DNA of 64,000 nucleotides, from NCBI GenBank assembly GCA_023249615.1, contig JAHFCG010000001.1, positions 2,257 to 66,256 of the forward strand. Direction: 5' to 3'. Positions 1-64,000 of the stretch are shown here, piece by piece. This DNA is from a candidate division FCPU426 bacterium. Its GTDB lineage: Bacteria > Oederibacteriota > Muellerivitia > Muellerivitales > Muellerivitaceae. A program made the translations under genes and the position numbers. Within the stretch, counting starts at the first letter, position 1, and each line of letters starts with the position of its first letter. The notes under the pieces were generated by a model. It had not been told where the DNA came from. It searched no databases and was given only the letters and a program-made list of their open reading frames with translations.

Positions 1-1661
1 TACACCACGGTGGTTCCTGGCGACCCCACCGCAAAATCATCAAAAAAGTTTTGAGAATAGGACACGGTCGCGATGGGAGTGGGGCTGGAGGCCGCCAAGA
101 CATTGCTATAAACGAGGTAATCCACCGGCGACCCGTAAAAACCCGAACCAGCCCCGGACCAAAAAACATGAATCTGGTTGTTGGTCCCAGTCAGAGGGGT
201 TGCCAAAACCGTCGCCACGGGGGTTGGGGCCAAATTTAAATAGGAGGGTGTGGGGGCTTTCCCAATATTTCCGCCCAGATTCAGAAAATCATAAGGTTCC
301 ACCCAATAGCTCCACCCGTGGGCGTTTGAATTTGTCGAATCGACGGCGGCTAGGGTAGGGACAACGGAAGGAACAATTGGAATAATCGTGAAAGGAGTGG
401 GGGTAATGGTGGGGGTTGGACTGCCGGTGAAAGTAGGGGTTCCCGGATAACTCAAGGCCGGCGGGGCCGGGATGCCATTGAGGCTTTTATAAATCCTGTA
501 GCCGTTCAACCCATAGGTCCCGGGATAACCCTGATTCCAAATCACGGTTACGCCCTGTGTAGGGTTGGGAACCACGGTAATGGGGCTGGAGACCGAGGAT
601 TTTGAAAGACTTTCCGAAATACCGCTTGAGCTGGTGTTTCCGTTCGGGCTTTGCGCGATTACGGAGTAGGTTACAGCGGTGGAATTCGAAAAAGGAATAG
701 AGGAATCATCATAAACATAGGTCGGCGTTGCACCGGCAACCGGGATGCTGGTAAGGGTAACCGCGCCCGACAAAACCTGAAATGCCGTTACCCCTTCCGA
801 AACCACGGGGCCGTTCCACATTAAACGGATTCCATAGGTTGGCACGGCCGTGGCCAGAACCATCGCCGAAAGCAACGGCTTGGCGGGAGCCAGCCCTCCA
901 TTTGGAAAAACAGGACCAGTGGCGGTAACGGGCATGGGGCTGGTCACGCCGTTGCTATCCACCGCGTTAACCACATAAAAGGCCCCGGAAGGACCCAGGG
1001 AAACAAATGAGGAATCGGTGAAGGTGGCGCCGAAAACCGTGGCGACCGGTGAAACCATTCCCACCGCCGTATAGGCAAAGGTCGCCTGAATATTGGGAGT
1101 GGTATTGGGCGTCGGGGTATTCGTGGCCCAGGTTCCCGTAGCCGTCGGGGTTGTCGTAAAAACAAAGGCTGACACTTGATAAAAACTGACGGGAAAGGAC
1201 GACAGCGGCGCCCCCCACGAAAGGTCAAGAGCGTTTGAATGGATGGTTTGAATGTTCAAGGGCAGGATAACGTTCGGCGCCGAAAATGGAAAACCAGTGG
1301 TTGAGGAGGGCAAGCCCCTGCCGTTTTGATCCAAGCCCGAAACCTGGTATAGATAGCTTCGTCCGTTGGTCACCTGAAAATCCTGAAAAACAGGTGTTGG
1401 CGCCAGAACCGTGGCAATGGGAACTGGAGTCGGTGTGGGCGTAAGGATTCCGGTGGGTGTGGGTGTCGGTGTGCTGGTTAAATCCTGAAGAATCCGGACG
1501 ATGGAATAGGCGAAGACAGTTGGAACTGGGGAAAGATCTGAATCCCATTGTAAGGTTACGGCCCCATTGCCCCCGGAAGAAGTCAGACCGGCCGGAGGTG
1601 CGGGTTGAGCCAAGGAATTTGAGGCGGACAGCGCCAGCAACCCCATGCTCATCAACCCCAT
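1..1661 (-). CDS. Partial secreted protein with repeated Fn3-like modules joined by Thr/Pro-rich linkers. The N-terminal signal peptide lies at the high-coordinate end and the C-terminus runs off the window start.
   Basis: Manual reverse-complement translation gives one open frame from about 1661 (ATG at 1659-1661; possible TTG at 1689-1691 preceded by TAA) to position 1 with no stops seen. It begins MGLMSMGLLALSASNSLAQ (signal-peptide-like) and contains TPTPTPTG / PTPTITPTP linkers. The ORF track only shows fragments in other frames because the stop lies outside the window. Confidence 0.5.
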   Translation of the reverse strand, partial: MGLMSMGLLALSASNSLAQPAPPAGLTSSGGNGAVTLQWDSDLSPVPTVFAYSIVRILQDLTSTPTPTPTGILTPTPTPVPIATVLAPTPVFQDFQVTNGRSYLYQVSGLDQNGRGLPSSTTGFPFSAPNVILPLNIQTIHSNALDLSWGAPLSSFPVSFYQVSAFVFTTTPTATGTWATNTPTPNTTPNIQATFAYTAVGMVSPVATVFGATFTDSSFVSLGPSGAFYVVNAVDSNGVTSPMPVTATGPVFPNGGLAPAKPLLSAMVLATAVPTYGIRLMWNGPVVSEGVTAFQVLSGAVTLTSIPVAGATPTYVYDDSSIPFSNSTAVTYSVIAQSPNGNTSSSGISESLSKSSVSSPITVVPNPTQGVTVIWNQGYPGTYGLNGYRIYKSLNGIPAPPALSYPGTPTFTGSPTPTITPTPFTIIPIVPSVVPTLAAVDSTNSNAHGWSYWVEPYDFLNLGGNIGKAPTPSYLNLAPTPVATVLATPLTGTNNQIHVFWSGAGSGFYGSPVDYLVYSNVLAASSPTPIATVSYSQNFFDDFAVGSPGTTVV

Positions 1662-1742
1662 GAATAAAATTTTAGGTTTGTTTCTAGTCAATTACGATTC
1701 CCTTCGAATAAAAACACCACTTGTTTTTCATAACCTTTAAAT

Positions 1743-1790
1743 GCCCCTGCCGAAGTCAACCGTTGTAGGGGCAAAGCATGCCTTGCCCCT
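1743..1790. repeat. REP-like palindromic unit of the same family (aggggcaaaGCATGCCttgcccct)
   Basis: Shares the AGGGGC...GCATGCC...GCCCCT core with the unit at 20897-20919. Confidence 0.45.
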
Positions 1791-1882
1791 AGGAAACCTT
1801 ACGACTGCATCTGGCTTCGCCAGACAGGCGCTCTGATGACAGCCCTAAAATAATCAGTTCTTCGTGCCCTCGTGGTTCAAAA

Positions 1883-4800
1883 TCAGAATCTCGCCTCCAC
1901 TGAAATAGTTCCCTGCCAAAGCGTGTAATCAAAAGTATGGTTTTTCTTGGTTTCGTCCGTCGGGTCATACGTCGGGGAAAGCTCATAGGTCGTGTTGGTA
2001 AAATACTCATTGGCGAGTCCAATGCCGACCTTCAGGTTTTTCAGGGCGTTATAGGTGAGATCGATTGTACCACGGTACTTTTGCGTCTTGATCTGGGTGT
2101 AGACGCTGTTGGAATCATTTTCAATGAACTCCATCGAAAAGGTCGACCTAAGTTCGATGGCATCCTGGAGCTTCAACTTCCATTTTGTGAAGGGAATGTG
2201 AATCTCAAGGTTAGGCGCGAATTTTTGGGTGTACTCGATATAACCCAGGTCATCGTGTGGAAGGGTTTCCGTCTGCCGCGTAAGGGTATGGCCCGTGGTT
2301 CTTTGCAGGTGGATATTCCCCTGGGCCTTCGCGTTGATGTCATAAGGGAAGGTAAAGGAATAAAGGTCGGTATAGGACTGCGTGTCGATGATCGGCGGAT
2401 TCGAACTGTCGTATTGGTTGTTTTCGGTCCGGGTATATTGAAACTGGGCGCTGTTCAAGTTGAATTTGATGAAAGGGACCGTGAATATCCGCTTGGTGTA
2501 ATTGGTGGTCAACCCAAGGGTCCTCCCGTCCTGTTTGATGGGATTGGCGCCCCTGGACAGTACGCTCTCCTGCTGGTTCCAGGCTCCGGTCGGCTTGAAT
2601 TCCCAAACATCAAAAAGCCTGAAACTTCCGTTCACCTGTTCAGAGTCGGACTTGTTGCCGGTAAGGGCGAATTTGGAGATTTTTGACCAGGTCGTGTATT
2701 TATCCTCAAAGGTCAAAGCCTCGGTAACCGGCACGGAACCGAAATTGGGGATGGTTTCCGTAAGGTTTTCGGTCCAACCGCCGTAAATCGTGACCCCTAT
2801 TTGCTGTAGAAGCGGAAACCAAATACCCGGGGAAAGATTCACCGAAAGGTTTTGGGAATTGGCGTTGGTGAACCTGGTCCCGTCGGGGAAGGAAACAAAG
2901 TCATATTGATTGCTCCCCGAATAATCCGCCTGGGGGGTTATTCCCGGAATACCCCTGAAAACCATGCCGATCTTGGGCTTGTACCCCTGTTGAAAGGGAA
3001 CAAAGTCGGGAACGGGTGTTCCCTGCACGCCCGGGCTGTTGGTGTTACCCATCGCGTCGATGAGTGAAAGGGAGTATCCGGGGGTAAACACGAGATTCTT
3101 GACCAGCTCGGTCGTGTTGGTCCAGCTATAGTTTTGAAGACGGGTCGTTCGGTCATAGTTGGCAAGTGCCAGGGCCGGGGGGCTGGGGGCGGAAAGGAAT
3201 TCCTGCCGGTCATGGGTCAGGGTAAAGGTCTGGTTAAACTGGTTTGTCCCTATGTTGAGGAAAAAGAGTTTCAACGGCGCGTCGTAGGTACTGTTCAGGT
3301 TTAAAACTTCCTGCCCCTTTCTCGTGTCGCCCTGAACACCCGGCTGGGTTTTATAATCGTCCAAATACTTGTCGGTTTCATAGTTGGTACTCCCCGAAAC
3401 CCGGACGTTGGTCAGGCGCCCAAAACTGGGGCCAAGATCCTTGGTGTACCCGATGCTTCCGGTGGCGTTGTCCACTCTGGTATCGGGAAGGGCTAGGTAA
3501 TAGGGGTTTTGCTTCAAAGCCTCCTCGGTGGTCGTGTCCTGCTGGGTTACGTGAAAATCCGTGGACAAAGGCTGGCCGAAAAGTTTCACCGCGTTGGAGG
3601 AATAGTCGGCGCCCAGCTGCCGTGAATGCTGGAAATGGGTTGAGGTTTGATCCATCTGGGTAAACCCGGAATCCACCTCCCTGTACCGGGTATTGACCGT
3701 GGCGAAGTTGTCTCCCAGGTTAAAGGCGGCATTGACGCGCCGGGCAAGACCGGTTCGGCCAGCCGGACTGACTGTTCTCAGGTTGTTGATCCACAATTCC
3801 CCGGATTGGGCGGAAGGAGCGTTTGGCGAGACAACCCCAAAACTGATCTGGGAGGACCGATTGAGGAAAGGCTTCCCAACCTTAAGGCGGTTCCCCTTGG
3901 ACCCATCCAGGGGAATAACCAGCGTGTTCCAGGTGGAAAGATATTTATCAACCAATTGGATGTTATATTGGTAGAAGTTTTTCTGGTCATTTCCCAGACG
4001 GATAAAAAGTATTTCCCCCGGTTGGTAGGACTTTATTTGTAAATCAAGCCGAAGTTCCTGGAAATCCGTAAAATCAAGTCCCTGGCCGTAAAGACGGGTG
4101 GCGTAATAAATGGGTTTACCGTTGATATTGTTGGCCGGTTCAAAATCCGCCGAGGACAGGTTGTAGGTTATTTTGAGGGACTTTTCCCTGTTCAATATCG
4201 CCGTTTGATCCTGGCCTGTGGCAATCGTCAGGAACCGCAATATACCCTGGTAGCGGTCGGGTTCCTGTTCATGGCTGATGGAGCTGACATCGAATTTACC
4301 GGTATTCACCGTGACGCTTTGATTCGCGTTGGCGTCAGGGTCCACTTCCAACTGCCAAAGGTTTCTTGAAAAACCGATATTCTCAATCCAGAAACCTCCA
4401 GCCACTTCCGCCGGGGTCGTTCCGGTTGTCCAAACCCGGACGGCTTTAACTATTTGGGGATTAGGCGCCCCCACCTGGTGGAAGAAATAGGAAATTCCAT
4501 CCGATGTAAAACTCAACGCGTCCGGCGCGGTGAAATTGATCGGGATTTTGACCTGCTTCCAGGTTTTATACGGCCAATTGACCCTGACTCCATATTCAAA
4601 ATAGGAATTGGCCGTGTCCAGCACCCCGTTTCCGTTCATGTCCTCCGTGATATAGGTCGTATTGGAGCTGAGGTTATTGCTGACCCCTTCCTGGGAAACC
4701 TCCCCTTGATAACCAAGAAACCCCCCCGTGGCCGGGTCAAATTGGGCGCCCGATCCGGGGCTTGAGTTATTCCAGGGGGTTCCAAGCGCGTAAAAGGTTG

Positions 4801-7800
4801 GAATCCCATAACCGGGATTGGAAAGACTCGGGCTTCCCTGATTCGGATCGTGGTCAAGAATGGGCGCGTTCGAGTTGGAATCCTCGTTGATAATCCCAAA
4901 GTCAAACATGACCCATTTATCGATTCCGTCGTTGCAAATCCAGGTTTGAAAATAACGCGTATTGGACAAATCCGTTCCCGTGGCGGTTAAAACCTGCCTT
5001 ACCCCGGCCCAGTTCTGGCTGCTCAAGTGGGAGTAGGGAAATTGTAAAACGCTGACGACATCCTTTCCGTTTTGGGAAGAGGCCCAGGTATGTCCCCCAT
5101 AACCCGGGACACTGGTGTAATCCAGGCCGCCGGTTCCGTTTTGGGTCCCAATCTGCTGGAAATCCATTTGCGTCGCGGGAGCGCTATCATTGTAAAACCT
5201 GACCCTGTTATTGGTGAGGGTTTGGGATCCGTTGGGGGAAAGGCCGGGCAAAAAAGACGGAACGGCGAGTGGCGGGGAGGAAACCAGCCAATTGGTCGGG
5301 TTCATGGCGGGGCTGGTGGAATTATCTATTCCCTCCATGTTATCGATCATGGCCACCCCGCTTTCACCCTCGGCGTCGAAGGTGTTGGGGCTGAAATAAC
5401 TTTGAGCCACCTCACCCGACAATTTGATGTTCAAGGGCGGTTTCCAGTTTTCAAGCCCGGGGATAATTCCCGTTATGGATTGGAGGTCCTCCGGACTTAT
5501 GTCGTATTTGGCGTCCGCGTCCACGACGGCAAGGGAGTTCGGCGTTGACCCGATCTGGGGAACCTCATTGGGTTGTTGGGTGGTGGTGTAAAGGAAGGTG
5601 GAGCCAAGGAAGAAATGGTCCGTGAGGTCATATTCAGCCCTTGCCCCCAAAATATTGTTCTGGCCGAAGGAACCGAAAGGAGCGTACTCATAGGTCACCA
5701 CCACCTGGCTGTCCGGCCGCAAAAGGCTCTTATCCTGGAAATCCAGGAAGCCGGAGTTGTAATCAAAGAAATAATCGGCGTCCCTTTTCAGGCGGTGGCC
5801 GTCCAGGTAAACCGCCTCGCTTCCCCGGATGATGTTGAAGCGGTCGAGCCGGTAAAAATCCAGTTTGGTTTTATATTCCACGTGGATGCGCTTGGCGCTG
5901 GCGGGAGGGGAAGTTTGGCTGTAAACATCCCCCGGACCTGTTCCGGCGGAAGCGTCGATATTCGCGAAGGGCCTTTCCGGAAAATAAGGCGGAGCCGCGA
6001 AGGTCACGCTGGTATTGGTGACCGTTAAAAGATTCAGGTCCTGGTTGACCTGAAAGGCCCAGGGACCCGCGCCGCCGGTTTGAAGGGTGTTGTTGTTCCC
6101 CTGGTCAATGATTTGAAACAGGAATTCCGGGTCCTGCTGGGGCGGGACAATTTTATCCCGGCCCAGGTCAAAGTAATTCAAGAGGTAAAGCGGGCTCACG
6201 ACGGTTGAATTTTTATTGTCCTTGATTAAATAGGCCCGTCCCACATTGGTTACCAGTCCATTGGGATCAACCTGAAGGGTGTCCGGATTCGTCAGATCAA
6301 TTTGACCGCTCGGGTCATAACCGATGGAATTGTTGTTCCGGTCAATAAAGGCCACGGCGATCCGCGAGTTGAGGCTGAGGGCCCGGTTGAAGGTGATCAC
6401 CCCCGTGGAGTAATCGATGGTGTAATCCTTCCCCGGAAGCCAATGCTCGAAAAAACCCCGGAAAATTTTTGGATTGCTTTGATCCGGGAAAATCCCGTTG
6501 GCCGGATCCACCCAAATTTCCTCGCTGTTGCTCTGCGGCAGGGCGTTATTGACGACCTGACTGCCGATGGTGACGGGGCTGGAGGCCCGGGTAATCAAAA
6601 AATACCGGAAACGCATGTATTCAATGTCCTGGATGTCCCTTTTCACCTGGACATAGTTCCCCTTGAAGACCTTGGTTTCGGAAATTCCCTTGGTCTGGGC
6701 GAAAAAGGAGGAAAAGCGGAACCTGTCAAACTTCAATTTCGCCTGGAGGCCGAATAATTTTTTGCTGAAACCGGCGAACTCGGTATTCGGCAGGTAAAGA
6801 TCCAGATCGCCGAAAGCCACTTCCTGGATGGGGCTGTCCTCGTTCCCGTGGTAAACGATGGAAATATTTTGCTTGGTCTGGTCCACTCCCCCCGTCCCGG
6901 TGCCGTTGTTTCGATTCACGTCGCTGTAATCCACGTTGACGTCGACGTTCTTCCCCACCTTCCCCTGCAGGTTCACCACCAATTCCTGGTTGACCTGGGT
7001 ATTGTTGTTGTCGGCGGAAATGGCGGTAATTTTGGGATCACGGTTGAAATGCTGGAAGCTGAAAACCGCCTCAATTTTTTTGTACCCCTGGATCGAAAGC
7101 TGGGTATCCGCCGGCAATTGCAAATTGATGATCTTTTGCTGGGGAACGTCCAAGACCTTCTCTTCTTCCGGGGGCAGGGTGGCCTTGGGTTTGAGGGCTT
7201 CCGCCTTTTCCTCCTCCGTCAGGGGAATTTCCAGTCCCTGGGGAGTCACGGTATTTTCCTCGGAATAGGCGCCGACCGTTCCCTGCGAATCCACGGCGGC
7301 CACCACGTAAAAATAATCCTCACCGTTTTTGGGGGCCGAAAGACTGTTTTGGGCGCCGTCCAGGAAATAAGGGGCCGGCAGGGGTTTTAAATTGACCAAC
7401 TTGTATCCGATTCCAGGAACCGTCGAACGGTAGACGTTATAAGACACCACGTGGGAGGGCACCGGAGCGGAATCCCAGGAAAGATAAACGCCATCCTTGA
7501 GGGTCAGTATTTTGATGCCCGTGGGGACCGGAGGAGGGCCAAAGGAAGTCACGGGAGCCGAGGTGGCCCCGGGAGTGGGGGTGTTCCCAATGTAATCAAT
7601 CCCGTCCAGGACCTGGATTTCTTCCTGGGGGCTTAAGTTCAAATCCTTGGCGGGAGTGGTAATGCTTTTTTGCGACACAGGCCCTGGCGTGGGGGTTTGC
7701 GCGAACGCTGAATTCGACGCTGTTAGGAAAACTATCCCCAAAATGACCAGAAGGATCTTGGTTGGCCCCCCCAAAGAACCTGCCGGGCGGCAGGTTTTCT

Positions 7801-7879
7801 CCTGTCGATGGAACAGGGGAAAAGATTTGACGCCGGAGGGAGATGTAGTAATGGTTGTGGCCTTCCTGGTAAACATCAA
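1883..7879 (-). CDS. Giant (~1998 aa) secreted outer-membrane protein. It has an N-terminal signal peptide plus an Fn3-like module and a C-terminal beta-barrel signature (...EARF terminal Phe). It is possibly a SprA/Sov-like very large beta-barrel.
   Basis: Long ORF with an N-terminal hydrophobic stretch KILLVILGIVFLTASNSAFAQ and an N/T/S/G/Y/Q-rich composition typical of OM barrels, ending in a C-terminal Phe. The SprA assignment is inference only. The true start is probably downstream of the annotated M (possible TTG). Confidence 0.75.
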   Translation of the reverse strand: MMFTRKATTITTSPSGVKSFPLFHRQEKTCRPAGSLGGPTKILLVILGIVFLTASNSAFAQTPTPGPVSQKSITTPAKDLNLSPQEEIQVLDGIDYIGNTPTPGATSAPVTSFGPPPVPTGIKILTLKDGVYLSWDSAPVPSHVVSYNVYRSTVPGIGYKLVNLKPLPAPYFLDGAQNSLSAPKNGEDYFYVVAAVDSQGTVGAYSEENTVTPQGLEIPLTEEEKAEALKPKATLPPEEEKVLDVPQQKIINLQLPADTQLSIQGYKKIEAVFSFQHFNRDPKITAISADNNNTQVNQELVVNLQGKVGKNVDVNVDYSDVNRNNGTGTGGVDQTKQNISIVYHGNEDSPIQEVAFGDLDLYLPNTEFAGFSKKLFGLQAKLKFDRFRFSSFFAQTKGISETKVFKGNYVQVKRDIQDIEYMRFRYFLITRASSPVTIGSQVVNNALPQSNSEEIWVDPANGIFPDQSNPKIFRGFFEHWLPGKDYTIDYSTGVITFNRALSLNSRIAVAFIDRNNNSIGYDPSGQIDLTNPDTLQVDPNGLVTNVGRAYLIKDNKNSTVVSPLYLLNYFDLGRDKIVPPQQDPEFLFQIIDQGNNNTLQTGGAGPWAFQVNQDLNLLTVTNTSVTFAAPPYFPERPFANIDASAGTGPGDVYSQTSPPASAKRIHVEYKTKLDFYRLDRFNIIRGSEAVYLDGHRLKRDADYFFDYNSGFLDFQDKSLLRPDSQVVVTYEYAPFGSFGQNNILGARAEYDLTDHFFLGSTFLYTTTQQPNEVPQIGSTPNSLAVVDADAKYDISPEDLQSITGIIPGLENWKPPLNIKLSGEVAQSYFSPNTFDAEGESGVAMIDNMEGIDNSTSPAMNPTNWLVSSPPLAVPSFLPGLSPNGSQTLTNNRVRFYNDSAPATQMDFQQIGTQNGTGGLDYTSVPGYGGHTWASSQNGKDVVSVLQFPYSHLSSQNWAGVRQVLTATGTDLSNTRYFQTWICNDGIDKWVMFDFGIINEDSNSNAPILDHDPNQGSPSLSNPGYGIPTFYALGTPWNNSSPGSGAQFDPATGGFLGYQGEVSQEGVSNNLSSNTTYITEDMNGNGVLDTANSYFEYGVRVNWPYKTWKQVKIPINFTAPDALSFTSDGISYFFHQVGAPNPQIVKAVRVWTTGTTPAEVAGGFWIENIGFSRNLWQLEVDPDANANQSVTVNTGKFDVSSISHEQEPDRYQGILRFLTIATGQDQTAILNREKSLKITYNLSSADFEPANNINGKPIYYATRLYGQGLDFTDFQELRLDLQIKSYQPGEILFIRLGNDQKNFYQYNIQLVDKYLSTWNTLVIPLDGSKGNRLKVGKPFLNRSSQISFGVVSPNAPSAQSGELWINNLRTVSPAGRTGLARRVNAAFNLGDNFATVNTRYREVDSGFTQMDQTSTHFQHSRQLGADYSSNAVKLFGQPLSTDFHVTQQDTTTEEALKQNPYYLALPDTRVDNATGSIGYTKDLGPSFGRLTNVRVSGSTNYETDKYLDDYKTQPGVQGDTRKGQEVLNLNSTYDAPLKLFFLNIGTNQFNQTFTLTHDRQEFLSAPSPPALALANYDRTTRLQNYSWTNTTELVKNLVFTPGYSLSLIDAMGNTNSPGVQGTPVPDFVPFQQGYKPKIGMVFRGIPGITPQADYSGSNQYDFVSFPDGTRFTNANSQNLSVNLSPGIWFPLLQQIGVTIYGGWTENLTETIPNFGSVPVTEALTFEDKYTTWSKISKFALTGNKSDSEQVNGSFRLFDVWEFKPTGAWNQQESVLSRGANPIKQDGRTLGLTTNYTKRIFTVPFIKFNLNSAQFQYTRTENNQYDSSNPPIIDTQSYTDLYSFTFPYDINAKAQGNIHLQRTTGHTLTRQTETLPHDDLGYIEYTQKFAPNLEIHIPFTKWKLKLQDAIELRSTFSMEFIENDSNSVYTQIKTQKYRGTIDLTYNALKNLKVGIGLANEYFTNTTYELSPTYDPTDETKKNHTFDYTLWQGTISVEARF

Positions 7880-7970
7880 ATTCCGCCTCGTTTAATACTG
7901 TACGGGGAATCGTCCCCGAAAGGAACTTTTCCCAAATTTTAATATAAAATTAAAAGCACCCTCATCCCAA

Positions 7971-8116
7971 CCCTCTCCCCTCAAGGGAGAAGGGGGAAAA
8001 ATGAAACCTAACCCTGCCTTACTGCCTGGTTTTAAAATCCAAGCCGGTTTAAAAAAAATTTAAAACCCTGACAACAACCCCCTCTCCATCAAGGGGAGAG
8101 GGCGGCGCGAAGCGCC
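7971..8116. repeat. Two related hairpins (tctccc-ctcaa-gggaga and ccctctcc-atcaagg-ggagaggg) plus a ggcgcGAAgcgcc hairpin
   Basis: Motif CCCCTCAAGGG(G), shared with 10284-10352. Confidence 0.5.
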
Positions 8117-8143
8117 AGGTGAGGGTGATTCCCAGCGACTTTT

Positions 8144-8893
8144 TCAATCCAACCCCAGGGCTTTTTTCAAATCATCCAAACGTTCCCGGCTTACCGGCAG
8201 GCGTGTTTTGGCCGTGTCGGATAAAACCGCCATGTATTTCCTGTCCCCCTCATGGTCCAACTCCTTCAGGTAATCCAGGTTGATGATGGCGCTCCGGTGG
8301 ATCCTCAGGAATTTTTCGGGATCCAACCGCTGGGCAAGGGCGTCCAGCCGGTCATCCGCCAGAAGCTCCTGGCCTTCCACCAGCAAAAGGGCGTAATGGT
8401 CCTTGGCCACAATGGCGGAAACCTGGGTTGGGTTAAACACCCGGTACTTGGCCCCGCACTTGATGGCCATCCGCCTTTTCGCGTTTCCTTCCTCCATTTT
8501 TTTGAAGAATTCCCTGCGGTCGGTCTGGGTTTTAGGATTTTTTCTTTTCCGGATTCTTTCAATGGTTTCACCCAGTCTTTCGGGTACCACGGGTTTGACA
8601 AGATAATCCACGGCCGAAAGTTCAAATGCCTTCAGCGCGTGTTCGCTGTAGGCCGTGACGAAAACCACCGCTGGTCCTTCCCCGCCCCAGGCCTCGGCAA
8701 CTTCCAGGCCGTTGAGCTCCGGCATCTCGATATCCAAAAAGACCAGATCCGGCTGAAGTGTTTGCGCGACCTGAAGAGCCTCCAAACCATTGGAGGCCTC
8801 GCCGACAACCTTCAGGTCCGAAAAAACCGCCAGCATCCTGGCAAGCCGGGAACGGGCGGGTGCTTCATCATCCACAATCAGGGCCTTAATCAT
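8144..8893 (-). CDS. Response regulator with an N-terminal receiver domain and a C-terminal LytTR DNA-binding domain
   Basis: MIKALIVDDE...DLVFLDIEMPELNGLEV receiver motifs; the C-terminal half is LytTR-like; it overlaps the upstream kinase by 4 nt. Confidence 0.85.
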   Translation of the reverse strand: MIKALIVDDEAPARSRLARMLAVFSDLKVVGEASNGLEALQVAQTLQPDLVFLDIEMPELNGLEVAEAWGGEGPAVVFVTAYSEHALKAFELSAVDYLVKPVVPERLGETIERIRKRKNPKTQTDRREFFKKMEEGNAKRRMAIKCGAKYRVFNPTQVSAIVAKDHYALLLVEGQELLADDRLDALAQRLDPEKFLRIHRSAIINLDYLKELDHEGDRKYMAVLSDTAKTRLPVSRERLDDLKKALGLD

Positions 8894-10236
8894 TTCTCCT
8901 CCTTAACCGAGGGATCGGTGGTTAAAAGCGGCAGGGTCATCAAAACCCTGGTTCCCCCGCCTTCACGACGGGCAATCTCAAGACGGCCTTCTTTTCCAAA
9001 ACTTAAATCAAGGCGTTTTCGGCAATTCTCAAGGGCGGTTCCAGAGCCTGAGTAATTGGAGTTGCCAAAACCAACCCCGTCATCCTCCACCCATAATTCC
9101 AGATTTTCCTTTTTCAATTCCGCCCCCACGGTAAGGTTGCCGCCTGATGCCCGCGAGGAAAGCCCGTGCTTTACCGCGTTTTCCACCAGGGGCTGAAGCA
9201 ACAGAACGGGAACGAATATTTTTCCCGCGTCCAATCCCCTTGCCGGTTTAATCTTCGCCTTCAGGCGGGACCCAAAGCGGACCTGCTCAATTTCAAGGTA
9301 ATCCTTGCAAAAACCCAGTTCCTTCGCAAGAGGATGATAGGATTTTTCACTGGACGCCAACACCCCCTGGTAAAGCGCCGACAGCCTCACCACCACCTTT
9401 TCCGCCTTGGCCGGATCATCGTGGATAAGGGAAGCCACGGTGTTCAGGGTATTGAAAAGAAAGTGGGGATTCATTTGATCCTTTAATTTTGTCAGCAGAG
9501 CCTGGAGCCTTTCCTTTTCCAGTTCTTCCGTTCGCAACTTGCTGGATCTCGCGGCGTCCTTCAGGTCCTGCCAGGACATGAAAAGAAAACAAAGGAGGAG
9601 AAGGGTCCAAACCCAAAAAACCTCCGTCCCGTAATACTGCCAGTGGAACTCGACGGGGATAGGATCCCCGGCGTAATACCAGTTGATTAACGCCAGCTTG
9701 ATATGAAAATCCAGGTACAATCCGGCCGGGGCCACAAAAGCCAATAAAAGCAAAAACCATCCGGTGCCGTGCCGGGGAATGTTTCTTTGGGCGTGAAGCG
9801 CCCAAAATTTTTCCACGGTCAAAAAGACCTTTGTCATCGCCATGCCGAACAATCCGACTAGGGAGGCCTCGAAAAAACTCCAGCCCCAACGGAAAAGAAT
9901 CGAGGAAACCGTGCGGTTTCCTAAAAGGAAACTGACCAAAAGGGTCAAAATCGGGTTCCAAAAAAGGAACAGTTTGAGAAAGGAAACGGCGAACCGGTCC
10001 TCAAAATCCAGGGAAAAAAAAATTTTCCAGTTCCGGCTCATCTTTTCGTTCCTTTGTGTTTCGTTTCCCGGGGCCTCGATCGTTTCCCCGGGGGGACTTT
10101 TTTGAAAAAGCCTGATTAACCCCCGCGAAATGATAGCAACACCCGGAAAAATACCTAGGTTGATTTTTTCATCGGTCATAACCCCTTGTTTCCCTCCGAG
10201 TAAAAAAGACCCGTCGGGGAAAGGCGCCCCGCCCAT
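8890..10236 (-). CDS. LytS/YehU-type sensor histidine kinase (multi-TM N-terminal domain, His_kinase and HATPase_c)
   Basis: Contains ...MNPHFLFNTLNTVASLI (His_kinase H-box) and ...GLSSRASGGNLTVGAEL...DDGVGF (ATPase). The probable real start is at MSRNWKIFF (about 10041), because the upstream extension translates intergenic hairpins. Confidence 0.8.
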   Translation of the reverse strand: MGGAPFPDGSFLLGGKQGVMTDEKINLGIFPGVAIISRGLIRLFQKSPPGETIEAPGNETQRNEKMSRNWKIFFSLDFEDRFAVSFLKLFLFWNPILTLLVSFLLGNRTVSSILFRWGWSFFEASLVGLFGMAMTKVFLTVEKFWALHAQRNIPRHGTGWFLLLLAFVAPAGLYLDFHIKLALINWYYAGDPIPVEFHWQYYGTEVFWVWTLLLLCFLFMSWQDLKDAARSSKLRTEELEKERLQALLTKLKDQMNPHFLFNTLNTVASLIHDDPAKAEKVVVRLSALYQGVLASSEKSYHPLAKELGFCKDYLEIEQVRFGSRLKAKIKPARGLDAGKIFVPVLLLQPLVENAVKHGLSSRASGGNLTVGAELKKENLELWVEDDGVGFGNSNYSGSGTALENCRKRLDLSFGKEGRLEIARREGGGTRVLMTLPLLTTDPSVKEEK

Positions 10237-10283
10237 TCCCCCTTCTTAAAATACCGCAGTAAAAAAAGGGCCTAAAAACGAAT

Positions 10284-10352
10284 CCTTGAGGGGACGGAAA
10301 ATCTCCCCCAGCGGACGGAGTCCCCCATAAGGGGGAGCTCAATTCCCCTCAA
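10284..10352. repeat. TTGAGGGGA ... TCCCCTCAA inverted repeat enclosing the gTCCCCCataaGGGGGAgc hairpin
   Basis: Reverse-complement copy of the CCCCTCAAGG motif found at 7977. Confidence 0.5.
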
Positions 10353-10442
10353 AACCCTGTGATATACTGCCCGTCCCCAATAGTCCCAGGATAAATTCCA
10401 GGTTTAAAACCGTTGTTTTAATGCGACGAAGGGGTAAAGGAA

Positions 10443-11615
10443 TTGGAATTGAAGACCATCTACCGGTACGTTTTAATCGAAATGATGCCGGCTTTTTTAC
10501 TTGGCGTAACCCTTTTAACTTCCCTTTTTATGATCAACAAGGTCGCTCTCCTCCTGGATTTGCTATTGAATAAAAATGTCAATTTGGGGGATACACTCCT
10601 GCTTTTCCTCAGCCTCCTTCCCATGATTCTTTCCCTCACCATTCCCATGTCCATGATGGTGGCAACCTTGCTGGCGTTCGGCCGATTAAGTTCCGACATG
10701 GAGGTGACGGCTTTCAAGACCAGCGGCGTCCACCTTTTCCGCCTGATTGGTCCGGTTTTACTTTTAAGTTTTCTCCTGACCCTTTTCATGATTTTTTTCA
10801 ATGACACGGTATTGCCCGCGGCCAATTCCACCTTCAAGAAGGTTCATTACCGTATCCTTCGTGATCAGGCCCATATCGCCATCAAGGAAAGGGTGTTCAT
10901 CGACAAATTTGAGGGATACCAGTTTTACATTGACCGGCAGGACAGGGAGGGCTTGTTTTCGGACGTGAAAATGTTTTTTCGATGGTCACCCCAGGCCTCG
11001 ATTCAGACGGCGCTTTCCAAAACCGGAAGACTCGAAAACGACCCGTCCACGATGCAGCTTTTTTTCCACATGAACAACGGAACCATCAACTGGGACAACC
11101 AAAACTTCCACACCTACAACCGCCTCTACTTTGAACGATTCACCACCAGGTTGAACCTGGAAAACCAGCTGGCCGGTATGACGGACCAAAAAAAGAATTT
11201 TGAGGAAATGACACTGAAGGAGCTCTCGGGGGAAATAAAAACCGCGCCGGAGCCTTCCCGAAGGTCCTCTTTGAAAAATGAATTTCACAAACGTCTTTCA
11301 CTTCCCGTCGCCTGTCTGGCCTTGACCTGGTTCTGCGCTCCCCTGGGTCTTTGGCTTCGGTTCAAGGGGTTTATCGGGTTCGTAATAAGTCTCGCGATGA
11401 TTTTCATTTACTATCTCATGTTCGACCTTGGACAGGTTTTATGCGAGCGGGGCCTGGTCCAGCCCCTCGTGGGTTTCTGGTGGGCGAACGGAATATTGAT
11501 TCTTGGGGGAACCCTTGTTTATTACCTCCTGATTACCGAGGGAGCGGCGTTTAAAGGCGGAAACGGTTTGACCTCCCCGGGTCTTCCTCGAAAAACAGCG
11601 GGACAGGCGTCATGA
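10443..11615 (+). CDS. lptF: LPS export ABC permease LptF (YjgP/YjgQ family)
   Basis: YjgP/YjgQ-like membrane topology with a large periplasmic loop; followed by a paralog overlapping by 4 nt. Confidence 0.7.
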   Translation: MELKTIYRYVLIEMMPAFLLGVTLLTSLFMINKVALLLDLLLNKNVNLGDTLLLFLSLLPMILSLTIPMSMMVATLLAFGRLSSDMEVTAFKTSGVHLFRLIGPVLLLSFLLTLFMIFFNDTVLPAANSTFKKVHYRILRDQAHIAIKERVFIDKFEGYQFYIDRQDREGLFSDVKMFFRWSPQASIQTALSKTGRLENDPSTMQLFFHMNNGTINWDNQNFHTYNRLYFERFTTRLNLENQLAGMTDQKKNFEEMTLKELSGEIKTAPEPSRRSSLKNEFHKRLSLPVACLALTWFCAPLGLWLRFKGFIGFVISLAMIFIYYLMFDLGQVLCERGLVQPLVGFWWANGILILGGTLVYYLLITEGAAFKGGNGLTSPGLPRKTAGQAS

Positions 11616-12700
11616 AAATACTCACCCGGTACATTCTTTGGGAATTCCTGAAACCCTTCATTTTGTCCCTTGCCGCTTTCAGTGTCATCATCATGATTAT
11701 CCAGGTGTTCAACGACATTCGAATCATCATGGAATTCAAACCGGGGTTCTTTCTGACCCTGAAATATTTCTTCCTCCAGATACCCTTTTTATTGATTCAG
11801 ATCGTCCCGATCGCGGTTTTAATGGCCGTCCTTTTTTCCCTAAGCCACCTGTCTAAAAGCAGCGAATTGATCGCCATGAGGGCCGGCGGGGTTAGTATTT
11901 TCCTTGTCGCGTTTCCACTTTTTGTTTCCGGTTTGGTGATTTGCTGCCTGAGCATTCTCGTGAACGAAACCATCGTCCCCAAAACCACCCGAATGGTCCG
12001 CCATGCCAAGGTGGTTGAAATTCAGAAACAACCCGAAGAAACCTCGAGCCGCAGCCGCCAAAATATTTCGATGATCGGGGCCGGTAACAGGATTTACCAT
12101 ATCGGTTCCTTCGACGGAAACACCAACACCATGACCGATATCCTGATTTTGGAGTTTGACAGGGACACCCATTTAAAATCCCGTGTGGACGCCAAAAGCG
12201 CCATATACGAGGGGGAGAGATGGGTTTTCAACGGCGGTTATCTCCGGTTATTCGGCGGGGATGACGCGGAGGTTTCGGCTCGCGCTTTTGATCATGAGCC
12301 CGTTCCCCTGGAGGAAAAACCCCAGGATTTTCTCAAGGAACAAAAGGAACCCCAGGAATTGAGCCTGATGGAACTGGTCGGTTATGTCCGGCAGTTGAAA
12401 TTAAACGGGTCGGATTACCACAAGGAACTGGTGGAATTGCATACCAAGATCGCCTTTCCTTTCGGCTGCATCATTTTAGCGATCTTGGGAATTCCGTGGG
12501 GTTGGACCATGGGCAAATACAGCGGAGTGGTTTTCAGCTTTGGAGTTTGTCTCTTGGTGGCTTTCTTTTATATCGGCGGGATGCAAATAGGCCACACACT
12601 GGGGGACTCGGGGGTCCTTTCCCCCGCCATTGCCATGTGGTTTATGAATTTCTTTTTTGGGGTTCTGGGTCCGTTGCTGTTGGTACGCAACAACCGCTAA
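11612..12700 (+). CDS. lptG: LPS export ABC permease LptG (YjgP/YjgQ family)
   Basis: Paralogous permease immediately downstream of lptF, which is the typical lptFG pairing. Confidence 0.7.
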   Translation: MKILTRYILWEFLKPFILSLAAFSVIIMIIQVFNDIRIIMEFKPGFFLTLKYFFLQIPFLLIQIVPIAVLMAVLFSLSHLSKSSELIAMRAGGVSIFLVAFPLFVSGLVICCLSILVNETIVPKTTRMVRHAKVVEIQKQPEETSSRSRQNISMIGAGNRIYHIGSFDGNTNTMTDILILEFDRDTHLKSRVDAKSAIYEGERWVFNGGYLRLFGGDDAEVSARAFDHEPVPLEEKPQDFLKEQKEPQELSLMELVGYVRQLKLNGSDYHKELVELHTKIAFPFGCIILAILGIPWGWTMGKYSGVVFSFGVCLLVAFFYIGGMQIGHTLGDSGVLSPAIAMWFMNFFFGVLGPLLLVRNNR

Positions 12701-12735
12701 ACATCAGGCTCAAGGGACAAGTGAGAATTTGAGGG

Positions 12736-12777
12736 TTCAGGACTTGCCCGCGCCTTGACCCTCGCGCCTTGAACCGT
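12736..12777. terminator. Possible bidirectional terminator hairpin between the convergent lptG and lpxI genes
   Basis: ggttcagg...gcccgcgccttgaccctcgcgcc...ttgaacc inverted repeats. Confidence 0.3.
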
Positions 12778-12780
12778 CAG

Positions 12781-13590
12781 TTAGACGGCCAATATAAAAA
12801 TCCCGTGTTTTTTCGCGTAAGCAATGGTTTTTTCACCCTCCAACAAAAAAGTCCGTCCTCCTTCGACCACTAGACCCTTCGACTTCGCGGCGGAAAGACT
12901 TTTCAGGGTTTTCAAACCAATGGCGGGAACATCAAAACGCCAGTCCTGTTTCGGGCTTGCGGCCTTGATGAGAATTGTTCCCACTCCCGCCCATTTTCCG
13001 GCCCTCCGAATGGTTTCATCCGTGCCCTCCATTCCCTCCAGGGAGACCACCGCGTTTTTTTTAATCATGACTGCCTGCCCGAAACCCAACCTGGAAAGGG
13101 CCCTGGCCTGTTTCAACCCGTAAGAAATTTCCCCGGGCCCTGGTTTTCCCGAGCCAGCCTTGGAAACCCATCCCTTCCTAATTAAAACACCCTCCATCAA
13201 AAAACGGCTGTCCAAAACCCGGAGGCCGTTTTTCAGCAATTCGCCCGCGACAGCCCTCAAAAGCGATTCCCCCGACCGGTCTTTTAATTTTGCCCAAAGG
13301 GCCAGGGCCTTCCAATCCAGTTTTAAATTTCGGAACGAAAGGGAATGCTGAATTTTTCCCAGCATCACGATTTTTTTAACGTTGTTTTTTTTAAAATGGG
13401 TTATGAGAGCTCCCAACTGACCCGGGGAAACCCAGAGGATGGCGCCGCCAAGGGAGTTCAAACGTGTGGAGGCGGAACCCCTCACCGCGGCCGTGACAAG
13501 GTCAAACCCTTTCGTTCTGGCCTGGCGGGCGAAAAGAATGGGAAGTTCCCCTGAGCCGGCGATTAAACCTATGACAGTTCGGTTTGCCAC
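12781..13590 (-). CDS. lpxI: UDP-2,3-diacylglucosamine hydrolase LpxI (DUF1009)
   Basis: N-terminal GLIAGSGELP motif, length ~270 aa, located immediately downstream of lpxA as in LpxI-type lipid A clusters. Confidence 0.6.
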   Translation of the reverse strand: MANRTVIGLIAGSGELPILFARQARTKGFDLVTAAVRGSASTRLNSLGGAILWVSPGQLGALITHFKKNNVKKIVMLGKIQHSLSFRNLKLDWKALALWAKLKDRSGESLLRAVAGELLKNGLRVLDSRFLMEGVLIRKGWVSKAGSGKPGPGEISYGLKQARALSRLGFGQAVMIKKNAVVSLEGMEGTDETIRRAGKWAGVGTILIKAASPKQDWRFDVPAIGLKTLKSLSAAKSKGLVVEGGRTFLLEGEKTIAYAKKHGIFILAV

Positions 13591-13593
13591 GGT

Positions 13594-14379
13594 TTAGCGG
13601 ACAATTCCGCGGCTTGAGGTGCTTAAAAACTCGATGAGAATTTTTATTTCTTCCGTTGGCTGAAAATCAGCCGACAAGGCCAGGATCGCCTCTTTAACCG
13701 TCAGGTTATTCCGAAAAATGACCTTATGCGCCTTTTTAAGGAGGTCGATGGTTTCCTTCGGAAATTGGCAGCGTTCCAAACCAACCTGGTTGATCCCGAT
13801 AATCCGAAGAGGCTCGTCCCCGGCGATCATATAGGGAAGAACATCCTGGACCACCCGGAAACCTCCCCCAATCATGGCGTGTTGGCCGATATGGACGAAC
13901 TGATGGACCGGGGTTCCTCCCCCGACGGTGGCGAAATCCTCGATGACAGCGTGTCCTCCCAGCATGACCCCGTTGGCCAACTTGACGTGGTTTTTAATGA
14001 CGCAGTTGTGCCCCACGTGGGTTTGAATCATGAGCCAGTTGTCATTCCCGATAACGGTTTTGGAACCTTCCCCCGTGCCGGGATTAATGGTGACGTACTC
14101 GCGGATAATATTTTCATCGCCGATTTCCAGGAAGGTTTCTTCGCCCGCATATTTCACGTCCTGGGGCTCACTGCCGATGACCGCTCCCGTAAAAATCCTG
14201 TTTCGTCTTCCCAGGAAGGTATTTCCCGTGATGACGCAGTGGGATCCCACATGGGTCCCTTCCCCCAGGGTGACATGGGCGTCCACGACGGAATAAGGGC
14301 CGATGGCCACACCTTCCCCCAAATGAGCCTTGGGGTCCACCAGCGCGGTCGGATGAATTTTTAACGAAGACACCGGCAT
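13594..14379 (-). CDS. lpxA: Acyl-ACP--UDP-GlcNAc O-acyltransferase LpxA
   Basis: Hexapeptide-repeat left-handed beta-helix sequence (IHPTALVDPKAHLGEGVAIGPYSVV...) in a lipid-A gene neighbourhood. Confidence 0.85.
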   Translation of the reverse strand: MPVSSLKIHPTALVDPKAHLGEGVAIGPYSVVDAHVTLGEGTHVGSHCVITGNTFLGRRNRIFTGAVIGSEPQDVKYAGEETFLEIGDENIIREYVTINPGTGEGSKTVIGNDNWLMIQTHVGHNCVIKNHVKLANGVMLGGHAVIEDFATVGGGTPVHQFVHIGQHAMIGGGFRVVQDVLPYMIAGDEPLRIIGINQVGLERCQFPKETIDLLKKAHKVIFRNNLTVKEAILALSADFQPTEEIKILIEFLSTSSRGIVR

Positions 14380-14381
14380 CT

Positions 14382-15716
14382 TTACGATTCCTTTTTAATA
14401 GAGTCCATATCCACGATGGCGCAGGTGATCTCCGCTTCCACGGCGGTCTGCCCGTCAACAATGGCCTTACCCGCGATTTTTCCTATTTTGGACCGGACAA
14501 ACAAAACCTCTATCTCAAACCTGATCTGGTCCCCCGGCATGATGGGTTTACGAAACCGGGCGTTATCCACTCCGGCCAAATACAAAATCTTTCCCTTGTT
14601 CGCGGGTTCACAAAGAAAGGCGATTCCCCCCGCCTGGGCCATGGCTTCAATCACCAGGACCCCCGGCATGATGGGATGCCCCGGAAAGTGCCCCTGAAAA
14701 AAGGGTTCGTTGATGGTGACGTTCTTGACGGCCACCACCTTTTTGTTGGGTTCCAGCTCCAAAATCCTGTCGACCAAAAGAAAAGGGTACCGGTGGGGCA
14801 GTATTTTTTGGATTTCCAAGATGTCTAACATGGGTCTCTCTCCCGATTCTTTTTTTGTTTTTTCCGCGCCATTTCCAAATTTTTCCAGAATGGCTTTCGC
14901 CAGTTCCACGTGATATCGATGCCCCGCCTTTCGGACGGTTACCTTCGCCCAAAGAGGGCGGTTCAAAAGTTTCAGATCCCCCAGTAAATCCAGGGTCTTG
15001 TGGCGGACAATTTCATCCTCATGGCGGAGGGGGCCGTTCACAATCCCCTTTTTTCCCATCACGACCGCGCAGGAAAAATCCCCGCCCTTGATGAGTCCCT
15101 GACGGCGCAATTCCTCGATTTCTTCCTCGAAACAAAAGGTTCGGGCCTGGGCCAACTCCTTTTCAAAACTTCCATCTTTTAATTCAAAAACCCGGTTCTG
15201 GTTTTCCAACCCGGGATAGGGAAAGGAAGTCGTCACATCAAGAAACAAACCCTCCGCCGGCTCGACCTTTAGTGAAACATCTTTGAAATTCACCTCAAAA
15301 GAATCCGTAACCTTCAGGGGTGTGGCGGGTGTTTCCTGATCCAAAATACCGGCTTTGTTAAAATATCCGCAAAAAGGAACAGCGCTTCCATCCAAAATCG
15401 GCATTTCCTCGGCGTCCATCTCCACTTTTAGGTTATCCAAACCAAAACCGTGAACGGTCGCTAAAAAATGTTCCACGGTATGAATACTTGCCTTCTTTTC
15501 CCCTGTCAGCGTGGTTCCCCGGGCCGTGTTGGTGACCGAAAAGGGGGAAAGGGGAATTTTAGCCCCTAAATCGCTCCGGATAAAAAGGATTCCGGAACCC
15601 GGCGGCAGGGGGGAAACCGTGACCTTGCATTTTTTCCCGGTGTGCAACCCTATTCCTTCGAATGAAAAAGGGCTTTTTATTGTTTTTTGGGTCCTAATTC
15701 CCTTTTCACTTTTCAT
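14382..15716 (-). CDS. lpxC/fabZ: Bifunctional LpxC deacetylase / FabZ dehydratase fusion
   Basis: The N-terminal half is LpxC-like ([17 protein letters not shown]...HTVEHFLA) and the C-terminal half is a FabZ hot-dog ([14 protein letters not shown]...[13 protein letters not shown]). Confidence 0.85.
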
Positions 15717-16749
15717 CTTTTTTAATGCCTTGAATTTTTTCCAGGGCCCTTTCCAGGTTTCGAACCCTTTTGATCAATTCCGGTAATTGCCGACTGGCGG
15801 CGACGCGTTTCATTTCGGCGGAAAACTCGCTGGAGGGCGAGCCGAAATAATTCCCTTTTTCCGGAATGTCCTCCATGACTCCCGTCCGGGTATGCAAAAT
15901 GACATTGTCCCCGATCTTGAGATGGCCCGCGATTCCCACTTGGCCTCCCATGATCACCTGGTTTCCGATTTGGGTGGACCCGGAAATTCCGGTCAAGGCC
16001 GCCATGACGGTATTTTCACCTATCACCACGTTATGGCCGATTTGAATCAGGTTATCGAGCTTGGTTCCCTTCCCGATTCTCGTGCTCCCCAATACCGCGC
16101 GGTCCACGCAGGTGTTGGAGCCAAGTTCAACGTCATCCTCAAGGACCGCGTTGCCCACCTGGGGGATTTTCACGTATTTCTCCCCATCCCGGGCGAAACC
16201 AAAACCATCGGAACCGACCACAGCCCCGGGTTGAAGAATAACCCGGTTGCCCAGGACGCAATTTTCACGAACGGTCGTGTTGGAATAAAGAAGGCAATCC
16301 TCTCCGATGGACGCGTTTTCCCCGATAAAGACTCCCGGAAAAAGGATGGATCGGGGACCGATTACCGCCCCGGCCGACACAAAAGCCCCCGGGGAAATAC
16401 TGGCATGAGGATGAACTTTTGCGGTTGCATCCACGAAGGAACCCGTTTTGGCCCCTTGCGATGGAACCGCGGAGGGGTAAAAAAGACCTATGATCTTGGC
16501 GAGAGCCAGATAGGGATTCGAGGTCAACAAACAGGGCTTGGAGAACCCGGGGATTTCCTTTTCCGTCAAAAGAACGGAGGCCCCCGTGGTAGCGGCCTTT
16601 TTGGCATAACGGGGATTGGTCAGGAAGGTTAAATCACCCTTTCCAGCCGACTCCAGGGAAGCCACCCCGGTCAGAAGGAAAGTTCCATCTCCCCGTACGG
16701 TTCCGCCGACCTCTGCCGCCAAACGTTCCAAAGAAAAAGAATTTTTCAT
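15706..16749 (-). CDS. lpxD: UDP-3-O-acylglucosamine N-acyltransferase LpxD
   Basis: Hexapeptide repeats throughout, ~347 aa, positioned between skp and lpxC/fabZ. Confidence 0.85.
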
Positions 16750-16773
16750 AACAACCGCTTTTCAAGGCTGAGA

Positions 16774-17307
16774 CTATTTCTTCTTTGTTCCGGTGTCATC
16801 AGAAGAATCCGAATCAGACTTTTTATAGCTTTTTAAAATCGCGTCGGTTAAATCAATTCCACCGTTCAAATAAACGATTTTTTCGCTGTCCAATACCAGA
16901 TCAACGCCCTTATCCTTGGCCATGGAAGCCACAATGGCCTTGAGTTCCTCAAGAATGGACTGTGTCATTTCGTTTTCCTTTGCCGCAAGCTCCATTTTGA
17001 TTTGGTTTTCCTGCTGCAAATAGGTGTTCTGTTTAGCATCCAGCTCATTTTGCTTTTGTCTTTTTTGTTTCGCCGACAAAACCGAGTCGGAACTTCTTAA
17101 TTCAGTAGCAAAATCCTTCAAGTCCTCCTGGGCCTCCTTGAGATCCGCCGCTTTTTTCTTCGCCATAGCGTTGAATTTTTTCTGGGCTTTGACGGTTCCA
17201 GGATATTCCTTGAAAAGTTTTTGTAAATCAACGGTTCCAACCTTCATGTCCTTGGCTGAAACAAAAGAGGCTATAAAAAAACAGCACAACATGGTGATAA
17301 AACGCAT
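16774..17307 (-). CDS. skp: Periplasmic chaperone Skp/OmpH
   Basis: Signal peptide followed by a lysine-rich coiled coil (KKFNAMAKKKAADLKEAQEDLK...), classically placed upstream of lpxD. Confidence 0.8.
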   Translation of the reverse strand: MRFITMLCCFFIASFVSAKDMKVGTVDLQKLFKEYPGTVKAQKKFNAMAKKKAADLKEAQEDLKDFATELRSSDSVLSAKQKRQKQNELDAKQNTYLQQENQIKMELAAKENEMTQSILEELKAIVASMAKDKGVDLVLDSEKIVYLNGGIDLTDAILKSYKKSDSDSSDDTGTKKK

Positions 17308-17549
17308 GACTTCTCCTTAAATTGGAGCCTCTGGGACAAACCCGGCGGCTTATTTTTTTTACCCGGCTCCGCCAATACTTTGCCGGGCTTACCCCACCCT
17401 TATGGCGGTTGACAACGCGTCTTAATCAAAAACTTAATCCGCGGATTAACCGCGAAAGAAATCCCGACGAAGGCGAAATTTTACACGATTCGTTACGGGA
17501 GAACAACGGAAGGTTTAAAATCGCGAGGGAAAAACCTGTTTTCCTGGCT

Positions 17550-17930
17550 TTAACCGCCCGCCAATTTCAGGAATTTTTCCAAAACTTCCCGGAAATGCGG
17601 GTGCATCGTGAGAAAGCGGAGTCCGTATTCATACCGGCCCAAATTCGGGAAATTTTGATGATTAGCACGGACAACCTCGGCCTCTGCCCTGACCATTTCC
17701 CGGAATTCCTCAAGCGGAAACTCAACCTCAATGGCTGATTGAACTTCCAGAAAATTTTTGGTGGTTAAAAAAAAACCGGTCCGGCTGATGTTGGACATGG
17801 TGTTGTTTCCATTGTGAAGCTCCGGCTCTGGGGACTCCCCAACCGGGGATTTGAGAAGGCGAAAACGCATGTGAATGCGGACAGGAAACCTTTGGGCGAT
17901 TCGGTTATCCGCTGGAAAAGGTCCGGCCAT
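17550..17930 (-). CDS. PilZ-domain protein (partly degenerate c-di-GMP motifs)
   Basis: QRFPVRIHMRF and NISRTGFFL sit at the PilZ RxxxR / DxSxxG positions; the protein ends ...LAGG. Confidence 0.6.
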   Translation of the reverse strand: MAGPFPADNRIAQRFPVRIHMRFRLLKSPVGESPEPELHNGNNTMSNISRTGFFLTTKNFLEVQSAIEVEFPLEEFREMVRAEAEVVRANHQNFPNLGRYEYGLRFLTMHPHFREVLEKFLKLAGG

Positions 17931-17932
17931 CC

Positions 17933-18322
17933 TTACCCACCCGTCTTAAAATAATCGTTCAACTTCTTTAGGTCTTCCTCATAAACCGGGATGAACTGAA
18001 TTCCCGAATTAAATTCCCCCTTTGAACTTCCCTCCCGGGGGCGGCACCAAATGACCTTCGCGACCGTTCGGATCAAACCAACCTTGGGAATATCAACTTC
18101 CAATTCGAGGACACTTCCACTTTGAAAAGGTTTATCGGAAACCACCTGCAACCCCCCCAGGCTTAAATCCTGGATCTCGGCCTTTAAACCTAGGGTTGGA
18201 TCCTTGACATCCTTTTCCAGGTTTTCAATCTGAAAAATCTTATATCGGACCGGGACTGATAAATTTACGCGGTTGTCTCTTCGATTCTCCAGTTGCATGG
18301 GGCAAACTTCCGAAAAAAACAT
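17933..18322 (-). CDS. PilZ-domain c-di-GMP receptor
   Basis: RRDNRVNLSVPVRY (RRxxxR) and DLSLGGLQV (DxSxxG) motifs; the protein ends ...KTGG. Confidence 0.7.
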   Translation of the reverse strand: MFFSEVCPMQLENRRDNRVNLSVPVRYKIFQIENLEKDVKDPTLGLKAEIQDLSLGGLQVVSDKPFQSGSVLELEVDIPKVGLIRTVAKVIWCRPREGSSKGEFNSGIQFIPVYEEDLKKLNDYFKTGG

Positions 18323-18411
18323 TAAAGTCTAGAGGTATTATGCAACAAGATGGGAAAGACCAAGGGGGAAAAAAACAAAACCTATTAAAGGCTTTATTTT
18401 TTAAAGAATTA

Positions 18412-19443
18412 TTAAAGAAAGAGAAGAACCGCGGTAACCACGGCGGTGGCCCCAACAGCCAAAATCTTAACCGCACTCGATGGTTTTTTCTTATCGTTGT
18501 CAACATTGCTCATTTTCATGGCGTCAAAAGGACGTCCGTAACCCCAAAATTCCTCTTCCTGAACCTTTGGCTTTTCAACCGAGGTATTGGCCGGAACCGC
18601 GGCGACGGCCTGTTGGGTTTGTCCCGCCGGCATTCCGGCGTAAGGCATGAAATTGAATCTTCCCAAGGTCGCGTTGAAAGCTCCGTCATAAATGGTTCTC
18701 ATGATTTGTTGGGCGTCCAGGGAATGAAAATCGTTGTTGGGGGCGGAAAGGGGCTTCGCCGAATAATGAAGGACATTAAATTTGAGGTTGGTGTAAATCT
18801 TGTTTCCGGAAATATTGGGTGTTCCAAACTCCCTCAAATAAAAACCGTAAGTATTATTGTAAATTTCATTACTGGTAATGACCGGGCTGGCCGTATCGGC
18901 CATCAGGACAACTCCATATCCATTGGCGGTGATCTTGTTTCCAATAATTTGGGGTTGTGAATTCGCGAAAACCTCTATTCCACTCTTGGCACCGTAAATG
19001 GCGGATTGGGTAATGGTAGGGGAGGAACCGCTGCAAACAATCCGCCCGCCCTTGATTAAACATCCCTGGATGACGGAATTCAACGGATCACTGTTGGAAA
19101 AGAAAATAGCGCCCCAAAGTGAACCCGCGACAGCGGGTGAAAAAGAAATGGGGGAAGTTGAATTCCCAACAGCCTTTAACCCGCCCTGAATCTGCAAATT
19201 GGGCCCCGAGCCGGGTTTTCCTCCAGTAGGAACCGCGAAACGGACCTCCACCCCGGGATCAATTGTTAAAACCGCGCCTTTCAAAACGGTAATATCATTT
19301 TGAAGGACATAAGGGCTGTTGTCCTTGGTCCAATTTGTTGAAACGGAAATGGAATCCTTGACGTAAGTGGGACCCACAGCCTGCGCAGTTTCAATATTCA
19401 GCAAAAGAATCAAAGCGGCCAGGCCGGAGATGAAATATTTCAT
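18412..19443 (-). CDS. Secreted right-handed parallel beta-helix (NosD/pectin-lyase-like) repeat protein with a C-terminal hydrophobic anchor
   Basis: Signal peptide MKYFISGLAALILLLNIETAQA, repeated SGNKIY/ITSNEIYNN beta-helix turns, and a C-terminal ILAVGATAVVTAVLLFL. Confidence 0.6.
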   Translation of the reverse strand: MKYFISGLAALILLLNIETAQAVGPTYVKDSISVSTNWTKDNSPYVLQNDITVLKGAVLTIDPGVEVRFAVPTGGKPGSGPNLQIQGGLKAVGNSTSPISFSPAVAGSLWGAIFFSNSDPLNSVIQGCLIKGGRIVCSGSSPTITQSAIYGAKSGIEVFANSQPQIIGNKITANGYGVVLMADTASPVITSNEIYNNTYGFYLREFGTPNISGNKIYTNLKFNVLHYSAKPLSAPNNDFHSLDAQQIMRTIYDGAFNATLGRFNFMPYAGMPAGQTQQAVAAVPANTSVEKPKVQEEEFWGYGRPFDAMKMSNVDNDKKKPSSAVKILAVGATAVVTAVLLFL

Positions 19444-19690
19444 GGAGGATAACCTCTTTTAAACAAGGGTGGGAAAACGTTGAGTAGTTTAACAAAAGGC
19501 CTAATCTTTGCAAAGTTTAAATTGGTCGAACAAACATTGAGAAAAACCAACCATTGCATTAAAGCAAACCGGTTTCATTTAAACCTGCTAACGACTTTGG
19601 GCGCCAAAACTTTAATAAACCCCGGCACGCTTAAAACGTTAAAGCCTTAACGGCCGATTAAACACCTTTCTTTTTTCGCTTTCATGCTTT

Positions 19691-19807
19691 CTACCATTTC
19701 TTGAAGACAAAAAATACCGCCCCGGCCATCAATGAAAAACCGACCAAATAATTCCATTTGAATTCTTCCTTAAGGCAAAGGATCGAAAACGCGCAAAACA
19801 CAAGCAA
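19691..19807 (-). CDS. Possible small (38 aa) two-TM membrane peptide, TTG start, loosely PLDc_N-like
   Basis: Manual translation gives LLVFCAFSILCLKEEFKWNYLVGFSLMAGAVFFVFKKW*. There is no ATG start, so this is speculative. Confidence 0.2.
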   Translation of the reverse strand: MLVFCAFSILCLKEEFKWNYLVGFSLMAGAVFFVFKKW

Positions 19808-20029
19808 TGTAATAACTTCCTGGATGGTTTTGAGCCGCGCCGTGGTGAACTGGTAGCTTCCGATTCGATTGGCGGGAACCTGAAAACAATATTCAAAAAA
19901 AGCGATGAACCAACTCGCGGTGATCGCGATTCACAGGGGGGAGGAGCGGTATTTCAGATGGCCGTACCAGTAAATTTGGCCAGGGCGCAGAAGGCTTCGT
20001 AAAATAAAAACATAAATAAAATTTCCAAA

Positions 20030-20061
20030 TAAAAAATTGGCTTGCCAACCGAAGCTGGCAA
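20030..20061 (-). terminator. Intrinsic terminator downstream of ssrA
   Basis: Minus-strand hairpin TTGCCAGCTTCGGTTGGCAA followed by a T-run; two further GC hairpins lie between it and the tmRNA 3' CCA. Confidence 0.4.
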
Positions 20062-20140
20062 AATCAACGCGCGTCCTCCTTCGCCAAGGCTTCGGAGGAC
20101 AACCTTCGCTAACTTCAACAACGTTAAAGGTAGCGAAGGT

Positions 20141-20483
20141 TGGTGGAGGTGGTGGGAATCGAACCCACGTCCTGAAAAACATCCGTAATGGGCACTACGT
20201 GCGTAGCTCCGGAATGAGTCTCGCTCTCCGCTCGCTCCCGAGCGGCCGGCGAAGAGCCAGTCCCTTTGGTTCTCGTCCGCTCATCGGTGGAACAACCCTG
20301 TTGCGGACCAGCCTACTACTTACGTCCCGTTCCCTTAATAGGCATCAAGGACAAGACGCTAACCGCTTTAAGCGGCCAGAGCTAACTGATTGTCGGCAGT
20401 TAAACCGTTGCCATGTTTGACGAGCGATGGCGCCTCGACACGCACCCAAAAGTTCAGCTTCCCAGTCGAAACCGGTCACCCCC
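20141..20483 (-). ncRNA. ssrA: tmRNA (SsrA), one-piece
   Basis: The minus-strand 5' end is GGGGGTGACCGGTTTCGACTGGG and the 3' end is GGTTCGATTCCCACCACCTCCACCA (tRNA-Ala-like T-arm/acceptor + CCA). The internal tag ORF GCC GAC AAT CAG TTA GCT CTG GCC GCT TAA encodes ADNQLALAA* (20368-20397). Confidence 0.9.
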
Positions 20484-20520
20484 ACATTCTCTATATTTCA
20501 ATTATGTTCAAACCCAACGG
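20484..20520 (-). promoter_or_regulatory. Candidate sigma70-like promoter of ssrA
   Basis: The minus strand reads TTGGGT-N16-TATAGA-N6 and then the GGGGG 5' end of tmRNA. Confidence 0.25.
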
Positions 20521-20527
20521 CGTTACT

Positions 20528-20953
20528 TTACGGCTTAATCCCCAGTTTCTCAAGGACGGCCGGAATATCCCTTATTTCCACATGACTGAGCCAAATGTTA
20601 TCAGGAAAAATCATCACATTCGCGCCTTCTTCGCAGACATCAAGGCACTTTGATTTGGAAACCCTTATCTTTTCCACCTGACCAGCCGCCTTAACGGCCT
20701 CCTTAAGCTTCTCCGAAAGTTCCTTGCCGCAAAATGTCGCGCCGCAAGAAACCCGTTCCCCGGGCGCCCGTTCATTCACGCAGACAAATACATATTTTTC
20801 AAATTTGGGTTCAGATTGTTCCATGTCCGCTCTTTCTTTTCGAGGCTGACGCAGGGGCGGGTCTAAGACCCGCCCCTTCAAAATCAACACCCAACCAAGG
20901 GCGAGGCATGCCTCGCCCCTACAACAACACCCACCGCGATAATTCCTTTCCAA
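20528..20953 (-). CDS. Thioredoxin-like [2Fe-2S] ferredoxin (NuoE/24 kDa-like)
   Basis: Contains CVNERAPGERVSCGA...CLDVCEEGANVMIF. The probable real start is MEQSEPKF at about 20824, because the upstream 43 codons translate GC hairpins. Confidence 0.65.
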   Translation of the reverse strand: MERNYRGGCCCRGEACLALGWVLILKGRVLDPPLRQPRKERADMEQSEPKFEKYVFVCVNERAPGERVSCGATFCGKELSEKLKEAVKAAGQVEKIRVSKSKCLDVCEEGANVMIFPDNIWLSHVEIRDIPAVLEKLGIKP

Positions 20954-20982
20954 ATCGTAGGGGCGGCACGGGGGCCTGCCCC
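20852..20982. repeat. Cluster of three tandem GC-rich palindromic units (AGGGGCG...CGCCCCT), REP/BIME-like
   Basis: aggggcgggtctaagacccgcccct; agggcgaggcatgcctcgcccct; aggggcggcacgggggcctgcccct. Confidence 0.55.
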
Positions 20983-20995
20983 TATAGAACCAAAT

Positions 20996-21415
20996 TCATT
21001 CACCCATGACCTTTAAAATAACTCTCTTTTTCCTTTTTCCGTCAAACTCAGCATAGTAAATCTGCTGCCAGGTTCCAAAATCTAGTTTCCCTTCCGTAAC
21101 CGGAACAACCACTTCATGGTGGACCAAGATGCTTTTCAAGTGTGAATCACCGTTATCTTCCCCCGTCTGATGATGCCGGTAATTTTCCTTAAAGGGCGCC
21201 AGCTTTTCCAGCCACTCATCAATATCTGCGATCAATCCGTTTTCCGCGTCATTGATATAGACACCCGCAGTTATGTGCATTGCCGAAACCAGGACCATTC
21301 CTTCCTTGATTCCGCTTTTCCTGACGGCTTTTTCCACATCGTTGGTGATATTAATATATTCCCGGTGGTTTTTTGTGTTAAACCAAAGATATTCCGTTAA
21401 GAATTTCATTTCCAA
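20996..21415 (-). CDS. YjbQ/UPF0047 family protein (secondary thiamine-phosphate synthase-like)
   Basis: ~139 aa; ...[23 protein letters not shown]...[15 protein letters not shown] is characteristic of YjbQ. Confidence 0.7.
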
Positions 21416-21421
21416 CTCCTT

Positions 21422-22237
21422 TTATTTCCAAACCACCAACACAAGCCCCCCAAGAATTAGAAAAGCCCCAAAACCCCGGGATTTCCAACCCTGTTTTTCA
21501 CCCAATAGAAAATAACTTAAAACAAACCCGACTACCAGATTGAAGCGAACCAATGGACTAACCTGGCTTAAGGGTGCCATTTGAAGGGCCGCGTAAAAAA
21601 CAACGGTTGAAACGGCCGAGAACAAAATCAGAAGCCAATTCACTCCGAGGTTTCGAACAACCGCTTTGACTGAAGTCGTCCTTCCTTTTAAACCCCCAAG
21701 GGTTAAAAGTACGGCGCCGATCAAAAAAGCAAAACAGGAGTGAAGTAAAAATCCGCTTTCGGGAAGGGCCAATTTGCTGAATACCCCGCTTAAGGAACCG
21801 ATCAACGCGGCGCCAAGCCCCCACCAGGACCAATGACCCCGGTAGTAAAGCCAAATGGCCCCCGCCACCACCAAAAAAACTCCCAACCAGAGGCTTGGGC
21901 TGATCGTTTCCCTTAAAAACAGCAAAGCCCAAAAGGCGCTGAAGAAGGGTGTCACATTGCTTAAAGCGTAGGTGGAATAATAATCCCTCCTGGCCCCGCG
22001 GGTAAGCGCCCAAAGGCTCGCGCATTCCATGGTTCCGCTCATCGTGGTAAAAATCCACCACTTCAGCGATAAAGTTTTGAGGGAAAATAACGCGAAGGGC
22101 ATGAGGGCCAAAGCAACTCCCCATCTCATGCTGACGGTGAAGGTTAGGGCTCCTTCTTTTTGAACCCGCCCCTTGATCTGGGAGCTCCAGACAGCGTTCA
22201 AAACCGCGGAGGTTAGTGTGAGCCAGACCCAGGTCAT
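21422..22237 (-). CDS. EamA/DMT-family transporter (10 TM)
   Basis: Hydrophobic duplicated 5-TM architecture, ~271 aa. Confidence 0.7.
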   Translation of the reverse strand: MTWVWLTLTSAVLNAVWSSQIKGRVQKEGALTFTVSMRWGVALALMPFALFSLKTLSLKWWIFTTMSGTMECASLWALTRGARRDYYSTYALSNVTPFFSAFWALLFLRETISPSLWLGVFLVVAGAIWLYYRGHWSWWGLGAALIGSLSGVFSKLALPESGFLLHSCFAFLIGAVLLTLGGLKGRTTSVKAVVRNLGVNWLLILFSAVSTVVFYAALQMAPLSQVSPLVRFNLVVGFVLSYFLLGEKQGWKSRGFGAFLILGGLVLVVWK

Positions 22238-22318
22238 ATATTATCCTCTTGGTCATTATTTAGGGGCGCGATTCATCATGCCCTTGGCGCCTTAAAAGCC
22301 GCGCCCACAGGATGGAAT

Positions 22319-23143
22319 TCACCCGATCGCGACCAAAAACAATCCCGTTAATATCAATCCCCCGCCCAGCGCCTTTTGCTTCCAACCTGTTCTTTCTTTC
22401 AACAAAAAGTAACTAAAAAAGAACCCAAAAAGAAGATTAGCCCGTACCAAGGGATTAATCTTGGACGCGGGTGAGTGGCTTAAAGCGACATAGAATAAAA
22501 CTGAAGCGAGGAAGGACCAAAAAGCCGGAGCAAGGATTTTTTTCCATTCCTTTACCATGATCTTGGGCCGCAAACGGGAGTTCGCCAGACTTTCCAATGG
22601 GACGAGGAACAATGCACCAATCCCGAAAGACCAAAAAGCGAAAAACATCGGAGGTGAATCAGCCAAAGCCATTTTATTCACGATAACACCCGCCGTGGAA
22701 AAAACAGCTCCCCATAGACCTCCCCAGGACCATCCGCCCATCCGGTGAAAAATAAAAGCTCCCATGGCGATAAGAATTCCCCCGGCGACCAGGGATCCTG
22801 ATTGGGCCTCACCTAAAATAATTGGCGCGGCCAGTACCGTAAAAAAGGGCGTAAGATTATAAAAGGCGTAGGTGGTGTAATAATCTTTTTGCACCCCCCT
22901 GACCAGCATCCAGGTTCTCAATCCCTCAAAAAAACCAGCGAGAAGGGTTAATCCCCACCATTTTAAGGAAAGGGGCCAAGTCCACTGAAACAAGGCCAAG
23001 GGAAGGAGCATCAGGGCCGTCAAAAGACGAAAGACCAGGGTGAACTCTCGGGGAGAAACCCGATGTAAAATTTTCTTGGAAAGGGCCGTCCAAAGGGCGT
23101 TAAAGAAGCCGGCCACCACCGCCATCCCGAGCCACAGCATCAA
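22319..23143 (-). CDS. EamA/DMT-family transporter, tandem paralog
   Basis: Same architecture and similar local motifs as the neighbouring transporter. Confidence 0.7.
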   Translation of the reverse strand: MMLWLGMAVVAGFFNALWTALSKKILHRVSPREFTLVFRLLTALMLLPLALFQWTWPLSLKWWGLTLLAGFFEGLRTWMLVRGVQKDYYTTYAFYNLTPFFTVLAAPIILGEAQSGSLVAGGILIAMGAFIFHRMGGWSWGGLWGAVFSTAGVIVNKMALADSPPMFFAFWSFGIGALFLVPLESLANSRLRPKIMVKEWKKILAPAFWSFLASVLFYVALSHSPASKINPLVRANLLFGFFFSYFLLKERTGWKQKALGGGLILTGLFLVAIG

Positions 23144-23157
23144 AGCACGACCCTTTT

Positions 23158-23255
23158 AGCCACCGATGAATGGGATGAATACGGATACCCAAAAGGGAAT
23201 TTCCTGTTTTTCAAAAAAAGATTTAAAGCCATCTGTGTTTATCGGTGTTCATCGG
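23158..23255. repeat. Related element: GCCACCGATGAA ... TTATCGGtgttcATCGGTGGC (phased ATCGG repeats, outer 12-bp inverted repeat)
   Basis: ATCGG at 23241 and 23251; the inverse arm is at 23158-23169. Confidence 0.5.
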
Positions 23256-23259
23256 TGGC

Positions 23260-23685
23260 TCAATGGCTTGCGATTGGTTCTTCGTCGAACTGTTCCTTGT
23301 CATTCAATACCCATGATTTCATAGAGGTGAACTTACCCTTTTGGATGGACATGATGACGTAGGAAAAACCAGGCCAAGCCGCCTGTCGGTCTGTTTCCGA
23401 GGCTTTATCAGTGTGATCAGGATGGGAATGGAATATCCCCAGAACATCCAATCCCTTTTGCCGGGCGAGGGCTTCCCCCTTCATATAATCTTTAGGATCC
23501 ATGTCATATCGGGTTTCGGGCTTGAGTTTATTCAGGTTGCCGCATTCAAAAACTTCCGTGACGACACGGGGTTCCCCCGCCTTTCCAAACATAAACCCGC
23601 AAATCTCATAGGGATATCCCTTTTCGGCAATAGCGATCATGACTTTCTTCGCCTGTTCATTTTTAAAAGAAATCATTATTCCCAC
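23260..23685 (-). CDS. JAMM/MPN+ (Mov34) metalloprotease, Mec+/QbsD-like
   Basis: EICGFMFGK...FHSHPDHTDKASETD fits the JAMM ExnHxHx7Sx2D motif. It overlaps the upstream cysteine synthase by 10 nt. Confidence 0.8.
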   Translation of the reverse strand: MGIMISFKNEQAKKVMIAIAEKGYPYEICGFMFGKAGEPRVVTEVFECGNLNKLKPETRYDMDPKDYMKGEALARQKGLDVLGIFHSHPDHTDKASETDRQAAWPGFSYVIMSIQKGKFTSMKSWVLNDKEQFDEEPIASH

Positions 23686-24626
23686 ACTCTTGTCGATAAA
23701 TATTTATCTCCAGAGTCCGGGAAAATGGTGACGATGCAACCCTTTTTAATCTCCTTCGCCAATTGAACGCAGCCCGCCATCGCGCCTCCGGAAGAAAGAC
23801 CCGCCAGGATTCCCTCTTTGCGGGCCAAGACCTTCACCCATTCGTAACTTTCATCCGTATCAATATCAATATGCTGGTCATAGGAATTCTTGTCATAAAT
23901 CCCAGGCACGATGGAGGAGGCCATGTGTTTCAGCCCTTCCAACCCATGGAAAGGCTGGGACGGTTCCATGGCCACTACCTTAATAGATGGTTTCATTTCC
24001 TTTAGGCGCTTTCCTGTTCCGATGAGGGTTCCGCTGGTTCCAATTCCCGCCGCGAAATGAGTGATCCTATCTCCCAACAATTCCATGATTTCCTCGGCGG
24101 TCGTGAGCGTATGCGCTTTTGGATTTTCGGGATTGTTGTATTGGTCGGGGACAAAATATTTTTCAGGGTCTTTTTTATAAAGTTCTCGCGCCAAAAGAAT
24201 GGCGCCGTCCGACCCTTCCATCTCGCTGGAAAAGTGGACTTCGGCGTTAAAAGACTTCAAGATTCGTTTGCGTTCATCACTGACGTTGGCAGGAAGAGCC
24301 AAAACCACCCTGTAACCAAGGGCCGCCCCGATCATGGCGTAAGCGATACCGGTATTACCCGAGGTCGCGTCAAGGATGGCTTTGTCCTTCGTGAGCTTCC
24401 CGTTTTTGAGACCTTCCTGAATCATTCGCAGGGCGGGACGGTCCTTGACGGATCCGCCGGGGTTGAAGGACTCGAGCTTGGCGAAAATTTCAACACCAGG
24501 CACATTATGGGAATGGATCTGAACCATGGGGGTGCGGCCGACTAATTCCGTGACGCTTTCGAAGATTCTGGGTGGATTGGAAATGGAAACAGCCACGGAA
24601 ACCTCCTTAGGCACATCTAGCACCAA
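23676..24626 (-). CDS. cysM: PLP-dependent cysteine synthase (CysM/CysK family)
   Basis: ...GRTPMVQ...KLESFNPGGSVKDRPA...TSGNTGIAYAMIGAALGY. The probable true start is a GTG at about 24596, preceded by an AAGGAGGT Shine-Dalgarno. Confidence 0.85.
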   Translation of the reverse strand: MVLDVPKEVSVAVSISNPPRIFESVTELVGRTPMVQIHSHNVPGVEIFAKLESFNPGGSVKDRPALRMIQEGLKNGKLTKDKAILDATSGNTGIAYAMIGAALGYRVVLALPANVSDERKRILKSFNAEVHFSSEMEGSDGAILLARELYKKDPEKYFVPDQYNNPENPKAHTLTTAEEIMELLGDRITHFAAGIGTSGTLIGTGKRLKEMKPSIKVVAMEPSQPFHGLEGLKHMASSIVPGIYDKNSYDQHIDIDTDESYEWVKVLARKEGILAGLSSGGAMAGCVQLAKEIKKGCIVTIFPDSGDKYLSTRVWE

Positions 24627-24716
24627 GACTCCAAGCCACCAAGAAAATATTTTATTTCAGGAGCCTGTTTCCAATCCAATTTTCAAAATCTTGGCGTCTT
24701 GGAGTCTTGGAGCTAG
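24617..24716. repeat. Inverted-repeat element with CCAAGACNCCAAG arms around an AT-rich core (family copy 1)
   Basis: Left arm ctagcaccaagactccaagccaccaagaaa; right arm aatcttggcgtcttggagtcttggagctag. Confidence 0.6.
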
Positions 24717-24724
24717 ACTTGGTG

Positions 24725-26044
<1,320 letters not shown>

Positions 26045-26241
26045 TTAAATGAGGGTTGATTCTACCCTTGGGGCTGGAGAACGGCAAGACTTTCAGGGAA
26101 ACCGCGCCCCCTTTTCTGAAAAACCTCCGAAATTAAAACCAACATCCCGAAAGAAAATAAGTTTTTAAAAGTTTACCGAACCCATTTGAAATATAATCCC
26201 TAAAACAAATTTCACTCGGGTCAAAAACTGGACGAAGGCGG

Positions 26242-27798
26242 TTGTTCATGCACACTCCCCTGCCAAAACTCAACCCGCGTTACGGCCTTTCGGCCTTTCT
26301 CGCGGGCGCCGTCGTTCTTTTTATCGAGCTGGCCGGGACAAGGCTTCTCGCCGCCGTTTTCGGCTCAAGCCTTTACGTTTGGTCCGCGCTTATTACCGTC
26401 ACACTTCTTTCCCTCGCGGCGGGGGCCTGGTGGGGCGGTTGGTTCGCCGACCAATGGGAAAGTCCTAAGGTTCTTTCTCTTCTCTGGTTTTGTTCCGCCC
26501 TAACGATGGGTATGGTGGTTCCCCTGAGGGGACTCATCTTTCCCCTCGCCGACCAGGTTGATTTGAGAATCGGGGTCCTTCTTTGCTCCCTTCTTCTTTT
26601 TTTCATGCCCTTGGCTTTTCTCGCCGCGGTCCCACCCGTCCTCATCAAATTAATGAATCCCGATCACCGGCATTTGGGCCGGGTGGTGGGAAAAATTTCA
26701 GCCCTCGGCACCGCGGGCAGTTGTTTCGGGGCAATTGCCACAGGATTTTATCTGGTCCCCAGCTTTCCCCTTACCAAACTTTTCCTTTATTTGTCACTCC
26801 TCCTTTTCCTGGCCGGAATAATCTCCTCATGGAAAACGGGAAATAAATTAACTAAAGTTCTTCTCCTTTTTTCCTGGATAGGTTGTTTGCTTTTATTCTC
26901 CCCCGAAAGAAATCTTTCCCTTATAGGAAACCGCGCGACATCGGCCGACCTTGAAATAAACCAAAGTCTATACGGACAGCTTCAGGTAATGGAGGAGGAA
27001 TCCAAACGTCTATTATTCCTGGACGGAATTTTTCAAGGTGGAATGAAGTACCCCTCAGGAGTTTCCCTGACACAATACACGGCCACCATGGAAATCCTGG
27101 GATTATCCGCCGTCCCGAACCCGGGGAACATTCTGGTTATCGGCCTCGGATCGGGTGTTATCCCATCCGACTTTCATAAAAAAGGGCTAAACGTTGAGGC
27201 GGTGGAAATAAATCCCCAGGTCGTTGATCTTTGCCGAAACTGGTTTGATTTGCCGTTGCCCATTGAAAAAATTCACCGGATGGATGGCCGGCAATACTTG
27301 AAGGGTTCACGGGAAGCTTTTGATTTGATTTTTTTGGACGCGTTCGCGGGGGAGGAAATGCCGGCCAATCTTCTGACCCTCGAGGCGTTTCAATCGGCTC
27401 GAAATCATCTGTCAGACCAGGGAGCGCTTTTATTGAATTATGTCGGTTTTTCCCAACCGCCTTCTTCTCGGGTTTTATCGACGATTACCGCCACCTTGAA
27501 AAAGGTTTTCCCATCCGTTGGCATTTTTAGGGCGGGAGACAAGGAAAGTATCGCCAATTTTATCGTTGTCGCACGGGTTAAAGAGGGGCCTTGGAGTCCC
27601 ACTCCGGATATCCCCTGGGGGAACAATGAAACCGCCAGTCTTTCAAAAATTCTGGGGAACCTTGTCCAGCCGGACGAACCCTACCCCTTTCTCATTCGTG
27701 ATGATTATTCCCCGCTGGAATGGCTGGATAGGAAAACAAGATTTGCCTGGCGGGAAAAATGCGTGGGTTTGATGCAGTTAGCACAAACGGGGCTTTAA
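26242..27798 (+). CDS. Fused polytopic membrane domain + spermidine-synthase-like (aminopropyltransferase fold) protein
   Basis: ~7-8 N-terminal TM segments followed by ...ILVIGLGSGV...FDLIFLDAF, a SpeE-like Rossmann motif. Confidence 0.65.
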   Translation: MFMHTPLPKLNPRYGLSAFLAGAVVLFIELAGTRLLAAVFGSSLYVWSALITVTLLSLAAGAWWGGWFADQWESPKVLSLLWFCSALTMGMVVPLRGLIFPLADQVDLRIGVLLCSLLLFFMPLAFLAAVPPVLIKLMNPDHRHLGRVVGKISALGTAGSCFGAIATGFYLVPSFPLTKLFLYLSLLLFLAGIISSWKTGNKLTKVLLLFSWIGCLLLFSPERNLSLIGNRATSADLEINQSLYGQLQVMEEESKRLLFLDGIFQGGMKYPSGVSLTQYTATMEILGLSAVPNPGNILVIGLGSGVIPSDFHKKGLNVEAVEINPQVVDLCRNWFDLPLPIEKIHRMDGRQYLKGSREAFDLIFLDAFAGEEMPANLLTLEAFQSARNHLSDQGALLLNYVGFSQPPSSRVLSTITATLKKVFPSVGIFRAGDKESIANFIVVARVKEGPWSPTPDIPWGNNETASLSKILGNLVQPDEPYPFLIRDDYSPLEWLDRKTRFAWREKCVGLMQLAQTGL

Positions 27799-27818
27799 CA
27801 TCCCGTTGTCCCAAAAAA

Positions 27819-29126
27819 TCAAAATGAATCCAGGTTGTTGAAAACCAAACCTGTTACCAGCTTGGGAAAAAAATAGGTGGACTTCTGGGGCATACGCTCC
27901 TGCTTCATTGCAATCTCCCTCAATTGTTCAATTCGGGTTGGATTTAAAAAGAATGTCGCGGCGAATTCCCTCTTTTTCAAACGTTTCACTGCTTCATCCG
28001 CTTTGCTCGTAAAGGATATTTCGTGTTCCACCTTTTCCTTGGTAATTCCGAAGAAAGGTTCCAGAATCAGCCGGTGAAGAAGAGTAACGTCGAGTTTTTT
28101 CTGGGGGTCTGAAACGTCGCTCAACAAGGGGGAATGGACGACCGATTTGGCGAATTGAAGGGCATAGAGTTTTTTCCCGTCAAAGGAAAGACCAATGGCG
28201 GGTTCTTTTTTCCCCAGCTTTTCCATCCATTTCCAGGGAGCGAGCCCCGCGATGGTTTTGGGGTATTCATGAAGCTCTCCCAGGGAAGACAACCGGCTCA
28301 ATAACAACCTGGGGGAGGTAATCAACCGCTGGGGAAGCATGCGGTGGGTAGGCAAAATAACCAAACCCGGATCCTCCATGGCGACAAACATCATCATCAC
28401 ATAATCAATCGCCCTCGTCCCCATCCTGCCTTTGTCGTTTTTATTTCGGAAAGCCTGATATGCCAGCGCTGTTTCGTAGCGGTGATGTCCATCGGCGATG
28501 AAAAGGGTCGCGTTTTTAATTTTCCGTTGGACTTCCCTTATGACCTTCGGGTCCGAAACCTTCCAAACACGGTTTTGAATTTCGCTCGGGTAATTCACGG
28601 TGATATCGGCTTTTTTCGAAGTGATCTTTTTCAAGAGCTTCCCCACCCCGCCCTTGTCGGGATAAAGGGAAAAAATCGAACTGAAGTTGGAATGACAAGC
28701 CTTCATCAGTTTCAACCTGTCGGCCTTGGGTCCGCTTAAGGTGTGTTCATGGGCGAGGATTCCGCCTTTTTTTTTGCCGAAAGGGGTCAGCTGGGACAAG
28801 GCGATAAAACCCGTCCTTTGGTAGGTTTTCCCTTGAACCTTGAAACCCTGTTGGTAAACATAAAGCAACGGGCCTGCGTCCTGCCGCAAAATATTTCTTT
28901 TTCTCCAATCGGAGAAAAACTTTTGCGCGCTTTTGTAGTCGGAAGCGGCGTGCTTTTCATGGCTGGGGTTTCCAATAATCAGCCGAATAACATTTAAGGG
29001 GCTCGAGCCCTTCAATTGCTTTTTTTGCTGGGTGGAAATGACATCGTAAGGAGGAGCCAAAACCCTGCTTAATTTGGGGGAGGTTTCCTGGTAACGGATG
29101 CCCCGAAAAGGAATAATATTCGCCAT
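27819..29126 (-). CDS. DUF1015 family protein
   Basis: MANIIPFRGIRY...APPYDVIS...ADGHHRYETALAY, motifs I associate with DUF1015. Confidence 0.55.
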   Translation of the reverse strand: MANIIPFRGIRYQETSPKLSRVLAPPYDVISTQQKKQLKGSSPLNVIRLIIGNPSHEKHAASDYKSAQKFFSDWRKRNILRQDAGPLLYVYQQGFKVQGKTYQRTGFIALSQLTPFGKKKGGILAHEHTLSGPKADRLKLMKACHSNFSSIFSLYPDKGGVGKLLKKITSKKADITVNYPSEIQNRVWKVSDPKVIREVQRKIKNATLFIADGHHRYETALAYQAFRNKNDKGRMGTRAIDYVMMMFVAMEDPGLVILPTHRMLPQRLITSPRLLLSRLSSLGELHEYPKTIAGLAPWKWMEKLGKKEPAIGLSFDGKKLYALQFAKSVVHSPLLSDVSDPQKKLDVTLLHRLILEPFFGITKEKVEHEISFTSKADEAVKRLKKREFAATFFLNPTRIEQLREIAMKQERMPQKSTYFFPKLVTGLVFNNLDSF

Positions 29127-29239
29127 AAAAAACCTTTCACCACAAATTACACAAGGTTCACAAAACCTTAAACAATGGAAATTATAAAAGTCATACTTCG
29201 TGAACTTTGTGATCTTCGCGGTTCAATTTTTGATTGATC

Positions 29240-29782
29240 TCAGGTTTTGCGGGCCAGCAGTCTTTTGACCTCATCACTAAAGGCGTTGATGTCCTTGAAT
29301 TGGCGGTAAACGCTGGCAAAGCGGACATAAGCCACATCATCGAGATCCTGGAGCCGCTTAATGACCATTTCCCCGACCTCGGTTGAATTAATTTCTTTCG
29401 CGGCTCTTTCCATCAAGGCCGTTTCAATGTCGTCGACCAGGGCTTCAATTTTTTCCGAGGACACAGGACGTTTTTCCACGGCTTTGCGGACACCCGCAAC
29501 AATCTTCAAACGGTCAAAAGGCTCACGCCGGCCGTCCCGCTTGACGACCATGGGAAGAATTTCCTCGATCTGTTCATAGGTCGTAAAACGCTTCTCGCAT
29601 TTAAGGCATTCGCGGCGTCGGCGGATCGCCGAACCGCCCTTACTCGGCCTTGAGTCCATGACCTTGTCTTCCTGATGTCCACAAAAGGGGCACTTCATCC
29701 ACAACTCCTCAACCGGTAGTGGCATAACAACAACGGGCCGAATTATACCATAGGTGGGTGGAATTGATAAAACATCTATCAA
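29240..29782 (-). CDS. nrdR: Transcriptional repressor NrdR
   Basis: Internal MKCPFCGH...[12 protein letters not shown] zinc ribbon followed by an ATP-cone. The likely real start is at about 29698; the upstream 28 codons are probably not translated. Confidence 0.85.
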
Positions 29783-29847
29783 CCACTTGAGTGAGGCGGG
29801 AAATCAAAGGGGTTTAAAGGTATTTTTCAAAACCCGGGCGGGTCAAT

Positions 29848-30711
29848 TCAGGGAATGATTTCGGTTCCAACACCCTGGGGAGTAAAAATCTCCAAAAGGA
29901 GGGCGTGGGGCAGTGTCCCGTCAATAATGTGGGTTTTATGGACCCCGCCCTTAATCGCTGTCAGGCAGGCCTCAATTTTAGGAATCATTCCCCCGGAAAT
30001 GACCCCCGCTCTCAGAAGTTTGGGAACATCTTTTACCCGGACAGTTGAAAGAAGAGTCTTGGGGTCGTCTTTTCTTTTGCAAATTCCAGGCACGTCGGTA
30101 AGGAAAACCAATTTTTCCGCTTTAAGGGCGCCGGCAATCGACCCTGCCGCCTCGTCCGCGTTTACGTTATAGGTATGGCCGTCCAAACCAAGACCCAGCG
30201 GCGCGATCACGGGAATAAATTGTTCCCGATCAAGACTTTGAAGCACTGCCGTGTTTACCTTTGAAACTTTCCCGACGAATCCGATATTTTTTCCTGATTT
30301 GGATTTCATCCGCGAGGCCTGAAGCATGGCCCCATCCTTGCCGGTTAAGCCGACCGCCCTCCCCCCCAATTGATGAATGAGGCTGACCAGTTGCTTGTTG
30401 ATCTTCCCACCCAAAACCCTTTCAACCACCTTCATAGTTGGGATGTCCGTGACCCGTAATCCATCCACAAACCGGGAACGAATTCCGAGTCTTTCGGTGG
30501 CTTTGGTAATGTCCTTGCCGCCGCCATGAACCACCAACGGCCTCATTCCGACGAATTTCATCAGAACTATGTCTTGAAGGGTATTTTTTAAGTCGGCTTC
30601 CCCGGAACGTGTGCTTCCACCATACTTGACCACCACCGTCCGGCCAAACCATTGCTTGATGTAGGGAAAGGCCTCGATTAGAATTTTAGCTTTTTCGATG
30701 GATTCCTTCAT
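29848..30711 (-). CDS. argB: Acetylglutamate kinase
   Basis: VVKYGGS...HGGG...typical AAK-family ArgB. Confidence 0.85.
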   Translation of the reverse strand: MKESIEKAKILIEAFPYIKQWFGRTVVVKYGGSTRSGEADLKNTLQDIVLMKFVGMRPLVVHGGGKDITKATERLGIRSRFVDGLRVTDIPTMKVVERVLGGKINKQLVSLIHQLGGRAVGLTGKDGAMLQASRMKSKSGKNIGFVGKVSKVNTAVLQSLDREQFIPVIAPLGLGLDGHTYNVNADEAAGSIAGALKAEKLVFLTDVPGICKRKDDPKTLLSTVRVKDVPKLLRAGVISGGMIPKIEACLTAIKGGVHKTHIIDGTLPHALLLEIFTPQGVGTEIIP

Positions 30712-30730
30712 TTTTCAAAACCCCAATAAG

Positions 30731-30840
30731 AACCGCCAAGACGCCAAGGGCGCCAAGAACGGCAAATTCAAAAGCACACACATTTTAAACCCTTTTGTTT
30801 AAAGGGAATTTTTTTCTTGGCGCCCTTGGCGTCTTGGCCG
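30731..30840. repeat. Inverted-repeat element of the CCAAGACGCCAAG family (copy 2), with a 27-bp near-perfect stem
   Basis: accgccaagacgccaagggcgccaagaa ... ttcttggcgcccttggcgtcttggccg. Confidence 0.65.
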
Positions 30841-30848
30841 TGGAATGA

Positions 30849-33296
30849 TTACGTGGCCGGAGCGGCCTCTGTTACGGCGGATTCCGACTTGGGAAATTCC
30901 TTGTAATCACATTCCTTATTGGGACAGGAAATATGGGGGCCAAGGGTTTTGGTGTACTTGTCCACCAAAAAGGGATTGGCGCATTGGGGGCAGGCCCTTG
31001 GCACCGGCTTGTTCCAGGAAACAAATTTACAATCGGGATACTTATTGCAGCCGTAGAAAATTCCCCTTCTTGAGCCCCTGGAAACCACATCCCCCCCGCA
31101 ACCCAACGGGCAGGCGATCCCCAATGAAATAGGTTTTGCGGTTTTGCACTCCGGGTATTTTGAACAAGCCAGGAATTTTCCGAACCGGCCCATTTTCACA
31201 ACCATTTCCGAACTGCACTTCGGGCACTTTTCGTCGGTTTTGGTATCGGTGTCCAATTGGATGGAGCCGTCGGAGGTTTCCTTGAGGCCCTTGGCGCTTT
31301 TGCATTCGGGGTATTTGGAACAGGCAAGGAATTTTCCGTGCCTTCCCCACTTTACGATCATCATCTGTCCGCATTTATCACAGGGAATATCGGTGACCTG
31401 TTCGATTTTGCTCTTTTCGGTGCCGATATGCTTGTCCGCTTCGTCAAGGGATGCCTTAAAGGGAACGTAAAACTCCTGAATAACCGAACGCCACTCCTGC
31501 TCCCCCGATTCAACCTGGTCCAGCTCCGTCTCCATTTTCGCCGTAAAAGCATAATCCAGAATCACCGGGAAATGCTTGATCAGGAGTTCATAAACCAGAT
31601 TTCCGAGCTCCGCCAGGAAAAACCTTCCGTTTTCTTTCTTAACGTAAAGACGGGTTTGGATGGTTTCCAAAGTCGGCGCGTATGTGGAGGGGCGGCCAAT
31701 CCCCATTTCCTCGAGGGTTTTAATCATGGAGGCGTCCGTGAAACGCGGTAATGGCTGTGTGAAATGTTGTTCCGGAATAGGAACCTGCCAAATCATTTTT
31801 TGCTTTTCCTCAATTCCCGATAATTTATTCGGGTTCACTTCCTCAGTGGCCTCAGTCCCCGCGTCAACTTCCTTTTTGTCCTCATCCGCGGCCTCCTCAT
31901 AAACTTTGGTATATCCCTCAAAGAGGGTTTCGGTCCCGCTGGCCCGAAAAACCGCGTCAGATCCGCTAATTTCAACACTGGTCTCCCGATAGAGGGCGTT
32001 GCTCATTTGGCTGGCGAGGAAATCCTCCCAAATCAGCTGGTAAAGCTTGAACTGCTCGGGAGTCAGGAAGTCCTTCATCTGGTCCGGAGTGCGGAAGGCC
32101 GAAGTTGGGCGGATGGCCTCATGAGCGTCCTGAATTTTTCCCTTGGAGGCCGTATCCCTGTCGCCGGGCCCGAGGTACTTGTCCCCATAGGTCTGGGCGA
32201 TGAATTTGGAAGCCTCGATTTTGGCGTCCGGGGAAATCCTCTTGGAATCCGTTCTCATATAAGTAATCAACCCAACAGGGGCTGATTCACCGATTTCAAT
32301 ACCTTCATATAAACCCTGGGCGATGGACATAGTCTTGCGGGCCCCAAACCTCAATTGTTTATAGGCTTCCTGTTGTAACTTGGAAGTAGTGAAAGGCATG
32401 GGGGGTTTTTTGGACTTTTCACGGTGAAGGACCGCCGATACGCTGAAATCAGCCCCTTTGAGCCGTTCAATCAGGGCCTGGGTTTCCACCTGGGTTTTCA
32501 AGTCGGGTTTCTCACCCTTCAGTTTGGCCAGTTTGGTCCGGACGATTCGCTTATCCTCGGTTAAAAAGTCGGCTTCAAGAGACCAATATTCAACGGGTTT
32601 AAAACCCTCAATTTCCTTTTCACGCTCATAAATTAACCGAAGTGCCACCGACTGGACACGGCCGGCGGAAAGTCCACGCCTTATGCTCTGGTGAAGGAAG
32701 GGGGAAATTTTATACCCCACCAACCTGTCCAAAACACGCCTCGCTTGCTGGGCATTGACCATGTTCAGGTCCACCTCGCTCGGGGACTTGATGGCCTCTT
32801 CAATGGCGGTTTTGGTGATTTCATTTAAACGAAGGCGGAAGATTGTCGGAACTTTTTCCATGGCGGTCAGAAAATTCTTGATGTGCCAGCCAATAGCCTC
32901 CCCCTCGCGGTCGGGGTCAGCGGCCAGGTAAACGGATTCGGCCTTCAGGGCGGCCTTTTTCAGTTCCTTAATAATGGATGCTTTCCCGCGGATAGGGCGG
33001 TAGGTGGGTTCAAAATTGTTGTCCACGTCCACGCTTAATTTGCTCTTGGGAAGGTCGATTAAATGGCCTTTGGAGGCCAGAACAAGATAATCAGAACCTA
33101 GGTATTTATTGATGGTTTTCGCTTTGGAGGGGGACTCAACAATAACCAATTTCTTCGCCGGTTCTTCTTTTTTCTTCCCTTTGGGTTTCTTGACCTTCAC
33201 GGCCTCGGCGGGCTTTGGGGTTTCGTCGCTGGAAGCTGGATCGGTTGCGAGGGATTCTTCACCATCGGTGATATCGGCGTTGGCTTTTTTTGCCAC
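30849..33296 (-). CDS. topA: DNA topoisomerase I with C-terminal zinc ribbons and an N-terminal Lys-rich extension
   Basis: LVIVESPSKAK Toprim, TopA core, and multiple C4 zinc-ribbon repeats (CDKCG...CSKYPECK). Confidence 0.95.
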   Translation of the reverse strand: MAKKANADITDGEESLATDPASSDETPKPAEAVKVKKPKGKKKEEPAKKLVIVESPSKAKTINKYLGSDYLVLASKGHLIDLPKSKLSVDVDNNFEPTYRPIRGKASIIKELKKAALKAESVYLAADPDREGEAIGWHIKNFLTAMEKVPTIFRLRLNEITKTAIEEAIKSPSEVDLNMVNAQQARRVLDRLVGYKISPFLHQSIRRGLSAGRVQSVALRLIYEREKEIEGFKPVEYWSLEADFLTEDKRIVRTKLAKLKGEKPDLKTQVETQALIERLKGADFSVSAVLHREKSKKPPMPFTTSKLQQEAYKQLRFGARKTMSIAQGLYEGIEIGESAPVGLITYMRTDSKRISPDAKIEASKFIAQTYGDKYLGPGDRDTASKGKIQDAHEAIRPTSAFRTPDQMKDFLTPEQFKLYQLIWEDFLASQMSNALYRETSVEISGSDAVFRASGTETLFEGYTKVYEEAADEDKKEVDAGTEATEEVNPNKLSGIEEKQKMIWQVPIPEQHFTQPLPRFTDASMIKTLEEMGIGRPSTYAPTLETIQTRLYVKKENGRFFLAELGNLVYELLIKHFPVILDYAFTAKMETELDQVESGEQEWRSVIQEFYVPFKASLDEADKHIGTEKSKIEQVTDIPCDKCGQMMIVKWGRHGKFLACSKYPECKSAKGLKETSDGSIQLDTDTKTDEKCPKCSSEMVVKMGRFGKFLACSKYPECKTAKPISLGIACPLGCGGDVVSRGSRRGIFYGCNKYPDCKFVSWNKPVPRACPQCANPFLVDKYTKTLGPHISCPNKECDYKEFPKSESAVTEAAPAT

Positions 33297-33534
33297 GATG
33301 ACTCCAGGGGAAAAATTTTAGAATGTCCGCCAAAACAACCGGCTGACTCAGGCGCAAGGATAGGCAGGTCCCAGGGGATTGTCAAGTTTTCCCCTTTTTC
33401 GCGGAGGAGAACCCAAAAACAAAAACTTCACCAAACCCTTTGAAATACTTTAAAACCACAAGCACGGAAGGATAAAAATATTCCATGGGCCGACGATGAT
33501 TGAGGGGGGAAATCAAAATGAAATACGATTCGAA

Positions 33535-34737
33535 TTAAATTTTAAAATAGCAATGGCCTGGAGCCTGTTCCACCAGACCCTTCATTTCAAGGTTCAACAG
33601 AAGCTCGTTTAAGCGCCTCAAAACCATCCGGGTTTCCCGCAGTAAAACATCCACATGGACGGGTGAATAAGTCAATTTTTCAAGAATTCCCTTTTCTTCC
33701 TCGGTCAAATTTTCGATTTCGGAAATGGTGGCTTGTCTGGTTCTTCGGGTCCGAAAAACGGTTTCGGCGCTCATGTCCTGGAGTTCGTGAAATATGTCCT
33801 CCACCCCCATTACCAGCTTGGCCCCTTCCTGGATCAAGGCATGAGCCCCTTCTGATTCGGCGTGGGTAATGGGTCCCGGCACGGCGAAAACGGGTTTGCC
33901 CTGGTCATTGGCGTGGTCTACCGTGATAAAGGAACCACTGTCCTTCTTCGCCTCGACCACCAAAACGCCGCGGGATGCGCCGCTAATCAAACGGTTTCGC
34001 TGTGGGAAATGCATCGCCAAAGGTTTTGCCATCAGCGGGTATTCGCTAAAAACCGCTCCCCTTTCGGTAATTTCCCGGGCAAGCCTGTTGTTTTCAGGTG
34101 GATAAAGGTTTAAGAGGCCGCTGCCCAAAAAGGCTATAGTTCGGCCGCGGGGGTAACGGAGGGCTCCCTGGTGGGCGAGCGAATCAACCCCCCGCGCCAA
34201 ACCCGAGATGACGGTATATCCCGCCCTGGCGACATCCTCCGAAAGACGAAGCGCGGCGGTCTTGCCATAGGCGCTGGGCCGCCTGCACCCGATGACCGCG
34301 ATGGACTTTTCATCCTCGGGCAAATAACTTCCTTTTCTCCATAAAACAAAAGGGGGGTCATAAAGATTCGCAAAAACACCCGGAAAATCCGGGTTTCCAT
34401 CCACCAAAACCGTTATCCCCTGCGTTTCGGCCCTTTCAAGTTCCTGGGCGACCCTTTCCAAGGGGTCTTTAAATGAAAGAACCTTTTGGGTCGAGGAAAC
34501 ATTCCAGTCCTCAAGACGTGAAAGCACCTCCTCGGAAGACCCAAAAATATCTGAAATTTCGGGAAAATATTCCCGGGCGGATTTTAATCTGCGGGGACCC
34601 ACCACATTGGTCAGGTGCAGGGCAAGCAAGGCCTCAAAATTGGTCAAATTCCTACCCCTTGGGAAAAACGGGAGCACGGGTAAAACCCGTCCAATGAATA
34701 AAAGACGATTGGAGGCTGGAAAAAGTTGCGGAATCAA
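33535..34737 (-). CDS. dprA: DNA processing protein DprA (Smf)
   Basis: ...VIGCRRPSAYGKTAALRLSEDVARAGYTVISGLARGVDSLAHQGAL... Rossmann core. Confidence 0.85.
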   Translation of the reverse strand: MIPQLFPASNRLLFIGRVLPVLPFFPRGRNLTNFEALLALHLTNVVGPRRLKSAREYFPEISDIFGSSEEVLSRLEDWNVSSTQKVLSFKDPLERVAQELERAETQGITVLVDGNPDFPGVFANLYDPPFVLWRKGSYLPEDEKSIAVIGCRRPSAYGKTAALRLSEDVARAGYTVISGLARGVDSLAHQGALRYPRGRTIAFLGSGLLNLYPPENNRLAREITERGAVFSEYPLMAKPLAMHFPQRNRLISGASRGVLVVEAKKDSGSFITVDHANDQGKPVFAVPGPITHAESEGAHALIQEGAKLVMGVEDIFHELQDMSAETVFRTRRTRQATISEIENLTEEEKGILEKLTYSPVHVDVLLRETRMVLRRLNELLLNLEMKGLVEQAPGHCYFKI

Positions 34738-34754
34738 GGGAAATAATGGAGGCG

Positions 34755-35873
34755 CTACTCGGGGAGAACCGCCTTATTGGGTCCCACTTCCTGGGCCTGT
34801 TGCAAAAGTTTTTCAGCGTTTTCAAAAAGTAAAAGGTGGTTGCCCGCGTGTTTGGGATAGGTGGAGGCGCTGATATTTAAAAATACGGGCGGGCCATCCC
34901 CCATGATTTGCTTGTAAAACTTGAAAATTCTTTTTGCGATGATCCCGTAGGTCTGGTTGTCCGTATCCGGAAGGATGATGCCGTACCTGTTTTTATCCAG
35001 CCTGCAAATGATGTCAACCCGCCTCAGACTTTTATACAAGATATCCGCGACCTGGGTGGCGGTAGTGTTTTCAATCAGTTTTGCGGTCACGGGATCAATG
35101 GGTGTAACGCTTAAAAACAACAAACTGACGTGGCGGGAATAACGCTTGGCCCGTTCCACCTCGATGGCGAGGCACTCCTCGAAATAGTCCTTGTTAAATA
35201 ACCGGGTGACTTCGTCCACCAAAACCACCGGCCTTTTGTGATCATTGTCCTCTTTCTCCGGCCTGACGGTTGTGACGGGCGCGGAGACGGGTGGGTTTTC
35301 AGCTTTATTTTTGGGCCTTTCCTCAAAAGCAGGGGGAATTCCAGCCGGGATTCCTGCTTTCGGGTCCTCCACCTTCCCGGATTTTTTGATCAAATGGACC
35401 GCTTTTAATAAACTTTCCTGCCATGGTTTCCAAATATTGGTTAAATCAGTCAATAGTTCCTGTTCATAGGGACGTGAATCCTGGTGGGCGCAGCCCAGTA
35501 AAAGAAAATCCTGTTTGGGAAGATTAAAAACAAGGAAAATCCCGCTGAAGGGTTTTTGAATCCGCAGGGATCCTGACTTGTTGAAAACGGGTTTTCCGGT
35601 CATATCCAGAAAAACTTTTAACGGAAGTTTCGAAAGGGTAACCCGTTCCTCTACCCCCAACCGGTAAAAACATGTATCCATGATTTCTTCTTTACCCTCA
35701 AAGGCTAGCGGAGCGGGGGATTCTTCCGGCGTATTGGAACAGGCGATAAAAACACAATCAAATTTGAAGTTTTGAAGGATTTCCTTGCAACAAGCCGCAA
35801 GGGAGGCCTGGGTGGGGCGGCTTTGCCTGCATTGGTCGATTAATTTTTGAATGAGAAGAGTTTCGGAAATCAC
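34755..35873 (-). CDS. Sensor-domain (GAF-like) protein with a degenerate GGDEF domain, probably catalytically inactive
   Basis: The C-terminal half aligns with the GGDEF fold (DEVTRLFNKDYFEECLAIEVERAKRY...), but the signature is NRYGI instead of GG(D/E)EF. Confidence 0.6.
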   Translation of the reverse strand: MISETLLIQKLIDQCRQSRPTQASLAACCKEILQNFKFDCVFIACSNTPEESPAPLAFEGKEEIMDTCFYRLGVEERVTLSKLPLKVFLDMTGKPVFNKSGSLRIQKPFSGIFLVFNLPKQDFLLLGCAHQDSRPYEQELLTDLTNIWKPWQESLLKAVHLIKKSGKVEDPKAGIPAGIPPAFEERPKNKAENPPVSAPVTTVRPEKEDNDHKRPVVLVDEVTRLFNKDYFEECLAIEVERAKRYSRHVSLLFLSVTPIDPVTAKLIENTTATQVADILYKSLRRVDIICRLDKNRYGIILPDTDNQTYGIIAKRIFKFYKQIMGDGPPVFLNISASTYPKHAGNHLLLFENAEKLLQQAQEVGPNKAVLPE

Positions 35874-36038
35874 AAAAAACCTTTCAGGGTTTCTTTTTCA
35901 ACACGAGGCCTCGAGGGGCCCGGTTAATCTTCAACCAACAAGAATGTTCCGGCTGGGTTTAAAAAACACTTGATTACTTTTATCCCGGCTTTCCCATCGC
36001 GCCCGGGTGGTTCAAACGCGGTTTGTGGATTATATCTT

Positions 36039-36653
36039 TTACTTGACCTTTATCGCCTGAAAAATGGCCCTTAACGAAACCGCGTCCGGTACCAGCAGAA
36101 AGTAACCCCCAATAACCTCATGAGCGTCAATGAATTTGGTTTCTATGCAAATTACCTTGGTGTCGTCATCCATCCCCTGGGTTAGGGAGGTCAATAGGGC
36201 CCCCGCCATGTCAAAAACCAGGGTTGGAACTGAAATAAGAAGAAGCATTCCGAGAAATTCATTCAAGGCGCTTAAATAGGCGCCGGTCAAAATATTCCCA
36301 GCCTCTTTAATGGCCGAATGACCCATCTCGGTAAGAATCTTGCTGGTTCCGACTTCCTGTTTAAGAAGCATATCCGCCAGGTGAAGGGCCGAATCCCGGG
36401 GAAAAAGCAAAACGATTTTTCCGGTTGCGTCGCCAAGGATGGCCAAGGTCAACCCGGCTACCAACGTGTTGGGGTCGCCCACAAGACGTGGAACCTCCGA
36501 AAGGGAAAGAATATTGGCCTTGGGAACAGTAATATGGATTTTTTTTCCGAGAAGCTGGGACAAAGCCGTGGCGCCATGGCCGGCGCCGATGTTGCCCACT
36601 TCCTTCAGGGCATCCAATTGGCTGGGCGTCAACTGGTCGAGATTAAGAAGCAT
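36039..36653 (-). CDS. cheC: CheC/CheX-family CheY-P phosphatase
   Basis: LDALKEVGNIGAGHGATALSQLLGKKI... duplicated CheC repeats. Confidence 0.8.
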   Translation of the reverse strand: MLLNLDQLTPSQLDALKEVGNIGAGHGATALSQLLGKKIHITVPKANILSLSEVPRLVGDPNTLVAGLTLAILGDATGKIVLLFPRDSALHLADMLLKQEVGTSKILTEMGHSAIKEAGNILTGAYLSALNEFLGMLLLISVPTLVFDMAGALLTSLTQGMDDDTKVICIETKFIDAHEVIGGYFLLVPDAVSLRAIFQAIKVK

Positions 36654-36677
36654 TCGAAAAATCCTTTTTCCAAAATC

Positions 36678-38894
36678 CTATAAACCCTCATGGGTCCCCA
36701 GGGGTATGATCCCCTGGTGCTCTTCCTGGAAACGTCTTTCCTTTAAATCCTCAATCAAACTATTGACGTCCAGAATCAACGCTATCTTACCACTCCCAAG
36801 GATGGTTGCGCCCGAAAAACCTCGGATGCCCTTCAGAAGCCTGTCGAGGGATTTTATGGCGATTTCCTGCTGGCCGATCACTTCGTCCACCAAAATTCCA
36901 ACACGAGACTCCCCCACTTCCGCCACCAGGACCGTCTCCAAACCCGTTTCAAGGGCCGGCCCGGGGGGAATAGCCATCTCAAGAAGTTCCTGAAGATGGT
37001 AAAGCGGAATGACTTCATCCCGCAAAATAAAAGTCTCCTGTTGTTGAATAATCCTTTTCTCATCCGTGTGGATATCCACGGTTTCAATGATGTTGACCAC
37101 GGGGATAACAAAAACCTCCTCGTTACATTTGACCAGGAGTCCCTTGATGATGGCGAGGGTCAAGGGAAAACGTAAAATAAAGGTGGTTCCTAATCCCTTC
37201 CGGCTTTGAATCCGGAAAGTTCCGCCAAGCGCCTCCACCTTCGTTTTGGCGACGTCCACTCCAACCCCCCGGCCTGAAACCTCGGTCGCGTTATCAATGG
37301 TGGAAAAACCCGGCAAGGCAATCAGGCGGACGGCCTCCTCGTCGGTTAATCGTATGGCTTCCTCGCGCGTAATCAGACCTTTCATAACCGCCTTCTTTCG
37401 GACCAATTCAGGATCAACTCCCCTTCCGTTGTCGATTACCGACAGGATAACGAAATGTCTTTCCCTCTTGGCCTGAAGCCGGATGGTTCCCGCGGGGTCC
37501 TTCCCTTCCTTTTCCCGTTCCTCCGGGATTTCAATCCCGTGGTCAATCGCGTTTCGGAGCAAATGAACCAGTGGCTCACTCATTTCCTCGATAACCGTCC
37601 TGTCCAATTCCACCTCAGCCCCGTCCATTTCAAGGTCCACCTGTTTATGAAGTGATTTTGCCAGGTCCCTGACCATCCGGGGAAAACGGTCAAAAATTTG
37701 CTTAACAGGCATGAGGCGGACCTTCATGATTTCGTCCTGAAGTTCATCGGTAATGTGATGAAGTTGAAAAAGGGGATCCAACAATTCCTTTAATTCTTTC
37801 TGGTGTACCACCTGTTCAAATCGGATTTTTGAGATGACCAATTCCTGAACCAAGGCCATTAACTTGTCGAGTTTAGAAGTGTGAACACGAACCGTGGGCA
37901 GGATAAAAGTCCTTTCGTCGGACCCCGTGGTTCTGGAAACCTGGGTTGAACCCTTTGAATCCGTCGGTTCCTCGGATTCCGCGTCGGTTTCCGTTTTGCC
38001 GAAATCCGACTCACGGCGGCCGGGACTCCGTTCGGGCAATACCTTAAAAGGATTTGATTTTGGAGTTTCCGATTCCTTCTTTTTAAAAACAGCCTCATGG
38101 TCCTCGTCGGGGCTAAAGGAATCGATTTGAACTTTTTCAACCTCGCTTATCCCCGTCAAGGTCTTTTTGATTTTTTCCTCAGGACTGTCGGTAACGACGA
38201 CCAGAAAAAAGCCCCTCTCGAAATGCCCCTTTTCTATTTCCTGCGGCGCCGGGTGGCTCTTTACGATTTCGCCAAGTTCATTAATGGCTTTTAAAATCAT
38301 GAAGGAGCGGACCTCCTTAAAGGCGCAATCCCTTTCCAATTCCACCATGATTTTGAATACCGAAAAACCGTTCATACGGGCCTGGGAAATCACATCCCTT
38401 TCCTCGTCCGTAAAGGGCAGGGCCACTTCCTGAACCACCTCCACCACGGGCTCCACAGGCGAAGCCGCTCCCCGGAGGGCCTCCGAGGCCTCCTGAAGGC
38501 TGGTGAGGGTGGCTTTTAAATCATCTTCCTCCAGCGAGTCATTGGACGAAAGGATGTTGACCCACTTCTCCAGTTGGTCCAGACAAATGAAAAGAGCGTC
38601 AACCAGTTGGGGCGTCAGGGGTTTGACCCCTGAACGAATGGGTTCCAGCACCGTTTCCATTTGGTGGGTGAGCTGTGCCATGGGTTCATATCCCATGGTG
38701 GCCGACATGCCCTTGATGGTGTGCGCGGCGCGGAATATCTCGTTGATGGACTCCCCGTGTCCCGGATCTTTTTCAAGAACCACGAGGGAATTGTTGAGGT
38801 TCGCGAGGTATTCCCTCGCCTCAGTCAGGAAAATTTCCTTATAGTCACTGCTTTTCACGATGGCTCCAGGGAAAAGGGAAAATGGCAATGGCAT
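36678..38894 (-). CDS. cheA: Chemotaxis histidine kinase CheA (HPt, dimerisation, HATPase and CheW-like domains)
   Basis: HTIKGMSATMGYE HPt motif, HATPase_c G-boxes, and a C-terminal CheW-like domain. Confidence 0.9.
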   Translation of the reverse strand: MPLPFSLFPGAIVKSSDYKEIFLTEAREYLANLNNSLVVLEKDPGHGESINEIFRAAHTIKGMSATMGYEPMAQLTHQMETVLEPIRSGVKPLTPQLVDALFICLDQLEKWVNILSSNDSLEEDDLKATLTSLQEASEALRGAASPVEPVVEVVQEVALPFTDEERDVISQARMNGFSVFKIMVELERDCAFKEVRSFMILKAINELGEIVKSHPAPQEIEKGHFERGFFLVVVTDSPEEKIKKTLTGISEVEKVQIDSFSPDEDHEAVFKKKESETPKSNPFKVLPERSPGRRESDFGKTETDAESEEPTDSKGSTQVSRTTGSDERTFILPTVRVHTSKLDKLMALVQELVISKIRFEQVVHQKELKELLDPLFQLHHITDELQDEIMKVRLMPVKQIFDRFPRMVRDLAKSLHKQVDLEMDGAEVELDRTVIEEMSEPLVHLLRNAIDHGIEIPEEREKEGKDPAGTIRLQAKRERHFVILSVIDNGRGVDPELVRKKAVMKGLITREEAIRLTDEEAVRLIALPGFSTIDNATEVSGRGVGVDVAKTKVEALGGTFRIQSRKGLGTTFILRFPLTLAIIKGLLVKCNEEVFVIPVVNIIETVDIHTDEKRIIQQQETFILRDEVIPLYHLQELLEMAIPPGPALETGLETVLVAEVGESRVGILVDEVIGQQEIAIKSLDRLLKGIRGFSGATILGSGKIALILDVNSLIEDLKERRFQEEHQGIIPLGTHEGL

Positions 38895-38953
38895 TTTAAC
38901 CTAATTTGGGGAAAATTGATTTGGTTGGATGTTTAAAGCGGTGTTTGTGATTA

Positions 38954-40048
38954 CTATCGGCGGTTTAAAAGCGCGTTTATTTCCTGGGCCATTTGGGACA
39001 GGGGTACCTGCCGGTCCACCATTCCCGAATCCACCGCGGCCTTGGGCATCCCGTAAACCACGCAGCTGCCGGCGTCCTGGGCGAACGTTTTTCCCCCCAC
39101 GGCATGAATATCCTTCAAACCCGCGGTTCCGTCCCTGCCCATTCCGGTCAGGATAACTCCCATGCATTGCTTGCCCGCTGTTTTGGCTACAGAGCTCATC
39201 ATGATATCGGCGGAGGGTTTTACGCCCAGCCTTGGGGGGTGATCATTAAAACCAAACTTGTAATGCCCGGCACCTCCCTCAAGAACCAGGTGAAGGCCCG
39301 CCGGGGCGACATAAGCGTGGCCCCCCATGAGATACTCTCCATCCTCCGCCTCTGAAACCTCCAGGCGGCTGACCTCACCCAGGCGCCTGGCCAGGGCTTT
39401 CGTGAAACCCACCGAAATATGCTGAACAATCACGAAAGCGACGCTCGAACTCCGGTTTAAATTGGAAAACAATTCATTGAGCGCCCTGGGCCCTCCGGTT
39501 GAGGAGGCCACCGCCACGATAAAAGTGGCCGGTTTATCCCTTTCAACCGTTTCTGGTTCGGCAGGCTTGACATTTTTTTTTACCGTGGATTCGGCGGAGA
39601 CTCCTTCCAATTCCTTGTTTCGGCGGGGCTTGCAAAGGGAGGCCATTTTTATTTTCTCGACCAATTCTCCCTGGATTGCCTTGGCGTTTTCCAAAACGCG
39701 CCCTGCCGGTTTACCGATACAATCGATGGCTCCCAGTTCGAGGGCCCTGATGGTTGTTTCGGTTCCCTTGCCTGTATGGCTGGAGATCATGACAACGGGA
39801 GTTGGCGAATCCTTCATTATTTTTTCGAGGGCGGCCAACCCGTCCATCTTGGGCATTTCCACGTCGAGCGTGATGACGTCCGGTTTCAACTTTTTGGCTT
39901 TTTCGACCGCCTCGAGCCCGTTCTGGGCGGTGTCCAAGACGGTGATTTCCCCATTGGTGGTATTCAGGATTTCAGACAGGATTTTTCTCATGAAAAAAGA
40001 ATCGTCGACGATAAGAACACGGATGGTTTTGGATTTTTCAGCCGTCAT
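38954..40048 (-). CDS. cheB: Chemotaxis methylesterase CheB (REC + CheB_methylest)
   Basis: IRVLIVDDSFFMRK receiver followed by a methylesterase domain (GASTGG...). Confidence 0.9.
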   Translation of the reverse strand: MTAEKSKTIRVLIVDDSFFMRKILSEILNTTNGEITVLDTAQNGLEAVEKAKKLKPDVITLDVEMPKMDGLAALEKIMKDSPTPVVMISSHTGKGTETTIRALELGAIDCIGKPAGRVLENAKAIQGELVEKIKMASLCKPRRNKELEGVSAESTVKKNVKPAEPETVERDKPATFIVAVASSTGGPRALNELFSNLNRSSSVAFVIVQHISVGFTKALARRLGEVSRLEVSEAEDGEYLMGGHAYVAPAGLHLVLEGGAGHYKFGFNDHPPRLGVKPSADIMMSSVAKTAGKQCMGVILTGMGRDGTAGLKDIHAVGGKTFAQDAGSCVVYGMPKAAVDSGMVDRQVPLSQMAQEINALLNRR

Positions 40049-40104
40049 GGAGGTTCCCGGTCAAATTACGGTTTGTCTTAAAAAGCTCAAAACGACTTTT
40101 GCCG

Positions 40105-40184
40105 CCGATCAAATCCGATACACGCCGATAAATCAAAATTATTTTTTACAGTTTGTAGTAATCGGCGTCCATCGGAAGTTATCG
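40105..40184. repeat. Palindromic element made of three 10-bp-phased CCGAT units, an AT-rich spacer, and three 10-bp-phased ATCGG units
   Basis: gCCGCCGATcaaaTCCGATacacGCCGATaaatc...gtaATCGGcgtccATCGGaagttATCGGCGGttg. Confidence 0.6.
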
Positions 40185-40207
40185 GCGGTTGCTTTTTTTC
40201 TTAACTT

Positions 40208-40618
40208 TCAAGCCCCGACGACCCGCTTCAAGGCTTCCTGGACGCGGGGCGGCTGGAAAGGTTTGATGATAAAGTCCCGAGCACCGGCCTGAATGGAATC
40301 AATAACCATGCTTTGCTGGCCCATGGCGCTTACCATGACGATTTTAGCCTCCGGGTCAAAGGCCCTGATTTCCCTAACGGCTTCAATGCCGTCCAATTCC
40401 GGCATGACAATATCCATGGTGACCAAATCAGGTTTTAATTTTTTATATAATTCCACGGCTTCCCGACCATTGGAAGCTTCCCCTGCCAATTCATAGGGTT
40501 CCCTTAAAATAATCCCCTTTAAGATGGTCCTCATGAAGGAGGAGTCGTCGCAAAATAAAACTTTGATGGCCAAGGCTTTTTCCTTATTTGGGGATTGCGG
40601 CTTCCGAATCCACGACAA
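40208..40618 (-). CDS. cheY: CheY-like single-domain response regulator
   Basis: VLFCDDSSFMR...DLVTMDIVMPELDGIEA. Confidence 0.85.
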   Translation of the reverse strand: MSWIRKPQSPNKEKALAIKVLFCDDSSFMRTILKGIILREPYELAGEASNGREAVELYKKLKPDLVTMDIVMPELDGIEAVREIRAFDPEAKIVMVSAMGQQSMVIDSIQAGARDFIIKPFQPPRVQEALKRVVGA

Positions 40619-41105
40619 CCCTTAGTCCCTCAAGATTAAAGGTCTTTTCCATGTTAAACAAAATAATTAACCGGTCCCGTACCGTCAATAACCCCTTCAC
40701 GAAATCAAGGGTGATATTCAGGACGGGCTGGGTGGCCTTCTCGATCGCGGTGGGGGAAACCCGTAAAACCTCCACCACCTTGTCCACGAGGAGCCCAAGC
40801 ATTTGGTCCTTGGTTTCCACGACCAGGATCCGGGTTTCCGGGGTCCTTTCCACCAAAGGCATTTCAAACCGTTTTTTAAGGTCCAAAACCGGAAAAATGC
40901 GGCCCCGGAGGTTGATTATCCCCTCCAGGTATTTTGGCGCCTTCGGCATGAGCGTAATTTCTGAAACCCGGATAATTTCCCGCACTTCCTGGATTTCCAG
41001 GGCAAGTTCACAACCCGAAAGGGTAAAAACCACAAGTTGAATCTCGGCCTTGTCCTTTGCCTGGGAGTTAAAAATTTCGGCAGTCGAAACGCTCATTCCA
41101 TTCAC
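40584..41105 (-). CDS. cheW: CheW coupling protein
   Basis: VVFTLSGCELALEIQEVREI... CheW fold, ~170 aa. Confidence 0.85.
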   Translation of the reverse strand: MNGMSVSTAEIFNSQAKDKAEIQLVVFTLSGCELALEIQEVREIIRVSEITLMPKAPKYLEGIINLRGRIFPVLDLKKRFEMPLVERTPETRILVVETKDQMLGLLVDKVVEVLRVSPTAIEKATQPVLNITLDFVKGLLTVRDRLIILFNMEKTFNLEGLRVVVDSEAAIPK

Positions 41106-41117
41106 CTCTTGGGTCGC

Positions 41118-41603
41118 TTAAATCACCAGATTGGGTTGATTCAATTTTCTTATTTCCACCTTTCCATCCGAAAGGGAGAAAAACATCGTCCTGCCCTGGG
41201 ACCCGCCAACCTCTTCACCTTTTATCCGAATCCCCTTTTCCCGCAGTATTTCCCGAATGGCCGAGGCATTCCTCATACCGATCGGAACAGCCTGCTGGGC
41301 GATGGAAACAAACATATTGGCCCCGCCGACCAATTTGGCCTCCACGGAGGTAAAATCGGCCCCTTCTTTCTTCATCCCGGCAAAAAGCGCGATCATGGCG
41401 GTGTCAGCGTACTTTCCAGGCACTGAAACCTGGGAATGCATTCGGCTGGAAGGTAGCATGATATGGGCAAGCCCGCCGATTTTTTTTACCCGGTCATAGA
41501 GGGTCACCGCTACGCAGGAACCAAGTCCGTAAGCCGCCAATCTTCCAGGATCCGTCGCCGTTTTGATTTCCGCGATTCCCACCACAAAATCATTTTCAGC
41601 CAT
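41118..41603 (-). CDS. cheD: Chemoreceptor glutamine deamidase CheD
   Basis: AYGLGSCVAVTLYDRVKKIGGLAHIMLP... conserved CheD catalytic region. Confidence 0.85.
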   Translation of the reverse strand: MAENDFVVGIAEIKTATDPGRLAAYGLGSCVAVTLYDRVKKIGGLAHIMLPSSRMHSQVSVPGKYADTAMIALFAGMKKEGADFTSVEAKLVGGANMFVSIAQQAVPIGMRNASAIREILREKGIRIKGEEVGGSQGRTMFFSLSDGKVEIRKLNQPNLVI

Positions 41604-42234
41604 CGCTGGGAAGTCCCAGTGATTTTGAGAATGCCGCGAAAAACTTTTTCAGGGAATCCGCCTCCGGCAAAAGGAAAAAACTGCCGGTCAATTGCTTGTC
41701 ATCCTCCAAAAACTGGGTTTCGATCACGATGGCCACTTCCTCCCGTTGCTCGAGTTCCACCAGGACTGTATCCAAAATCGCCTGGGCCATGTCAATCGCA
41801 AGGCTCGGAACCCCGTGAATGAGCTGAAGGTTGATAAAACGGAAGAGGGCGCTCAAGTAAGAGCCGGTCAGAATGCTTCCCAACTCCTTGATGGCTGATT
41901 GGCCCAGCTCGGAAAGGTTATTGGGATCTTCTTCCTTCCTGCCGATCAGCATCGCGGAAAGCTCCGGCAGTCGTTCCAGGGGAAAAAAAATGAGGGCAAT
42001 GCCGAGCATCTCCCCATAAACCGGCATATGAACCGCGGCGACATTTTTCTCAATTCCACCCAAGAAACCGGCGATGGCGTCAGCGGGAAGGACAAGCACC
42101 TTCGTGACCGACATATCAACTCTTTTGCCCACCATTTGGGATAGGGCGGTCGCGGCGTTTCCGGCCCCGATATTTCCGATTTCCCTCAGGGCGTCCAGCT
42201 GAAATTCGGTAAAGGGTTTTGAATCATTGGCCAT
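41596..42234 (-). CDS. cheC: Second CheC-family phosphatase
   Basis: LDALREIGNIGAGNAATALSQMVGKRV... Confidence 0.8.
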   Translation of the reverse strand: MANDSKPFTEFQLDALREIGNIGAGNAATALSQMVGKRVDMSVTKVLVLPADAIAGFLGGIEKNVAAVHMPVYGEMLGIALIFFPLERLPELSAMLIGRKEEDPNNLSELGQSAIKELGSILTGSYLSALFRFINLQLIHGVPSLAIDMAQAILDTVLVELEQREEVAIVIETQFLEDDKQLTGSFFLLPEADSLKKFFAAFSKSLGLPSDG

Positions 42235-42301
42235 AGGATCTGCCTTTCGGGGTTCCGTGTTCGGGTCGAGACGATTGAAGACTGATCAACACTGGGGGGG
42301 T

Positions 42302-42664
42302 TCAGCCCAGAACTTTTTTAACGGCCTCAAGAACATTGGAGGGTTGAAAGGGTTTTACGATGAAATCTTTCGCTCCCGCCTGGATGGCTTCAACCACCAG
42401 GGATTGCTGGCCCATGGAACTGCACATCAAAATTTTGGCGGCAGGATTCCCCTTCACAATTTCACGGACGGCGTCAATACCGCCCATTTCAGGCATGATA
42501 ATGTCCATGATCACGAGGTCGGGCTTCAGGGTTTTATACTGCTCAACGGCTTTGGCCCCGTTTTCGGCCTCCCCGATCACCTCATAACCCGAACCCACCA
42601 GAATGTTTTTCAACATCATCCGCATGAATGAAGCGTCATCCACCAGCATTACGCGATGAGCCAC
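42302..42664 (-). CDS. cheY: CheY-like response regulator
   Basis: VMLVDDASFMR...DLVIMDIIMPEMGGIDA. Confidence 0.85.
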   Translation of the reverse strand: MAHRVMLVDDASFMRMMLKNILVGSGYEVIGEAENGAKAVEQYKTLKPDLVIMDIIMPEMGGIDAVREIVKGNPAAKILMCSSMGQQSLVVEAIQAGAKDFIVKPFQPSNVLEAVKKVLG

Positions 42665-42758
42665 GACTTCCTCCCCAAACTAAATTTTGAATTTTTAATT
42701 CTTAATTTTTAACAGGCGACCCAATCAAGAATTTAAAATTAAACATTAACAATAGCTT

Positions 42759-43097
42759 TTATAAGGCGTTCTCACCCCGCTCGCCAGTTCGGACCCGGAT
42801 CGCGTCCTCCAGGGGCATTATAAAAAATTTCCCGTCGCCCACCCGCCCCGTACGGACGGTTTCCAGCAAAAGCTCCACCACCTTTTCAATCTCATCGTCG
42901 GGAAGGGCGATTTCAAGGCGTGTTCTCGGCTGGTATTGTACCTTATAATCGGCGCCCTTCACCGCCTCCACCTGGACTTTCTGATACCCGTAGCCGGAAC
43001 CATCCGAAATGGTCACGCCCCGAACACCCGCCTCCCACAGTACTTTTTTAACCTGATCTATTTTTTTGGGGGTAATCACGCAGACAAGAAGTTTCAT
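42759..43097 (-). CDS. PII (GlnB/GlnK-like) signal-transduction protein
   Basis: 112 aa; MKLLVCVITPKK...GYGYQKV...KGADY (T-loop with Tyr)...GRVGDGKFFIMPLEDAIRVRTGE matches the PII fold end to end. Confidence 0.75.
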   Translation of the reverse strand: MKLLVCVITPKKIDQVKKVLWEAGVRGVTISDGSGYGYQKVQVEAVKGADYKVQYQPRTRLEIALPDDEIEKVVELLLETVRTGRVGDGKFFIMPLEDAIRVRTGERGENAL

Positions 43098-43104
43098 GGA
43101 ATTC

Positions 43105-45357
43105 CTATTTAATCAGTTTGGATTGGCTCGCGCTCGGGGAAATCTGAAGTTCTTTTTTCCAGGCCTGAATCTGCTGGATCACATCCACCGCCTGAAGAGC
43201 CTTTTCCTCGTCGGGATTCGGGGAATCCAGGTATTTTTGGAATTCCTTGATTGCCTCATCCCACCAGCTTTTATACCTGTAAACCTGGGCTAGATGGAAA
43301 TGAATTTCATTTAAATTTGGCTCCAGTTCCTGACTTTTTTTCAGTTCTACCAGGGCCTCGTCCCACCATTGACGGCTGATATAAACCCTTCCTAATTGAA
43401 GGTGAGCCTCGGGATAAAGGGGATCGCACGAGACGGCCCTTGCCAGGACCTTTACCGCGTCGTCCAGGGACTGGGTAAGAAGATAAACCTCGCCCAACCG
43501 GGTAAGCGCCTCCCTGTTTTTGGGGCTGAGACGGATGGCTTCCTGGAATTCCTGGATTGCTTCGGGGAATTGGCCCGTGCTTTTATAAAGGTTGCCCAGG
43601 TTAAAATGGAGGCTTGGGTTTTCCGGATCCGCCATGATTTGTTTGATCAGGACTTCCGAGGCCTCGGACAGGACATTTTTTTTCTTTAAAGCGACGGCAA
43701 GGTTGTTTTGGGCCGTCTTATAGTCCGGTTCGATATCAACGGCTTTTTTGAAGGCCTCAATCGCCTTTTCGTATTGGCTTTGTTTGAAATAAACAACCCC
43801 CAGGTTGTTGTAAGCCTTGGCGTATTTGGGATTAAGTTGAATGGCCTGTTGATAATGTTGAATCGCCTCCGGAACCAACCCCGCGTTTTTGTAGGCGACC
43901 CCGAGGCTGTTATGGATAATCGGGTTTTTGGGGTCAAATTCCATTGCCTTTTTGTATTCCGCGATGGCTTCCTCAAACCGGCCCTTGTCGGCGAAGGCAA
44001 GGCCCAAATAAGTCAGCGCCTCGGCGCTGGAGGCGATGGAGACATTCAATTCGATGGCCTGGGAAATTTCACGAATGGCTTCGTCGTAAAGGTTGACCTT
44101 GTAATAGTAAACCCCCAGGTAGTAATGGGCCTCGGCGTTTTGGGGATCAATTTCCAGGGCCTGCCGAACCTCCCTGGTCGCCTTTTCACTTTCCCCCATT
44201 TTGAAATAAGTGACCCCCAATTCAAAATGGGCCATGCTGGACCCGGGGACCAGTTCAATGGCCTTTGTAAATTGGACGGCGGCCTGATCGGTTCGATTAA
44301 GCTCACGCAGGGCGATTCCGGCCTGAATATAATTTTCGACGTGCCCGGGAGCCAATTCAATGGCTTTCCGGGAGGCGGCCAAAGCGTCCTCGAACATCCC
44401 CTTCAACAGATACAGCTCGCCCACCGCGCGAAAAAGCTTTTCCTCGTTCGGCATGGCCTCAATGGCCCTCCGGTATTCCCGGAGAGCCTCCTCAAGCAGG
44501 CCTTTTCCCTTGTAAGCTGCGGCCAAACTCAGATAAGTTTCCGCGTTGGAAGTTCCGGCTGGTTGAGCCGCGACCTTTTCGGCCACCTTTTCTTCCATGG
44601 TTTTCGGCCGTTCGATCGCCAAAAGCGCCTGGGCCCCCTGGCCGAAATTGGGGTTTAAATCGACCGCCTTTTTGAATTCCCTCTCGGCTTCCTCCAGCAT
44701 GTTTTTATCCCCATAAACGAAACTCAAATTGTAATGGGCAATGGCATAATCCGGGTTCAGGGAAATGGCCTTTTTAAATTCGATCAACGCCTCATTGATC
44801 ATGGCCTTTTTGTAATAAACCTCGCCAAGATTGTTGTGGAGGTCGGCGAAATAGGGATTTTTGTCAATGGCCTTTCGAAACTCGACCATAGCTTGGTCAA
44901 AATTTCCCATGGCCTTGTGGGCTATCCCCAGGTAATTTCGGGCGAAGGGATGGTCCTGATTCAGCAGGAGGGTTTTCTGGTATTCCTCCACTGCCTTTTC
45001 GTATTGCCCGGTGTAACGATACGCGTTGGCCAGGTTATAAAAGGCCTCGGCATCCTGGGGAAACATCTGGACTGATTTTTTGTAGGCCTCGATGGAACGG
45101 TCATAAAGCCCCGTGTGACGGTTGACGGATTTCAGGTTTTCCTGTGCCTGGGCGTTTTCCGGCTCGACTTCCAGGGCCGTCTTGAATTCCTTGATGGCCT
45201 CCGCGTACATTCCCTTGGAATAATAAAAAACCCCAAGGTTGTTATGGGTGGAGGCATCGCCCTGGTCCGAGCCGTGGGCCATTTCACGGATGGTTTTCGT
45301 TTCAGGGCGGGAAGGCATAATCAACCTCGGAGGAAGGCAATGATAGGGTTTTTTCAT
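43105..45357 (-). CDS. Large TPR-repeat protein (~750 aa)
   Basis: About 20 consecutive 34-residue TPR units (AxxxYxxAlxlxP pattern). Confidence 0.8.
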   Translation of the reverse strand: MKKPYHCLPPRLIMPSRPETKTIREMAHGSDQGDASTHNNLGVFYYSKGMYAEAIKEFKTALEVEPENAQAQENLKSVNRHTGLYDRSIEAYKKSVQMFPQDAEAFYNLANAYRYTGQYEKAVEEYQKTLLLNQDHPFARNYLGIAHKAMGNFDQAMVEFRKAIDKNPYFADLHNNLGEVYYKKAMINEALIEFKKAISLNPDYAIAHYNLSFVYGDKNMLEEAEREFKKAVDLNPNFGQGAQALLAIERPKTMEEKVAEKVAAQPAGTSNAETYLSLAAAYKGKGLLEEALREYRRAIEAMPNEEKLFRAVGELYLLKGMFEDALAASRKAIELAPGHVENYIQAGIALRELNRTDQAAVQFTKAIELVPGSSMAHFELGVTYFKMGESEKATREVRQALEIDPQNAEAHYYLGVYYYKVNLYDEAIREISQAIELNVSIASSAEALTYLGLAFADKGRFEEAIAEYKKAMEFDPKNPIIHNSLGVAYKNAGLVPEAIQHYQQAIQLNPKYAKAYNNLGVVYFKQSQYEKAIEAFKKAVDIEPDYKTAQNNLAVALKKKNVLSEASEVLIKQIMADPENPSLHFNLGNLYKSTGQFPEAIQEFQEAIRLSPKNREALTRLGEVYLLTQSLDDAVKVLARAVSCDPLYPEAHLQLGRVYISRQWWDEALVELKKSQELEPNLNEIHFHLAQVYRYKSWWDEAIKEFQKYLDSPNPDEEKALQAVDVIQQIQAWKKELQISPSASQSKLIK

Positions 45358-45940
45358 CCACTAGCTTATCCGGGTTCAAAACGGAGTAAATATCCTCCTT
45401 GATTTTTCCGAGACAATAATACAAATCGTTCTTTTTCCCGAAGAGGTAGGGGGGGCAGGGCTCAATCTGGTCAATCTTCAAACGGGCCACCTCCCTGACC
45501 TGGTCCACCCACAAAATAAAGGGAAGCCCCTTTTTTTCCAGGACGATAAACCAAGTTCCCTTGCTCGCGGGGACGGCTCCCAACCCAAGGAATTTCCGGA
45601 AGGATAAAACCGGAAAAACTTTTCCCCTTAAAATCAACTCACCCTCCCAAAAATCCTGGGGCTGGGCCAGGGGACGCAAAATGGAATGTTTCAAAACCTC
45701 CCGAACCCGGTAGGTTTCGATTCCATAAAGCTCATTTTCCACCTGAAAGGTCAAAACCATCATTCCCTGCATCACCTGGAGGATATCCCGTTCCTCCACA
45801 AAACCGAGGCGCACGAGAACCTTGCCAATGGGCTCGTGGTTTTTTTTCTGCTCCCCCAAGGCCACCTGTATCTGGCGCGAGGTTATTTTTCCAGCCTGGC
45901 GGAGAAGTTCTCCCAGGGATTTTTCCTGCGGTTTCATCAT
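45302..45940 (-). CDS. MshEN (T2SSE_N-like c-di-GMP-binding) domain fused to a CheW-like domain
   Basis: N-terminal SLGELLRQAGKITSRQIQVALGEQ fits the MshEN 24-mer RLGxxLLxxGLLxxxxLxxxLxxQ. The C-terminal half is CheW-like (LTFQVENELYGIETYRVREV). Confidence 0.6.
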   Translation of the reverse strand: MMKPQEKSLGELLRQAGKITSRQIQVALGEQKKNHEPIGKVLVRLGFVEERDILQVMQGMMVLTFQVENELYGIETYRVREVLKHSILRPLAQPQDFWEGELILRGKVFPVLSFRKFLGLGAVPASKGTWFIVLEKKGLPFILWVDQVREVARLKIDQIEPCPPYLFGKKNDLYYCLGKIKEDIYSVLNPDKLVDEKTLSLPSSEVDYAFPP

Positions 45941-47121
45941 ACGACGGTGCTCCCCTTCATGATTTTAAGGTTGTTTTTCAAAATTTCATTGGTCGGGTCC
46001 AAGGCCAGGGACTTTTCCCAATGGTCAAGGGCCATTTGTTTTTCACCCTTTTTCATATATATATTTCCCAATTTTGAATGGGCGTCCGCGTGGGTCGGAT
46101 TAAGGCTTAACAGTTTTTCATATTCCACGATCGCCTCATCAAAGTGGCCCAATTTGTAGTTCAGGTTTCCCAAATTATCCAGGATCAGGACATCGTTTGG
46201 GTTGATTAATTTCGCTGCCTTATATTCCTCCAGGGCCTTTTGAATGTCCCCTTGTTTATCATAAATATAACCCAAAACGTTGTGAACGCTGGCGTCATTT
46301 GGGTTAATTTCCATCACTTTTCGGTACATCTTGATCGCGTCCTCATGAAGTCCGCGGCCCGCGTAAATCATCCCCAGCTTGAGATAAACCTCGGCGTTGT
46401 TGGGATTTTTTTCGCGGGCCTGCTTTAAAACCTCGATCGCCTTGTCATATTGCCCCAGTGACATAAAGGCGTGTCCCATTTTCAAATGGGCTTCCGGTTC
46501 ATGGGGGTTGAGTTTCAGCGCCTGCTGGTATTGAACCAGGGCTTCCGGGTACATCCCGCGTTTGGAATAGGCGTTCCCCAGAATGGCGTAAACGGCCGCA
46601 TGCCTCGGGTTGGCGATTAGGGCCTTTTCGTAGGCTGAGATGGCCTCGTCCAAATGACCGGATTGTTCGCAGGCATATCCCATCTTGAAATAGATTTCCG
46701 CGTTGCTCGGATTTATGGCGGTGTAATTCTTGTATTGTTCAACGGCCTCCTGGTAGGCCCCCATTTTCGCGTAAACATTCCCCAGGTTGTTAAAGAGGCC
46801 GGCGTCGCCCGGATTAAGTTCGATTGATTTTTTGAATTCCAAAACAGCATCGGGGTATTTCCCCTGAATCTCCAAAAGGAGCCCCAATTTACAATGCGCG
46901 TTAAGGTTCATGGGGTTTATTTCGAGGGACTTCCGGTAATAGGATTCCGCTTCGGGATAATTTCCCATATTGGTGCAAAGGGCTCCCAAATGAAACAATA
47001 TTTCTCCGTCATTGGGGGTTAATTCGAGGGCTTTTTTAAACTCAACCAGCGCGTCCTCATACCGCTTGGAAAGCGTAAAAGCCGTCCCGAGATTGATATG
47101 ATCCTGCGCCTTATCCATCAC
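45937..47121 (-). CDS. TPR-repeat protein (~394 aa)
   Basis: About 11 TPR units. Confidence 0.8.
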   Translation of the reverse strand: MMDKAQDHINLGTAFTLSKRYEDALVEFKKALELTPNDGEILFHLGALCTNMGNYPEAESYYRKSLEINPMNLNAHCKLGLLLEIQGKYPDAVLEFKKSIELNPGDAGLFNNLGNVYAKMGAYQEAVEQYKNYTAINPSNAEIYFKMGYACEQSGHLDEAISAYEKALIANPRHAAVYAILGNAYSKRGMYPEALVQYQQALKLNPHEPEAHLKMGHAFMSLGQYDKAIEVLKQAREKNPNNAEVYLKLGMIYAGRGLHEDAIKMYRKVMEINPNDASVHNVLGYIYDKQGDIQKALEEYKAAKLINPNDVLILDNLGNLNYKLGHFDEAIVEYEKLLSLNPTHADAHSKLGNIYMKKGEKQMALDHWEKSLALDPTNEILKNNLKIMKGSTVV

Positions 47122-47980
47122 TCACCTTTTCCTCTTTGTTTGTTTCCCAAAAATTTTCGGTTTTTTCCAAAAGTCTGTAAATTCTGTTCCGAACATCAAC
47201 ACATTCATAAAATTTTCTGGAAGGTCCCAATAATGTTTCCGTCAAACCCAAAATCAAAAACCCTCCCGCGGCCAAGGCGCCGGCGAAATTTTTATAGATT
47301 TTTTGCTGCAGGGGCGCCGTCAGATAGATCAAAAGGTTCCGGCAAAAAATCAACTGAAACCCGGACAACTCATCCACCCATTCCGACAACAAATCGTGGG
47401 CCCTGAAATGAACATGCTTTTTAAGATCCGCGACAACCCTGGCTCTGGAACCCTCCACGTAAAACCAGCGGGTGACCTGAGCCTTGGAAAGCTTTTTGAG
47501 CGCCTCGACCGGATATTCACCTTTTTCAGCCGTTCGAATGCTGGCCATGTCAATATCCGTGGCGAAAATCTCAAAATCAAATCCAGGCTGGGAAAAGGAG
47601 CACTCCTTCAAAATCATGGCTACGGAATAGGGTTCCTCCCCCGTACTGCACCCCGCGCACCAAATTTTCAGTTTAATCCCGGGATTCACGGGAAAACCCG
47701 GTAAAATATTTTGCTTAATCGCCTGGTAAACATTTGGGTCACGAAAAAATTCTGTGACGTGGATGGTCAGCCGATCCAATAGAAGCGCGGGTTCCTGCCT
47801 GTTATTTTGCAAAACCCGAAGATAATCAAGGTAAGTTTTTGTTTCCATGGCCCGCATCCGGACAGCGACACGGCGTTTGATGTAATTTGGCTTATACTGA
47901 TGGCCGTCAAAACCCTTTGTCTTCAAAAGAAGGGCCAGGATTTTTTGAAAATTCGGATCCTCTTCTTTCCCAGCGTTCAT
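47111..47980 (-). CDS. cheR: Chemotaxis methyltransferase CheR
   Basis: ...FFRDPNVYQ...IWCAGCSTGEEPYSVAMIL... SAM-binding core. Confidence 0.85.
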   Translation of the reverse strand: MNAGKEEDPNFQKILALLLKTKGFDGHQYKPNYIKRRVAVRMRAMETKTYLDYLRVLQNNRQEPALLLDRLTIHVTEFFRDPNVYQAIKQNILPGFPVNPGIKLKIWCAGCSTGEEPYSVAMILKECSFSQPGFDFEIFATDIDMASIRTAEKGEYPVEALKKLSKAQVTRWFYVEGSRARVVADLKKHVHFRAHDLLSEWVDELSGFQLIFCRNLLIYLTAPLQQKIYKNFAGALAAGGFLILGLTETLLGPSRKFYECVDVRNRIYRLLEKTENFWETNKEEKVSDG

Positions 47981-48010
47981 GAAAGGTCCTTGTCCGTTTG
48001 TAGCGCTCCC

Positions 48011-48985
48011 TCAAGGCTGGTAAATCGCCTCAAACCCTTTCTGAATTGGGAAATTATTGGTAATGATTTGGGCCAATGAATATTCCGGTCCTGTGTAAAA
48101 AACCTGGGCGATTCCCCTTTCCACAAGGATGGGAGGGTCCCAAAGTCCCGCCGGTTTAACTTCCCTCAGCTGGAATTTTTGTCCTTCCACCACACCTTTT
48201 TTGCTGCCGGCCGTGATAAAAATAAATTCAGGCTGGTTGAAATTATCCATATTGGGGTACCCCCCAGCCACGTAACATTTAACCGGGTGGTCCGGAAGGG
48301 TCTTTTTAACCTGCGCCTGTTTCCAGCGTTTTAATTCATCATCATAAAACCTTACCTGGTCACCCGCCTCAAAGGGGTAAAAGGTTTTTTTAACCTCCAC
48401 CTGACACCGCCGCTTTTCCACCGAAAGGACCTTCACGATTCCTAAATTCCTGACGTAGAGTCCCGAAAAACCCGATTGGGATTCCCTAACATTGTAAATG
48501 GTATTATAAACAATCAGCAGGTCCCCCGGCTTGACGCCATATTTGGTTGACGAAACCTCAATGTATGTTTTTTTCCCCGTGCTGTAAGAAACCTGGTTAT
48601 CAAAAGAACCAACAACATGGCCAACCGAGGAAACCTTTGATTCCTCCGGTACCAAAAAACCAGAACTGACAAAATAATAAAACCCGATTTTATCGTTGAT
48701 CCGGACCCTGGCCATTTTGGACCCGGGCTTGTCCTCCACGGGCTTATCCTGTTTCAGGGTAATTTCCGACTTGGGGGGTTCTTCCCGTGCTTTTGAATCT
48801 TCCCGCCTCGTATTTTCGGACCTGGGTGCTGGGACGGTGGGGGTCGGTGGGGCATCCATGTCAGCCTCATCCTCCTCAACCTCAATCGTCGCCGAAACCG
48901 CAAGGACCGGACGAAGAAAAGAAACAATGAGGACGGAAATCAAAATTAAGGAAAACGCCGAAACTTTCAATTTCTTAATGGGCAT
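48011..48985 (-). CDS. Hypothetical secreted/anchored protein with an acidic Pro-rich linker and a C-terminal beta-rich domain
   Basis: N-terminal TM/signal FSLILISVLIVSFLRPVLA; no recognisable family. Confidence 0.5.
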   Translation of the reverse strand: MPIKKLKVSAFSLILISVLIVSFLRPVLAVSATIEVEEDEADMDAPPTPTVPAPRSENTRREDSKAREEPPKSEITLKQDKPVEDKPGSKMARVRINDKIGFYYFVSSGFLVPEESKVSSVGHVVGSFDNQVSYSTGKKTYIEVSSTKYGVKPGDLLIVYNTIYNVRESQSGFSGLYVRNLGIVKVLSVEKRRCQVEVKKTFYPFEAGDQVRFYDDELKRWKQAQVKKTLPDHPVKCYVAGGYPNMDNFNQPEFIFITAGSKKGVVEGQKFQLREVKPAGLWDPPILVERGIAQVFYTGPEYSLAQIITNNFPIQKGFEAIYQP

Positions 48986-49382
48986 AATTTACCTCGTCAT
49001 AAAGTTTTTTTGCTTTGGAACGCCACTCCTCCTGAGAGGCGTATTGGGTCGTGATAATGTCAATGTAAGGCAGCGCCTGTTTCCGAAGCGCCACTATGTT
49101 TGAGGCGTTCGCCTTAATTTCAGCGCTATGGAAAAGGGCCTCGGCGCACAAATCCGATTTTTCGGGATAATCCGAGTATAATTTTCCATAAATTTCAACG
49201 GCGTGGTCCCCGTTCCCCATCAAATCGCACCAACGGCCGGCCCGAAAAAGAACCAACGGGGCGTCAGGATCCTTGGGGTTGGCTTTTACCCAGTCCACCG
49301 CCTGGTCGGCGAGTATCGAACTATTCAAAAGCAAAATAGTGACAACAATCAGGCCAATCGCTCCATAAATCAACTTTTTCAA
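48975..49382 (-). CDS. Small signal-peptide protein with TPR-like helical repeats (YbgF/BamD-like fold)
   Basis: Signal peptide MKKLIYGAIGLIVVTILLL; helical repeats. Confidence 0.5.
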   Translation of the reverse strand: MKKLIYGAIGLIVVTILLLNSSILADQAVDWVKANPKDPDAPLVLFRAGRWCDLMGNGDHAVEIYGKLYSDYPEKSDLCAEALFHSAEIKANASNIVALRKQALPYIDIITTQYASQEEWRSKAKKLYDEVNYAH

Positions 49383-49413
49383 GTCAATCCCCTTTCAAGG
49401 ACGAATTTTTTCT

Positions 49414-51717
49414 TTAACTTATCTTTGAAAATATCCCCGTGAGGGTGTTCTTTTTAATTTTGGCTTCCTCTATTTTCTTTTGCGCGCGTTCATTCGCCGG
49501 ATCGATTTCCAGAATTTTGCTCCAGAGCCTGATGGCCTGGTCCATGTCATTTTGATCAAAGAATGTTTTTCCCTCGGCGTAATACTTTTCGGATTCCTGT
49601 TGAATGACAGCCTTCAGGGCCCCCAGTTGGCGGACGACTTCAGGATGCCCCGGTGAAAGCCGCAGCACCTTCGTGTATTCCTTTTGGGCGGTCGAGAGAT
49701 CGCCGGACTGGTGGGCGTTCCAACCCTCCTGAAAAATTTCATTAATCTGAAGTTCGTGCATTTGTGTTGTTTTCTGAAGATAGGCGTTCAGGTAGGCATT
49801 GCCATCCGCCTTCGATATGGCCTTTTTAAAAAACTCCATCGCGGTTTGAAAATCGCTTCGGACATAACTCCGGACCCCTTGTTCAAAAAGATTTAAAATG
49901 GGTTCCTTTTCCGGATTGGCTTCCAAACCCTCGACCCCGAAGGAAAGTAGCTTGGCGATGCCCTGTTGCAGGTAACGGGAAACATCCTCCAAGTCGGAAT
50001 TTAAATCATAAGCCTTGTTCCAGGCCACGAGGGCCCCCAATAAATCCCCAGCCTTGTACAACTCGATGGCGGACTGGTTCAAGGAATCGGCCCTGACTTT
50101 TGCCTGTTCTTTTTGGATCGCGGTTTTAAGATCCCTCTGTAAAACCCGGGCCTGTTCGTTTTGGGGATCAAGGGTAAGGGCCTGGTTGACCTGCGCGAGG
50201 GCGTTGGCAAGGTCCGACTGCTGCTGATAGGTTACGGCGTTTTGATAAAACTCCCGGGCCTTGGTCCGGTTATCCAGTTCTTCCTGAATCGCCTTGATGT
50301 AGGCTTTCGCCTGTTTGTTCTCGGGATCCGTTTCCAGTGTTTTTTGGAACTCTAGAATCGCGGCCTGGTGTTTTCCTTCCCGATACATTTGAAGGGCGGT
50401 TTTAATACCCGAGGAGGCATCCTTCTTCTTTTCCGTTTTATCGTCCATTTCCCGCAACCGGGCCATGAGGGTGTTAGCCTCTTTGTGATCCGGGATTTCC
50501 TGCAATACCCGTTTCAATTCACCCCGCGCGTCATCGAAGCGGTTTTTCGCGTAATATTCCTGCGCGCGTTTCATCCACCCCGAGACCCGGTCTTTTTGTT
50601 GCGCGTTTTCCATTTGGGAAATGAGGGATTGCGCCGAGGCCCGGGAGGTGGAAATTCCCTTGAGGCCAAGGTCAATTTCACTTGGCGAAGTCGCTTGTTC
50701 CATGGCGCTTTCCTTCGTGATAAAACCGCCCCGAACCAGTTGAATAAGGGATTGGTCGAAGGTTTGCATCCCGTATTGGCTTTGTCCTTCAGCGATAAAC
50801 CCCCGAATATGGCTAATTTTTCCCTCGGCGATAAGCGATTTGATGGTGGGGGTCGCGATCATGATTTCCGCCGCCGGAACCACCCCGACACCGTCAGCCT
50901 TGCTGACAAGGCGTTGGGAAATGACCGCCCGGATGGTGTTGGACAACTGGATCCGGATCTGGTTTTGTTGGGCCGGGGGGAAAAAATCAAGAATACGCTC
51001 CATGGTTTGAACGGTATCCATCGTATGGAGGGTTGATAAAACCAGATGCCCTGTTTCGGCCGCGGAGATGGCCGCGGAAACCGTTTCGACATCCCGCATT
51101 TCACCAATAAGAATAATGTCAGGATCCTGGCGAAGAACGTATTTAAGGGCGGACCTGAAACTTTCAGTATCAAGCCCCACCTCCCGCTGGGTAACACTGG
51201 ATTTTTTATCCTTGTGCACAAACTCAATGGGATCTTCAACGGTAACAATGTGAGCCGCCCGGTTGAGATTCATTTCATTGATCAGGGCGGCCAGGGTGGT
51301 GGATTTACCGGAGCCGGTGATTCCCGTGACCAGGATCAGACCCCGCTGTTCCATCGCGATTTGTTTCAAAACCGCGGTGGGCATGTTGATGTCCTCAATC
51401 CGGGGAATGTTTTGGGGAATCTGCCTCATGATGATTTCCGGCAATCCCCTTTGCCACATGGCGTTGGTCCGGAACCGGGCCAAACCCTCAACGGCGTAGG
51501 CCAGGTCAACCTCGCGGTGTTCCTCAAAAAAAATTCTTTGTTGTTTTTCGTCCATCAGGTAGGAAGCCACTTCGGCCAATTCCTGGGGAGAAAGGGGGGT
51601 TTCGCCTTGCGGGGTCAAATCACCGTCAATTCGAAACAGGGGGGGAGCGCCGGCCTTCATATGAACGTCGGAGGCCTTTTTTTCAACCATGGAACTGAGA
51701 ATTTGTTGAAGGTCCAT
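49414..51717 (-). CDS. pilT: PilT-family type IV pilus retraction-type ATPase fused to a ~420 aa C-terminal TPR region
   Basis: N-terminal MDLQQILSSMVEKKASDVHMKAGAPPLFRIDGDL (PilT N-terminus), Walker A LILVTGITGSGKSTTLAALI, followed by TPR repeats to the C-terminus. Confidence 0.75.
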   Translation of the reverse strand: MDLQQILSSMVEKKASDVHMKAGAPPLFRIDGDLTPQGETPLSPQELAEVASYLMDEKQQRIFFEEHREVDLAYAVEGLARFRTNAMWQRGLPEIIMRQIPQNIPRIEDINMPTAVLKQIAMEQRGLILVTGITGSGKSTTLAALINEMNLNRAAHIVTVEDPIEFVHKDKKSSVTQREVGLDTESFRSALKYVLRQDPDIILIGEMRDVETVSAAISAAETGHLVLSTLHTMDTVQTMERILDFFPPAQQNQIRIQLSNTIRAVISQRLVSKADGVGVVPAAEIMIATPTIKSLIAEGKISHIRGFIAEGQSQYGMQTFDQSLIQLVRGGFITKESAMEQATSPSEIDLGLKGISTSRASAQSLISQMENAQQKDRVSGWMKRAQEYYAKNRFDDARGELKRVLQEIPDHKEANTLMARLREMDDKTEKKKDASSGIKTALQMYREGKHQAAILEFQKTLETDPENKQAKAYIKAIQEELDNRTKAREFYQNAVTYQQQSDLANALAQVNQALTLDPQNEQARVLQRDLKTAIQKEQAKVRADSLNQSAIELYKAGDLLGALVAWNKAYDLNSDLEDVSRYLQQGIAKLLSFGVEGLEANPEKEPILNLFEQGVRSYVRSDFQTAMEFFKKAISKADGNAYLNAYLQKTTQMHELQINEIFQEGWNAHQSGDLSTAQKEYTKVLRLSPGHPEVVRQLGALKAVIQQESEKYYAEGKTFFDQNDMDQAIRLWSKILEIDPANERAQKKIEEAKIKKNTLTGIFSKIS

Positions 51718-51803
51718 CCAGGCTCCTAAAAATGACCCAAGGTGTGGAAATCGGTGTTTATTATAGCAATTCCCCGGCTGGAAAAACTCTCTATTTTAAG
51801 GTT

Positions 51804-53993
51804 TTACGGGGCCTCCGGAAGCATCCCTGTTGAGGTTTTAAAGGCCGCCGCCGCCAAAAAGAAGAGGCCGTTCTTTTTAAAATTCTCACCTAAAACCTCA
51901 TATTCGGTTTTGGTTCTATGAATTCCGGGGATCTTCTTTCCGGAAGCCAGGATTAGTTCTATCCCCTTGATCCTTTCCTCCAGACCTTTGGAATTCCCGG
52001 ACGAACGTTCGGTTTTCCTAAGGATATCGGCGGCTTGAATCAGGTTCCCTTCCATTTCAAAAGCCTTTGCCGTGTTGATGGCACCCGGTAAATAAGAAGG
52101 ATCGATTTGAAACGCGAGCCCGCATAAAAAACGCGCGAGCTCCGGATAACCCCTTTTCCCCATGAGAACCGCCAAATCGTTCAAAGCGCCGGCCTCTTTT
52201 TTAAAAGTCAAACCTCTTTCAAAAAGAAGAAGGGCCTGTTCCTCGCGGCCCCGGCCCAGCAATTCCCTTGCCGGCAAGAAATATTGGTCGCCGTAATATT
52301 GGAAAATTTCTCCCGAGGAAAAATCCAGTCCGGGGAAAAAGTGGAATTCCTCAAGCCCCCTCAGGCGTTGCCCCTTTACCGACTCAAGGGTTCTTTGAAG
52401 GAGGGTTTCGGGTTTTTCCGGCCGCGGATTCCATTTCAAAACCAGTCCATTGGGGTCCCAATTCCCCGGAAAGGAATGAAGGACAGGCCAAAGTTTCTGG
52501 GTTTGAAGGGAATAAAAAAATCCACCCGAAGATCCCGCCCCAGCGATTCCTTCCAGACGGTCCCCGAAAGCATGGGTTTCCTTTAAAACCCTTTCAATGA
52601 AAAGGTTTTGCCTGCCCCATTGTGTCCATCCCCAATCATGAAGTAAAAAAACGGAGGGCTCAAAGGCAATATCCCTCCTGATTTCCTGTGCTTCCCGTTG
52701 ATAAAAAATCGGAAAAACATAATGATCCCCCTCCGCCAGAAAAATCGAGCCACGGGGGATGTTTCTCAGGCTGTTTTTTCCAAAATCCTCCGCGAGGAAA
52801 TAGCGGCTTTTGTTTTCCCACCCGTCGACTTTTAACAACCAAAAAAGCGAGCCAAGGAAAAATATCGGGATGATCCAACCCTGGGTGGGTTTATGGGTCC
52901 TCAGGTGATTGGCGCCGTAAAAAACAAAAATCAAAACCAGCCCCGAGGTGGAAACAAAATAAACATTAACCAAATAGAGGCGGTTTTGCTCATAGAGGGC
53001 GAAAAGGAGTATGGACAAAAAAACAGGGGCGAACAGTAGAAGGAGGGAAACGGCAAGCTCCCTTCGTTTTTTCCACATAAAATAGAAACCGGCGCACGCC
53101 ACAAGGAATAAACCCGGAAGCCAATTGAAAATAAAAATCCACGCGACTTCCAACAGGCGGGCCCCCGACAACGGTCCACCCCCGGTTCCAAATTCCCCGC
53201 CGGCGGCGAGTCTTCGCGAAACGACCCAGAGAAACCCCTTCCAGTGAACGGGGTTTCCCCAGCAAATTCCGGGATGCAGCGCCGCCCGCATCGGAAGATA
53301 AAGGTAAATGGAAAACCCAGTTAAGGTTATAGACGCCGTCAAAAATAAATTTTTCAGGCTCCAATTTTCCCGAAAATGAAAACCCCAGACGAGGAGAAAA
53401 GGAAGCCATAAAATTTGGGTTTGCCAGTGGTTTCCCATCCCGACCGCCCATAAATAAAAGGCGGTAATGACAAGAAACTTTTCATCCGAATTGTTTTCGC
53501 CCTGAATTTTTAAGGCCGCCAAAAGGACGCAAAACAGGAGGGTCAAGGTGTAAACCGCCCCTTTCGCGGTTAAACTTTGCGCGAAAAGACTCCTGTAGGA
53601 AATAAAAACTATTCCCAGAACCATTAACAATATTTCCTGACCAAGGCCTCGAAAGGCAACCGTTACACGCCGGCAGGATTGAAAAATAATCCCAAGGGAG
53701 GCCAGGGCAAGGGTTTGGGAAAAAAGATTCAGGCGGAAGGCGGGTGTGCCCACGGGAATCCAGGTAAAGCAATGAGCCGCAAGGTTAAAAAGAGGATAAC
53801 CGGGAGGATGAGGAAGGCCCAAACCAAAGGCGGCGGCGGTCATTTCCCCGCTGTCATCGGACATCAGCCCTGGGTTTTGCGCCCTTAAAAGTATTTGCCA
53901 GAGGATAAGAAAATAGGACAGCCAAACCCACCAGGGCAGGGGCGTATTGAATCCGCCGGTTTCTAATTTTACCGATCTTGCGGTTTTTCCCAA
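51804..53993 (-). CDS. DUF2723 / GT-C-fold (O-mannosyltransferase-like) polytopic membrane protein with a C-terminal TPR region
   Basis: N-terminal DSGEMTAAAFGLGLPHPPGYPLF motif, about 11 TM segments, and a C-terminal soluble TPR-like region. Confidence 0.6.
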   Translation of the reverse strand: MGKTARSVKLETGGFNTPLPWWVWLSYFLILWQILLRAQNPGLMSDDSGEMTAAAFGLGLPHPPGYPLFNLAAHCFTWIPVGTPAFRLNLFSQTLALASLGIIFQSCRRVTVAFRGLGQEILLMVLGIVFISYRSLFAQSLTAKGAVYTLTLLFCVLLAALKIQGENNSDEKFLVITAFYLWAVGMGNHWQTQILWLPFLLVWGFHFRENWSLKNLFLTASITLTGFSIYLYLPMRAALHPGICWGNPVHWKGFLWVVSRRLAAGGEFGTGGGPLSGARLLEVAWIFIFNWLPGLFLVACAGFYFMWKKRRELAVSLLLLFAPVFLSILLFALYEQNRLYLVNVYFVSTSGLVLIFVFYGANHLRTHKPTQGWIIPIFFLGSLFWLLKVDGWENKSRYFLAEDFGKNSLRNIPRGSIFLAEGDHYVFPIFYQREAQEIRRDIAFEPSVFLLHDWGWTQWGRQNLFIERVLKETHAFGDRLEGIAGAGSSGGFFYSLQTQKLWPVLHSFPGNWDPNGLVLKWNPRPEKPETLLQRTLESVKGQRLRGLEEFHFFPGLDFSSGEIFQYYGDQYFLPARELLGRGREEQALLLFERGLTFKKEAGALNDLAVLMGKRGYPELARFLCGLAFQIDPSYLPGAINTAKAFEMEGNLIQAADILRKTERSSGNSKGLEERIKGIELILASGKKIPGIHRTKTEYEVLGENFKKNGLFFLAAAAFKTSTGMLPEAP

Positions 53994-54023
53994 ATAAACC
54001 CACCCTTCACGCTTCGCTTCCCT

Positions 54024-56471
54024 TTATTTGTTCAGGAGCTTCCATAATTCAACCTGGGCTTCCTTGTTTTCGGGGTTAATTCCAAGTACCGCCCGATAGG
54101 CTTCCTCGGCCTTGATCCGGCTCCCCATCCGCGCCATCAAACGTCCCATGGTCAACTGGGCCTCAATCTGTTTCGGATTTAACCGGACGGAGGATTCAAG
54201 AAGCGCTTTTGCTTCCTGGGCCCGTCCCTCGCGGTTGAAAATGATGGAAAGCTGGTATTGGGCATCGGCTAATTCCGTGTTCAGGCGGATCATTTCATCA
54301 AGCAATGTTACGCTTTTGACCTCGTTTTTTTCTTTTTGCGCTTCCTCAAGTTCCCCGATCAACTGGTTCAAACGGGCGGGTTTTGTTCTTATCGTTTTTT
54401 CAAACTCAAGCTGGGCCGCCTCTAGGATATTCTGTTGTGAATACATTTTCGAAAGAAGCGCTTGGGGTTCGGTGTAACCAGGATCTAGCTTTAAGGCCCG
54501 ATCCAGGGCGTGAATGGATGCAAGATAAAGACCCTTCTCCATGAGATTCTTTCCCAGTTCATTAAAACCGGAAATATAACGGTAAAAATATTCCTTTGTC
54601 GGGCCATTCGTTTTCTCTTCCGGCCTTGGAAGCGCCGATAAATCCAGTCGGTATTGGATGTTTTCCAACGAGGCCCCCGTTGGCCCGCTCCCGCCGAATA
54701 CCCTCGTCAAAACCGCGGGATAACCGGAATCCTCCTTCCATTCGGGGAGGGGGGTTGAAAGGGACCGGTGTATTTCCCAATAATTCCTGTTATTCAAAAG
54801 TAAATTTTTGAACAAATCCTCCTCGGACCCCAGAAGGGAGGAAAACAACAACTCCGGCTCCCTTTGAATCAACTGGTTGAGGTACCACCTTTGGGCCAGG
54901 TATCTTTTTTCAAGAATGACCGCCGAAAGGGAAACCGGCTCAATCAGGCGGGCCTCCCGGCAGGCGTACGCCTCAAATTCATCATCACAAACCAAAACTT
55001 TTTTTGGATTCGGTGTTTCAGCGGGGAATCCCGGGGTCGCGGGGGACGGTTCATCCGTATTGACCTTGTTGGAGCTTGAAAGTATTTGAAGGAGGTTCAG
55101 GGCGTGTTGTTGGGGGAAAAATATTCCGCTTCGATAAAAATGCTGGCCCGGCAGCAGCGACAGCCACGAACCGACGAAAAGAAATAATCCCGCGGTGATC
55201 AAAAGCCGGGAACCGGAAAAATAACCCGTTTGCCTTCTTTCCATGCCCTTTTCGAGAAGTTTAAGGAACATTTCCCCCAGCCCCAGCGGGATCAAAAGAG
55301 CCGTCGTTCCCAGGGCTTCGGAGGAAAAAGAAAAAAACAAAATCCCACCCATGAAAGCGAGAACCCATAACCAAAGGTCCAGGGTTGGATAAAGGGATTT
55401 GTTGCCGGTTTTCCACTTGAAAAAATAAAGGCTTGCAAGCAAAAAAACAACGCCGAAGAGAAAAACCGTCCCCCAACCCCAGGCCTCCAGGGCCGACAGC
55501 AGGGACCATTTCCGGTCGGAATAAAACAAAAACAGGGATTTCCAGTTGATAACCATCTCCCAAAAAGGCCGAGGCCCTCCCCAGGAGGGAAAACTTTTTT
55601 CAGTCCTGAAAATAACCCAGGCAAAGGGAGTCAGACCCAAAAAAAAAGGAAATAAATAATCCCTCCAGCTCCATCTCCTGAAATCAAGTGAACCTAAAAG
55701 TTTGATGGAGCCCAAAAAACCCCAAAGGGGGTGGATGGCCCAAAGAAGGCCCAGGTTCAATCCGAGGGCCCTGCCCGGTTTTTCCTCAAGATCCAGTAAA
55801 TATTTCTGGAAAAGAAAAAGAAGGAGGCCGAGGGATCCGATTAAACCCATCGCGGTTGTGGCTGTGTTCCAAAAAGGGAGGGTTAGCGCCGAAAACCAGG
55901 AAACCGCCGGCACCAGGAACAAATTGGAAAGGGTTTTGTTTTTTATGCCGTGGGTGAAACCCATTACGAAAAAAAACAGGGCAAGGGCCAAAACGAAACC
56001 GGAAAGTTCCGGTAGAAGTGTAAATTGTCTTTGGGGAAGCAGAAAACAGGCGGCCTGGGCCAAAAGGTAGCTCAACGGCGACCAGGGGGGCTCCGCCACG
56101 GCACCCGCGTGGATGGAAAGCCAGAAGGCGGGATCTTTGCCCCAAAAAAAACCGGGCAGCCGGTTTGCTTCAAAAAGGATCCACGGAACTCCGGCCCCGG
56201 CCAGACCCAAAAAAAAGGCTAAAAATGAGAATTGAAAAAAACGGAACAAATCCCAGCAAAAACCGAAAATCAAAAGCGATGTGATTACCATCAGGGATCC
56301 CTTTCCCATTTGTCCCTGGTAAAACAAAAACCATCCCCATGGCAATAATCCCGACGCGGTCGTCAACAGGAATTTTTGAAGTCTGGACCTTACAACGTCC
56401 CGGATTCTCGCGTTTTCCTCAGCGGCGATTTCCTCGATATTACGCACGGTTTTTTTCCCGAAGGATGGCAA
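54024..56471 (-). CDS. Second DUF2723-like polytopic membrane protein with C-terminal TPR (paralog)
   Basis: Same architecture, with ...EANRLPGFFWGKDP...AEPPWSPL at the equivalent position, and C-terminal TPR. Confidence 0.5.
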   Translation of the reverse strand: MPSFGKKTVRNIEEIAAEENARIRDVVRSRLQKFLLTTASGLLPWGWFLFYQGQMGKGSLMVITSLLIFGFCWDLFRFFQFSFLAFFLGLAGAGVPWILFEANRLPGFFWGKDPAFWLSIHAGAVAEPPWSPLSYLLAQAACFLLPQRQFTLLPELSGFVLALALFFFVMGFTHGIKNKTLSNLFLVPAVSWFSALTLPFWNTATTAMGLIGSLGLLLFLFQKYLLDLEEKPGRALGLNLGLLWAIHPLWGFLGSIKLLGSLDFRRWSWRDYLFPFFLGLTPFAWVIFRTEKSFPSWGGPRPFWEMVINWKSLFLFYSDRKWSLLSALEAWGWGTVFLFGVVFLLASLYFFKWKTGNKSLYPTLDLWLWVLAFMGGILFFSFSSEALGTTALLIPLGLGEMFLKLLEKGMERRQTGYFSGSRLLITAGLFLFVGSWLSLLPGQHFYRSGIFFPQQHALNLLQILSSSNKVNTDEPSPATPGFPAETPNPKKVLVCDDEFEAYACREARLIEPVSLSAVILEKRYLAQRWYLNQLIQREPELLFSSLLGSEEDLFKNLLLNNRNYWEIHRSLSTPLPEWKEDSGYPAVLTRVFGGSGPTGASLENIQYRLDLSALPRPEEKTNGPTKEYFYRYISGFNELGKNLMEKGLYLASIHALDRALKLDPGYTEPQALLSKMYSQQNILEAAQLEFEKTIRTKPARLNQLIGELEEAQKEKNEVKSVTLLDEMIRLNTELADAQYQLSIIFNREGRAQEAKALLESSVRLNPKQIEAQLTMGRLMARMGSRIKAEEAYRAVLGINPENKEAQVELWKLLNK

Positions 56472-57189
56472 GGCCGGTCAAAGTCAAATTCGGATCCACC
56501 CTTTTGAATAACCCGGTCTTTCTGAAAACCTCCGACCAACCGCCGGTGGCGATGGCGGGAGCCCGGGTCCCCAACTCCTTCCGGATTCCGGCCAGAAGTT
56601 CCCGGGTAGTTCCCACGGCCCCGTGGTAAACCCCGGAACGAACCGCCTCTTCCGTGGTTCGTCCGATCGAGTTTTTAACCGGCTCAAATTTCACCCGGGG
56701 TATTTTGGCTGTAAATTCATGGAGGGCCTGAAGGGAAATTCCCAAGCCGGGCAAAATGGCCCCCCCGCAATAGGCTCCCTGACGGTTTACCACGTCGAAC
56801 GTGGTGCCTGTTCCGTAATCCACCACGATCACCGGGGCTCCATAAAGCTCCTTGGCGGCCACCGCGTTCGCCAAGCGGTCAGCGCCCACTTGGCCGGGTT
56901 TTTTCACCCGGACGGCTATTCCCAGTTTTTTTCCGATTTTCACGAATTCAGGGGTTAAGTTAAAAGCGTCCATGAGGCCGCGGCGCAAAAGCGGGTCCAC
57001 GGCGGGAACCACACTAGCGACCATCAGCCCCTCAGCCTCGGAGGTTTTCCAAATGCGCGTTGCCCAGACCCTCGCGTTCCGGAGGTTTCGAAGGGAATCC
57101 GTGGGAACAACCATTCTCCGAATAACCTTCCGCCCCTCCATAAGCGCGGAAACGGTTCTTGTGTTGCCAACCAGAACGGCCCAAATCAT
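56440..57189 (-). CDS. coaX: Type III pantothenate kinase
   Basis: MIWAVLVGNTRT...VDYGTGTTFDVV, Bvg accessory factor family. Confidence 0.85.
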   Translation of the reverse strand: MIWAVLVGNTRTVSALMEGRKVIRRMVVPTDSLRNLRNARVWATRIWKTSEAEGLMVASVVPAVDPLLRRGLMDAFNLTPEFVKIGKKLGIAVRVKKPGQVGADRLANAVAAKELYGAPVIVVDYGTGTTFDVVNRQGAYCGGAILPGLGISLQALHEFTAKIPRVKFEPVKNSIGRTTEEAVRSGVYHGAVGTTRELLAGIRKELGTRAPAIATGGWSEVFRKTGLFKRVDPNLTLTGLAILREKNRA

Positions 57190-58031
57190 GAACGCCTCTT
57201 TCTCTTCCTCAACCGGAGAATCTCAACATCCCCTGAGGTGATTCTCTCAACCACCCCGACATCCGTGCGGATTAGAAGGGCACCTTTCTCATCCAAATCC
57301 ACCGCCTGACCGTAAAAATCCCTGTGGGCCTGGGAAACCCTCACCTGACTGCCAAGGGTGACATTCCTTTTTTTCCATTCTCCCAGCACCTTGGGGAACT
57401 TTCTTTCGGTTACCTTCCGGTAGGTATCTTCCAAATTCAAAAGAAGCCTCTGAAAAAAGACGGCCCGATTAATTTTTTTCCTGGAGAAGATCCGGAGGCT
57501 TGTGGCGTTTTCCCTCAGATCTTTTGGAAAATCCCCCGGCACCTGGTTTAGGTTGATCCCAATCCCAAGAATCACCGGGGATATTTTATCTTTTTTAGCG
57601 CCCAATTCCGTCAAAATGCCGCAAACTTTCTTCCCCTCCAAAAGCAAATCATTGGGCCATTTGATTTTGGGGTGAATCCGGTAGGCTTCCAGGGTCCACG
57701 CGACAGCCACCGCGGCCGCCAGGGTTATCTCGGAAATTTCATCGAGGGGAAGTTTGGGCTTTAGAATTATTGAAAAGGCGAGGGATTTTCCCTGTTTCAC
57801 CACCCATCGTCTTCCCTGCCGGCCCCGGCCATTGGTTTGAACCTCGGCCGTTACCACGGCCCCCTCGGGTGCCCCTTCCTGGGCCAAAAGAAGAGCCGTA
57901 TCGTTTGTGGAAGATACACTTTCCAGGCAAAGAGTGGGACGACCGAAGGTTTTTGTTCCAAGACCCCGGAGGATAATTTCCTGGGAAAAGGGCTCCGTGT
58001 TTTTGGGGGGGCGCGGGGTTGAATTCTTCAA
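57186..58031 (-). CDS. birA: Biotin--[acetyl-CoA-carboxylase] ligase BirA (catalytic domain)
   Basis: ...GRGRQGRRW...; birA-coaX adjacency. Confidence 0.8.
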   Translation of the reverse strand: MKNSTPRPPKNTEPFSQEIILRGLGTKTFGRPTLCLESVSSTNDTALLLAQEGAPEGAVVTAEVQTNGRGRQGRRWVVKQGKSLAFSIILKPKLPLDEISEITLAAAVAVAWTLEAYRIHPKIKWPNDLLLEGKKVCGILTELGAKKDKISPVILGIGINLNQVPGDFPKDLRENATSLRIFSRKKINRAVFFQRLLLNLEDTYRKVTERKFPKVLGEWKKRNVTLGSQVRVSQAHRDFYGQAVDLDEKGALLIRTDVGVVERITSGDVEILRLRKRKRRS

Positions 58032-58873
58032 CTTGGAAATAACTCCACAGAAAAATCAACCGAGGGGGCGGAATGGGTGAGCGCCCCCGAGGAAAACCGG
58101 TCAACGGGAATTCGGGAATACTTTTTTATGTTTTTTAAAGTCAGTCCTCCGGAAATTTCAACCTGCATTTTTCTCCGGACAAGTTTCAGGATTTTATCAA
58201 AGATTTGAGGAGGCGCGTTATCGACCAAAATAATATCGGCGCCGGCCCGCAGGGCTTCAGACGCCTGGTTGAAGTTTTCCACCTCCACCTCAATGAACTC
58301 ATCACGGCCGTATTTTCGGCGGGCCGCCTGAACGCAGGGGTAAACCCCCCCGCCCAATTTCAAATGGTTATCTTTGATGAGGACATGCCCCGAGAGATTG
58401 AATCGGTGGTTCATTCCTCCTCCCACCCGAACGGCGTACCTTTCAAGTGATCGTAAAAGAGGGGTGGTTTTTCGGGTGTCGTAAAGGCGGGAACCCTTGA
58501 TCCTTCCGGCAAATCGCCGGGTGAGTGTCGCGATTCCCGAGAGATGGCTCAGGAGATTCAATGCCACTCTTTCCCCAGAAAGAAGGGCTTGGGCCGGCCC
58601 CTCCAAGCCCGCGACCTTCATTCCGCTCCGTACCCTGGAACCCTCCTTTTTCAAAACCCGAAACCTGCATTTTTTGTCCAGTATTTTAAAAACCTCCGCC
58701 GCCAAGGGCAAACCCGCGAGAATCCCATCCGATTTAGCCAGAATCGCGCCTTTTGCCATTTGGCCGGAGGGTATGACCCCCCGGGTGGTCCTGTCATTCC
58801 AGGCCCCATCCTCCTTCAACGCCTGGCGAAGAAAAGGGCGAAGAGCACGGTTATCAAGTTTTTGCACTTTCAT
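58028..58873 (-). CDS. nadC: Nicotinate-nucleotide pyrophosphorylase (quinolinate phosphoribosyltransferase)
   Basis: Type II PRTase fold motifs; ~281 aa. Confidence 0.85.
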   Translation of the reverse strand: MKVQKLDNRALRPFLRQALKEDGAWNDRTTRGVIPSGQMAKGAILAKSDGILAGLPLAAEVFKILDKKCRFRVLKKEGSRVRSGMKVAGLEGPAQALLSGERVALNLLSHLSGIATLTRRFAGRIKGSRLYDTRKTTPLLRSLERYAVRVGGGMNHRFNLSGHVLIKDNHLKLGGGVYPCVQAARRKYGRDEFIEVEVENFNQASEALRAGADIILVDNAPPQIFDKILKLVRRKMQVEISGGLTLKNIKKYSRIPVDRFSSGALTHSAPSVDFSVELFPS

Positions 58874-58903
58874 TAAATCTCCAGAACTAAAAAGCTAAAA
58901 GAT

Positions 58904-59018
58904 GTCATTGCGAGGAGACCGTAATACGGTCGAGGAAGCAATCAGAAGCTAACAAAAAAATTCAGTTTTTTGTTGCATTGGATTGCCACGTCGGTCCGCA
59001 GGACCTCCTCGCAATGAC
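58904..59018. repeat. Structured intergenic element with a 14-bp outer inverted repeat (GTCATTGCGAGGAG / CTCCTCGCAATGAC) enclosing three small hairpins
   Basis: Hairpins gaccgtaatacggtc, caaaaaaattcagttttttg and ggtccgcaggacc. Confidence 0.5.
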
Positions 59019-59037
59019 AACAACCTTTTGTCTCACC

Positions 59038-61587
59038 CTATTCCGTAGGTGGCATCTGTTCGAAAATTTTATACATTTCTTCGTTACTTTTTAATTTTGC
59101 CCGCTCTTCCAAGATTTTATTTTTTTCAACTTCAACCATTGTTGCGGGCGCCTTCTTCAAAAATTCTTGGTTTGAAAGTCTCCCCTTCTTCGACTCGATT
59201 GATTTTTCCAATCTTTCCATTTCTTTTTTCAGTCTATTCATTTCAACGTTCTTGTTAATAAAACCCTCAACATGAAAACACAATTCACCGCCGCCAATCG
59301 GGACAGCGACCGCCAATGGAGAACGACCGATCAAATGTTCAAAATCCCGTTCATTAATGCGGGCTAAAAGTTTTAGGATTTTTACGTTTTCCTTCAACTG
59401 AAGGAATACACTTCTTTCCCCAACAAAAGTGATTTTTATCTCGGCACCAGGCAGAACACTCAGTTCACCGCGAATAACGCGAATTGCAGTTATAGCCTCT
59501 TTTAGCAACTCAAAGTCCTTGACGGCTTTTTCATCCGCCGGATAATCCCCCGGCAGGGGCCAAGAGGATTTCATGATGCTTTCCGAACGCCCCGGCAGTT
59601 TGAACCACAATTCCTCGGTCACGAACGGAATCACGGGATGAAGAAGACGCAAAACTCCCTCCAGAACCGCGATAACAACGGACGCGGCAAGTTTCTTTTC
59701 CGGAGAGTCGGGCTCCAGATAAAGCCTGGGCTTCAACGCCTCCAGGTACCAGTCGCAAACTTCGTTCCACAAAAAGCGGTAGAGGGTTTGGGAAAACTCG
59801 GCCACCCGGTATTTTTCGTAGTCGGAAGTAACCTCCGCGGTGACTTGGGAAAGGCGGGTCAGGATCCACCTGTCCTCAAGCTTCAAATTCTCCCAGTCTG
59901 GTTTTTCCAAGGGTTTCACTTCAGTACCATCCGCCAACCCCATCAAAACAAACCTTGTCGCGTTATAAAGTTTATTGACGAAATTCCGGCAGGATTCCAG
60001 CTTTTGGGGCGTCAAAGCGACATAACGCTGTTTGGTCTCGATGGAGGTCAGGGTAAACCGTAGGGCATCGGTTCCGTACTTATCGATCAAATCCAGTGGA
60101 TCGACCACATTCCCTTTCGACTTGCTCATCTTCTTGCCTTCGGCGTCCGCCACCAGGGAATACATGTAAACTTCCCGAAAAGGAACGTCGCCCATGAATT
60201 TCATTCCCATCATCATCATTCGCGCGACCCAGAAAAATATTATGTCCCAGCTCGTCACCAAAACAGTGGTGGGATAAAAAAGTTGGAGGTCATTTGTTTT
60301 TTCAGGCCAACCCAGCGTGGAAAAAGGCCACAACCCGGAAGAAAACCAGGTGTCCAGAACATCCGGATCCTGTTCAAACTTGGCTCCCTTGCACTTGGAA
60401 CATGTTTTCGGCTGGGTTTCAGACGCGGTCTGAATTCCACAATCCTGGCAGGTATAAACGGGGATTCGGTGCCCCCACCAAAGCTGGCGGCTGATGCACC
60501 AATCGTGGATGTTCGTCAGCCATTTTTCAAATTCACCCCGCCAGGCCTCCGGGACGAATTTGGTTTTTCCCTCGGCCACGGCCTTCAGCGCCAAATCCGC
60601 CAAAGGTTTCATTTTCACGAACCATTGCTTGGAATAGTAGGGCTCCACCACCGTCCCGCAGCGGGAACAATGACCGACATTGTGTTCATGCGGCTCCACC
60701 TTGATAAGGGTTCCCAGCGCCTCCAGATCCGCCACGATTTTTTTGCGGGCGTCCAACACCCGCATCCCTTTGTAGATGCCGGCGTTTTCGTTCAGGGTCC
60801 CGTCGGGGTTCAGGATGTTGACCCGGGGGAGCTGATGCCGGTTCCCCATGGCGAAGTCGTTGAAATCATGGGCGGGAGTGATCTTGACGACGCCGGTTCC
60901 GAATTCCTTGTCCACCGAATCGTCCTGGATAATGGGAATCCGCCGGTTGACCAGGGGAAGGTTCACCGATTTTCCCACCAATCCGGCGTAGCGGTAATCT
61001 TCCGGGTGAACGGCGACCGCGGTATCGCCCAAAAGCGTCTCGGGTCTTGTGGTGGCCACTTCCAGACCGTCGGCGGTGTCATGAACAAAGGAATAGCGGA
61101 GATGGTAAAAATTTCCTTGGATGGTTTTGTGTTCCACCTCGATATCCGAAAGCGCCGTTTGGCACCTGGGGCACCAGCTGATGAGGTAGTAATCCTGGTA
61201 AATCAATTTTTCGTTGAAAAGATCGATAAAAACTTTTTGAACCGCGCGGGACAATCCATCGTCCATCGTGAAACGCTCGCGGGTCCAGTCGCAGGAAGCC
61301 CCCAGTTTTCGCAGTTGGCCCATGATGGTAGCGCCGTACTTCTCCTTCCATTCCCAGGTCCGTTTAATAAACGCCTCCCGGCCCAGATCATGACGGGACT
61401 TCCCTTCTTTTTTAAGCTCCCTCTCAACAACGTTTTGGGTGGCGATTCCCGCGTGGTCGCAGCCCGGAAGCCAAAGTACATTGAACCCATTCATGCGCTT
61501 GTACCGGGCGATCAGGTCCTGAAGCGTGACATTGAGGGCGTGGCCGATATGGAGGCTTCCCGTGACATTGGGAGGAGGAATCACCAT
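59038..61587 (-). CDS. valS: Valine--tRNA ligase, main frame. The N-terminal ~33 codons appear to lie in another frame (see findings), with the probable real start at about 61688.
   Basis: MVIPPPNVTGSLHIGHALN (HIGH region)...KMSKSKGNV, anticodon-binding domain and C-terminal coiled coil. Confidence 0.9.
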   Translation of the reverse strand: MVIPPPNVTGSLHIGHALNVTLQDLIARYKRMNGFNVLWLPGCDHAGIATQNVVERELKKEGKSRHDLGREAFIKRTWEWKEKYGATIMGQLRKLGASCDWTRERFTMDDGLSRAVQKVFIDLFNEKLIYQDYYLISWCPRCQTALSDIEVEHKTIQGNFYHLRYSFVHDTADGLEVATTRPETLLGDTAVAVHPEDYRYAGLVGKSVNLPLVNRRIPIIQDDSVDKEFGTGVVKITPAHDFNDFAMGNRHQLPRVNILNPDGTLNENAGIYKGMRVLDARKKIVADLEALGTLIKVEPHEHNVGHCSRCGTVVEPYYSKQWFVKMKPLADLALKAVAEGKTKFVPEAWRGEFEKWLTNIHDWCISRQLWWGHRIPVYTCQDCGIQTASETQPKTCSKCKGAKFEQDPDVLDTWFSSGLWPFSTLGWPEKTNDLQLFYPTTVLVTSWDIIFFWVARMMMMGMKFMGDVPFREVYMYSLVADAEGKKMSKSKGNVVDPLDLIDKYGTDALRFTLTSIETKQRYVALTPQKLESCRNFVNKLYNATRFVLMGLADGTEVKPLEKPDWENLKLEDRWILTRLSQVTAEVTSDYEKYRVAEFSQTLYRFLWNEVCDWYLEALKPRLYLEPDSPEKKLAASVVIAVLEGVLRLLHPVIPFVTEELWFKLPGRSESIMKSSWPLPGDYPADEKAVKDFELLKEAITAIRVIRGELSVLPGAEIKITFVGERSVFLQLKENVKILKLLARINERDFEHLIGRSPLAVAVPIGGGELCFHVEGFINKNVEMNRLKKEMERLEKSIESKKGRLSNQEFLKKAPATMVEVEKNKILEERAKLKSNEEMYKIFEQMPPTE

Positions 61588-61710
61588 GCTAAAATTGGGT
61601 TTTTGGGAAACCCGTGAAGCGGTAAAGACCCCTCAACTTCCTTGGGCTCATAGGCTGGGGGAAGGTTTATATTCTGGTTTTCTTGCATTATTTTTCTCGT
61701 TTAAATTTTT

Positions 61711-62082
61711 TTACGCAGATAACGGCCGGTAAAGACCGATGGGTTCAAAAAGGGTTAACCAGTCTCCGAATTTCCATTTTTTTCTTCCAAAGTTCAGCAA
61801 AAGACAAACCTTAAGCTTGGTTGCTTTCAAATAGTTGTAACACTGGGCGACGTGAGCCGGATCCAAAATTTTAACCGCTTTTAACTCAACCAATACGCAT
61901 ACCTCAACCAACAAATCCGCGATATGTTCACCGACAAAAACCCCGTCGTACATTACCCGAATGGCAAACTGCTGTTTGACTTCATGTCCTTCTTTCCGCA
62001 ATTCGTGAGCCAAGGCATTTTCATAAATCTTTTCAAAAAAAACCCGCGCCCAATTCACCACCAACTTTAAAAGCATGCCCAA
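61711..62082 (-). CDS. GxxExxY family protein (PD-(D/E)XK-like)
   Basis: YENALAHELRKEGHEVKQQ...DLLVE..VLVELKAV...YNYLKATKLKVCLLLNFG matches the family pattern. Confidence 0.7.
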   Translation of the reverse strand: MGMLLKLVVNWARVFFEKIYENALAHELRKEGHEVKQQFAIRVMYDGVFVGEHIADLLVEVCVLVELKAVKILDPAHVAQCYNYLKATKLKVCLLLNFGRKKWKFGDWLTLFEPIGLYRPLSA

Positions 62083-62148
62083 TCACTTTTTCGGTTATGG
62101 CGTCCAACTCACCCGCGAATTTATTGGGCATTATTTCCCCACTTCGTT

Positions 62149-62173
62149 ATCGGCCTTTATCGGTCTTGTCGGC
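62149..62173. repeat. Related half-element: TTATCGGcctTTATCGGtcttgTCGGCG (10-bp phased)
   Basis: ATCGG at 62149 and 62159, and TCGG at 62169. Confidence 0.4.
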
Positions 62174-62184
62174 GTACAAAGGAA

Positions 62185-62775
62185 TTAATTCTTTATCTTT
62201 TCAGGCATCGGAACGGAAACAGACACATCGGCCGTCCCCAGCGCGTAGTGGCCGGCAATAGTCGGGGCATCCTGCCCATCCACCAGAATTTTAACCTGCT
62301 TGATCTCAAAAAAATTCCGGCTCAGGACCTCAATGATTCCCCTGACGAATACGGTTTCCTCAAAAAAACCAAAGCTTTCCTTTTTCATCTGGGTGGTCGA
62401 CAAATCCACCACCGCTAGGCCCTGGGGCGTGAAATAAAATTCATTCAGCGACAACCCCTCCGGAACAGGAACCTGAAATTTACCCGAACGGGGTCCCTGA
62501 ATAAAGGCCAAAACCGCCTGTTTCATCTGGTTAAAACGACTTTTACTCTGACGAATGGTCGTGGTGATGTTATAGGGTCTTCCCGTTTCCAGCTCCACCG
62601 CCTTCAGGAAAATGGTCACGGATTTGTCATGAGGCTCAAAAAGCGGCGATTGGTTTTGACGTTGAACCAGCCCCATCTTTTCAGGTGTTTGTTTTTTAAA
62701 TTTCCAAGCCGCGAAAATAACCATCCCGATGAAAAGAACGGATAGGGTTATTTTGAGGGTGCCTTTCTTTTTCAA
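62185..62775 (-). CDS. GerMN-domain lipoprotein/membrane-anchored protein
   Basis: N-terminal anchor followed by a GerMN-like domain, located directly downstream of an Amidase_3 gene. Confidence 0.55.
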   Translation of the reverse strand: MKKKGTLKITLSVLFIGMVIFAAWKFKKQTPEKMGLVQRQNQSPLFEPHDKSVTIFLKAVELETGRPYNITTTIRQSKSRFNQMKQAVLAFIQGPRSGKFQVPVPEGLSLNEFYFTPQGLAVVDLSTTQMKKESFGFFEETVFVRGIIEVLSRNFFEIKQVKILVDGQDAPTIAGHYALGTADVSVSVPMPEKIKN

Positions 62776-62785
62776 AACGGTTTCC

Positions 62786-63532
62786 TTATTGGGAAATTTG
62801 TAAAAATTCGGAGGTGGCGCTTACAACCTTGTCGGAAAAATCGGTCAAATTCCCGGAACTGGAATATTTTTTGATGTCGGAGGTGGAGGATAAAAACAGC
62901 GGGGTTAATACCACGGAGGGAAGGGTAAGGAACCTCAAACTTTGATGGGGGAGGCAAAAAACCTTTCCTTCGGGAGAGGTGGGCTCACCGGCAAGACCGC
63001 GGGTGTCGGAAAGATTTGAAAACTCGGTGTTTACACCGAGTTTTTGCCCGATGGCCCTGGCCAATTTCAGGCTGGAATGGTATAGGGCGGGGGAAACGAA
63101 ACCCCATTTTTGGATTTCGAGGGAATCACCGGCTTCGGGCCTGGTAGGAGGTTCCGCGACAAGATAGGGGCCCCTTTGGGCGCCGGTCCATTCTCGGTCG
63201 ACGTGAAGAATGATGACGGCGGAAGCCTGCGAGGTGTTAATCAATTCAATTCTTTTTTCGGGGGTAATGACACTGTCGCCCTTCCGGATCATGACAACCT
63301 CAAACCCGGCTCCCTCGAAGGCTTTTTGAAGGGCTTGGGCAATTTTGTAATTCCAATCCTTCTCAACCTCGGACTTGAACTTGACCCCGGGATCATTTCC
63401 CCCGTGAGCGGCGTCCAGAACCACCCGCGGCTTGGCCATGGCCGGGGCCGAGGCCATTAACCATAAAACCGCCAAGCCGGCGCCAAGACGCCAAGACGCC
63501 AAGAAAAAATATTTTTTAAATTTTGAAGCCAT
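62786..63532 (-). CDS. N-acetylmuramoyl-L-alanine amidase (Amidase_3, AmiC-like)
   Basis: Signal peptide followed by VVLDAAHGGNDPG, the zinc-amidase signature. Confidence 0.85.
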   Translation of the reverse strand: MASKFKKYFFLASWRLGAGLAVLWLMASAPAMAKPRVVLDAAHGGNDPGVKFKSEVEKDWNYKIAQALQKAFEGAGFEVVMIRKGDSVITPEKRIELINTSQASAVIILHVDREWTGAQRGPYLVAEPPTRPEAGDSLEIQKWGFVSPALYHSSLKLARAIGQKLGVNTEFSNLSDTRGLAGEPTSPEGKVFCLPHQSLRFLTLPSVVLTPLFLSSTSDIKKYSSSGNLTDFSDKVVSATSEFLQISQ

Positions 63533-63609
63533 AAAAAATTCACCTTTATAAAAAAAATTTCTTGTTATGAAGACGTTTAGGAAGGCAAACTTGGCGTCTT
63601 GGAGTCTCG
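63469..63609. repeat. Inverted-repeat element of the CCAAGACGCCAAG family (copy 3); it spans the amidase start codon
   Basis: gccaagccggcgccaagacgccaagacgccaagaaaaaat ... aaacttggcgtcttggagtctcg. Confidence 0.55.
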
Positions 63610-63655
63610 TTTACGCCCTCAGCCAAAGGCTGACGGGTGGTGCTGGACGTGATAT

Positions 63656-64000
63656 TTACTTTTCCTGAAATACTCCCATGGCCCTGAACTTCTCATACCG
63701 TTGGGCTTCCAGGGCGGTCGGGGACAACTCCAACAACGGCCCAAGTGTTTTGATGAGCGCTTTTTTTAAATTCTGTGCGGCCTGATCGTGGTCAAGATGG
63801 GCCCCGCCCTCGGGTTCAGGAACAATGTCATCCACAATCTTGAACGAAAGTAAATCAGGGGCCGTCAATCGGAGCACATCGGAGGCCTGCTGGATCATTT
63901 CCCTGTCATTCCAAAGAATCGCGGCGCATCCCTCGGGGGAAATCACGGAGTAAATCGAGTTTTCCATCATGAGCACCTTGTTCGCCACGCCGATTCCCAA
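63656..64000 (-). CDS. accA: Acetyl-CoA carboxylase carboxyltransferase alpha subunit, C-terminal part (the N-terminus lies beyond the window end)
   Basis: ...SVISPEGCAAILW...EAQRYEKFRAMG. Confidence 0.85.
   Translation of the reverse strand: MGIGVANKVLMMENSIYSVISPEGCAAILWNDREMIQQASDVLRLTAPDLLSFKIVDDIVPEPEGGAHLDHDQAAQNLKKALIKTLGPLLELSPTALEAQRYEKFRAMGVFQEK

Follow-up and report, generated by a model that had tools for sequence, protein, structure and literature searches.

An F1-like chemotaxis cassette beside a type IV pilus block in the candidate phylum FCPU426

[quoted passage not shown] In the present study, we analyzed a 64,000-nucleotide stretch of DNA (hereafter the window) from the candidate phylum FCPU426 and established its gene content, domain identities and conservation, together with the presence/absence pattern of a chemotaxis (che) cassette. 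The window contains a cluster of 19 genes that are all located on the minus strand (Table 1). The che cassette extends from cheR through the degenerate GGDEF gene (34755-47980, -) and is flanked on one side by PilT-TPR, a small periplasmic TPR protein and a TsaP-like protein, which make up a type IV pilus block, and on the other by dprA-topA. The observation behind the original prediction is confirmed, and its interpretation is partly supported. The gene content and domain calls that it proposed hold, with refinements, in Pfam and in NCBIfam models with cut-offs, and the tight spacing in one orientation is evident from eight overlapping junctions, including a coaX/GT-C overlap that rests on the longest-ORF start. 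The largest gaps between the cluster genes are 159 and 165 nt, and the intergenic gaps contain no terminator-like sites, with counts not above those of shuffled controls.

Table 1. Genes of the cluster and its downstream boundary
Feature	Position	Strand	Annotation
GT-C-like membrane protein, 815 aa	54024..56471	-	~7 hydrophobic segments; TPR matches, residues 636-806
TMEM260-like/DUF2723 GT-C-type membrane protein, 729 aa	51804..53993	-	PF11028, E 2.7e-19
PilT-TPR	49414..51717	-	T2SSE + TPR; PilT-family retraction-type ATPase, residues 1-352
Small TPR-like protein, 135 aa	48975..49382	-	CpoB/YbgF/YfiO-like; exported or membrane-anchored
TsaP-like type IV pilus secretin-associated protein, 324 aa	48011..48985	-	Signal peptide, Pro/Ser/Thr/Glu-rich linker, FlgT-like domains
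CheR methyltransferase	47111..47980	-	CheR_N + CheR (Pfam); first gene of che cassette
TPR394, cytoplasmic all-TPR, 394 aa	45937..47121	-	11 TPR repeats
MshEN-CheW	45302..45940	-	PF01584, residues 62-196; MshEN-type c-di-GMP-binding motif, residues 9-57
TPR750, cytoplasmic all-TPR, 750 aa	43105..45357	-	TPR families (Pfam); 737 aa from second ATG
PII-family protein	42759..43097	-	PF00543, 83.8 bits
CheY (CheY2)	42302..42664	-	Response_reg; single receiver domain; NCBIfam best model CheY_Halo
CheC-type CheY-P phosphatase	41596..42234	-	PF04509; NCBIfam best model CheC_Thermotogales
CheD receptor deamidase	41118..41603	-	PF03975; cheW 12 nt further on
Canonical CheW, single domain	40584..41105	-	PF01584, E 8e-35
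Second CheY	40208..40618	-	Response_reg; best model CheY_Halo; mean identity 80%
CheB methylesterase with receiver domain	38954..40048	-	Response_reg + CheB_methylest
CheA kinase, P1-P5	36678..38894	-	Hpt, P2 (PF07194), H-kinase_dim, HATPase_c, CheW
CheC/CheX-type phosphatase	36039..36653	-	PF04509 + PF13690
Degenerate GGDEF protein	34755..35873	-	PF00990, residues 218-366; last cassette gene
dprA	33535..34737	-	DNA_processg_A + DprA_WH; downstream boundary of cassette

The chemotaxis core and its receptor

By its domain composition, the core looks F1-like (Bacillus/Thermotoga/archaeal type), given that CheA contains a single Hpt domain and a P2 domain without a receiver domain and is accompanied by CheC, CheD and CheX. 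The cluster had been predicted not to resemble a flagellar che operon, but at its core it has the standard set of F1-type components, and the closest named CheAs outside the phylum are those of Negativicutes and Omnitrophota (42-43% identity). Negativicutes are flagellated. That the kinase is of the standard flagellar (F1-like) type speaks against a pilus role. The CheA reading frame probably starts 12 codons downstream, which gives a 726-aa protein identical to P0121. The catalytic motifs of CheA are invariant among orthologues, as are the SAM-binding motifs of CheR (W.AGCS.G.E.YS and CRN..IY; 23 orthologues), the GSC and AH.MLP motifs of CheD (21 orthologues) and the STGGP, QH and TGMG.DG motifs of CheB. 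The first CheY of the cassette is the most conserved protein of the cluster, at 62-77% identity even in distant clades, and the canonical CheW is the least conserved che product in the window's clade (mean 52%). The CheC/CheX gene follows cheA in all clades, with 56-90% identity across them.

Where is the receptor of this pathway? The predicted lack of a methyl-accepting chemotaxis protein (MCP) gene was borne out, in that tblastn of the 64-kb window with a same-phylum MCP as the query (E<=10) and a Pfam search of its remaining main ORFs yielded no MCP. In L004, L062, L064 and L065, which represent two deep sister clades, an MCP of ~430 aa with two N-terminal hydrophobic segments is encoded exactly between cheD and cheW. 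Thus, the absence of the MCP in the window's order is a secondary, derived loss rather than a design feature. Furthermore, because the catalytic motifs of CheR, CheB and CheD are invariant, a receptor is expected to be encoded elsewhere in the genome.

TPR scaffolds, PII and c-di-GMP components

In all che-bearing relatives that were examined, including clades with a PilT-TPR of only ~42% identity, the TPR, PII and MshEN-CheW genes are embedded among the che genes, and this association, as originally proposed, is not a matter of chance. TPR394, whose start is overlapped by the cheR stop by 11 nt, has no hydrophobic segments and, like MshEN-CheW and PII, is found in every che-bearing locus; its orthologues are 69-83% identical within the clade and 28-39% identical in the distant clades. 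TPR750 is present in three of the four clades and is absent from L004/L062. Its identity is 77-90% within the clade, 66% in L066 and 40-41% in L064/L065 at 96-98% coverage.

The N-terminal extension of MshEN-CheW passes NF053729, a model of the MshE-related c-di-GMP-binding motif, with 55.5 bits (cut-off 38), and the motif residues are kept across 24 orthologues. This full-length architecture occurs in only ~10 of 1.84 billion 50%-identity representatives. The degenerate GGDEF protein, which has a 215-aa N-terminal domain without a domain assignment, carries DKNRY in place of the GGDEF motif and retains an RxxD site (RRVD) five residues upstream. Judged by its sequence, the protein cannot be a cyclase, and the same degeneration with a kept RxxD is observed in L028, L030 and L066; four orthologues combine a conserved RxxD with a degenerate GGDEF. 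In support of the predicted c-di-GMP input, c-di-GMP parts recur, namely the MshEN motif, the degenerate GGDEF protein with RxxD and an HD-GYP gene inside the cassette of L064/L065, and a four-gene c-di-GMP set is located upstream in L004/L062/L063. The PII protein scores under the GlnB/GlnK equivalog cut-offs of NCBIfam. Its alignment with 2eg1 reveals retained nucleotide-binding motifs and a divergent T-loop, with Y51, RTGRVGDGKFF and R.RTGERG kept and R38Y, G41V and K58R changed. PII is conserved in all clades and is still adjacent to PilT-TPR in L063, which is che-less.

The pilus block and its conservation

In PilT-TPR, the ATPase is followed by a disordered linker and then by a domain of ~400 aa made of helical TPR-like repeats. 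The protein passes TIGR01420 (pilT_fam) with 463 bits (cut-off 319), and in its AF2 model (mean pLDDT 83.7) the ATPase domain superposes on the solved PilT2, PilT4, PilT and PilU structures in Foldseek with TM 0.85-0.91 and 42-51% identity. The family is full length among relatives at 66-100% identity and also at ~42%. PilT-TPR is always followed by the gene of the 135-aa protein, which has a profile match to CpoB (E 7e-4) and an L064 orthologue that matches Pfam YfiO. This protein had been taken for a lipoprotein; its N-terminus is hydrophobic but has no Cys lipobox, and it is not demonstrably a lipoprotein. The 324-aa protein, originally described as an unknown secreted protein, is identified as TsaP-like, since a profile of 20 orthologues matches Myxococcus xanthus TsaP (3jc8, E 7.1e-20) and the Pseudomonas aeruginosa protein (6ve2_O, E 2.1e-10) among PDB sequences. 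It has weak FlgT_C matches, and no LysM domain was found in it, the LysM segment of TsaP falling in an alignment gap. The predicted type IV pilus link is strengthened by this gene and by an FtsA/PilM-like actin-fold gene that four other lineages carry inside the cassette, between cheC/X and dprA. In L029, no more than 10 kb separates cheA from pilN, pilO and a gene for a secretin.

The actin-fold protein scores 26.5 bits with PilM_2 (cut-off 27) and 33.7 with FtsA (cut-off 31.8); its PilM assignment is marginal, which counts against a pilus role.

Upstream of PilT-TPR are two genes that were predicted to encode DUF2723/GT-C-like proteins with TPR tails. The family assignment stands for both, and the tail of the 729-aa protein, whose orthologues are 36-47% identical, is weakly detectable. 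The membrane part of the 815-aa protein (residues 1-616; a gene caller on an identical contig starts 54 codons later, giving 761 aa) has no Pfam match, and BLASTP detects no similarity between the two proteins. Profile-profile comparison of their orthologue sets by hhalign spans 558 columns (probability 98.2%, E 3.9e-14), and both families are therefore TMEM260/DUF2723-like. The two genes adjoin the cluster only in the window's order, persist in its nine che-less contigs and are missing from the position upstream of PilT-TPR in the clade of L004/L062/L063, a distribution that lends little support to the glycosylation output originally suggested. They are probably neighbours of the pilus block and not che components or part of the signalling pathway.

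The gene order is kept in at least 14 GTDB species representatives and in further metagenome contigs of the window's order, and synteny is also held in two deep clades in which PilT-TPR is ~42% and CheA ~40% identical. In the window's order and in the clade of L004/L062, where the analysed stretches extend far enough to include it, PilT-TPR is immediately upstream of the che genes; those from L064/L065 and L066 begin downstream of its position. Within the window's clade, PilT-TPR, TPR750, TPR394, PII and the CheYs exceed the flanking housekeeping genes in conservation, with mean identities to the window of 90.6% (CheY2), 81.8% (PilT-TPR), 81.0% (TPR750), 79.3% (PII) and 74.8% (TPR394) versus 69.4% (valS), 59.2% (birA) and 58.4% (coaX). 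The neighbourhood of PilT-TPR agrees with the original prediction. The cassette is best read as vertically inherited and specific to the phylum FCPU426.

The adjacency of the cassette and the pilus genes could also have arisen through a single ancient insertion between tsaP and dprA followed by inheritance, without functional coupling. In Proteobacteria, the pairing of tsaP with dprA is an old synteny, and the locus tags of the two genes run consecutively in four species (PMC8811193 Table 1). In che-less relatives, dprA directly follows the TsaP-like gene (junctions in L003, L021, L039-L045 and L047). Also against a pilus role, the cassette can be separated from the pilus genes: it was lost in one piece on at least two occasions, with PilT-TPR and the TsaP-like gene retained. 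Because che-less genomes retain PilT-TPR, the cassette is dispensable for PilT-TPR, whose TPR domain must therefore have a role independent of che.

A proposed link to type IV pili

From the gene context, the cassette probably steers pilus-based behaviour. Gene context also suggests, with about even chances, the more specific proposal of an F1-derived pathway that is gated by c-di-GMP and PII and acts on type IV pili. We infer every protein-protein step of this pathway, its ligand binding and its pilus output. The core would comprise CheA, CheW, two CheYs, CheB, CheR, CheD, CheC and CheC/X, with the receptor or receptors encoded outside the cluster in the window's order and at the cheD-cheW position in the sister clades. 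Receptors, together with CheW and MshEN-CheW, would control CheA, which would phosphorylate both CheYs and CheB; CheC and CheC/X would reset CheY-P, and CheR, CheB and CheD would adapt the receptor. By binding to the second CheW at its MshEN motif and to the degenerate GGDEF protein at its RxxD site, c-di-GMP may tune the coupling, and the PII paralogue may feed in the ATP/ADP/2-oxoglutarate status. CheY-P would then act on the type IV pilus motor, most likely via TPR394, TPR750 and/or the TPR domain of PilT, and the changed retraction would alter surface motility or attachment.

Across the 66 loci, neither the gene tables nor the tblastn maps, which were read without flagellar gene models, showed a flagellar gene. 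In a 16S-based study, the FCPU426 cluster is linked to Goldbacteria, a group reported to have flagellar genes (PMC7031533). Such genes would weigh against the pilus reading if they also occur in this lineage.

Compared with the pilus-controlling CheAs, the CheA of the window lacks their multiple Hpt domains and C-terminal receiver. The locus is an ordinary flagellar-type chemotaxis kit with unusual extras, namely a c-di-GMP-binding CheW, a PII protein and two large TPR scaffolds.

Organization, conservation and natural variants of the cluster

All large ORFs of the cluster lie on the minus strand. From upstream to downstream, the order is valS - nadC - birA - coaX - GT-C - GT-C - PilT-TPR - 135 aa - TsaP-like - CheR - TPR394 - MshEN-CheW - TPR750 - PII - CheY - CheC - CheD - CheW - CheY - CheB - CheA - CheC/X - degenerate GGDEF - dprA - topA - argB - nrdR. 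Pfam assigns CheB, CheR, CheD, two single-domain CheYs, one CheC, one CheC/CheX, one canonical CheW, a second CheW with an N-terminal extension (MshEN-CheW, 212 aa), a P-II protein, a GGDEF-domain protein, two all-TPR proteins (TPR394 and TPR750, 394 and 750 aa), a T2SSE ATPase fused to TPR repeats (PilT-TPR) and a TMEM260-like (DUF2723) membrane protein. These assignments agree with the domain list of the original prediction, and NCBIfam sharpens the PilT and MshEN-CheW calls. The tight packing in a single orientation that the prediction described is also borne out, given that eight junctions overlap, including a coaX/GT-C overlap that hangs on the longest-ORF start, and the largest intergenic gaps in the cluster measure 159 and 165 nt. 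cheR overlaps the start of TPR394 by 11 nt, and TPR394, MshEN-CheW, TPR750 and PII sit between cheR and cheY as overlapping ORFs. GC content is even over the whole window. A simple terminator scan found no site within any intergenic gap but carries little weight because its counts did not exceed those of shuffled controls, and a promoter scan of the cluster likewise returned counts at the shuffled-control level. An Rfam scan of the window detected no riboswitch. The positions of the cluster and of the other features are collected in the coordinate table. Its lpx block, located beside lptF/lptG, points to an organism with an outer membrane.

Coordinates of the cluster and of other features in the window and in related loci
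Sequence	Positions	Strand	Feature	Context
Window	34755-56471	-	Chemosensory cluster
Window	34755-47980	-	che cassette	cheR to degenerate GGDEF gene
Window	1883-7879	-	1998-aa ORF, no Pfam family at E<=0.001	Housekeeping/LPS neighbourhood
Window	8144-10236	-	LytTR-type response regulator and His_kinase/HATPase sensor pair
Window	14382-15716	-	LpxC-FabZ fusion (LpxC and FabA-like domains)	lpxD-lpxC/fabZ-lpxA-lpxI block beside lptF/lptG
Window	17933-18322	-	Stand-alone PilZ-domain protein (c-di-GMP receptor type)	Beside OmpH/lpx genes, ~17 kb from cluster
Window	20141-20483	-	Complete tmRNA gene, Rfam RF00023, 173 bits	Only Rfam match in window
Window	61711-62082	-	Small PD-(D/E)XK nuclease-family protein (PDDEXK_3)	Between valS and Germane-domain/amidase pair
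L004	1367-6275		Conserved four c-di-GMP genes (HDOD, GAF-HD-GYP, two GAF-GGDEF)	4-9 kb upstream of PilT-TPR, across rho, rpmE, prfA, prmC
L062	1349-6343		Same four-gene set	As in L004
L063	290-5039		Same four-gene set	As in L004
L063	12383-12715		PII alone	Between TsaP-like/256-aa gene and dprA
L029	12713-14845		Actin-fold ~705-aa protein (FtsA/PilM-like)	Inside cassette; none in window
L030	13053-15182		Actin-fold ~705-aa protein	As in L029
L064	15910-18021		Actin-fold ~705-aa protein	As in L029
L065	16226-18349		Actin-fold ~705-aa protein	As in L029
L066	14942-17071		Actin-fold ~705-aa protein	As in L029
L066	12800-14875		691-aa protein, ~8 hydrophobic segments	Between cheC/X and FtsA/PilM-like gene

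Are the interleaved genes components of the chemosensory system or mere neighbours? The window proteins were mapped by tblastn onto 23 loci (one genome per species, scanned with the TPR part of PilT-TPR) and 31 metagenome loci, and the order from valS to CheB is kept in 14 species representatives and further contigs, with an identical downstream end from CheA to nrdR. The interleaved TPR and PII genes are under stronger constraint than their housekeeping neighbours (identity table), which rules out chance adjacency for them. Furthermore, every che-bearing locus has TPR394, MshEN-CheW and PII interspersed in one and the same order, even between clades that are ~40% identical. The TPR, PII, PilT-TPR and GT-C genes could nonetheless be unrelated neighbours that form no composite module, given that TPR proteins are abundant in such genomes, that the GT-C genes do show the pattern of independent neighbours and that the promoter and terminator scans are uninformative. 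This explanation is extremely unlikely in view of the conserved order, the overlap of the ORFs with those of che genes, the rank of TPR394, MshEN-CheW and PII among the most conserved genes of the region, and the MshEN-CheW fusion, which puts an accessory input and a core che domain on one polypeptide; for TPR394, MshEN-CheW, TPR750 and PII, it is largely refuted. The non-chance module put forward in the original prediction is thus upheld for these four genes by synteny and constraint and is unlikely to extend to the GT-C genes.

Mean identity to the window over 12 loci
Gene product	Mean identity (%)
CheY2	90.6
PilT-TPR	81.8
TPR750	81.0
CheY1	80.1
PII	79.3
TPR394	74.8
CheC	72.1
MshEN-CheW	70.2
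valS	69.4
nadC	68.1
CheB	60.3
CheR	59.2
birA	59.2
coaX	58.4
CheD	57.7
CheW	52.3
GT-C (815 aa)	45.4
GT-C (729 aa)	41.6
TsaP-like	41.5

The 729-aa GT-C protein matches PF11028 (E 2.7e-19). The membrane part of the 815-aa protein has no Pfam match even at lenient thresholds, and its BLASTP comparison with the 729-aa protein is not significant, but the orthologue alignments of the two match in hhalign with 98.2% probability (E 3.9e-14, 558 columns). Both proteins, predicted earlier to be DUF2723/GT-C-like, are thus TMEM260/DUF2723-like, the 815-aa protein being linked only through hhalign to the 729-aa family. As members of the che module, the GT-C genes were rejected as unlikely because they are not found upstream of PilT-TPR in L004, L062 and L063, are kept in che-less genomes and are poorly conserved; they are likely to be unrelated neighbours of the che cluster. 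A surface-glycosylation output through these genes, as originally envisaged, has little support, given their independence of che across relatives. The idea that the 691-aa membrane protein of L066 is another GT-C found no support, with an hhalign probability of <3% and no Pfam match.

The relatives also provide natural variants of the cluster. Within the window's order, one subclade (nine contigs; PilT-TPR 73-75% identical to that of the window) is che-less; it lacks the whole stretch from cheR to GGDEF, with PII in it, and reads GT-C - GT-C - PilT-TPR - 135 aa - TsaP-like - dprA - topA. In the deep clade of L004 and L062 (PilT-TPR 42%), the order is prfA - prmC - PilT-TPR - 160 aa - ~400 aa - CheR - TPR~400 - MshEN-CheW - PII - CheY - CheC - CheD - MCP - CheW - CheY - CheB - CheA, with a methyl-accepting receptor (MCP) gene but neither GT-C nor TPR750, and L063 of the same clade is che-less with PII (PilT-TPR - 160 aa - 256 aa - PII - dprA - topA). 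Another deep clade, L064 and L065, reads YfiO-like - ~395 aa - HD-GYP - CheR - TPR392 - MshEN-CheW - TPR~730 - PII - CheY - CheC - CheD - MCP - CheW - CheY - CheB - CheA - CheC/X - FtsA/PilM-like (~705 aa) - small ORF - dprA, with topA after dprA in L064. L066, which branches as an outgroup inside the window's order (CheA 53%), lacks an MCP, carries TPR769 and reads CheC/X - 691-aa membrane protein - FtsA/PilM-like - degenerate GGDEF - dprA. L029 and L030 share CheA - CheC/X - FtsA/PilM-like - (GGDEF) - dprA, and L029 carries pilN, pilO and a secretin gene a few kb upstream. The cassette stays beside tsaP-like and dprA across phylum-deep divergence, and beside PilT-TPR wherever the fetched stretch reaches it. 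From these variant patterns, we infer that the che cassette is ancestral to the sampled phylum in its position between tsaP-like and dprA and was lost at least twice, and that the clade of the window itself lost the FtsA/PilM-like gene.

Chemotaxis core and the receptor question

The window CheA contains, by Pfam, one Hpt, a Thermotoga/Bacillus-type P2 (PF07194), H-kinase_dim, HATPase_c and CheW domains, and no Response_reg. This single-Hpt, P2, P3-P4-P5 architecture without a receiver is that of the F1 class in the Wuichet and Zhulin classification as summarised in PMC10782961, and the F1 auxiliary set is present in the cluster as two PF04509 matches, PF13690 and PF03975. In NCBIfam, the top-scoring models are those of haloarchaeal CheA and CheY and of a Thermotogales CheC (CheC_Thermotogales); the CheA_Halo model scores 505 bits versus 362 for the E. 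coli type, both below equivalog cut-offs. The nearest named CheAs outside the phylum, at 42-43% identity, belong to Negativicutes and Omnitrophota. The pathway core therefore appears F1-like, an assignment made by domain architecture, auxiliary set, best models and nearest CheAs, and the earlier view that the cluster resembles neither a flagellar che operon nor Wsp, Frz or Chp does not hold for its core. Several Hpt domains, a receiver at the C-terminus and no P2 are typical of Tfp-class CheAs; in the ACF class, too, CheAs with multiple Hpt domains and a receiver are common (PMC10782961). The window CheA does not have the Tfp-class architecture, but the cluster shows the Tfp-class trait of adjoining type IV pilus genes, with PilT-TPR and TsaP-like directly upstream. 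A multidomain regulator that joins a receiver to an output domain is an ACF-cluster hallmark (PMC3447774); the receiver fused to GGDEF or another output that marks ACF/Wsp-like systems is absent from the window, where both CheYs are single-domain and the GGDEF protein has no receiver.

How is the kinase driven in the absence of a local receptor? The cluster had been described as free of a methyl-accepting receptor, and this description extends to the entire 64-kb window: tblastn with a same-phylum MCP gave nothing at E<=10, and Pfam on the remaining main ORFs detected no MCPsignal, finding instead housekeeping and LPS genes, the LytTR two-component pair and the PilZ protein. When an MCP of the window's clade was sought with a sister-clade MCP, only other clades' in-cluster MCPs or MCPs of unattributable lineage were recovered. 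The MCP of L004 and L062 is ~430 aa long with two N-terminal hydrophobic segments, and the distribution of such genes indicates that the in-cluster MCP has been lost in the window's order. The adaptation enzymes and the kinase nevertheless keep their signatures. Invariant in 21-23 orthologues, the window's clade included, are GSC and AH.MLP of CheD, W.AGCS.G.E.YS and CRN..IY of CheR, STGGP, QH and TGMG.DG of CheB, and the phospho-histidine context of CheA. Because these catalytic motifs are invariant, the system of the window's order presumably has a methyl-accepting substrate that is encoded elsewhere. TPR750 was considered as a stand-in for the missing MCP and rejected, given that L064 and L065 have both an MCP and a TPR750 orthologue (40-41% identity, 96-98% coverage).

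The rates of divergence allow a further, more speculative reading. Among the che genes of the window's order, those for the receptor-contacting parts evolve fastest (mean identity: CheW 52, CheD 58, CheR 59 and CheB 60%), whereas the putative scaffold and output parts are far more similar (TPR750 81, PII 79, PilT-TPR 82 and CheY2 91%). In contrast, the rates are flat (57-66%) between the MCP-bearing sisters L064 and L065, with CheW at 66, TPR729 at 66 and the MCP at 64. This rate contrast hints, although we think it quite improbable, that the kinase complex of the window's order may no longer need a classical transmembrane MCP. In such a system, MshEN-CheW and the pair of cytoplasmic TPR proteins, whose conservation is very high, might serve as the scaffold of CheA, a suggestion that we hold with the same strong reservation. 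Equally doubtful is that CheA would be driven by c-di-GMP, acting at MshEN and at RxxD of the degenerate GGDEF protein, and by the energy/2-oxoglutarate status that PII reports, and would in turn control how active the PilT-TPR retraction motor is. CheR, CheB and CheD might then act on a non-canonical substrate or a remote receptor, which we likewise regard as a long shot.

Accessory inputs, the pilus block and the proposed output

Residues 9-57 of MshEN-CheW pass NF053729, a model of the MshE-related c-di-GMP-binding motif (55.5 bits versus a cut-off of 38). The tandem 24-residue MshEN motif is conserved in 24 MshEN-CheW orthologues, and c-di-GMP binding is predicted, with a leading basic residue that we presume to be shifted (K-S-L-G instead of R-L-G). 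Only ~10 of 1.84 billion cluster representatives have this architecture, all resembling FCPU426 proteins. PII, a protein of 112 aa, can be aligned over its entire length with PII proteins of solved structure (E 1e-32), matches PF00543 (83.8 bits versus a cut-off of 25) and, in an alignment to 2eg1, keeps Tyr51 and the ATP/ADP-binding motifs. Its T-loop carries the substitutions R38Y and G41V, with K58R a little past the loop, so that the canonical T-loop is not preserved, and its scores fall short of the equivalog cut-offs for GlnB and GlnK (99.8 bits versus 181 and 93.9 versus 202). The retention of PII in the che-less L063 suggests that PII may work with the PilT-TPR block instead of, or as well as, the Che proteins, but PII was lost as well in the che-less contigs of the window's order, making the signal mixed. 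The GGDEF protein has DKNRY at the GGDEF position and is predicted to be unable to synthesise c-di-GMP, but RRVD is kept at its inhibitory site; for its N-terminal domain, Pfam at lenient thresholds gives nothing. A degenerate GGDEF protein with RxxD is conserved at the cassette end. TPR394 and TPR750 are of the cytoplasmic type, without hydrophobic segments.

The genes directly upstream of cheR relate to the type IV pilus. PilT-TPR passes TIGR01420, the curated PilT/PilU model (463.5 bits versus 319.1), and its Walker A/B, Asp and His boxes are intact, with the invariant columns GSGKST, DPD..L.GEMRD and TGH.V.STLHT. An AlphaFold2 model built with 34 homologues (mean pLDDT 83.7) shows a PilT domain at residues 1-352 and, after a disordered linker (356-370), a helical domain of regular repeats that extends to the C-terminus. 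Its ATPase superposes on T. thermophilus PilT2, Geobacter PilT4 and P. aeruginosa PilT/PilU with 42-51% identity and TM 0.85-0.91, normalised to the target. The family comprises an identical database copy, a full-length tier at 66-89% identity and a second tier at ~42%; no che genes adjoin a third-tier member from a different lineage (L056, 40% identity), which indicates that PilT-TPR fusions reach beyond the che association.

The 324-aa protein, taken originally as an unknown secreted protein, does have a signal peptide but can be given a relationship. Alone, it has no Pfam match, LysM included, but a profile of 20 orthologues matches M. xanthus TsaP (3jc8_Ta, E 7.1e-20) and the P. aeruginosa PilQ-associated LysM protein (6ve2_O, E 2.1e-10). 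We call it TsaP-like because LysM is missing, the LysM segment of 3jc8 TsaP falling in a gap of the alignment. The 135-aa protein, predicted as a small TPR lipoprotein, is TPR-like in that its profile weakly matches CpoB/YbgF (E 7e-4) and one orthologue matches Pfam YfiO, but its hydrophobic N-terminus is without a Cys lipobox; Pfam at lenient thresholds gives nothing for the window protein itself. The actin-fold protein of the relatives' cassettes passes FtsA (33.7 bits versus a cut-off of 31.8), lies just below PilM_2 (26.5 versus 27) and ends in repeated short segments with a weak TGS-like match.

We propose an F1-derived pathway that acts on the type IV pilus motor and is tuned by c-di-GMP and PII, a proposal whose chances we consider evenly balanced. 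An MCP would signal through CheW and MshEN-CheW to CheA, which would pass phosphoryl groups to CheY1, CheY2 and CheB; CheC and CheC/X would reset the pathway, and CheR, CheB and CheD would adapt the receptor. c-di-GMP, sensed by the MshEN motif and by RxxD in the degenerate GGDEF protein, would tune the coupling, and the PII paralogue would report adenylate and 2-oxoglutarate status. One clade has an HD-GYP gene in the cassette, and another has GGDEF/HD-GYP genes upstream. The cytoplasmic TPR proteins and the TPR domain of PilT would be likely docking surfaces. The type IV pilus motor would be the output most consistent with the context because PilT-TPR and TsaP-like lie directly upstream, an FtsA/PilM-like gene is in the relatives' cassette and pilNOQ is near in L029.

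The same core would also suit an ordinary flagellar F1 operon with lineage-specific accessories, in which CheY-P acts on a switch encoded elsewhere and the pilus adjacency is historical. The Hpt-P2-P3-P4-P5 CheA with its Thermotoga/Bacillus-type P2 (PMC10782961), the presence of CheC, CheD and CheX, the haloarchaeal and Thermotogales best models, the Negativicutes and Omnitrophota neighbours of CheA and the separability of the cassette as a unit all speak for this possibility. In addition, a 16S-based study ties the FCPU426 cluster to Goldbacteria, with reported flagellar genes (PMC7031533). We consider this the main rival but unlikely, given that inspection of the window, and of gene tables and tblastn maps for the 66 related loci, turned up no flagellar gene. 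The absence of a local receptor fits a flagellar operon as well, since many flagellar che operons, such as the B. subtilis fla/che operon, are without MCP genes. However, the cassette is glued to tsaP-like and dprA phylum-deep and to PilT-TPR wherever the fetched stretch reaches it, and in four lineages it contains the FtsA/PilM-like gene. Moreover, unlike in known flagellar F1 operons, TPR394, MshEN-CheW, TPR750 and PII have overlapping ORFs and are more conserved than the adaptation enzymes.

A c-di-GMP-dependent surface output, such as exopolysaccharide, biofilm or GT-C envelope glycosylation, could instead replace motility as the alternative function of the pathway. The degenerate GGDEF protein with RxxD at the cassette end, HD-GYP inside the cassette of L064 and L065, the MshEN motif on the second CheW, the GT-C genes upstream in the window's order and the TPR partners of CheR, which are typical of ACF-type clusters (PMC3447774), are in keeping with such an output. 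It is nevertheless distinctly improbable because the cluster has no multidomain receiver-output regulator, CheA has neither the receiver nor the multiple Hpt domains that are common among ACF- and Tfp-class kinases (PMC10782961), and the GGDEF protein has no receiver and a predicted inability to make c-di-GMP. Furthermore, the GT-C genes are absent beside the cluster in L004, L062 and L063 and persist in the nine che-less contigs of the window's order.

Comparison with known systems

The core of the cluster seems familiar; its accessory inputs and genomic placement, in an uncultured lineage, seem new. The literature searched contains no description of FCPU426 motility or signalling, no description of an MshEN-CheW fusion and no report linking PII to PilT or Che proteins. 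Three inputs are not described there for chemosensory arrays: a CheW with predicted c-di-GMP binding, an operon-embedded PII, and cytoplasmic TPR scaffolds more conserved than the core enzymes. The curated MshEN motif is that of MshE/PilB-type ATPases, but here it is joined to CheW rather than to a secretion or pilus ATPase. PII shares its fold and nucleotide-binding motifs with GlnB/GlnK, from which it differs by its divergent T-loop and its location in a che/pilus cluster, not beside amtB, glnA or nif genes. The TsaP-like protein shares the FlgT-like part of M. xanthus (3jc8) and P. aeruginosa (6ve2) TsaP and lacks the peptidoglycan-binding LysM. Its position follows an old synteny: the locus tags of tsaP and dprA follow one another directly in P. 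aeruginosa, V. cholerae, A. baylyi and A. baumannii (PMC8811193 Table 1), an arrangement matched by che-less relatives, in which TsaP-like is directly upstream of dprA, whereas 13 kb of che genes separate the two in che-bearing relatives.

Only a few classes of chemosensory pathway, distinct in architecture, are known to control type IV pili, namely Pil-Chp together with the cyanobacterial Tfp class, and Frz. The window resembles Pil-Chp of Pseudomonas aeruginosa and the cyanobacterial Tfp-class systems for twitching control in that its che cluster is physically tied to type IV pilus genes, and its two single-domain CheY-like regulators could act on extension and retraction ATPases. Pil-Chp keeps its MCP (PilJ) inside the cluster, whereas the window's cluster has none. 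To our knowledge, Pil-Chp has neither CheC nor CheD. The overlap of cheR and TPR394 recalls Frz of Myxococcus xanthus and the CheR-TPR fusions FrzF and WspC, in which a TPR module is tied to the methyltransferase step, but TPR394 is a separate protein with 11 repeats and not a short fused domain of ~2 repeats (PMC3447774). CheR-TPR fusions mark non-flagellar pathways, and TPR proteins contact the receptor in non-flagellar motility complexes, bridging receptors and machines in Myxococcus (PMC3447774). Unlike Frz, the window has no CheA-CheY fusion and no multidomain response regulator.

The closest likeness in content is to the F1 systems of Bacillus subtilis, Thermotoga maritima and haloarchaea, with which the window shares the five-domain, one-Hpt CheA with its Thermotoga/Bacillus-type P2, as well as CheW, CheY, CheB, CheR, CheC, CheD and a CheC/CheX phosphatase. 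It differs from them in holding the MshEN-CheW fusion, the PII paralogue and two large cytoplasmic TPR proteins, in the position of the cassette at a PilT/TsaP/dprA locus rather than a flagellar or archaellar one, and, in the window's order, in the missing in-cluster MCP. The natural variants (che-less, MCP-bearing, MCP-less and che-less with PII) make several predictions testable by comparative genomics alone. In archaea, the F1 class governs the archaellum, a type-IV-pilus-like machine. If our proposal is true, an uncultured soil/peat phylum would have found an independent solution by re-using the flagellar-type (F1) kit at a pilus locus, in parallel to the archaeal re-use of F1 for the archaellum.

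What the first reader, a model, noticed from the sequence alone, without database searches (positions are those of the whole stretch)
40105..40184. Helically phased CCGAT / ATCGG triple repeats forming a palindrome inside the che operon
Between cheY (stop 40208) and cheB (start 40048) there are three CCGAT units at exact 10-bp spacing (40105, 40115, 40125), then a 30-nt AT-rich spacer, then three ATCGG units at exact 10-bp spacing (40160, 40170, 40180). Overall it is an imperfect 30-bp-arm palindrome (CCGCCGAT-N4-TCCGAT-N4-GCCGAT). The 10-bp phasing puts every unit on one DNA face, which is typical of an oligomeric DNA-binding regulator. Alternatively it is a mobile MITE-like repeat.
Basis: seen in the sequence. 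Interest (0 to 1): 0.6.

Follow-up and report, generated by a model that had tools for sequence, protein, structure and literature searches.

The report
Mobile palindromic repeat inside chemotaxis operon
The phased CCGAT palindrome between cheY and cheB is not a chemotaxis control site but a gene-less copy of a widespread, apparently undescribed family of palindromic repeats, whose gene-carrying relatives always enclose a small nuclease of unknown function (GxxExxY).

Summary
Strict arrays occur 3 times in the window against 0.045 expected.

It is an insertion. Six of six related genomes with the same gene order have only 19-88 nt between cheY and cheB and no array; the window has 159 nt.

It belongs to a large family. 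Each arm is 2-4 tandem 10-bp units, consensus RRCCR-CCGAT-GAACR-CCGAT-RAACR-CNGAT. Copies are mostly intergenic and occur several times per genome. Hosts include Acidobacteriota, Planctomycetota, Gemmatimonadota, Burkholderiales, FCPU426, Chloroflexota and Thermoplasmatota.

The window holds two more copies: a degenerate one at 23158-23260, and one whose arms enclose a frameshifted GxxExxY (PF13366) PD-(D/E)XK nuclease gene at 61711-62177. All 10 independent GxxExxY loci examined have the same inverted arrays. 51 of 119 homologues begin with M[ND][AT]D, the translation of an arm unit.

No Rfam family or paper matched. Verdict: a non-autonomous, MITE/REP-like copy of a new element family. How it moves is inferred, not shown.

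The parts
40100..40129 (.). Element A, left arm: outer TGCCG plus three 10-bp units (CCGAT at 40105, 40115, 40125)
   Evidence: The arm is 28/30 identical to the left arm of the FCPU426 copy L081.
40130..40160 (.). Element A, loop: 31 nt, AT-rich, no ORF
   Evidence: The loop cannot be aligned with loops of related copies, while the arms align.
40161..40190 (.). Element A, right arm: three units (ATCGG at 40161, 40171, 40181) plus outer CGGTT
   Evidence: 27/30 identical to the right arm of L081. The outer AAAAGCAACCGCCGAT matches Terriglobia copies.
40080..40099 (.). Outer left flank: AAAAAGC pairs with GCTTTTTTT (40191-40199) in the predicted fold. It contains a 14-nt extra segment. The element boundary here is uncertain.
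   Evidence: Fold of the mRNA strand: -49.9 kcal/mol, z = -4.8
40191..40199 (.). Outer right flank GCTTTTTTT
40077..40081 (+). CTTAA, repeated at 40200-40204: a possible 5-bp target-site duplication (weak evidence)
   Evidence: family D1. Not seen at element B, and there is no general flank signal in 120 copies.
40200..40204 (+). Second CTTAA copy
40208..40618 (-). CheY-like receiver gene upstream of the insertion; its stop codon is 8 nt from the element
38954..40048 (-). cheB downstream of the insertion
23158..23260 (.). Element B: an older gene-less copy between JAB and EamA genes. The right arm is consensus-like (ATCTG/ATCGG/ATCGG + TGGCT). The left arm is degenerate (CCGAT, GGGAT, CGGAT). 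The outer base overlaps the JAB stop codon.
   Evidence: It is absent from the same junction in relative L217, where the gap is 6 nt.
61711..61740 (.). Element C, arm next to the 3' end of the nuclease gene (CAGAT, CCGGT, CCGAT at 10-bp spacing); it encodes the last ~10 codons and the stop
61711..62131 (-). GxxExxY (PF13366/TIGR04256) PD-(D/E)XK nuclease gene, frameshifted in an A8 run at 62035-62042. It lies between the two arms of element C.
   Evidence: The same truncated product appears in an ENA assembly.
62149..62177 (.). Element C, arm upstream of the nuclease gene (ATCGG, ATCGG, GTCGG + CGTA), 17 nt from the ATG

Best explanation
Element A (about 40080-40199) is a gene-less, non-autonomous copy of a dispersed family of palindromic repeats. 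Each arm of these repeats is a short tandem array of 10-bp modules with an invariant CNGAT core. The copy was inserted into the 30-40-nt spacer between cheY and cheB in this lineage only. Gene-carrying relatives hold a ~125-aa GxxExxY PD-(D/E)XK nuclease gene in place of the loop. One such relative, now a pseudogene, lies at 61711-62177 in this window.

Shown: family membership, insertion, intergenic habit, and the link to the nuclease gene.

Inferred: the phased cores are recognition modules read on one face of the duplex, most likely by the nuclease. The nuclease would cut at or between the arms so that the element is copied, either by repair or gene conversion between copies or by cut-and-paste.

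In the che operon the copy is probably a passenger. Its only likely effect is an imperfect hairpin of about -50 kcal/mol in the cheY-cheB transcript, which could be a processing or stability site.
For: The third unit and the CCR flank were not in the pattern, yet they are conserved: C .79, G .77, A .75, T .72, and C .90 at position -2.

Intergenic habit: only 27% of copies lie in an open frame of at least 450 nt, against 92% of random positions. By crude gene calls, flanks are 37 convergent, 40 co-directional and 6 divergent.

Background: 529 kb of unrelated che loci hold no real arrays.

Insertion: the cheY-cheB gap is 30, 35, 35, 33, 88 and 19 nt in six relatives, with conserved gene order in the three TopA-anchored loci, against 159 nt here. 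Element B is likewise absent in L217.

Conserved arms: A's arms are 55/60 identical to a copy in another genome, while the loops are unrelated.

Nuclease link: 10 of 10 independent GxxExxY loci carry the arrays, 9 with both arms and L206 with only the downstream arm (window C, L008, L055, L200, L201, L203, L206, L213, L215, L216). 51 of 119 homologues start with M[ND][AT]D, against 1 of 120 TopA controls.

Cores conserved without pairing: paired spacers are identical in only 27% of cases.
Against: No movement has been observed. No general target-site duplication was found. No known transposase domain is associated with the family. Three close relatives hold no copies in 66 kb, so the copy number in this lineage is unknown. 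The nuclease gene could instead be cargo, or a secondary invader of the loops, rather than the enzyme that moves the repeats. Binding of the nuclease to the cores is pure inference.
Confidence: 0.8

Rival explanations
1. It is an operator array for an oligomeric DNA-binding regulator that controls cheB and downstream genes. This was the reader's first reading, for example via the LytTR response regulator at 8144-8893.
For: The units have exact 10-bp phasing and the arrays are inverted. The cores are conserved while the spacers vary. A LytTR regulator is encoded in the window.
Against: The array is absent from the orthologous junction in 6 of 6 relatives. It lies inside an operon with no promoter-like site. 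The same structure occurs at unrelated loci in many phyla and flanks a nuclease gene. The family avoids divergent, promoter-type intergenic regions: 6 of 83. From my own knowledge, LytTR sites are 9-bp direct repeats about 21 bp apart, which does not fit.
Confidence: 0.04
2. It is primarily an RNA element selected for function in the che transcript: an RNase III site, intra-operon attenuator or mRNA stabiliser that uncouples cheY from cheB expression.
For: The mRNA strand folds to -49.9 kcal/mol, z = -4.8. Family copies sit mostly downstream of genes. Terminal-repeat stems of 23S rRNA intervening sequences are cut by RNase III (PMC4990558).
Against: Relatives manage without it. Stems are imperfect: paired spacers are identical in only 27% of cases. 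There is no strand bias of G-U over A-C mismatches on the transcribed strand (48 vs 39, p = 0.39). No terminator-like site was found. No Rfam family matched. An RNA effect is plausible as a by-product, not as the reason the element exists.
Confidence: 0.1
3. The repeats are ordinary MITEs of a conventional transposase-encoding insertion sequence that was not sampled. On this view GxxExxY genes merely tend to land in or beside them.
For: The elements have inverted arms, small size, many copies and insertion polymorphism. There is a possible 5-bp CTTAA duplication at A. Copies cluster and nest (L063, L215, L216).
Against: No transposase gene was seen between arms in about 880 kb of element-bearing loci; the only long arm pairs enclosed GxxExxY or host genes. 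The outermost bases vary by lineage while the internal cores are invariant, the reverse of typical transposon ends. The nuclease start codon often lies inside the arm.
Confidence: 0.06

Closest known systems
REP/BIME elements and their REP-associated tyrosine transposases (RAYTs)
   Same: Short, intergenic, imperfect palindromes in many copies, placed mostly downstream of genes. A small enzyme gene is flanked by inverted copies of the repeat, as RAYT genes are.
   Different: No GTAG/CGTC head (feature as summarised in PMC3733652). The arms are tandem 10-bp modules. The enclosed gene is a PD-(D/E)XK nuclease, not a Y1 transposase, and it forms a very large family (>7,800 homologues at E<=1e-10). 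The core motif is shared across phyla.
MITEs such as Neisseria Correia/NEMIS elements (own knowledge)
   Same: About 100-150 bp, terminal inverted repeats, inserted between co-transcribed genes, present or absent between related strains, forming hairpins in mRNA.
   Different: No consistent target-site duplication. No parent element with a known transposase. The arms are built of phased decamers with internal, not terminal, conservation.
23S rRNA intervening sequences that carry a small ORF (e.g. Coxiella IVS with S23p; PMC4990558)
   Same: A selfish insert with ~28-bp terminal inverted repeats forming a stem and a ~120-aa ORF in the loop. It is patchily distributed and the ORF often decays. 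Window copy C is frameshifted.
   Different: Those sit in rRNA helices and are removed by RNase III. These sit between protein genes, have decamer-array arms, and encode a nuclease rather than a four-helix-bundle protein.
Free-standing or intron-borne PD-(D/E)XK homing endonucleases (e.g. I-Ssp6803I) and other PD-(D/E)XK mobility nucleases (TnsA of Tn7; Rpn/YhgA-like PDDEXK_2) (own knowledge)
   Same: A small PD-(D/E)XK nuclease with intact catalytic residues sits inside a mobile or repeated DNA context. Gene-less sites with the same arm types exist.
   Different: No sequence-level family membership. No cleavage data. The putative target is a dispersed repeat rather than a single conserved host gene.
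Drosophila Foldback elements (own knowledge)
   Same: The inverted arms are themselves composed of short tandem repeats (10-bp class) with a variable middle.
   Different: Eukaryotic, kilobase-scale and unrelated in sequence. Only an architectural analogy.

Membership tests
MITE | Small, non-coding, with terminal inverted repeats | tested here: met
   About 90-120 bp, 30-bp arms, no ORF
MITE | Many dispersed copies | tested here: met
   3 copies in the window. At least 117 loci in other genomes, several per genome. The home genome outside the window was not scanned.
MITE | Insertion polymorphism (empty orthologous sites) | tested here: met
   6 of 6 relatives lack A; L217 lacks B
MITE | Target-site duplication | tested here: inconclusive
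   CTTAA on both sides of A. None at B. No flank signal over 120 copies.
MITE | Autonomous partner with the same ends that encodes a transposase | tested here: not met
   The partner gene between identical arms is a GxxExxY PD-(D/E)XK nuclease. No transposase domain was found.
REP/BIME-RAYT | 20-40-nt palindrome with a conserved GTAG or CGTC head | tested here: not met
   The consensus is RRCCR-(CCGAT-N5)n. The defining feature is as described in PMC3733652.
REP/BIME-RAYT | Y1 (RAYT) transposase gene flanked by the repeats | tested here: not met
   The flanked gene is PF13366 in 10 of 10 cases. The Y1_Tnp gene seen in L219 has no arrays nearby.
Transcription-factor operator array | Conserved at the orthologous regulated locus | tested here: not met
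   Absent in 6 of 6 relatives
Transcription-factor operator array | Overlaps or adjoins a promoter | tested here: not met
   It lies inside an operon with no sigma-70-like site. The family avoids divergent intergenic regions. Other promoter types are not covered by the scan.
Intrinsic terminator | G+C-rich hairpin followed directly by a U tract | tested here: inconclusive
   The scan found none, but it only scores loops of 3-8 nt. In the fold the U run pairs with the upstream A run.
Known structured RNA (Rfam) | Match to a curated covariance model | tested here: not met
   No match at the gathering score in the window or in 18 loci. Only chance-level miRNA hits at E of 0.2 or worse.
PD-(D/E)XK nuclease (for the associated gene) | Restriction-endonuclease-like fold with D...(D/E)xK catalytic residues | tested here: met
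Homing endonuclease system | Nuclease cleaves the gene-less allele and is copied into it | not testable with these tools
   Gene-less and gene-bearing copies share arm types (A/L081 vs L200; L039 vs C). No cleavage or conversion data exist.
23S rRNA IVS-type element | Located in a 23S rRNA helix and excised by RNase III | tested here: not met
   All copies seen lie between protein genes. RNase III cleavage cannot be tested here.

The most novel reading that the evidence does not exclude
GxxExxY proteins (PF13366/TIGR04256, thousands of members, function unknown) may be the nucleases of a previously unrecognised class of selfish element. Its ends would be inverted arrays of phased CNGAT decamers. 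The nuclease would read these arrays and cut gene-less palindromes, or extruded cruciforms, so that the gene and/or the palindrome is copied to new sites. On this view the abundant gene-less palindromes found across bacterial phyla and Thermoplasmatota MAGs, including the one in this che operon, are its non-autonomous progeny or its homing sites.
Probability: 0.35. Interest if true: 0.85.

Novelty: new variant of a known kind. Interest (0 to 1): 0.7.

Why it matters
For this locus, the result removes a tempting but wrong reading: the palindrome is not a chemotaxis operator. It is a recent insertion that may alter processing of the cheY-cheB transcript.

More broadly, it links a very large protein family of unknown function (GxxExxY, more than 7,800 homologues at E<=1e-10) to a specific, conserved DNA structure found across several bacterial phyla and in Thermoplasmatota archaeal MAGs. 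That gives the family a testable job and a defined substrate. It also offers an explanation for contig breaks seen beside or inside these elements. Finally, it points to a possible new way for small palindromic repeats to spread without a classical transposase.

Tried and rejected
- **Rfam.** The window at gathering score, 18 element-bearing loci, and the region at E<=10 all gave nothing relevant.
- **Literature.** Searches for GxxExxY, PDDEXK_3/PF13366 and 16 literal repeat strings found no description of the repeats or the association. A MITE survey paper held nothing pertinent.
- **Terminator/promoter scan.** None found.
- **Chance.** Rejected by shuffles and simulations and by a 529-kb control set.
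- **Phage origin.** Only 2 pattern hits in 2.9 million viral contigs. No PHROGs or PADLOC match for the nuclease.
- **RNA-strand selection.** G-U vs A-C asymmetry was not significant.
- **Strict hairpin conservation.** Not supported.
- **Viral search for GxxExxY loci.** 175 pattern matches but none confirmed, so it was uninformative.
- **Solved structures.** The sequence search found no family member.
- **Long arm pair in L062.** It enclosed ordinary host genes and is probably two separate elements.
- **Organism name.** Look-up by cluster gave none. TopA homologues show only an unnamed MAG clade.

Full report
**1. The observation.**
Reading 39900-40400 confirms three CCGAT pentamers at 40105, 40115 and 40125. 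A 31-nt AT-rich spacer follows (40130-40160). The arms pair at the pentamers and at the outer CCG/CGG, but mostly not at the 4-5-nt spacers (76% complementary over 37 nt).

CCGAT itself is not over-represented (153 against 166 expected). CCGAT-N5-CCGAT is: 7 against 0.28 expected. Strict three-unit arrays occur 3 times against 0.045 in simulations.

The flanking ORFs are a receiver-only CheY-like protein and CheB. They sit in a cheC-cheD-cheW-cheY-[element]-cheB-cheA cluster. The sequence is identical in an independent ENA assembly, and a Logan contig from another run ends inside the arm.

**2. More copies in the window.**
The relaxed pattern search and direct reading found two more members.

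- Element B (23158-23260) lies between a JAB-domain gene and an EamA gene. One arm is consensus-like (GAGCCACCGATGAACACCGATAAACACAGAT). The other is decayed.
- Element C has two inverted arms, 61711-61740 and 62149-62177. They enclose a 139-codon gene, 61711-62131(-), that matches PF13366 (PDDEXK_3) and TIGR04256 (GxxExxY).

In element C one arm ends 17 nt before the ATG, and the other encodes the last codons and the stop. The gene is frameshifted in an A8 run. An ENA assembly contains the same truncated product.

**3. Element A is an insertion.**
CheB-anchored metagenome loci and TopA-anchored loci gave six related genomes. The three TopA-anchored loci have conserved gene order. Identities to the window are CheB 57-74% and TopA 79-86%. 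Their cheY-cheB gaps are 33, 88, 19, 30, 35 and 35 nt, and none holds an array. The window's gap is 159 nt.

Removing 40080-40199 leaves about 39 nt. Element B is also missing from the JAB-EamA junction of L217, where the gap is 6 nt. A CTTAA pentamer flanks A on both sides. B shows nothing similar, and 120 family members show no general flank signal, so I treat this as weak.

**4. The family.**
I scanned one genome per species for CCGAT-N5-CCGAT-N(25-55)-ATCGG-N5-ATCGG. A handful are chance hits inside genes. The rest are clearly one kind of element.

- Structure: 2-4 tandem 10-bp units per arm and a 10-40-nt unconserved loop.
- Consensus: RRCCR-CCGAT-GAACR-CCGAT-RAACR-CNGAT-AA.
- Independent support: the third unit and the CCR flank were not part of the pattern, yet they are strongly conserved.

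Hosts are mostly Bryobacterales, Solibacter, Holophagae and Terriglobia. Tepidisphaerales/Phycisphaerae, Gemmatimonadaceae, Burkholderiales MAGs, FCPU426, Chloroflexota and a Thermoplasmatota archaeon also carry it. Several loci come from single genomes.

Copies are intergenic. Only 27% lie in an open frame of at least 450 nt, against 92% of random positions in the same loci. By crude gene calls, flanks are 37 convergent, 40 co-directional and only 6 divergent. A 529-kb control set of unrelated che loci holds essentially none. Viral contigs hold 2.

The nearest relative of A is a copy in an FCPU426 MAG (L081). Its arms are 55/60 identical to A's, including the non-complementary spacers, while the loops are unrelated. 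The host of the window belongs to an unnamed MAG clade. Its TopA is 79-91% identical within the clade and about 53% to Nitrospirota.

**5. The link to the GxxExxY nuclease.**
A tblastn search with the window protein found two more genes in the element-bearing loci, and both are flanked by arrays.

- L008: arm, gene, then a complete palindrome.
- L055: three CCGAT units upstream and three ATCGG units directly after the stop, at 9-bp spacing.

I then fetched seven further loci through homologues of the protein. Three of these were chosen because their N-termini did not look arm-derived. Six have both arms. The seventh (L206) shows only the downstream arm, with no array in the 127 nt of sequence held upstream of the gene.

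The hosts named by the records include a cyanobacterium (Scytonema, CAGAT cores), an Acidobacteria MAG (CAGAT) and a Geobacteraceae MAG (CGGAT/CAGAT). The closest homologue of the window protein carries CCGAT cores, TTAACCGCCGAT...ATCGGCGGTTAA, and sits between copZ-like and copA genes.

That makes 10 of 10 independent loci with arrays. Two layouts occur: arm-gene-arm, and arm-gene-arm-loop-arm. Extra gene-less palindromes often sit alongside (L203, L215, L216).

Protein sequences give independent support. 51 of 119 homologues begin with M[ND][AT]D, for example MNADERR, MDADKRR, MEPQINADERR and MDTD. This is the in-frame translation of CCG-ATG-AAC-GCC-GAT-GAA-CGC. Only 1 of 120 TopA N-termini has the motif, and none of the 119 has it elsewhere in the protein.

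Many homologues sit on ~1-kb contigs, and the contigs carrying window copies A and C end inside or right beside the elements. This is what repeats do to assemblies.

**6. The protein.**
The family is very large, with more than 7,800 hits at E<=1e-10 before the candidate cap. Its function is listed as unknown, with mixed bacterial and archaeal clades, in the PD-(D/E)XK survey (PMC3424549).

- D72, E82 and K84 (D...ExK) and the GxxExxY glutamate are invariant.
- The AlphaFold model is confident (pLDDT 94.7).
- No relative has a solved structure by sequence.
- It matches no PADLOC or PHROGs model.

**7. How it most likely works.**
Shown: element A is an inserted member of a dispersed family. The family's conserved feature is the phased core, not a perfect stem. 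Paired spacers are identical in only 27% of cases, against 16-17% for unpaired comparisons. There is no transcribed-strand bias of G-U over A-C mismatches (48 vs 39). The gene-bearing form always carries the nuclease.

Inferred: a protein reads the cores along one face of the duplex, given the 10-bp (sometimes 9-bp) spacing. The best candidate is the nuclease encoded between the arms. Cutting at or between arms would then let the gene and/or the palindrome be copied. This could happen by homing-like repair between copies, by recombination between direct arms in the arm-gene-arm-loop-arm layout, or by cut-and-paste. None of these steps has been observed.

In the che operon the copy is probably a passenger. 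On the mRNA strand it folds to -49.9 kcal/mol (z = -4.8). It could therefore be an RNase III or stability site, as shown for the terminal-repeat stem of the Coxiella 23S intervening sequence (PMC4990558). Relatives do without it.

**8. Comparison with known systems, and novelty.**
The element behaves like a MITE or REP: small, palindromic, intergenic, multi-copy and polymorphic. It fails defining features of both.

- It has no consistent target duplication and no transposase-encoding parent, so it is not a classical MITE.
- It has no GTAG/CGTC head and no Y1 transposase, so it is not a REP/RAYT system.

Its architecture recalls IVS-type inserts (stem plus small ORF) and, distantly, Foldback elements (arms made of tandem decamers). 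No Rfam model and no paper in the searchable library describes the repeat or its link to GxxExxY. A description in literature not held there cannot be excluded.

I rate it a new variant of a known kind (bacterial intergenic palindromic repeats). If the nuclease proves to be the mobility enzyme, it could be a new class of element.

**9. Verdict.**
The regulator reading is not supported, and the mobile-repeat reading is supported. The follow-up uncovered a cross-phylum association that gives a large family of unknown function a concrete, testable context.

Noticed in passing
window 20141-20483 (-): tmRNA gene (Rfam RF00023, 173 bits), the only Rfam match at gathering score in the window.
   Followed up: no
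window 62035-62042: An A8 homopolymer run carries the frameshift that splits the GxxExxY gene of element C. The same truncated product is in an ENA assembly, so it is either a real pseudogene or an error shared through the same reads.
   Followed up: partly
window 1883-7879 (-): A 1998-aa ORF with no Pfam match at E<=1e-5.
   Followed up: no
L203 1768-2870 (Scytonema sp. HK-05, AP018194.1): Tandem amplification around a GxxExxY gene. There are three copies of arm plus gene 5' end at a 110-bp period upstream, and four palindromes at a 142-bp period downstream. This suggests the arms are recombination or slippage hot spots.
   Followed up: partly
L008 2141-2807 (Holophagaceae MAG): A DUF433-like and PIN-like small gene pair (judged by eye from the translations, not scanned against Pfam), probably toxin-antitoxin, sits between rfb-type genes. 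A degenerate arm (ATCAG/ATCAG/ATCGG) follows it directly. Other small selfish genes may use the same arms.
   Followed up: no
L063 1310-1900 (Acidobacteria gp18 MAG): Outer inverted arms lie 530 bp apart. They enclose a complete nested palindrome and odd low-complexity repeats (TGACAAATGA-like), with no GxxExxY gene.
   Followed up: partly
L219 17607-18545: In one close relative, a Y1_Tnp (IS200/RAYT-type) gene and two unknown genes replace the enolase-to-EamA segment that is syntenic in the window. No decamer arrays are nearby.
   Followed up: no
L004 4860-4918 and L068 1312-1368 (Thermoplasmatota MAG): Typical family palindromes (CCACCGAT... units) occur in contigs binned as an archaeon. This is either cross-domain spread or a binning error.
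   Followed up: no
L002 start; ENA contig k141_2164961 end (L212); contig lengths: The contigs carrying window copies A and C end inside or right beside the elements, and many GxxExxY homologues sit on ~1-kb contigs, suggesting that the repeats fragment metagenome assemblies.
   Followed up: partly
L055, L082, L097, L117 (Gemmatimonadaceae MAGs): In L055 the arm units are spaced 9 bp apart rather than 10, which bears on whether helical phasing is the constrained feature. Copies from other Gemmatimonadaceae MAGs (L082, L097, L117) looked similar by eye but were not measured.
   Followed up: no
(viral-contig scan with alignment A1): 175 stretches matched the GxxExxY peptide patterns but none passed the tblastn check, an unexpected tool result left unexplained.
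   Followed up: no

Follow-up and report, generated by a model that had tools for sequence, protein, structure and literature searches.

PII proteins are classic sensors of the carbon, nitrogen and energy state of the cell and are known to act on transporters, metabolic enzymes and regulators of transcription. Their genes are usually encoded beside those of the targets, as in glnK-amtB and sbtB-sbtA. What a PII protein does in a cluster of chemosensory genes is the question raised by a short gene, here termed che-PII, in a stretch of 64,000 nucleotides (the 64-kb window) from a bacterium of the candidate phylum FCPU426, a rare and poorly sampled group for which a genome-recovery study reports little genomic representation and no physiology (PMC10434106).

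The open reading frame runs on the minus strand from an ATG at 43097 to a stop at 42759-42761 and encodes a product of 112 aa (MKLLVCVITPKK...RVGDGKFFIMPLEDAIRVRTGERGENAL). The product matched the Pfam P-II profile (PF00543) at profile positions 1-102 of 102, with an E-value of 1.2e-23 and 83.8 bits against a gathering cut-off of 25 bits. The closest solved structure, the PII protein 2eg1, aligned gap-free over residues 1-112 on 1-112 (E 1.2e-32), and identity to solved GlnB, GlnK and GlnZ structures was 43-46%, likewise without gaps. An AF2 model of the monomer, computed from a 74-sequence alignment and predicted with a mean pLDDT of 88.7, would place strand-helix-strand, T-loop and strand-helix-strand in succession (E2-8, H10-22, E29-35, E56-65, H67-81, E89-95), with low pLDDT only at the T-loop (residues 36-55). 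When this model was compared with the PDB by Foldseek, the top 50 matches were all PII, GlnK or GlnZ (TM 0.79-0.88). Pfam, 2eg1, AF2 and Foldseek all agree on the full-length PII fold that the original prediction had assigned to the open reading frame, and the tyrosine it had placed in the T-loop was found as Tyr51. With a median dN/dS of 0.047 across 22 ortholog pairs with unsaturated dS, che-PII is a real gene under constraint.

Its location between cheY and a large TPR gene is as first described: the gene for the 750-aa TPR protein (TPR750) stops 7 nt 5' of the che-PII ATG, and a 120-aa CheY is encoded downstream after a gap of 94 nt (Table 1). The cluster holds a complete Che core (CheA, CheW, CheY, CheB and CheR, together with CheC, CheD and CheX) and is F1-like with CheC/CheD. 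The term che operon, used for it initially, is too narrow, for the cluster starts with PilT-TPR and TsaP-like genes. PilT-TPR scored above its family cut-off (TIGR01420, 463.5 bits against 319.1, residues 3-347), and a PilT/PilU-family ATPase above the cut-off, accompanied by a pilus-machine accessory protein, marks a type IVa pilus-associated module. Because these genes lead the cluster and the window has no MCP, we regard it as a combination of chemosensory genes with components of the type IVa pilus and not as a plain flagellar che operon. PilT-TPR was found in all loci that extend that far, including one that lacks che genes (L171, below), and TPR394 was kept in every che-retaining locus extending that far upstream.

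Table 1 Genes of the cluster around che-PII, in order of transcription (positions refer to the window).
Feature	Positions	Strand	Basis
PilT-TPR, which opens the cluster: PilT/PilU-family type IVa pilus ATPase with a C-terminal TPR region of about 400 aa	49414-51717	minus	TIGR01420; Pfam T2SSE and TPR
135-aa protein with N-terminal hydrophobic helix	48975-49382	minus	position conserved in cluster
324-aa exported protein with TsaP/FlgT-like beta domain	48011-48985	minus	TsaP-like fold
CheR methyltransferase	47111-47980	minus	orthologs with CheR_N and CheR; synteny
TPR394: 394-aa TPR protein	45937-47121	minus	Pfam TPR families
MshEN-CheW fusion: N-terminal MshE-type c-di-GMP-binding motif domain, then CheW	45302-45940	minus	NF053729; Pfam CheW 4.6e-21
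TPR750: 750-aa all-TPR protein, candidate docking partner	43105-45357	minus	at least 14 TPR repeats (Pfam)
che-PII	42759-43097	minus	112-aa divergent PII-family protein
CheY, 120 aa	42302-42664	minus	Response_reg 3.8e-31
CheC	41596-42234	minus	Pfam/NCBIfam, synteny
CheD	41118-41603	minus	Pfam/NCBIfam, synteny
CheW	40584-41105	minus	Pfam/NCBIfam, synteny
CheY (second)	40208-40618	minus	Pfam/NCBIfam, synteny
CheB	38954-40048	minus	Pfam/NCBIfam, synteny
CheA	36678-38894	minus	Pfam/NCBIfam, synteny
CheC/CheX	36039-36653	minus	Pfam/NCBIfam, synteny
372-aa protein with weak C-terminal GGDEF	34755-35873	minus	Pfam GGDEF 4.8e-13, 49.6 bits

Neither the 135-aa protein nor the 324-aa exported protein gave a family match. 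The N-terminus of the MshEN-CheW fusion was assigned by NCBIfam NF053729 (E 3.5e-15, 55.5 bits against a cut-off of 38, residues 9-57); its best Pfam matches, DUF2949 (0.0044) and DUF4388 (0.099), were set aside in favour of this above-cut-off assignment. The 372-aa GGDEF protein lies just downstream of the cluster, in a position conserved in clade A. A scan of the cluster for promoters and terminators returned counts equal to the shuffled expectation, with nothing notable in the 94-nt gap between PII and cheY.

The placement of PII recurs in relatives. In the list of PII homologs, 73 clusters at 68-91% identity to che-PII were followed by a sharp fall to 54%, with ordinary PII proteins at about 47%. 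The close block corresponded to 13 genomes in the species-representative collection, all of candidate division FCPU426 with a few labelled as proteobacteria, and a tblastn map gave the identical order of 18 genes in 13 of 13, including a TPR750 ortholog directly 5' of PII in each. Identities in the most distant clade A genome were 71% for PII, 59% for TPR750, 43% for CheA and 40% for CheD; PII is among the best-conserved parts of the cluster, headed by the CheY encoded next to it (76-95% identity in the 13 close genomes, 75% in L071). L071, another FCPU426 MAG, carries the same cluster with a PII of 46% identity. A profile built from PII proteins with a shorter T-loop retrieved more than 100 further clusters, the window's clade being next in rank, and the cluster architectures were derived from the contexts of ten such clusters and from five loci to which an independent search with the MshEN-CheW gene had led. 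Altogether, PII occupied the slot MshEN-CheW-(TPR)-PII-CheY at 28 of 29 distinct loci from FCPU426 and from unassigned metagenome contigs, over PII identities from 46% to about 90% and over three architectures. The conservation in related genomes that the original prediction had proposed as a check is thereby borne out.

The three architectures differ in what precedes PII and in the receptor. Type A, that of the window, reads CheW-TPR~740-PII-CheY and is without an MCP; type B (L087-L089, L173) reads CheW-TPR528-PII-CheY and type C (L071, L086, L090-L094, L172, L174) CheW-PII-CheY, both with an MCP further along. The N-terminal 520 aa of TPR750 are homologous to the 528-aa TPR protein of the type B loci (TPR528; 33% identity), and TPR750 is absent from type C. 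At one further locus (L170) PII is followed by CheY, and a TPR gene is coupled to PII. The PII start overlaps the upstream stop by 4 nt in type B and in most type C loci, while in several of the latter the two are separated by at most about 50 nt; the gap is 7 nt in the window and several clade A loci and roughly 10-130 nt in other loci. By this spacing, the PII start is translationally coupled to whichever gene precedes it. The MshEN motif residues of the fusion protein are invariant over all three architectures. The MCP of types B and C is composed of a two-TM hairpin, HAMP and a signalling domain, with no ligand-binding or sensing domain, and no homolog of it was found in the 64-kb window or in the clade A loci.

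In a full-text literature search, neither a PII gene within a chemosensory or pilus cluster nor an MshEN-CheW fusion was found to have been described, and none of the che classes in the searched literature lists a PII component. The view that PII in a chemosensory operon is an undescribed arrangement is consistent with this result, and the presence of a PII gene in a pilus-linked chemosensory cluster is deeply conserved and apparently new to the literature. The kind of protein, PII, is already known; what is new here is that a subfamily of it has become specialised and is encoded together with partners of another class.

The distinctness of this subfamily is evident from its phylogeny and residue pattern. 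In a neighbour-joining tree of 208 sequences, 166 che-PII proteins were split from 42 canonical PII proteins in 100% of 200 bootstraps, and the window's clade had 97% support; the canonical set was limited to the nearest matches and included E. coli GlnB and GlnK. Scores against the NCBIfam equivalog models were about half of the cut-offs (NF007946, 99.8 against 181; NF008111, 93.9 against 202). The family is marked by W21 (166/166), R26 (162/166) and R85 (166/166). K58 is replaced by Arg in 160 of the 166 members and R38 by Tyr, Phe or Leu, with Arg in 0/166, while F11 and the basic residue (Lys or Arg) at position 9 are lost throughout (166/166 each), the latter giving way to Ser, Pro or Thr. 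The window protein has W21, R26, Y38, V41, R58 and R85, and its clade shows the additional changes V41, which replaces G41 throughout the clade, Q42, D50, Q54 and Q56. Q39 is kept in 146 of 166, the window protein among them, and missing in 20. Y51 occurs only in the window's clade, most other members have a T-loop of 18-20 residues, and the T-loop is unconserved between the three architectures. By contrast with these losses, G84, G87, D88, G89, K90, R101 and R103 are invariant in all 166 and shared by the window protein, which also has T83, as do 157 of the 166 (Ser in the remaining 9), and G35, G37 and T104-G105-E106, common to all PII proteins, are also invariant in the family. The uridylylation signature, which we take to be the PROSITE pattern Y-[KR]-G-[AS]-[AE]-Y ending at Y51, was present in 39 of 42 canonical PII proteins and in none of the 166; the window protein reads V-K-G-A-D-Y. 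By its sequence, che-PII is best placed in a subfamily of its own and not among displaced GlnB/GlnK.

The same residues bear on what the protein may sense. R38 is presumably a phosphate-contacting residue in canonical PII, and its loss in 166/166 means that nucleotide affinity or specificity may differ. K58 is a direct ligand of 2-oxoglutarate (2-OG) and Q39 a Mg ligand (PMC6908673, PMC3198391), and the substitutions K58N and K58M abolish 2-OG binding (PMC6908673). From the pattern of kept and lost residues, we conclude that the nucleotide pocket is kept and the 2-OG/T-loop base remodelled. Adenylate (ATP/ADP) sensing can reasonably be inferred by analogy with other PII proteins. A link to 2-oxoglutarate status, as originally suggested, is doubtful, because K58 is replaced by Arg, R38 and the basic residue at position 9 are lost, G41 is Val in the window's clade and Q39 is missing from part of the family. 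With a T-loop that is not conserved between the architectures, partners may be contacted through another surface, such as the W21/R26/R85 face, which is invariant in the family.

Could che-PII nevertheless be a nitrogen regulator in unusual surroundings? The claim that no amtB, glnA or other nitrogen gene lies nearby stands for amtB, glnA, glnD and ntrBC, none of which was found among the gene-like ORFs of at least 110 aa in the 64-kb window, but not for argB (acetylglutamate kinase, 29848-30711; TIGR00761, 252.7 bits against a cut-off of 151.3), about 12 kb downstream of che-PII with eleven genes between. The downstream flank of the window contains dprA, topA and argB, and a conserved flank, dprA-topA-(gidA)-argB-argD-argF-argG, recurs in L171, there with PII only three genes away from argB. 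NAGK is a known target of PII in cyanobacteria and plants, and its control by PII is not known outside oxygenic phototrophs. Both argB and the conservation of the arg flank would fit an ordinary nitrogen regulator of arginine synthesis that controls NAGK and merely shares the che neighbourhood. The residues speak another language: among those that touch NAGK in the solved complex (F11, E85 and T83; PMC6908673), T83 is kept, but F11 and E85 are K11 and R85 in the window protein and never Phe or Glu in the 166. PII is moreover coupled to TPR or CheW genes and not to the distant argB, which together with the residues and the restriction to phototrophs leaves this reading improbable. Least probable of all, and hardly tenable, is that a canonical GlnB/GlnK was moved into the che cluster by rearrangement, without a functional link. 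That che-PII aligns to GlnB/GlnK structures over its whole length and without gaps (43-46% identity) is what such a gene would give, but this reading would have to be reconciled with the same slot in 28 loci over deep divergence, a separate clade at 100% bootstrap, equivalog scores at half the cut-offs, the complete lack of the uridylylation signature, and Pfam-annotated flanks of which none contains amtB, glnA or nif. No glnK-amtB remnant was found in any of these flanks of relatives either, and the contrary outcome envisaged at the start, grouping with GlnK next to such a remnant, thus failed on both counts. An additional role of che-PII in nitrogen control may exist.

The one locus that departs from the common order is informative about where PII acts. 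L171 is a 34-kb metagenome contig that reads prfA-prmC-PilT-TPR-h170-h265(TsaP-like)-PII-dprA-topA-gidA-argBDFG, and its PII is 85% identical to, and collinear with, that of L174, a complete locus of type C. In L171 the che genes are gone on both sides of PII, leaving no remnants, and no CheW, CheA or CheY is encoded within 8 kb either side. PII is intact nevertheless, and in comparison with the che-bearing sister L174 dN/dS was 0.11 for PII and 0.08 for PilT-TPR. That two deletions left a 340-bp gene untouched suggests a value of PII even where CheW, CheA and CheY are lacking. Since L171 keeps PII beside the PilT-TPR and TsaP-like genes in a locus without che, the partner of PII need not be a Che protein, and this suggests, with the moderate weight of a single contig, that PII acts at least in part on the PilT-TPR/TsaP-like portion of the module. 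The loss of the che genes from L171 could be recent; an assembly artefact is less likely.

Taken together, we favour, with a probability of roughly 0.45, the reading that che-PII is a dedicated non-nitrogen PII paralogue and a fixed subunit of a T4P-linked chemosensory module, where it would serve as a nucleotide-state switch that docks on a protein of the module, preferably a TPR protein. As in all studied PII proteins, che-PII would form a trimer whose T-loops change shape with bound ATP or ADP, and in one nucleotide state it would clamp onto a protein of the same module. A TPR domain would be the preferred partner, because a TPR gene lies directly 5' of PII in two of the three architectures and because PilT-TPR, which bears TPR repeats, is the one module component retained alongside PII at every locus that extends that far upstream, L171 included. 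The effect could be to gate pilus retraction, CheA-to-CheY signalling or both by the energy state of the cell, with che-PII as a signal from within the cell for a pathway in which the receptor either lacks a sensing domain, as in types B and C, or is not encoded in the cluster, as in the window's type; c-di-GMP, acting through the MshEN-CheW fusion, would be a second internal input. The choice of TPR proteins over CheW, CheA or CheY draws on gene order and on one che-less locus, and in type C PII is coupled to MshEN-CheW and not to a TPR gene.

Docking on TPR or PilT proteins is ranked ahead of the possible alternative, placed second and more tentatively, that che-PII targets the chemosensory array directly (MshEN-CheW, CheA or the adjacent CheY) and tunes CheA autophosphorylation or phosphotransfer in the way GlnB acts on NtrB, with the TPR proteins as unrelated scaffolds. 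At 28 of the 29 loci PII does have CheY on one side and, on the other, a CheW-type gene that either adjoins it or is set off by a single TPR gene. In type C the MshEN-CheW stop is overlapped by the PII start or followed by it after no more than about 50 nt, no MshEN-CheW without a following PII was found among full-length metagenome relatives with downstream sequence (5/5 followed), and no protein of the cluster is better conserved than the downstream CheY; GlnB, which controls the histidine kinase NtrB, provides a precedent for such control (PMC6978683). A direct action on the array is, however, difficult to align with L171, whose intact and constrained PII has no CheW, CheA or CheY nearby, or with the insertion of a TPR gene, tightly coupled to PII, exactly between CheW and PII in two architectures. 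Among 213 retrieved proteins, none had PII fused to a Che domain, nor to a TPR or PilT domain; the longer proteins of this set were due to wrong starts, frameshift tails or tandem duplications of canonical PII. It is also conceivable, and we consider this less probable still, that the pathway has its sensory input in the che-PII trimer, reading the ATP/ADP ratio or another nucleotide or second messenger and passing the signal to the CheA array and the PilT-TPR motor via TPR docking. The pathway would then mediate a receptor-independent taxis to metabolic state alongside c-di-GMP sensing by MshEN-CheW, and a different nucleotide or second messenger could be the ligand because the R38/K58/K9 pocket is remodelled.

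Comparison with known systems places che-PII within the PII family while setting it apart from each characterised member. With canonical GlnB/GlnK (E. coli GlnB and GlnK, A. brasilense GlnZ, S. elongatus PII) it shares a length of 112 aa without indels, the fold, an identical B-loop TGxxGDGK and C-loop (R101/R103/TGE) and, in the window protein, Q39 and Y51. It differs from them in R38Y, G41V, K58R, F11K and the replacement of K/R9 by Ser, Pro or Thr, in the new invariant residues W21, R26 and R85, in lacking the uridylylation signature and scoring below both equivalog cut-offs, and in being encoded in a pilus/chemosensory cluster instead of beside amtB, glnA or nif. GlnB-NtrB is the best functional precedent for a PII protein acting on a phosphorelay, as in both cases PII shares a pathway with a histidine kinase and a response regulator. 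In our case, however, the putative kinase target would be CheA with a CheW/receptor array; GlnB, for its part, is not encoded within the ntrBC operon, whereas che-PII is embedded in its cluster.

In SbtB-SbtA and GlnK-AmtB, as here, a specialised member of the PII superfamily is co-encoded, often with translational coupling, with the machine that it regulates. SbtB, which binds cAMP and c-di-AMP, has also lost K58, as has the che-PII family. The targets of those two systems are membrane transporters, in contrast to the TPR proteins, CheW/CheY and PilT ATPase co-encoded with che-PII. PilZ-type adaptors such as MapZ are c-di-GMP inputs to chemotaxis, and these adaptors, together with CheC, CheD and CheX, resemble che-PII as small accessory proteins of che clusters that modulate CheA-CheY from inside the cell; their folds are unrelated, however, and none is a nucleotide-sensing PII. 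A connection between PII status, taxis and c-di-GMP signalling has been described for A. brasilense GlnZ, which binds c-di-GMP enzymes and whose mutant has altered aerotaxis (PMC7646526). The present cluster likewise contains MshEN-CheW and an adjacent GGDEF protein. GlnZ, though, is a general canonical PII that acts indirectly through DGC/PDE enzymes encoded elsewhere (PMC7646526), as opposed to a specialised paralogue that is a structural part of the cluster.

If PII is indeed a fixed part of this chemosensory cluster, behaviour and motility machinery would join the list of PII targets, and chemotaxis research would gain a new class of cytoplasmic input protein. The conserved placement points to an undescribed route by which the internal state of the cell enters a behaviour pathway. 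At 112 aa and with conserved neighbours, the protein is open to synthesis and to assays of its ligands and partners even though the organism is uncultured, and che-PII would be a first functional handle on signalling in the candidate phylum FCPU426.

Two further comparisons were made across loci. In a mirror-tree analysis of PII against 17 cluster proteins (14 and 21 loci, partial correlation), the candidates were not told apart: DprA scored as high as the TPR proteins, with several matrices distorted by truncated HSPs and paralog cross-hits. In a metagenome scan for MshEN-CheW with a 3-sequence alignment, the match was confined to the MshEN motif of otherwise unrelated proteins at 70 or more of 80 loci, and in the few of these that were inspected a gene for a PilT-like ATPase was adjacent.

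Cluster MCP loss and growth of the TPR gene preceding the PII gene accompany one another in the window's clade. Here the cluster MCP gene has been lost, with CheR, CheB and CheD retained (window 36039..47980 versus L087:11893-13179 and L071:11873-13153, two loci of relatives with type B and type C architecture, respectively), and across the same transition the TPR gene product increased from 528 to approximately 740 residues. MCPs are the substrates acted on by CheR, CheB and CheD. Where found, the cluster MCP consists of a transmembrane hairpin with no sensing domain, periplasmic or other. The opening gene of the cluster, in all loci extending far enough, encodes a PilT-TPR ATPase. In types B and C, the final che gene is followed by an FtsA/PilM-like gene; the same holds for the most divergent genome of type A, the architecture of the window. 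The window itself lacks this gene.

A link to cyclic-di-GMP is predicted for the CheW protein, whose MshE-type motif domain (residues 9-57) scored 55.5 bits against a cut-off of 38 (NF053729). The predicted c-di-GMP-binding motif residues showed no variation among the cluster architectures (3/3), and a full-text literature search for MshEN with CheW returned no description of this fusion. The same 64 kb also encodes a tandem pair of PilZ proteins, 126 and 129 aa long and each consisting of a single domain, which are additional predicted c-di-GMP receptors.

A che-less relative was found on a metagenome contig (L171), where che genes are absent on either side of the PII gene without exception; PilT-TPR, PII and two small exported proteins are retained, and dprA-topA-gidA-argBDFG follows immediately after PII. 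In the window, argB is located 12 kb downstream of PII, within the conserved dprA-topA-argB flank. Its product, acetylglutamate kinase (NAGK), is a known target of PII in cyanobacteria; the NAGK-contact residues are not retained in the window PII.

Features of the window and of related loci
Feature	Position	Strand	Remarks
PilT-TPR	49414..51717	(-)	PilT/PilU-family pilus ATPase with ~400 C-terminal residues of TPR repeats
argB	29848..30711	(-)	Acetylglutamate kinase; above TIGR00761 cut-off
MshEN-CheW	45302..45940	(-)	Predicted c-di-GMP-binding motif domain N-terminal to CheW; NF053729, CheW
FtsA/PilM-like	L083:16568-18694; L087:17778-19931; L086:17715-19898		Actin-fold protein, ~710-730 aa
L171 cluster remnant	L171:4331-9455		JGI contig Ga0497407_0000043
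PilZ pair	17550..18322	(-)	
1998-aa ORF	1883..7879	(-)	
LpxC-FabZ	14382..15716	(-)	FabA-like
lptF/lptG	10443..12700		

Elsewhere in the window, the 1998-aa ORF had no Pfam match at E 1e-5. An LpxC-FabZ fusion is encoded in a block of the order lpxI-lpxA-lpxC/fabZ-lpxD-ompH; this block is accompanied by lptF/lptG, and the organism therefore has an outer membrane of the LPS type.
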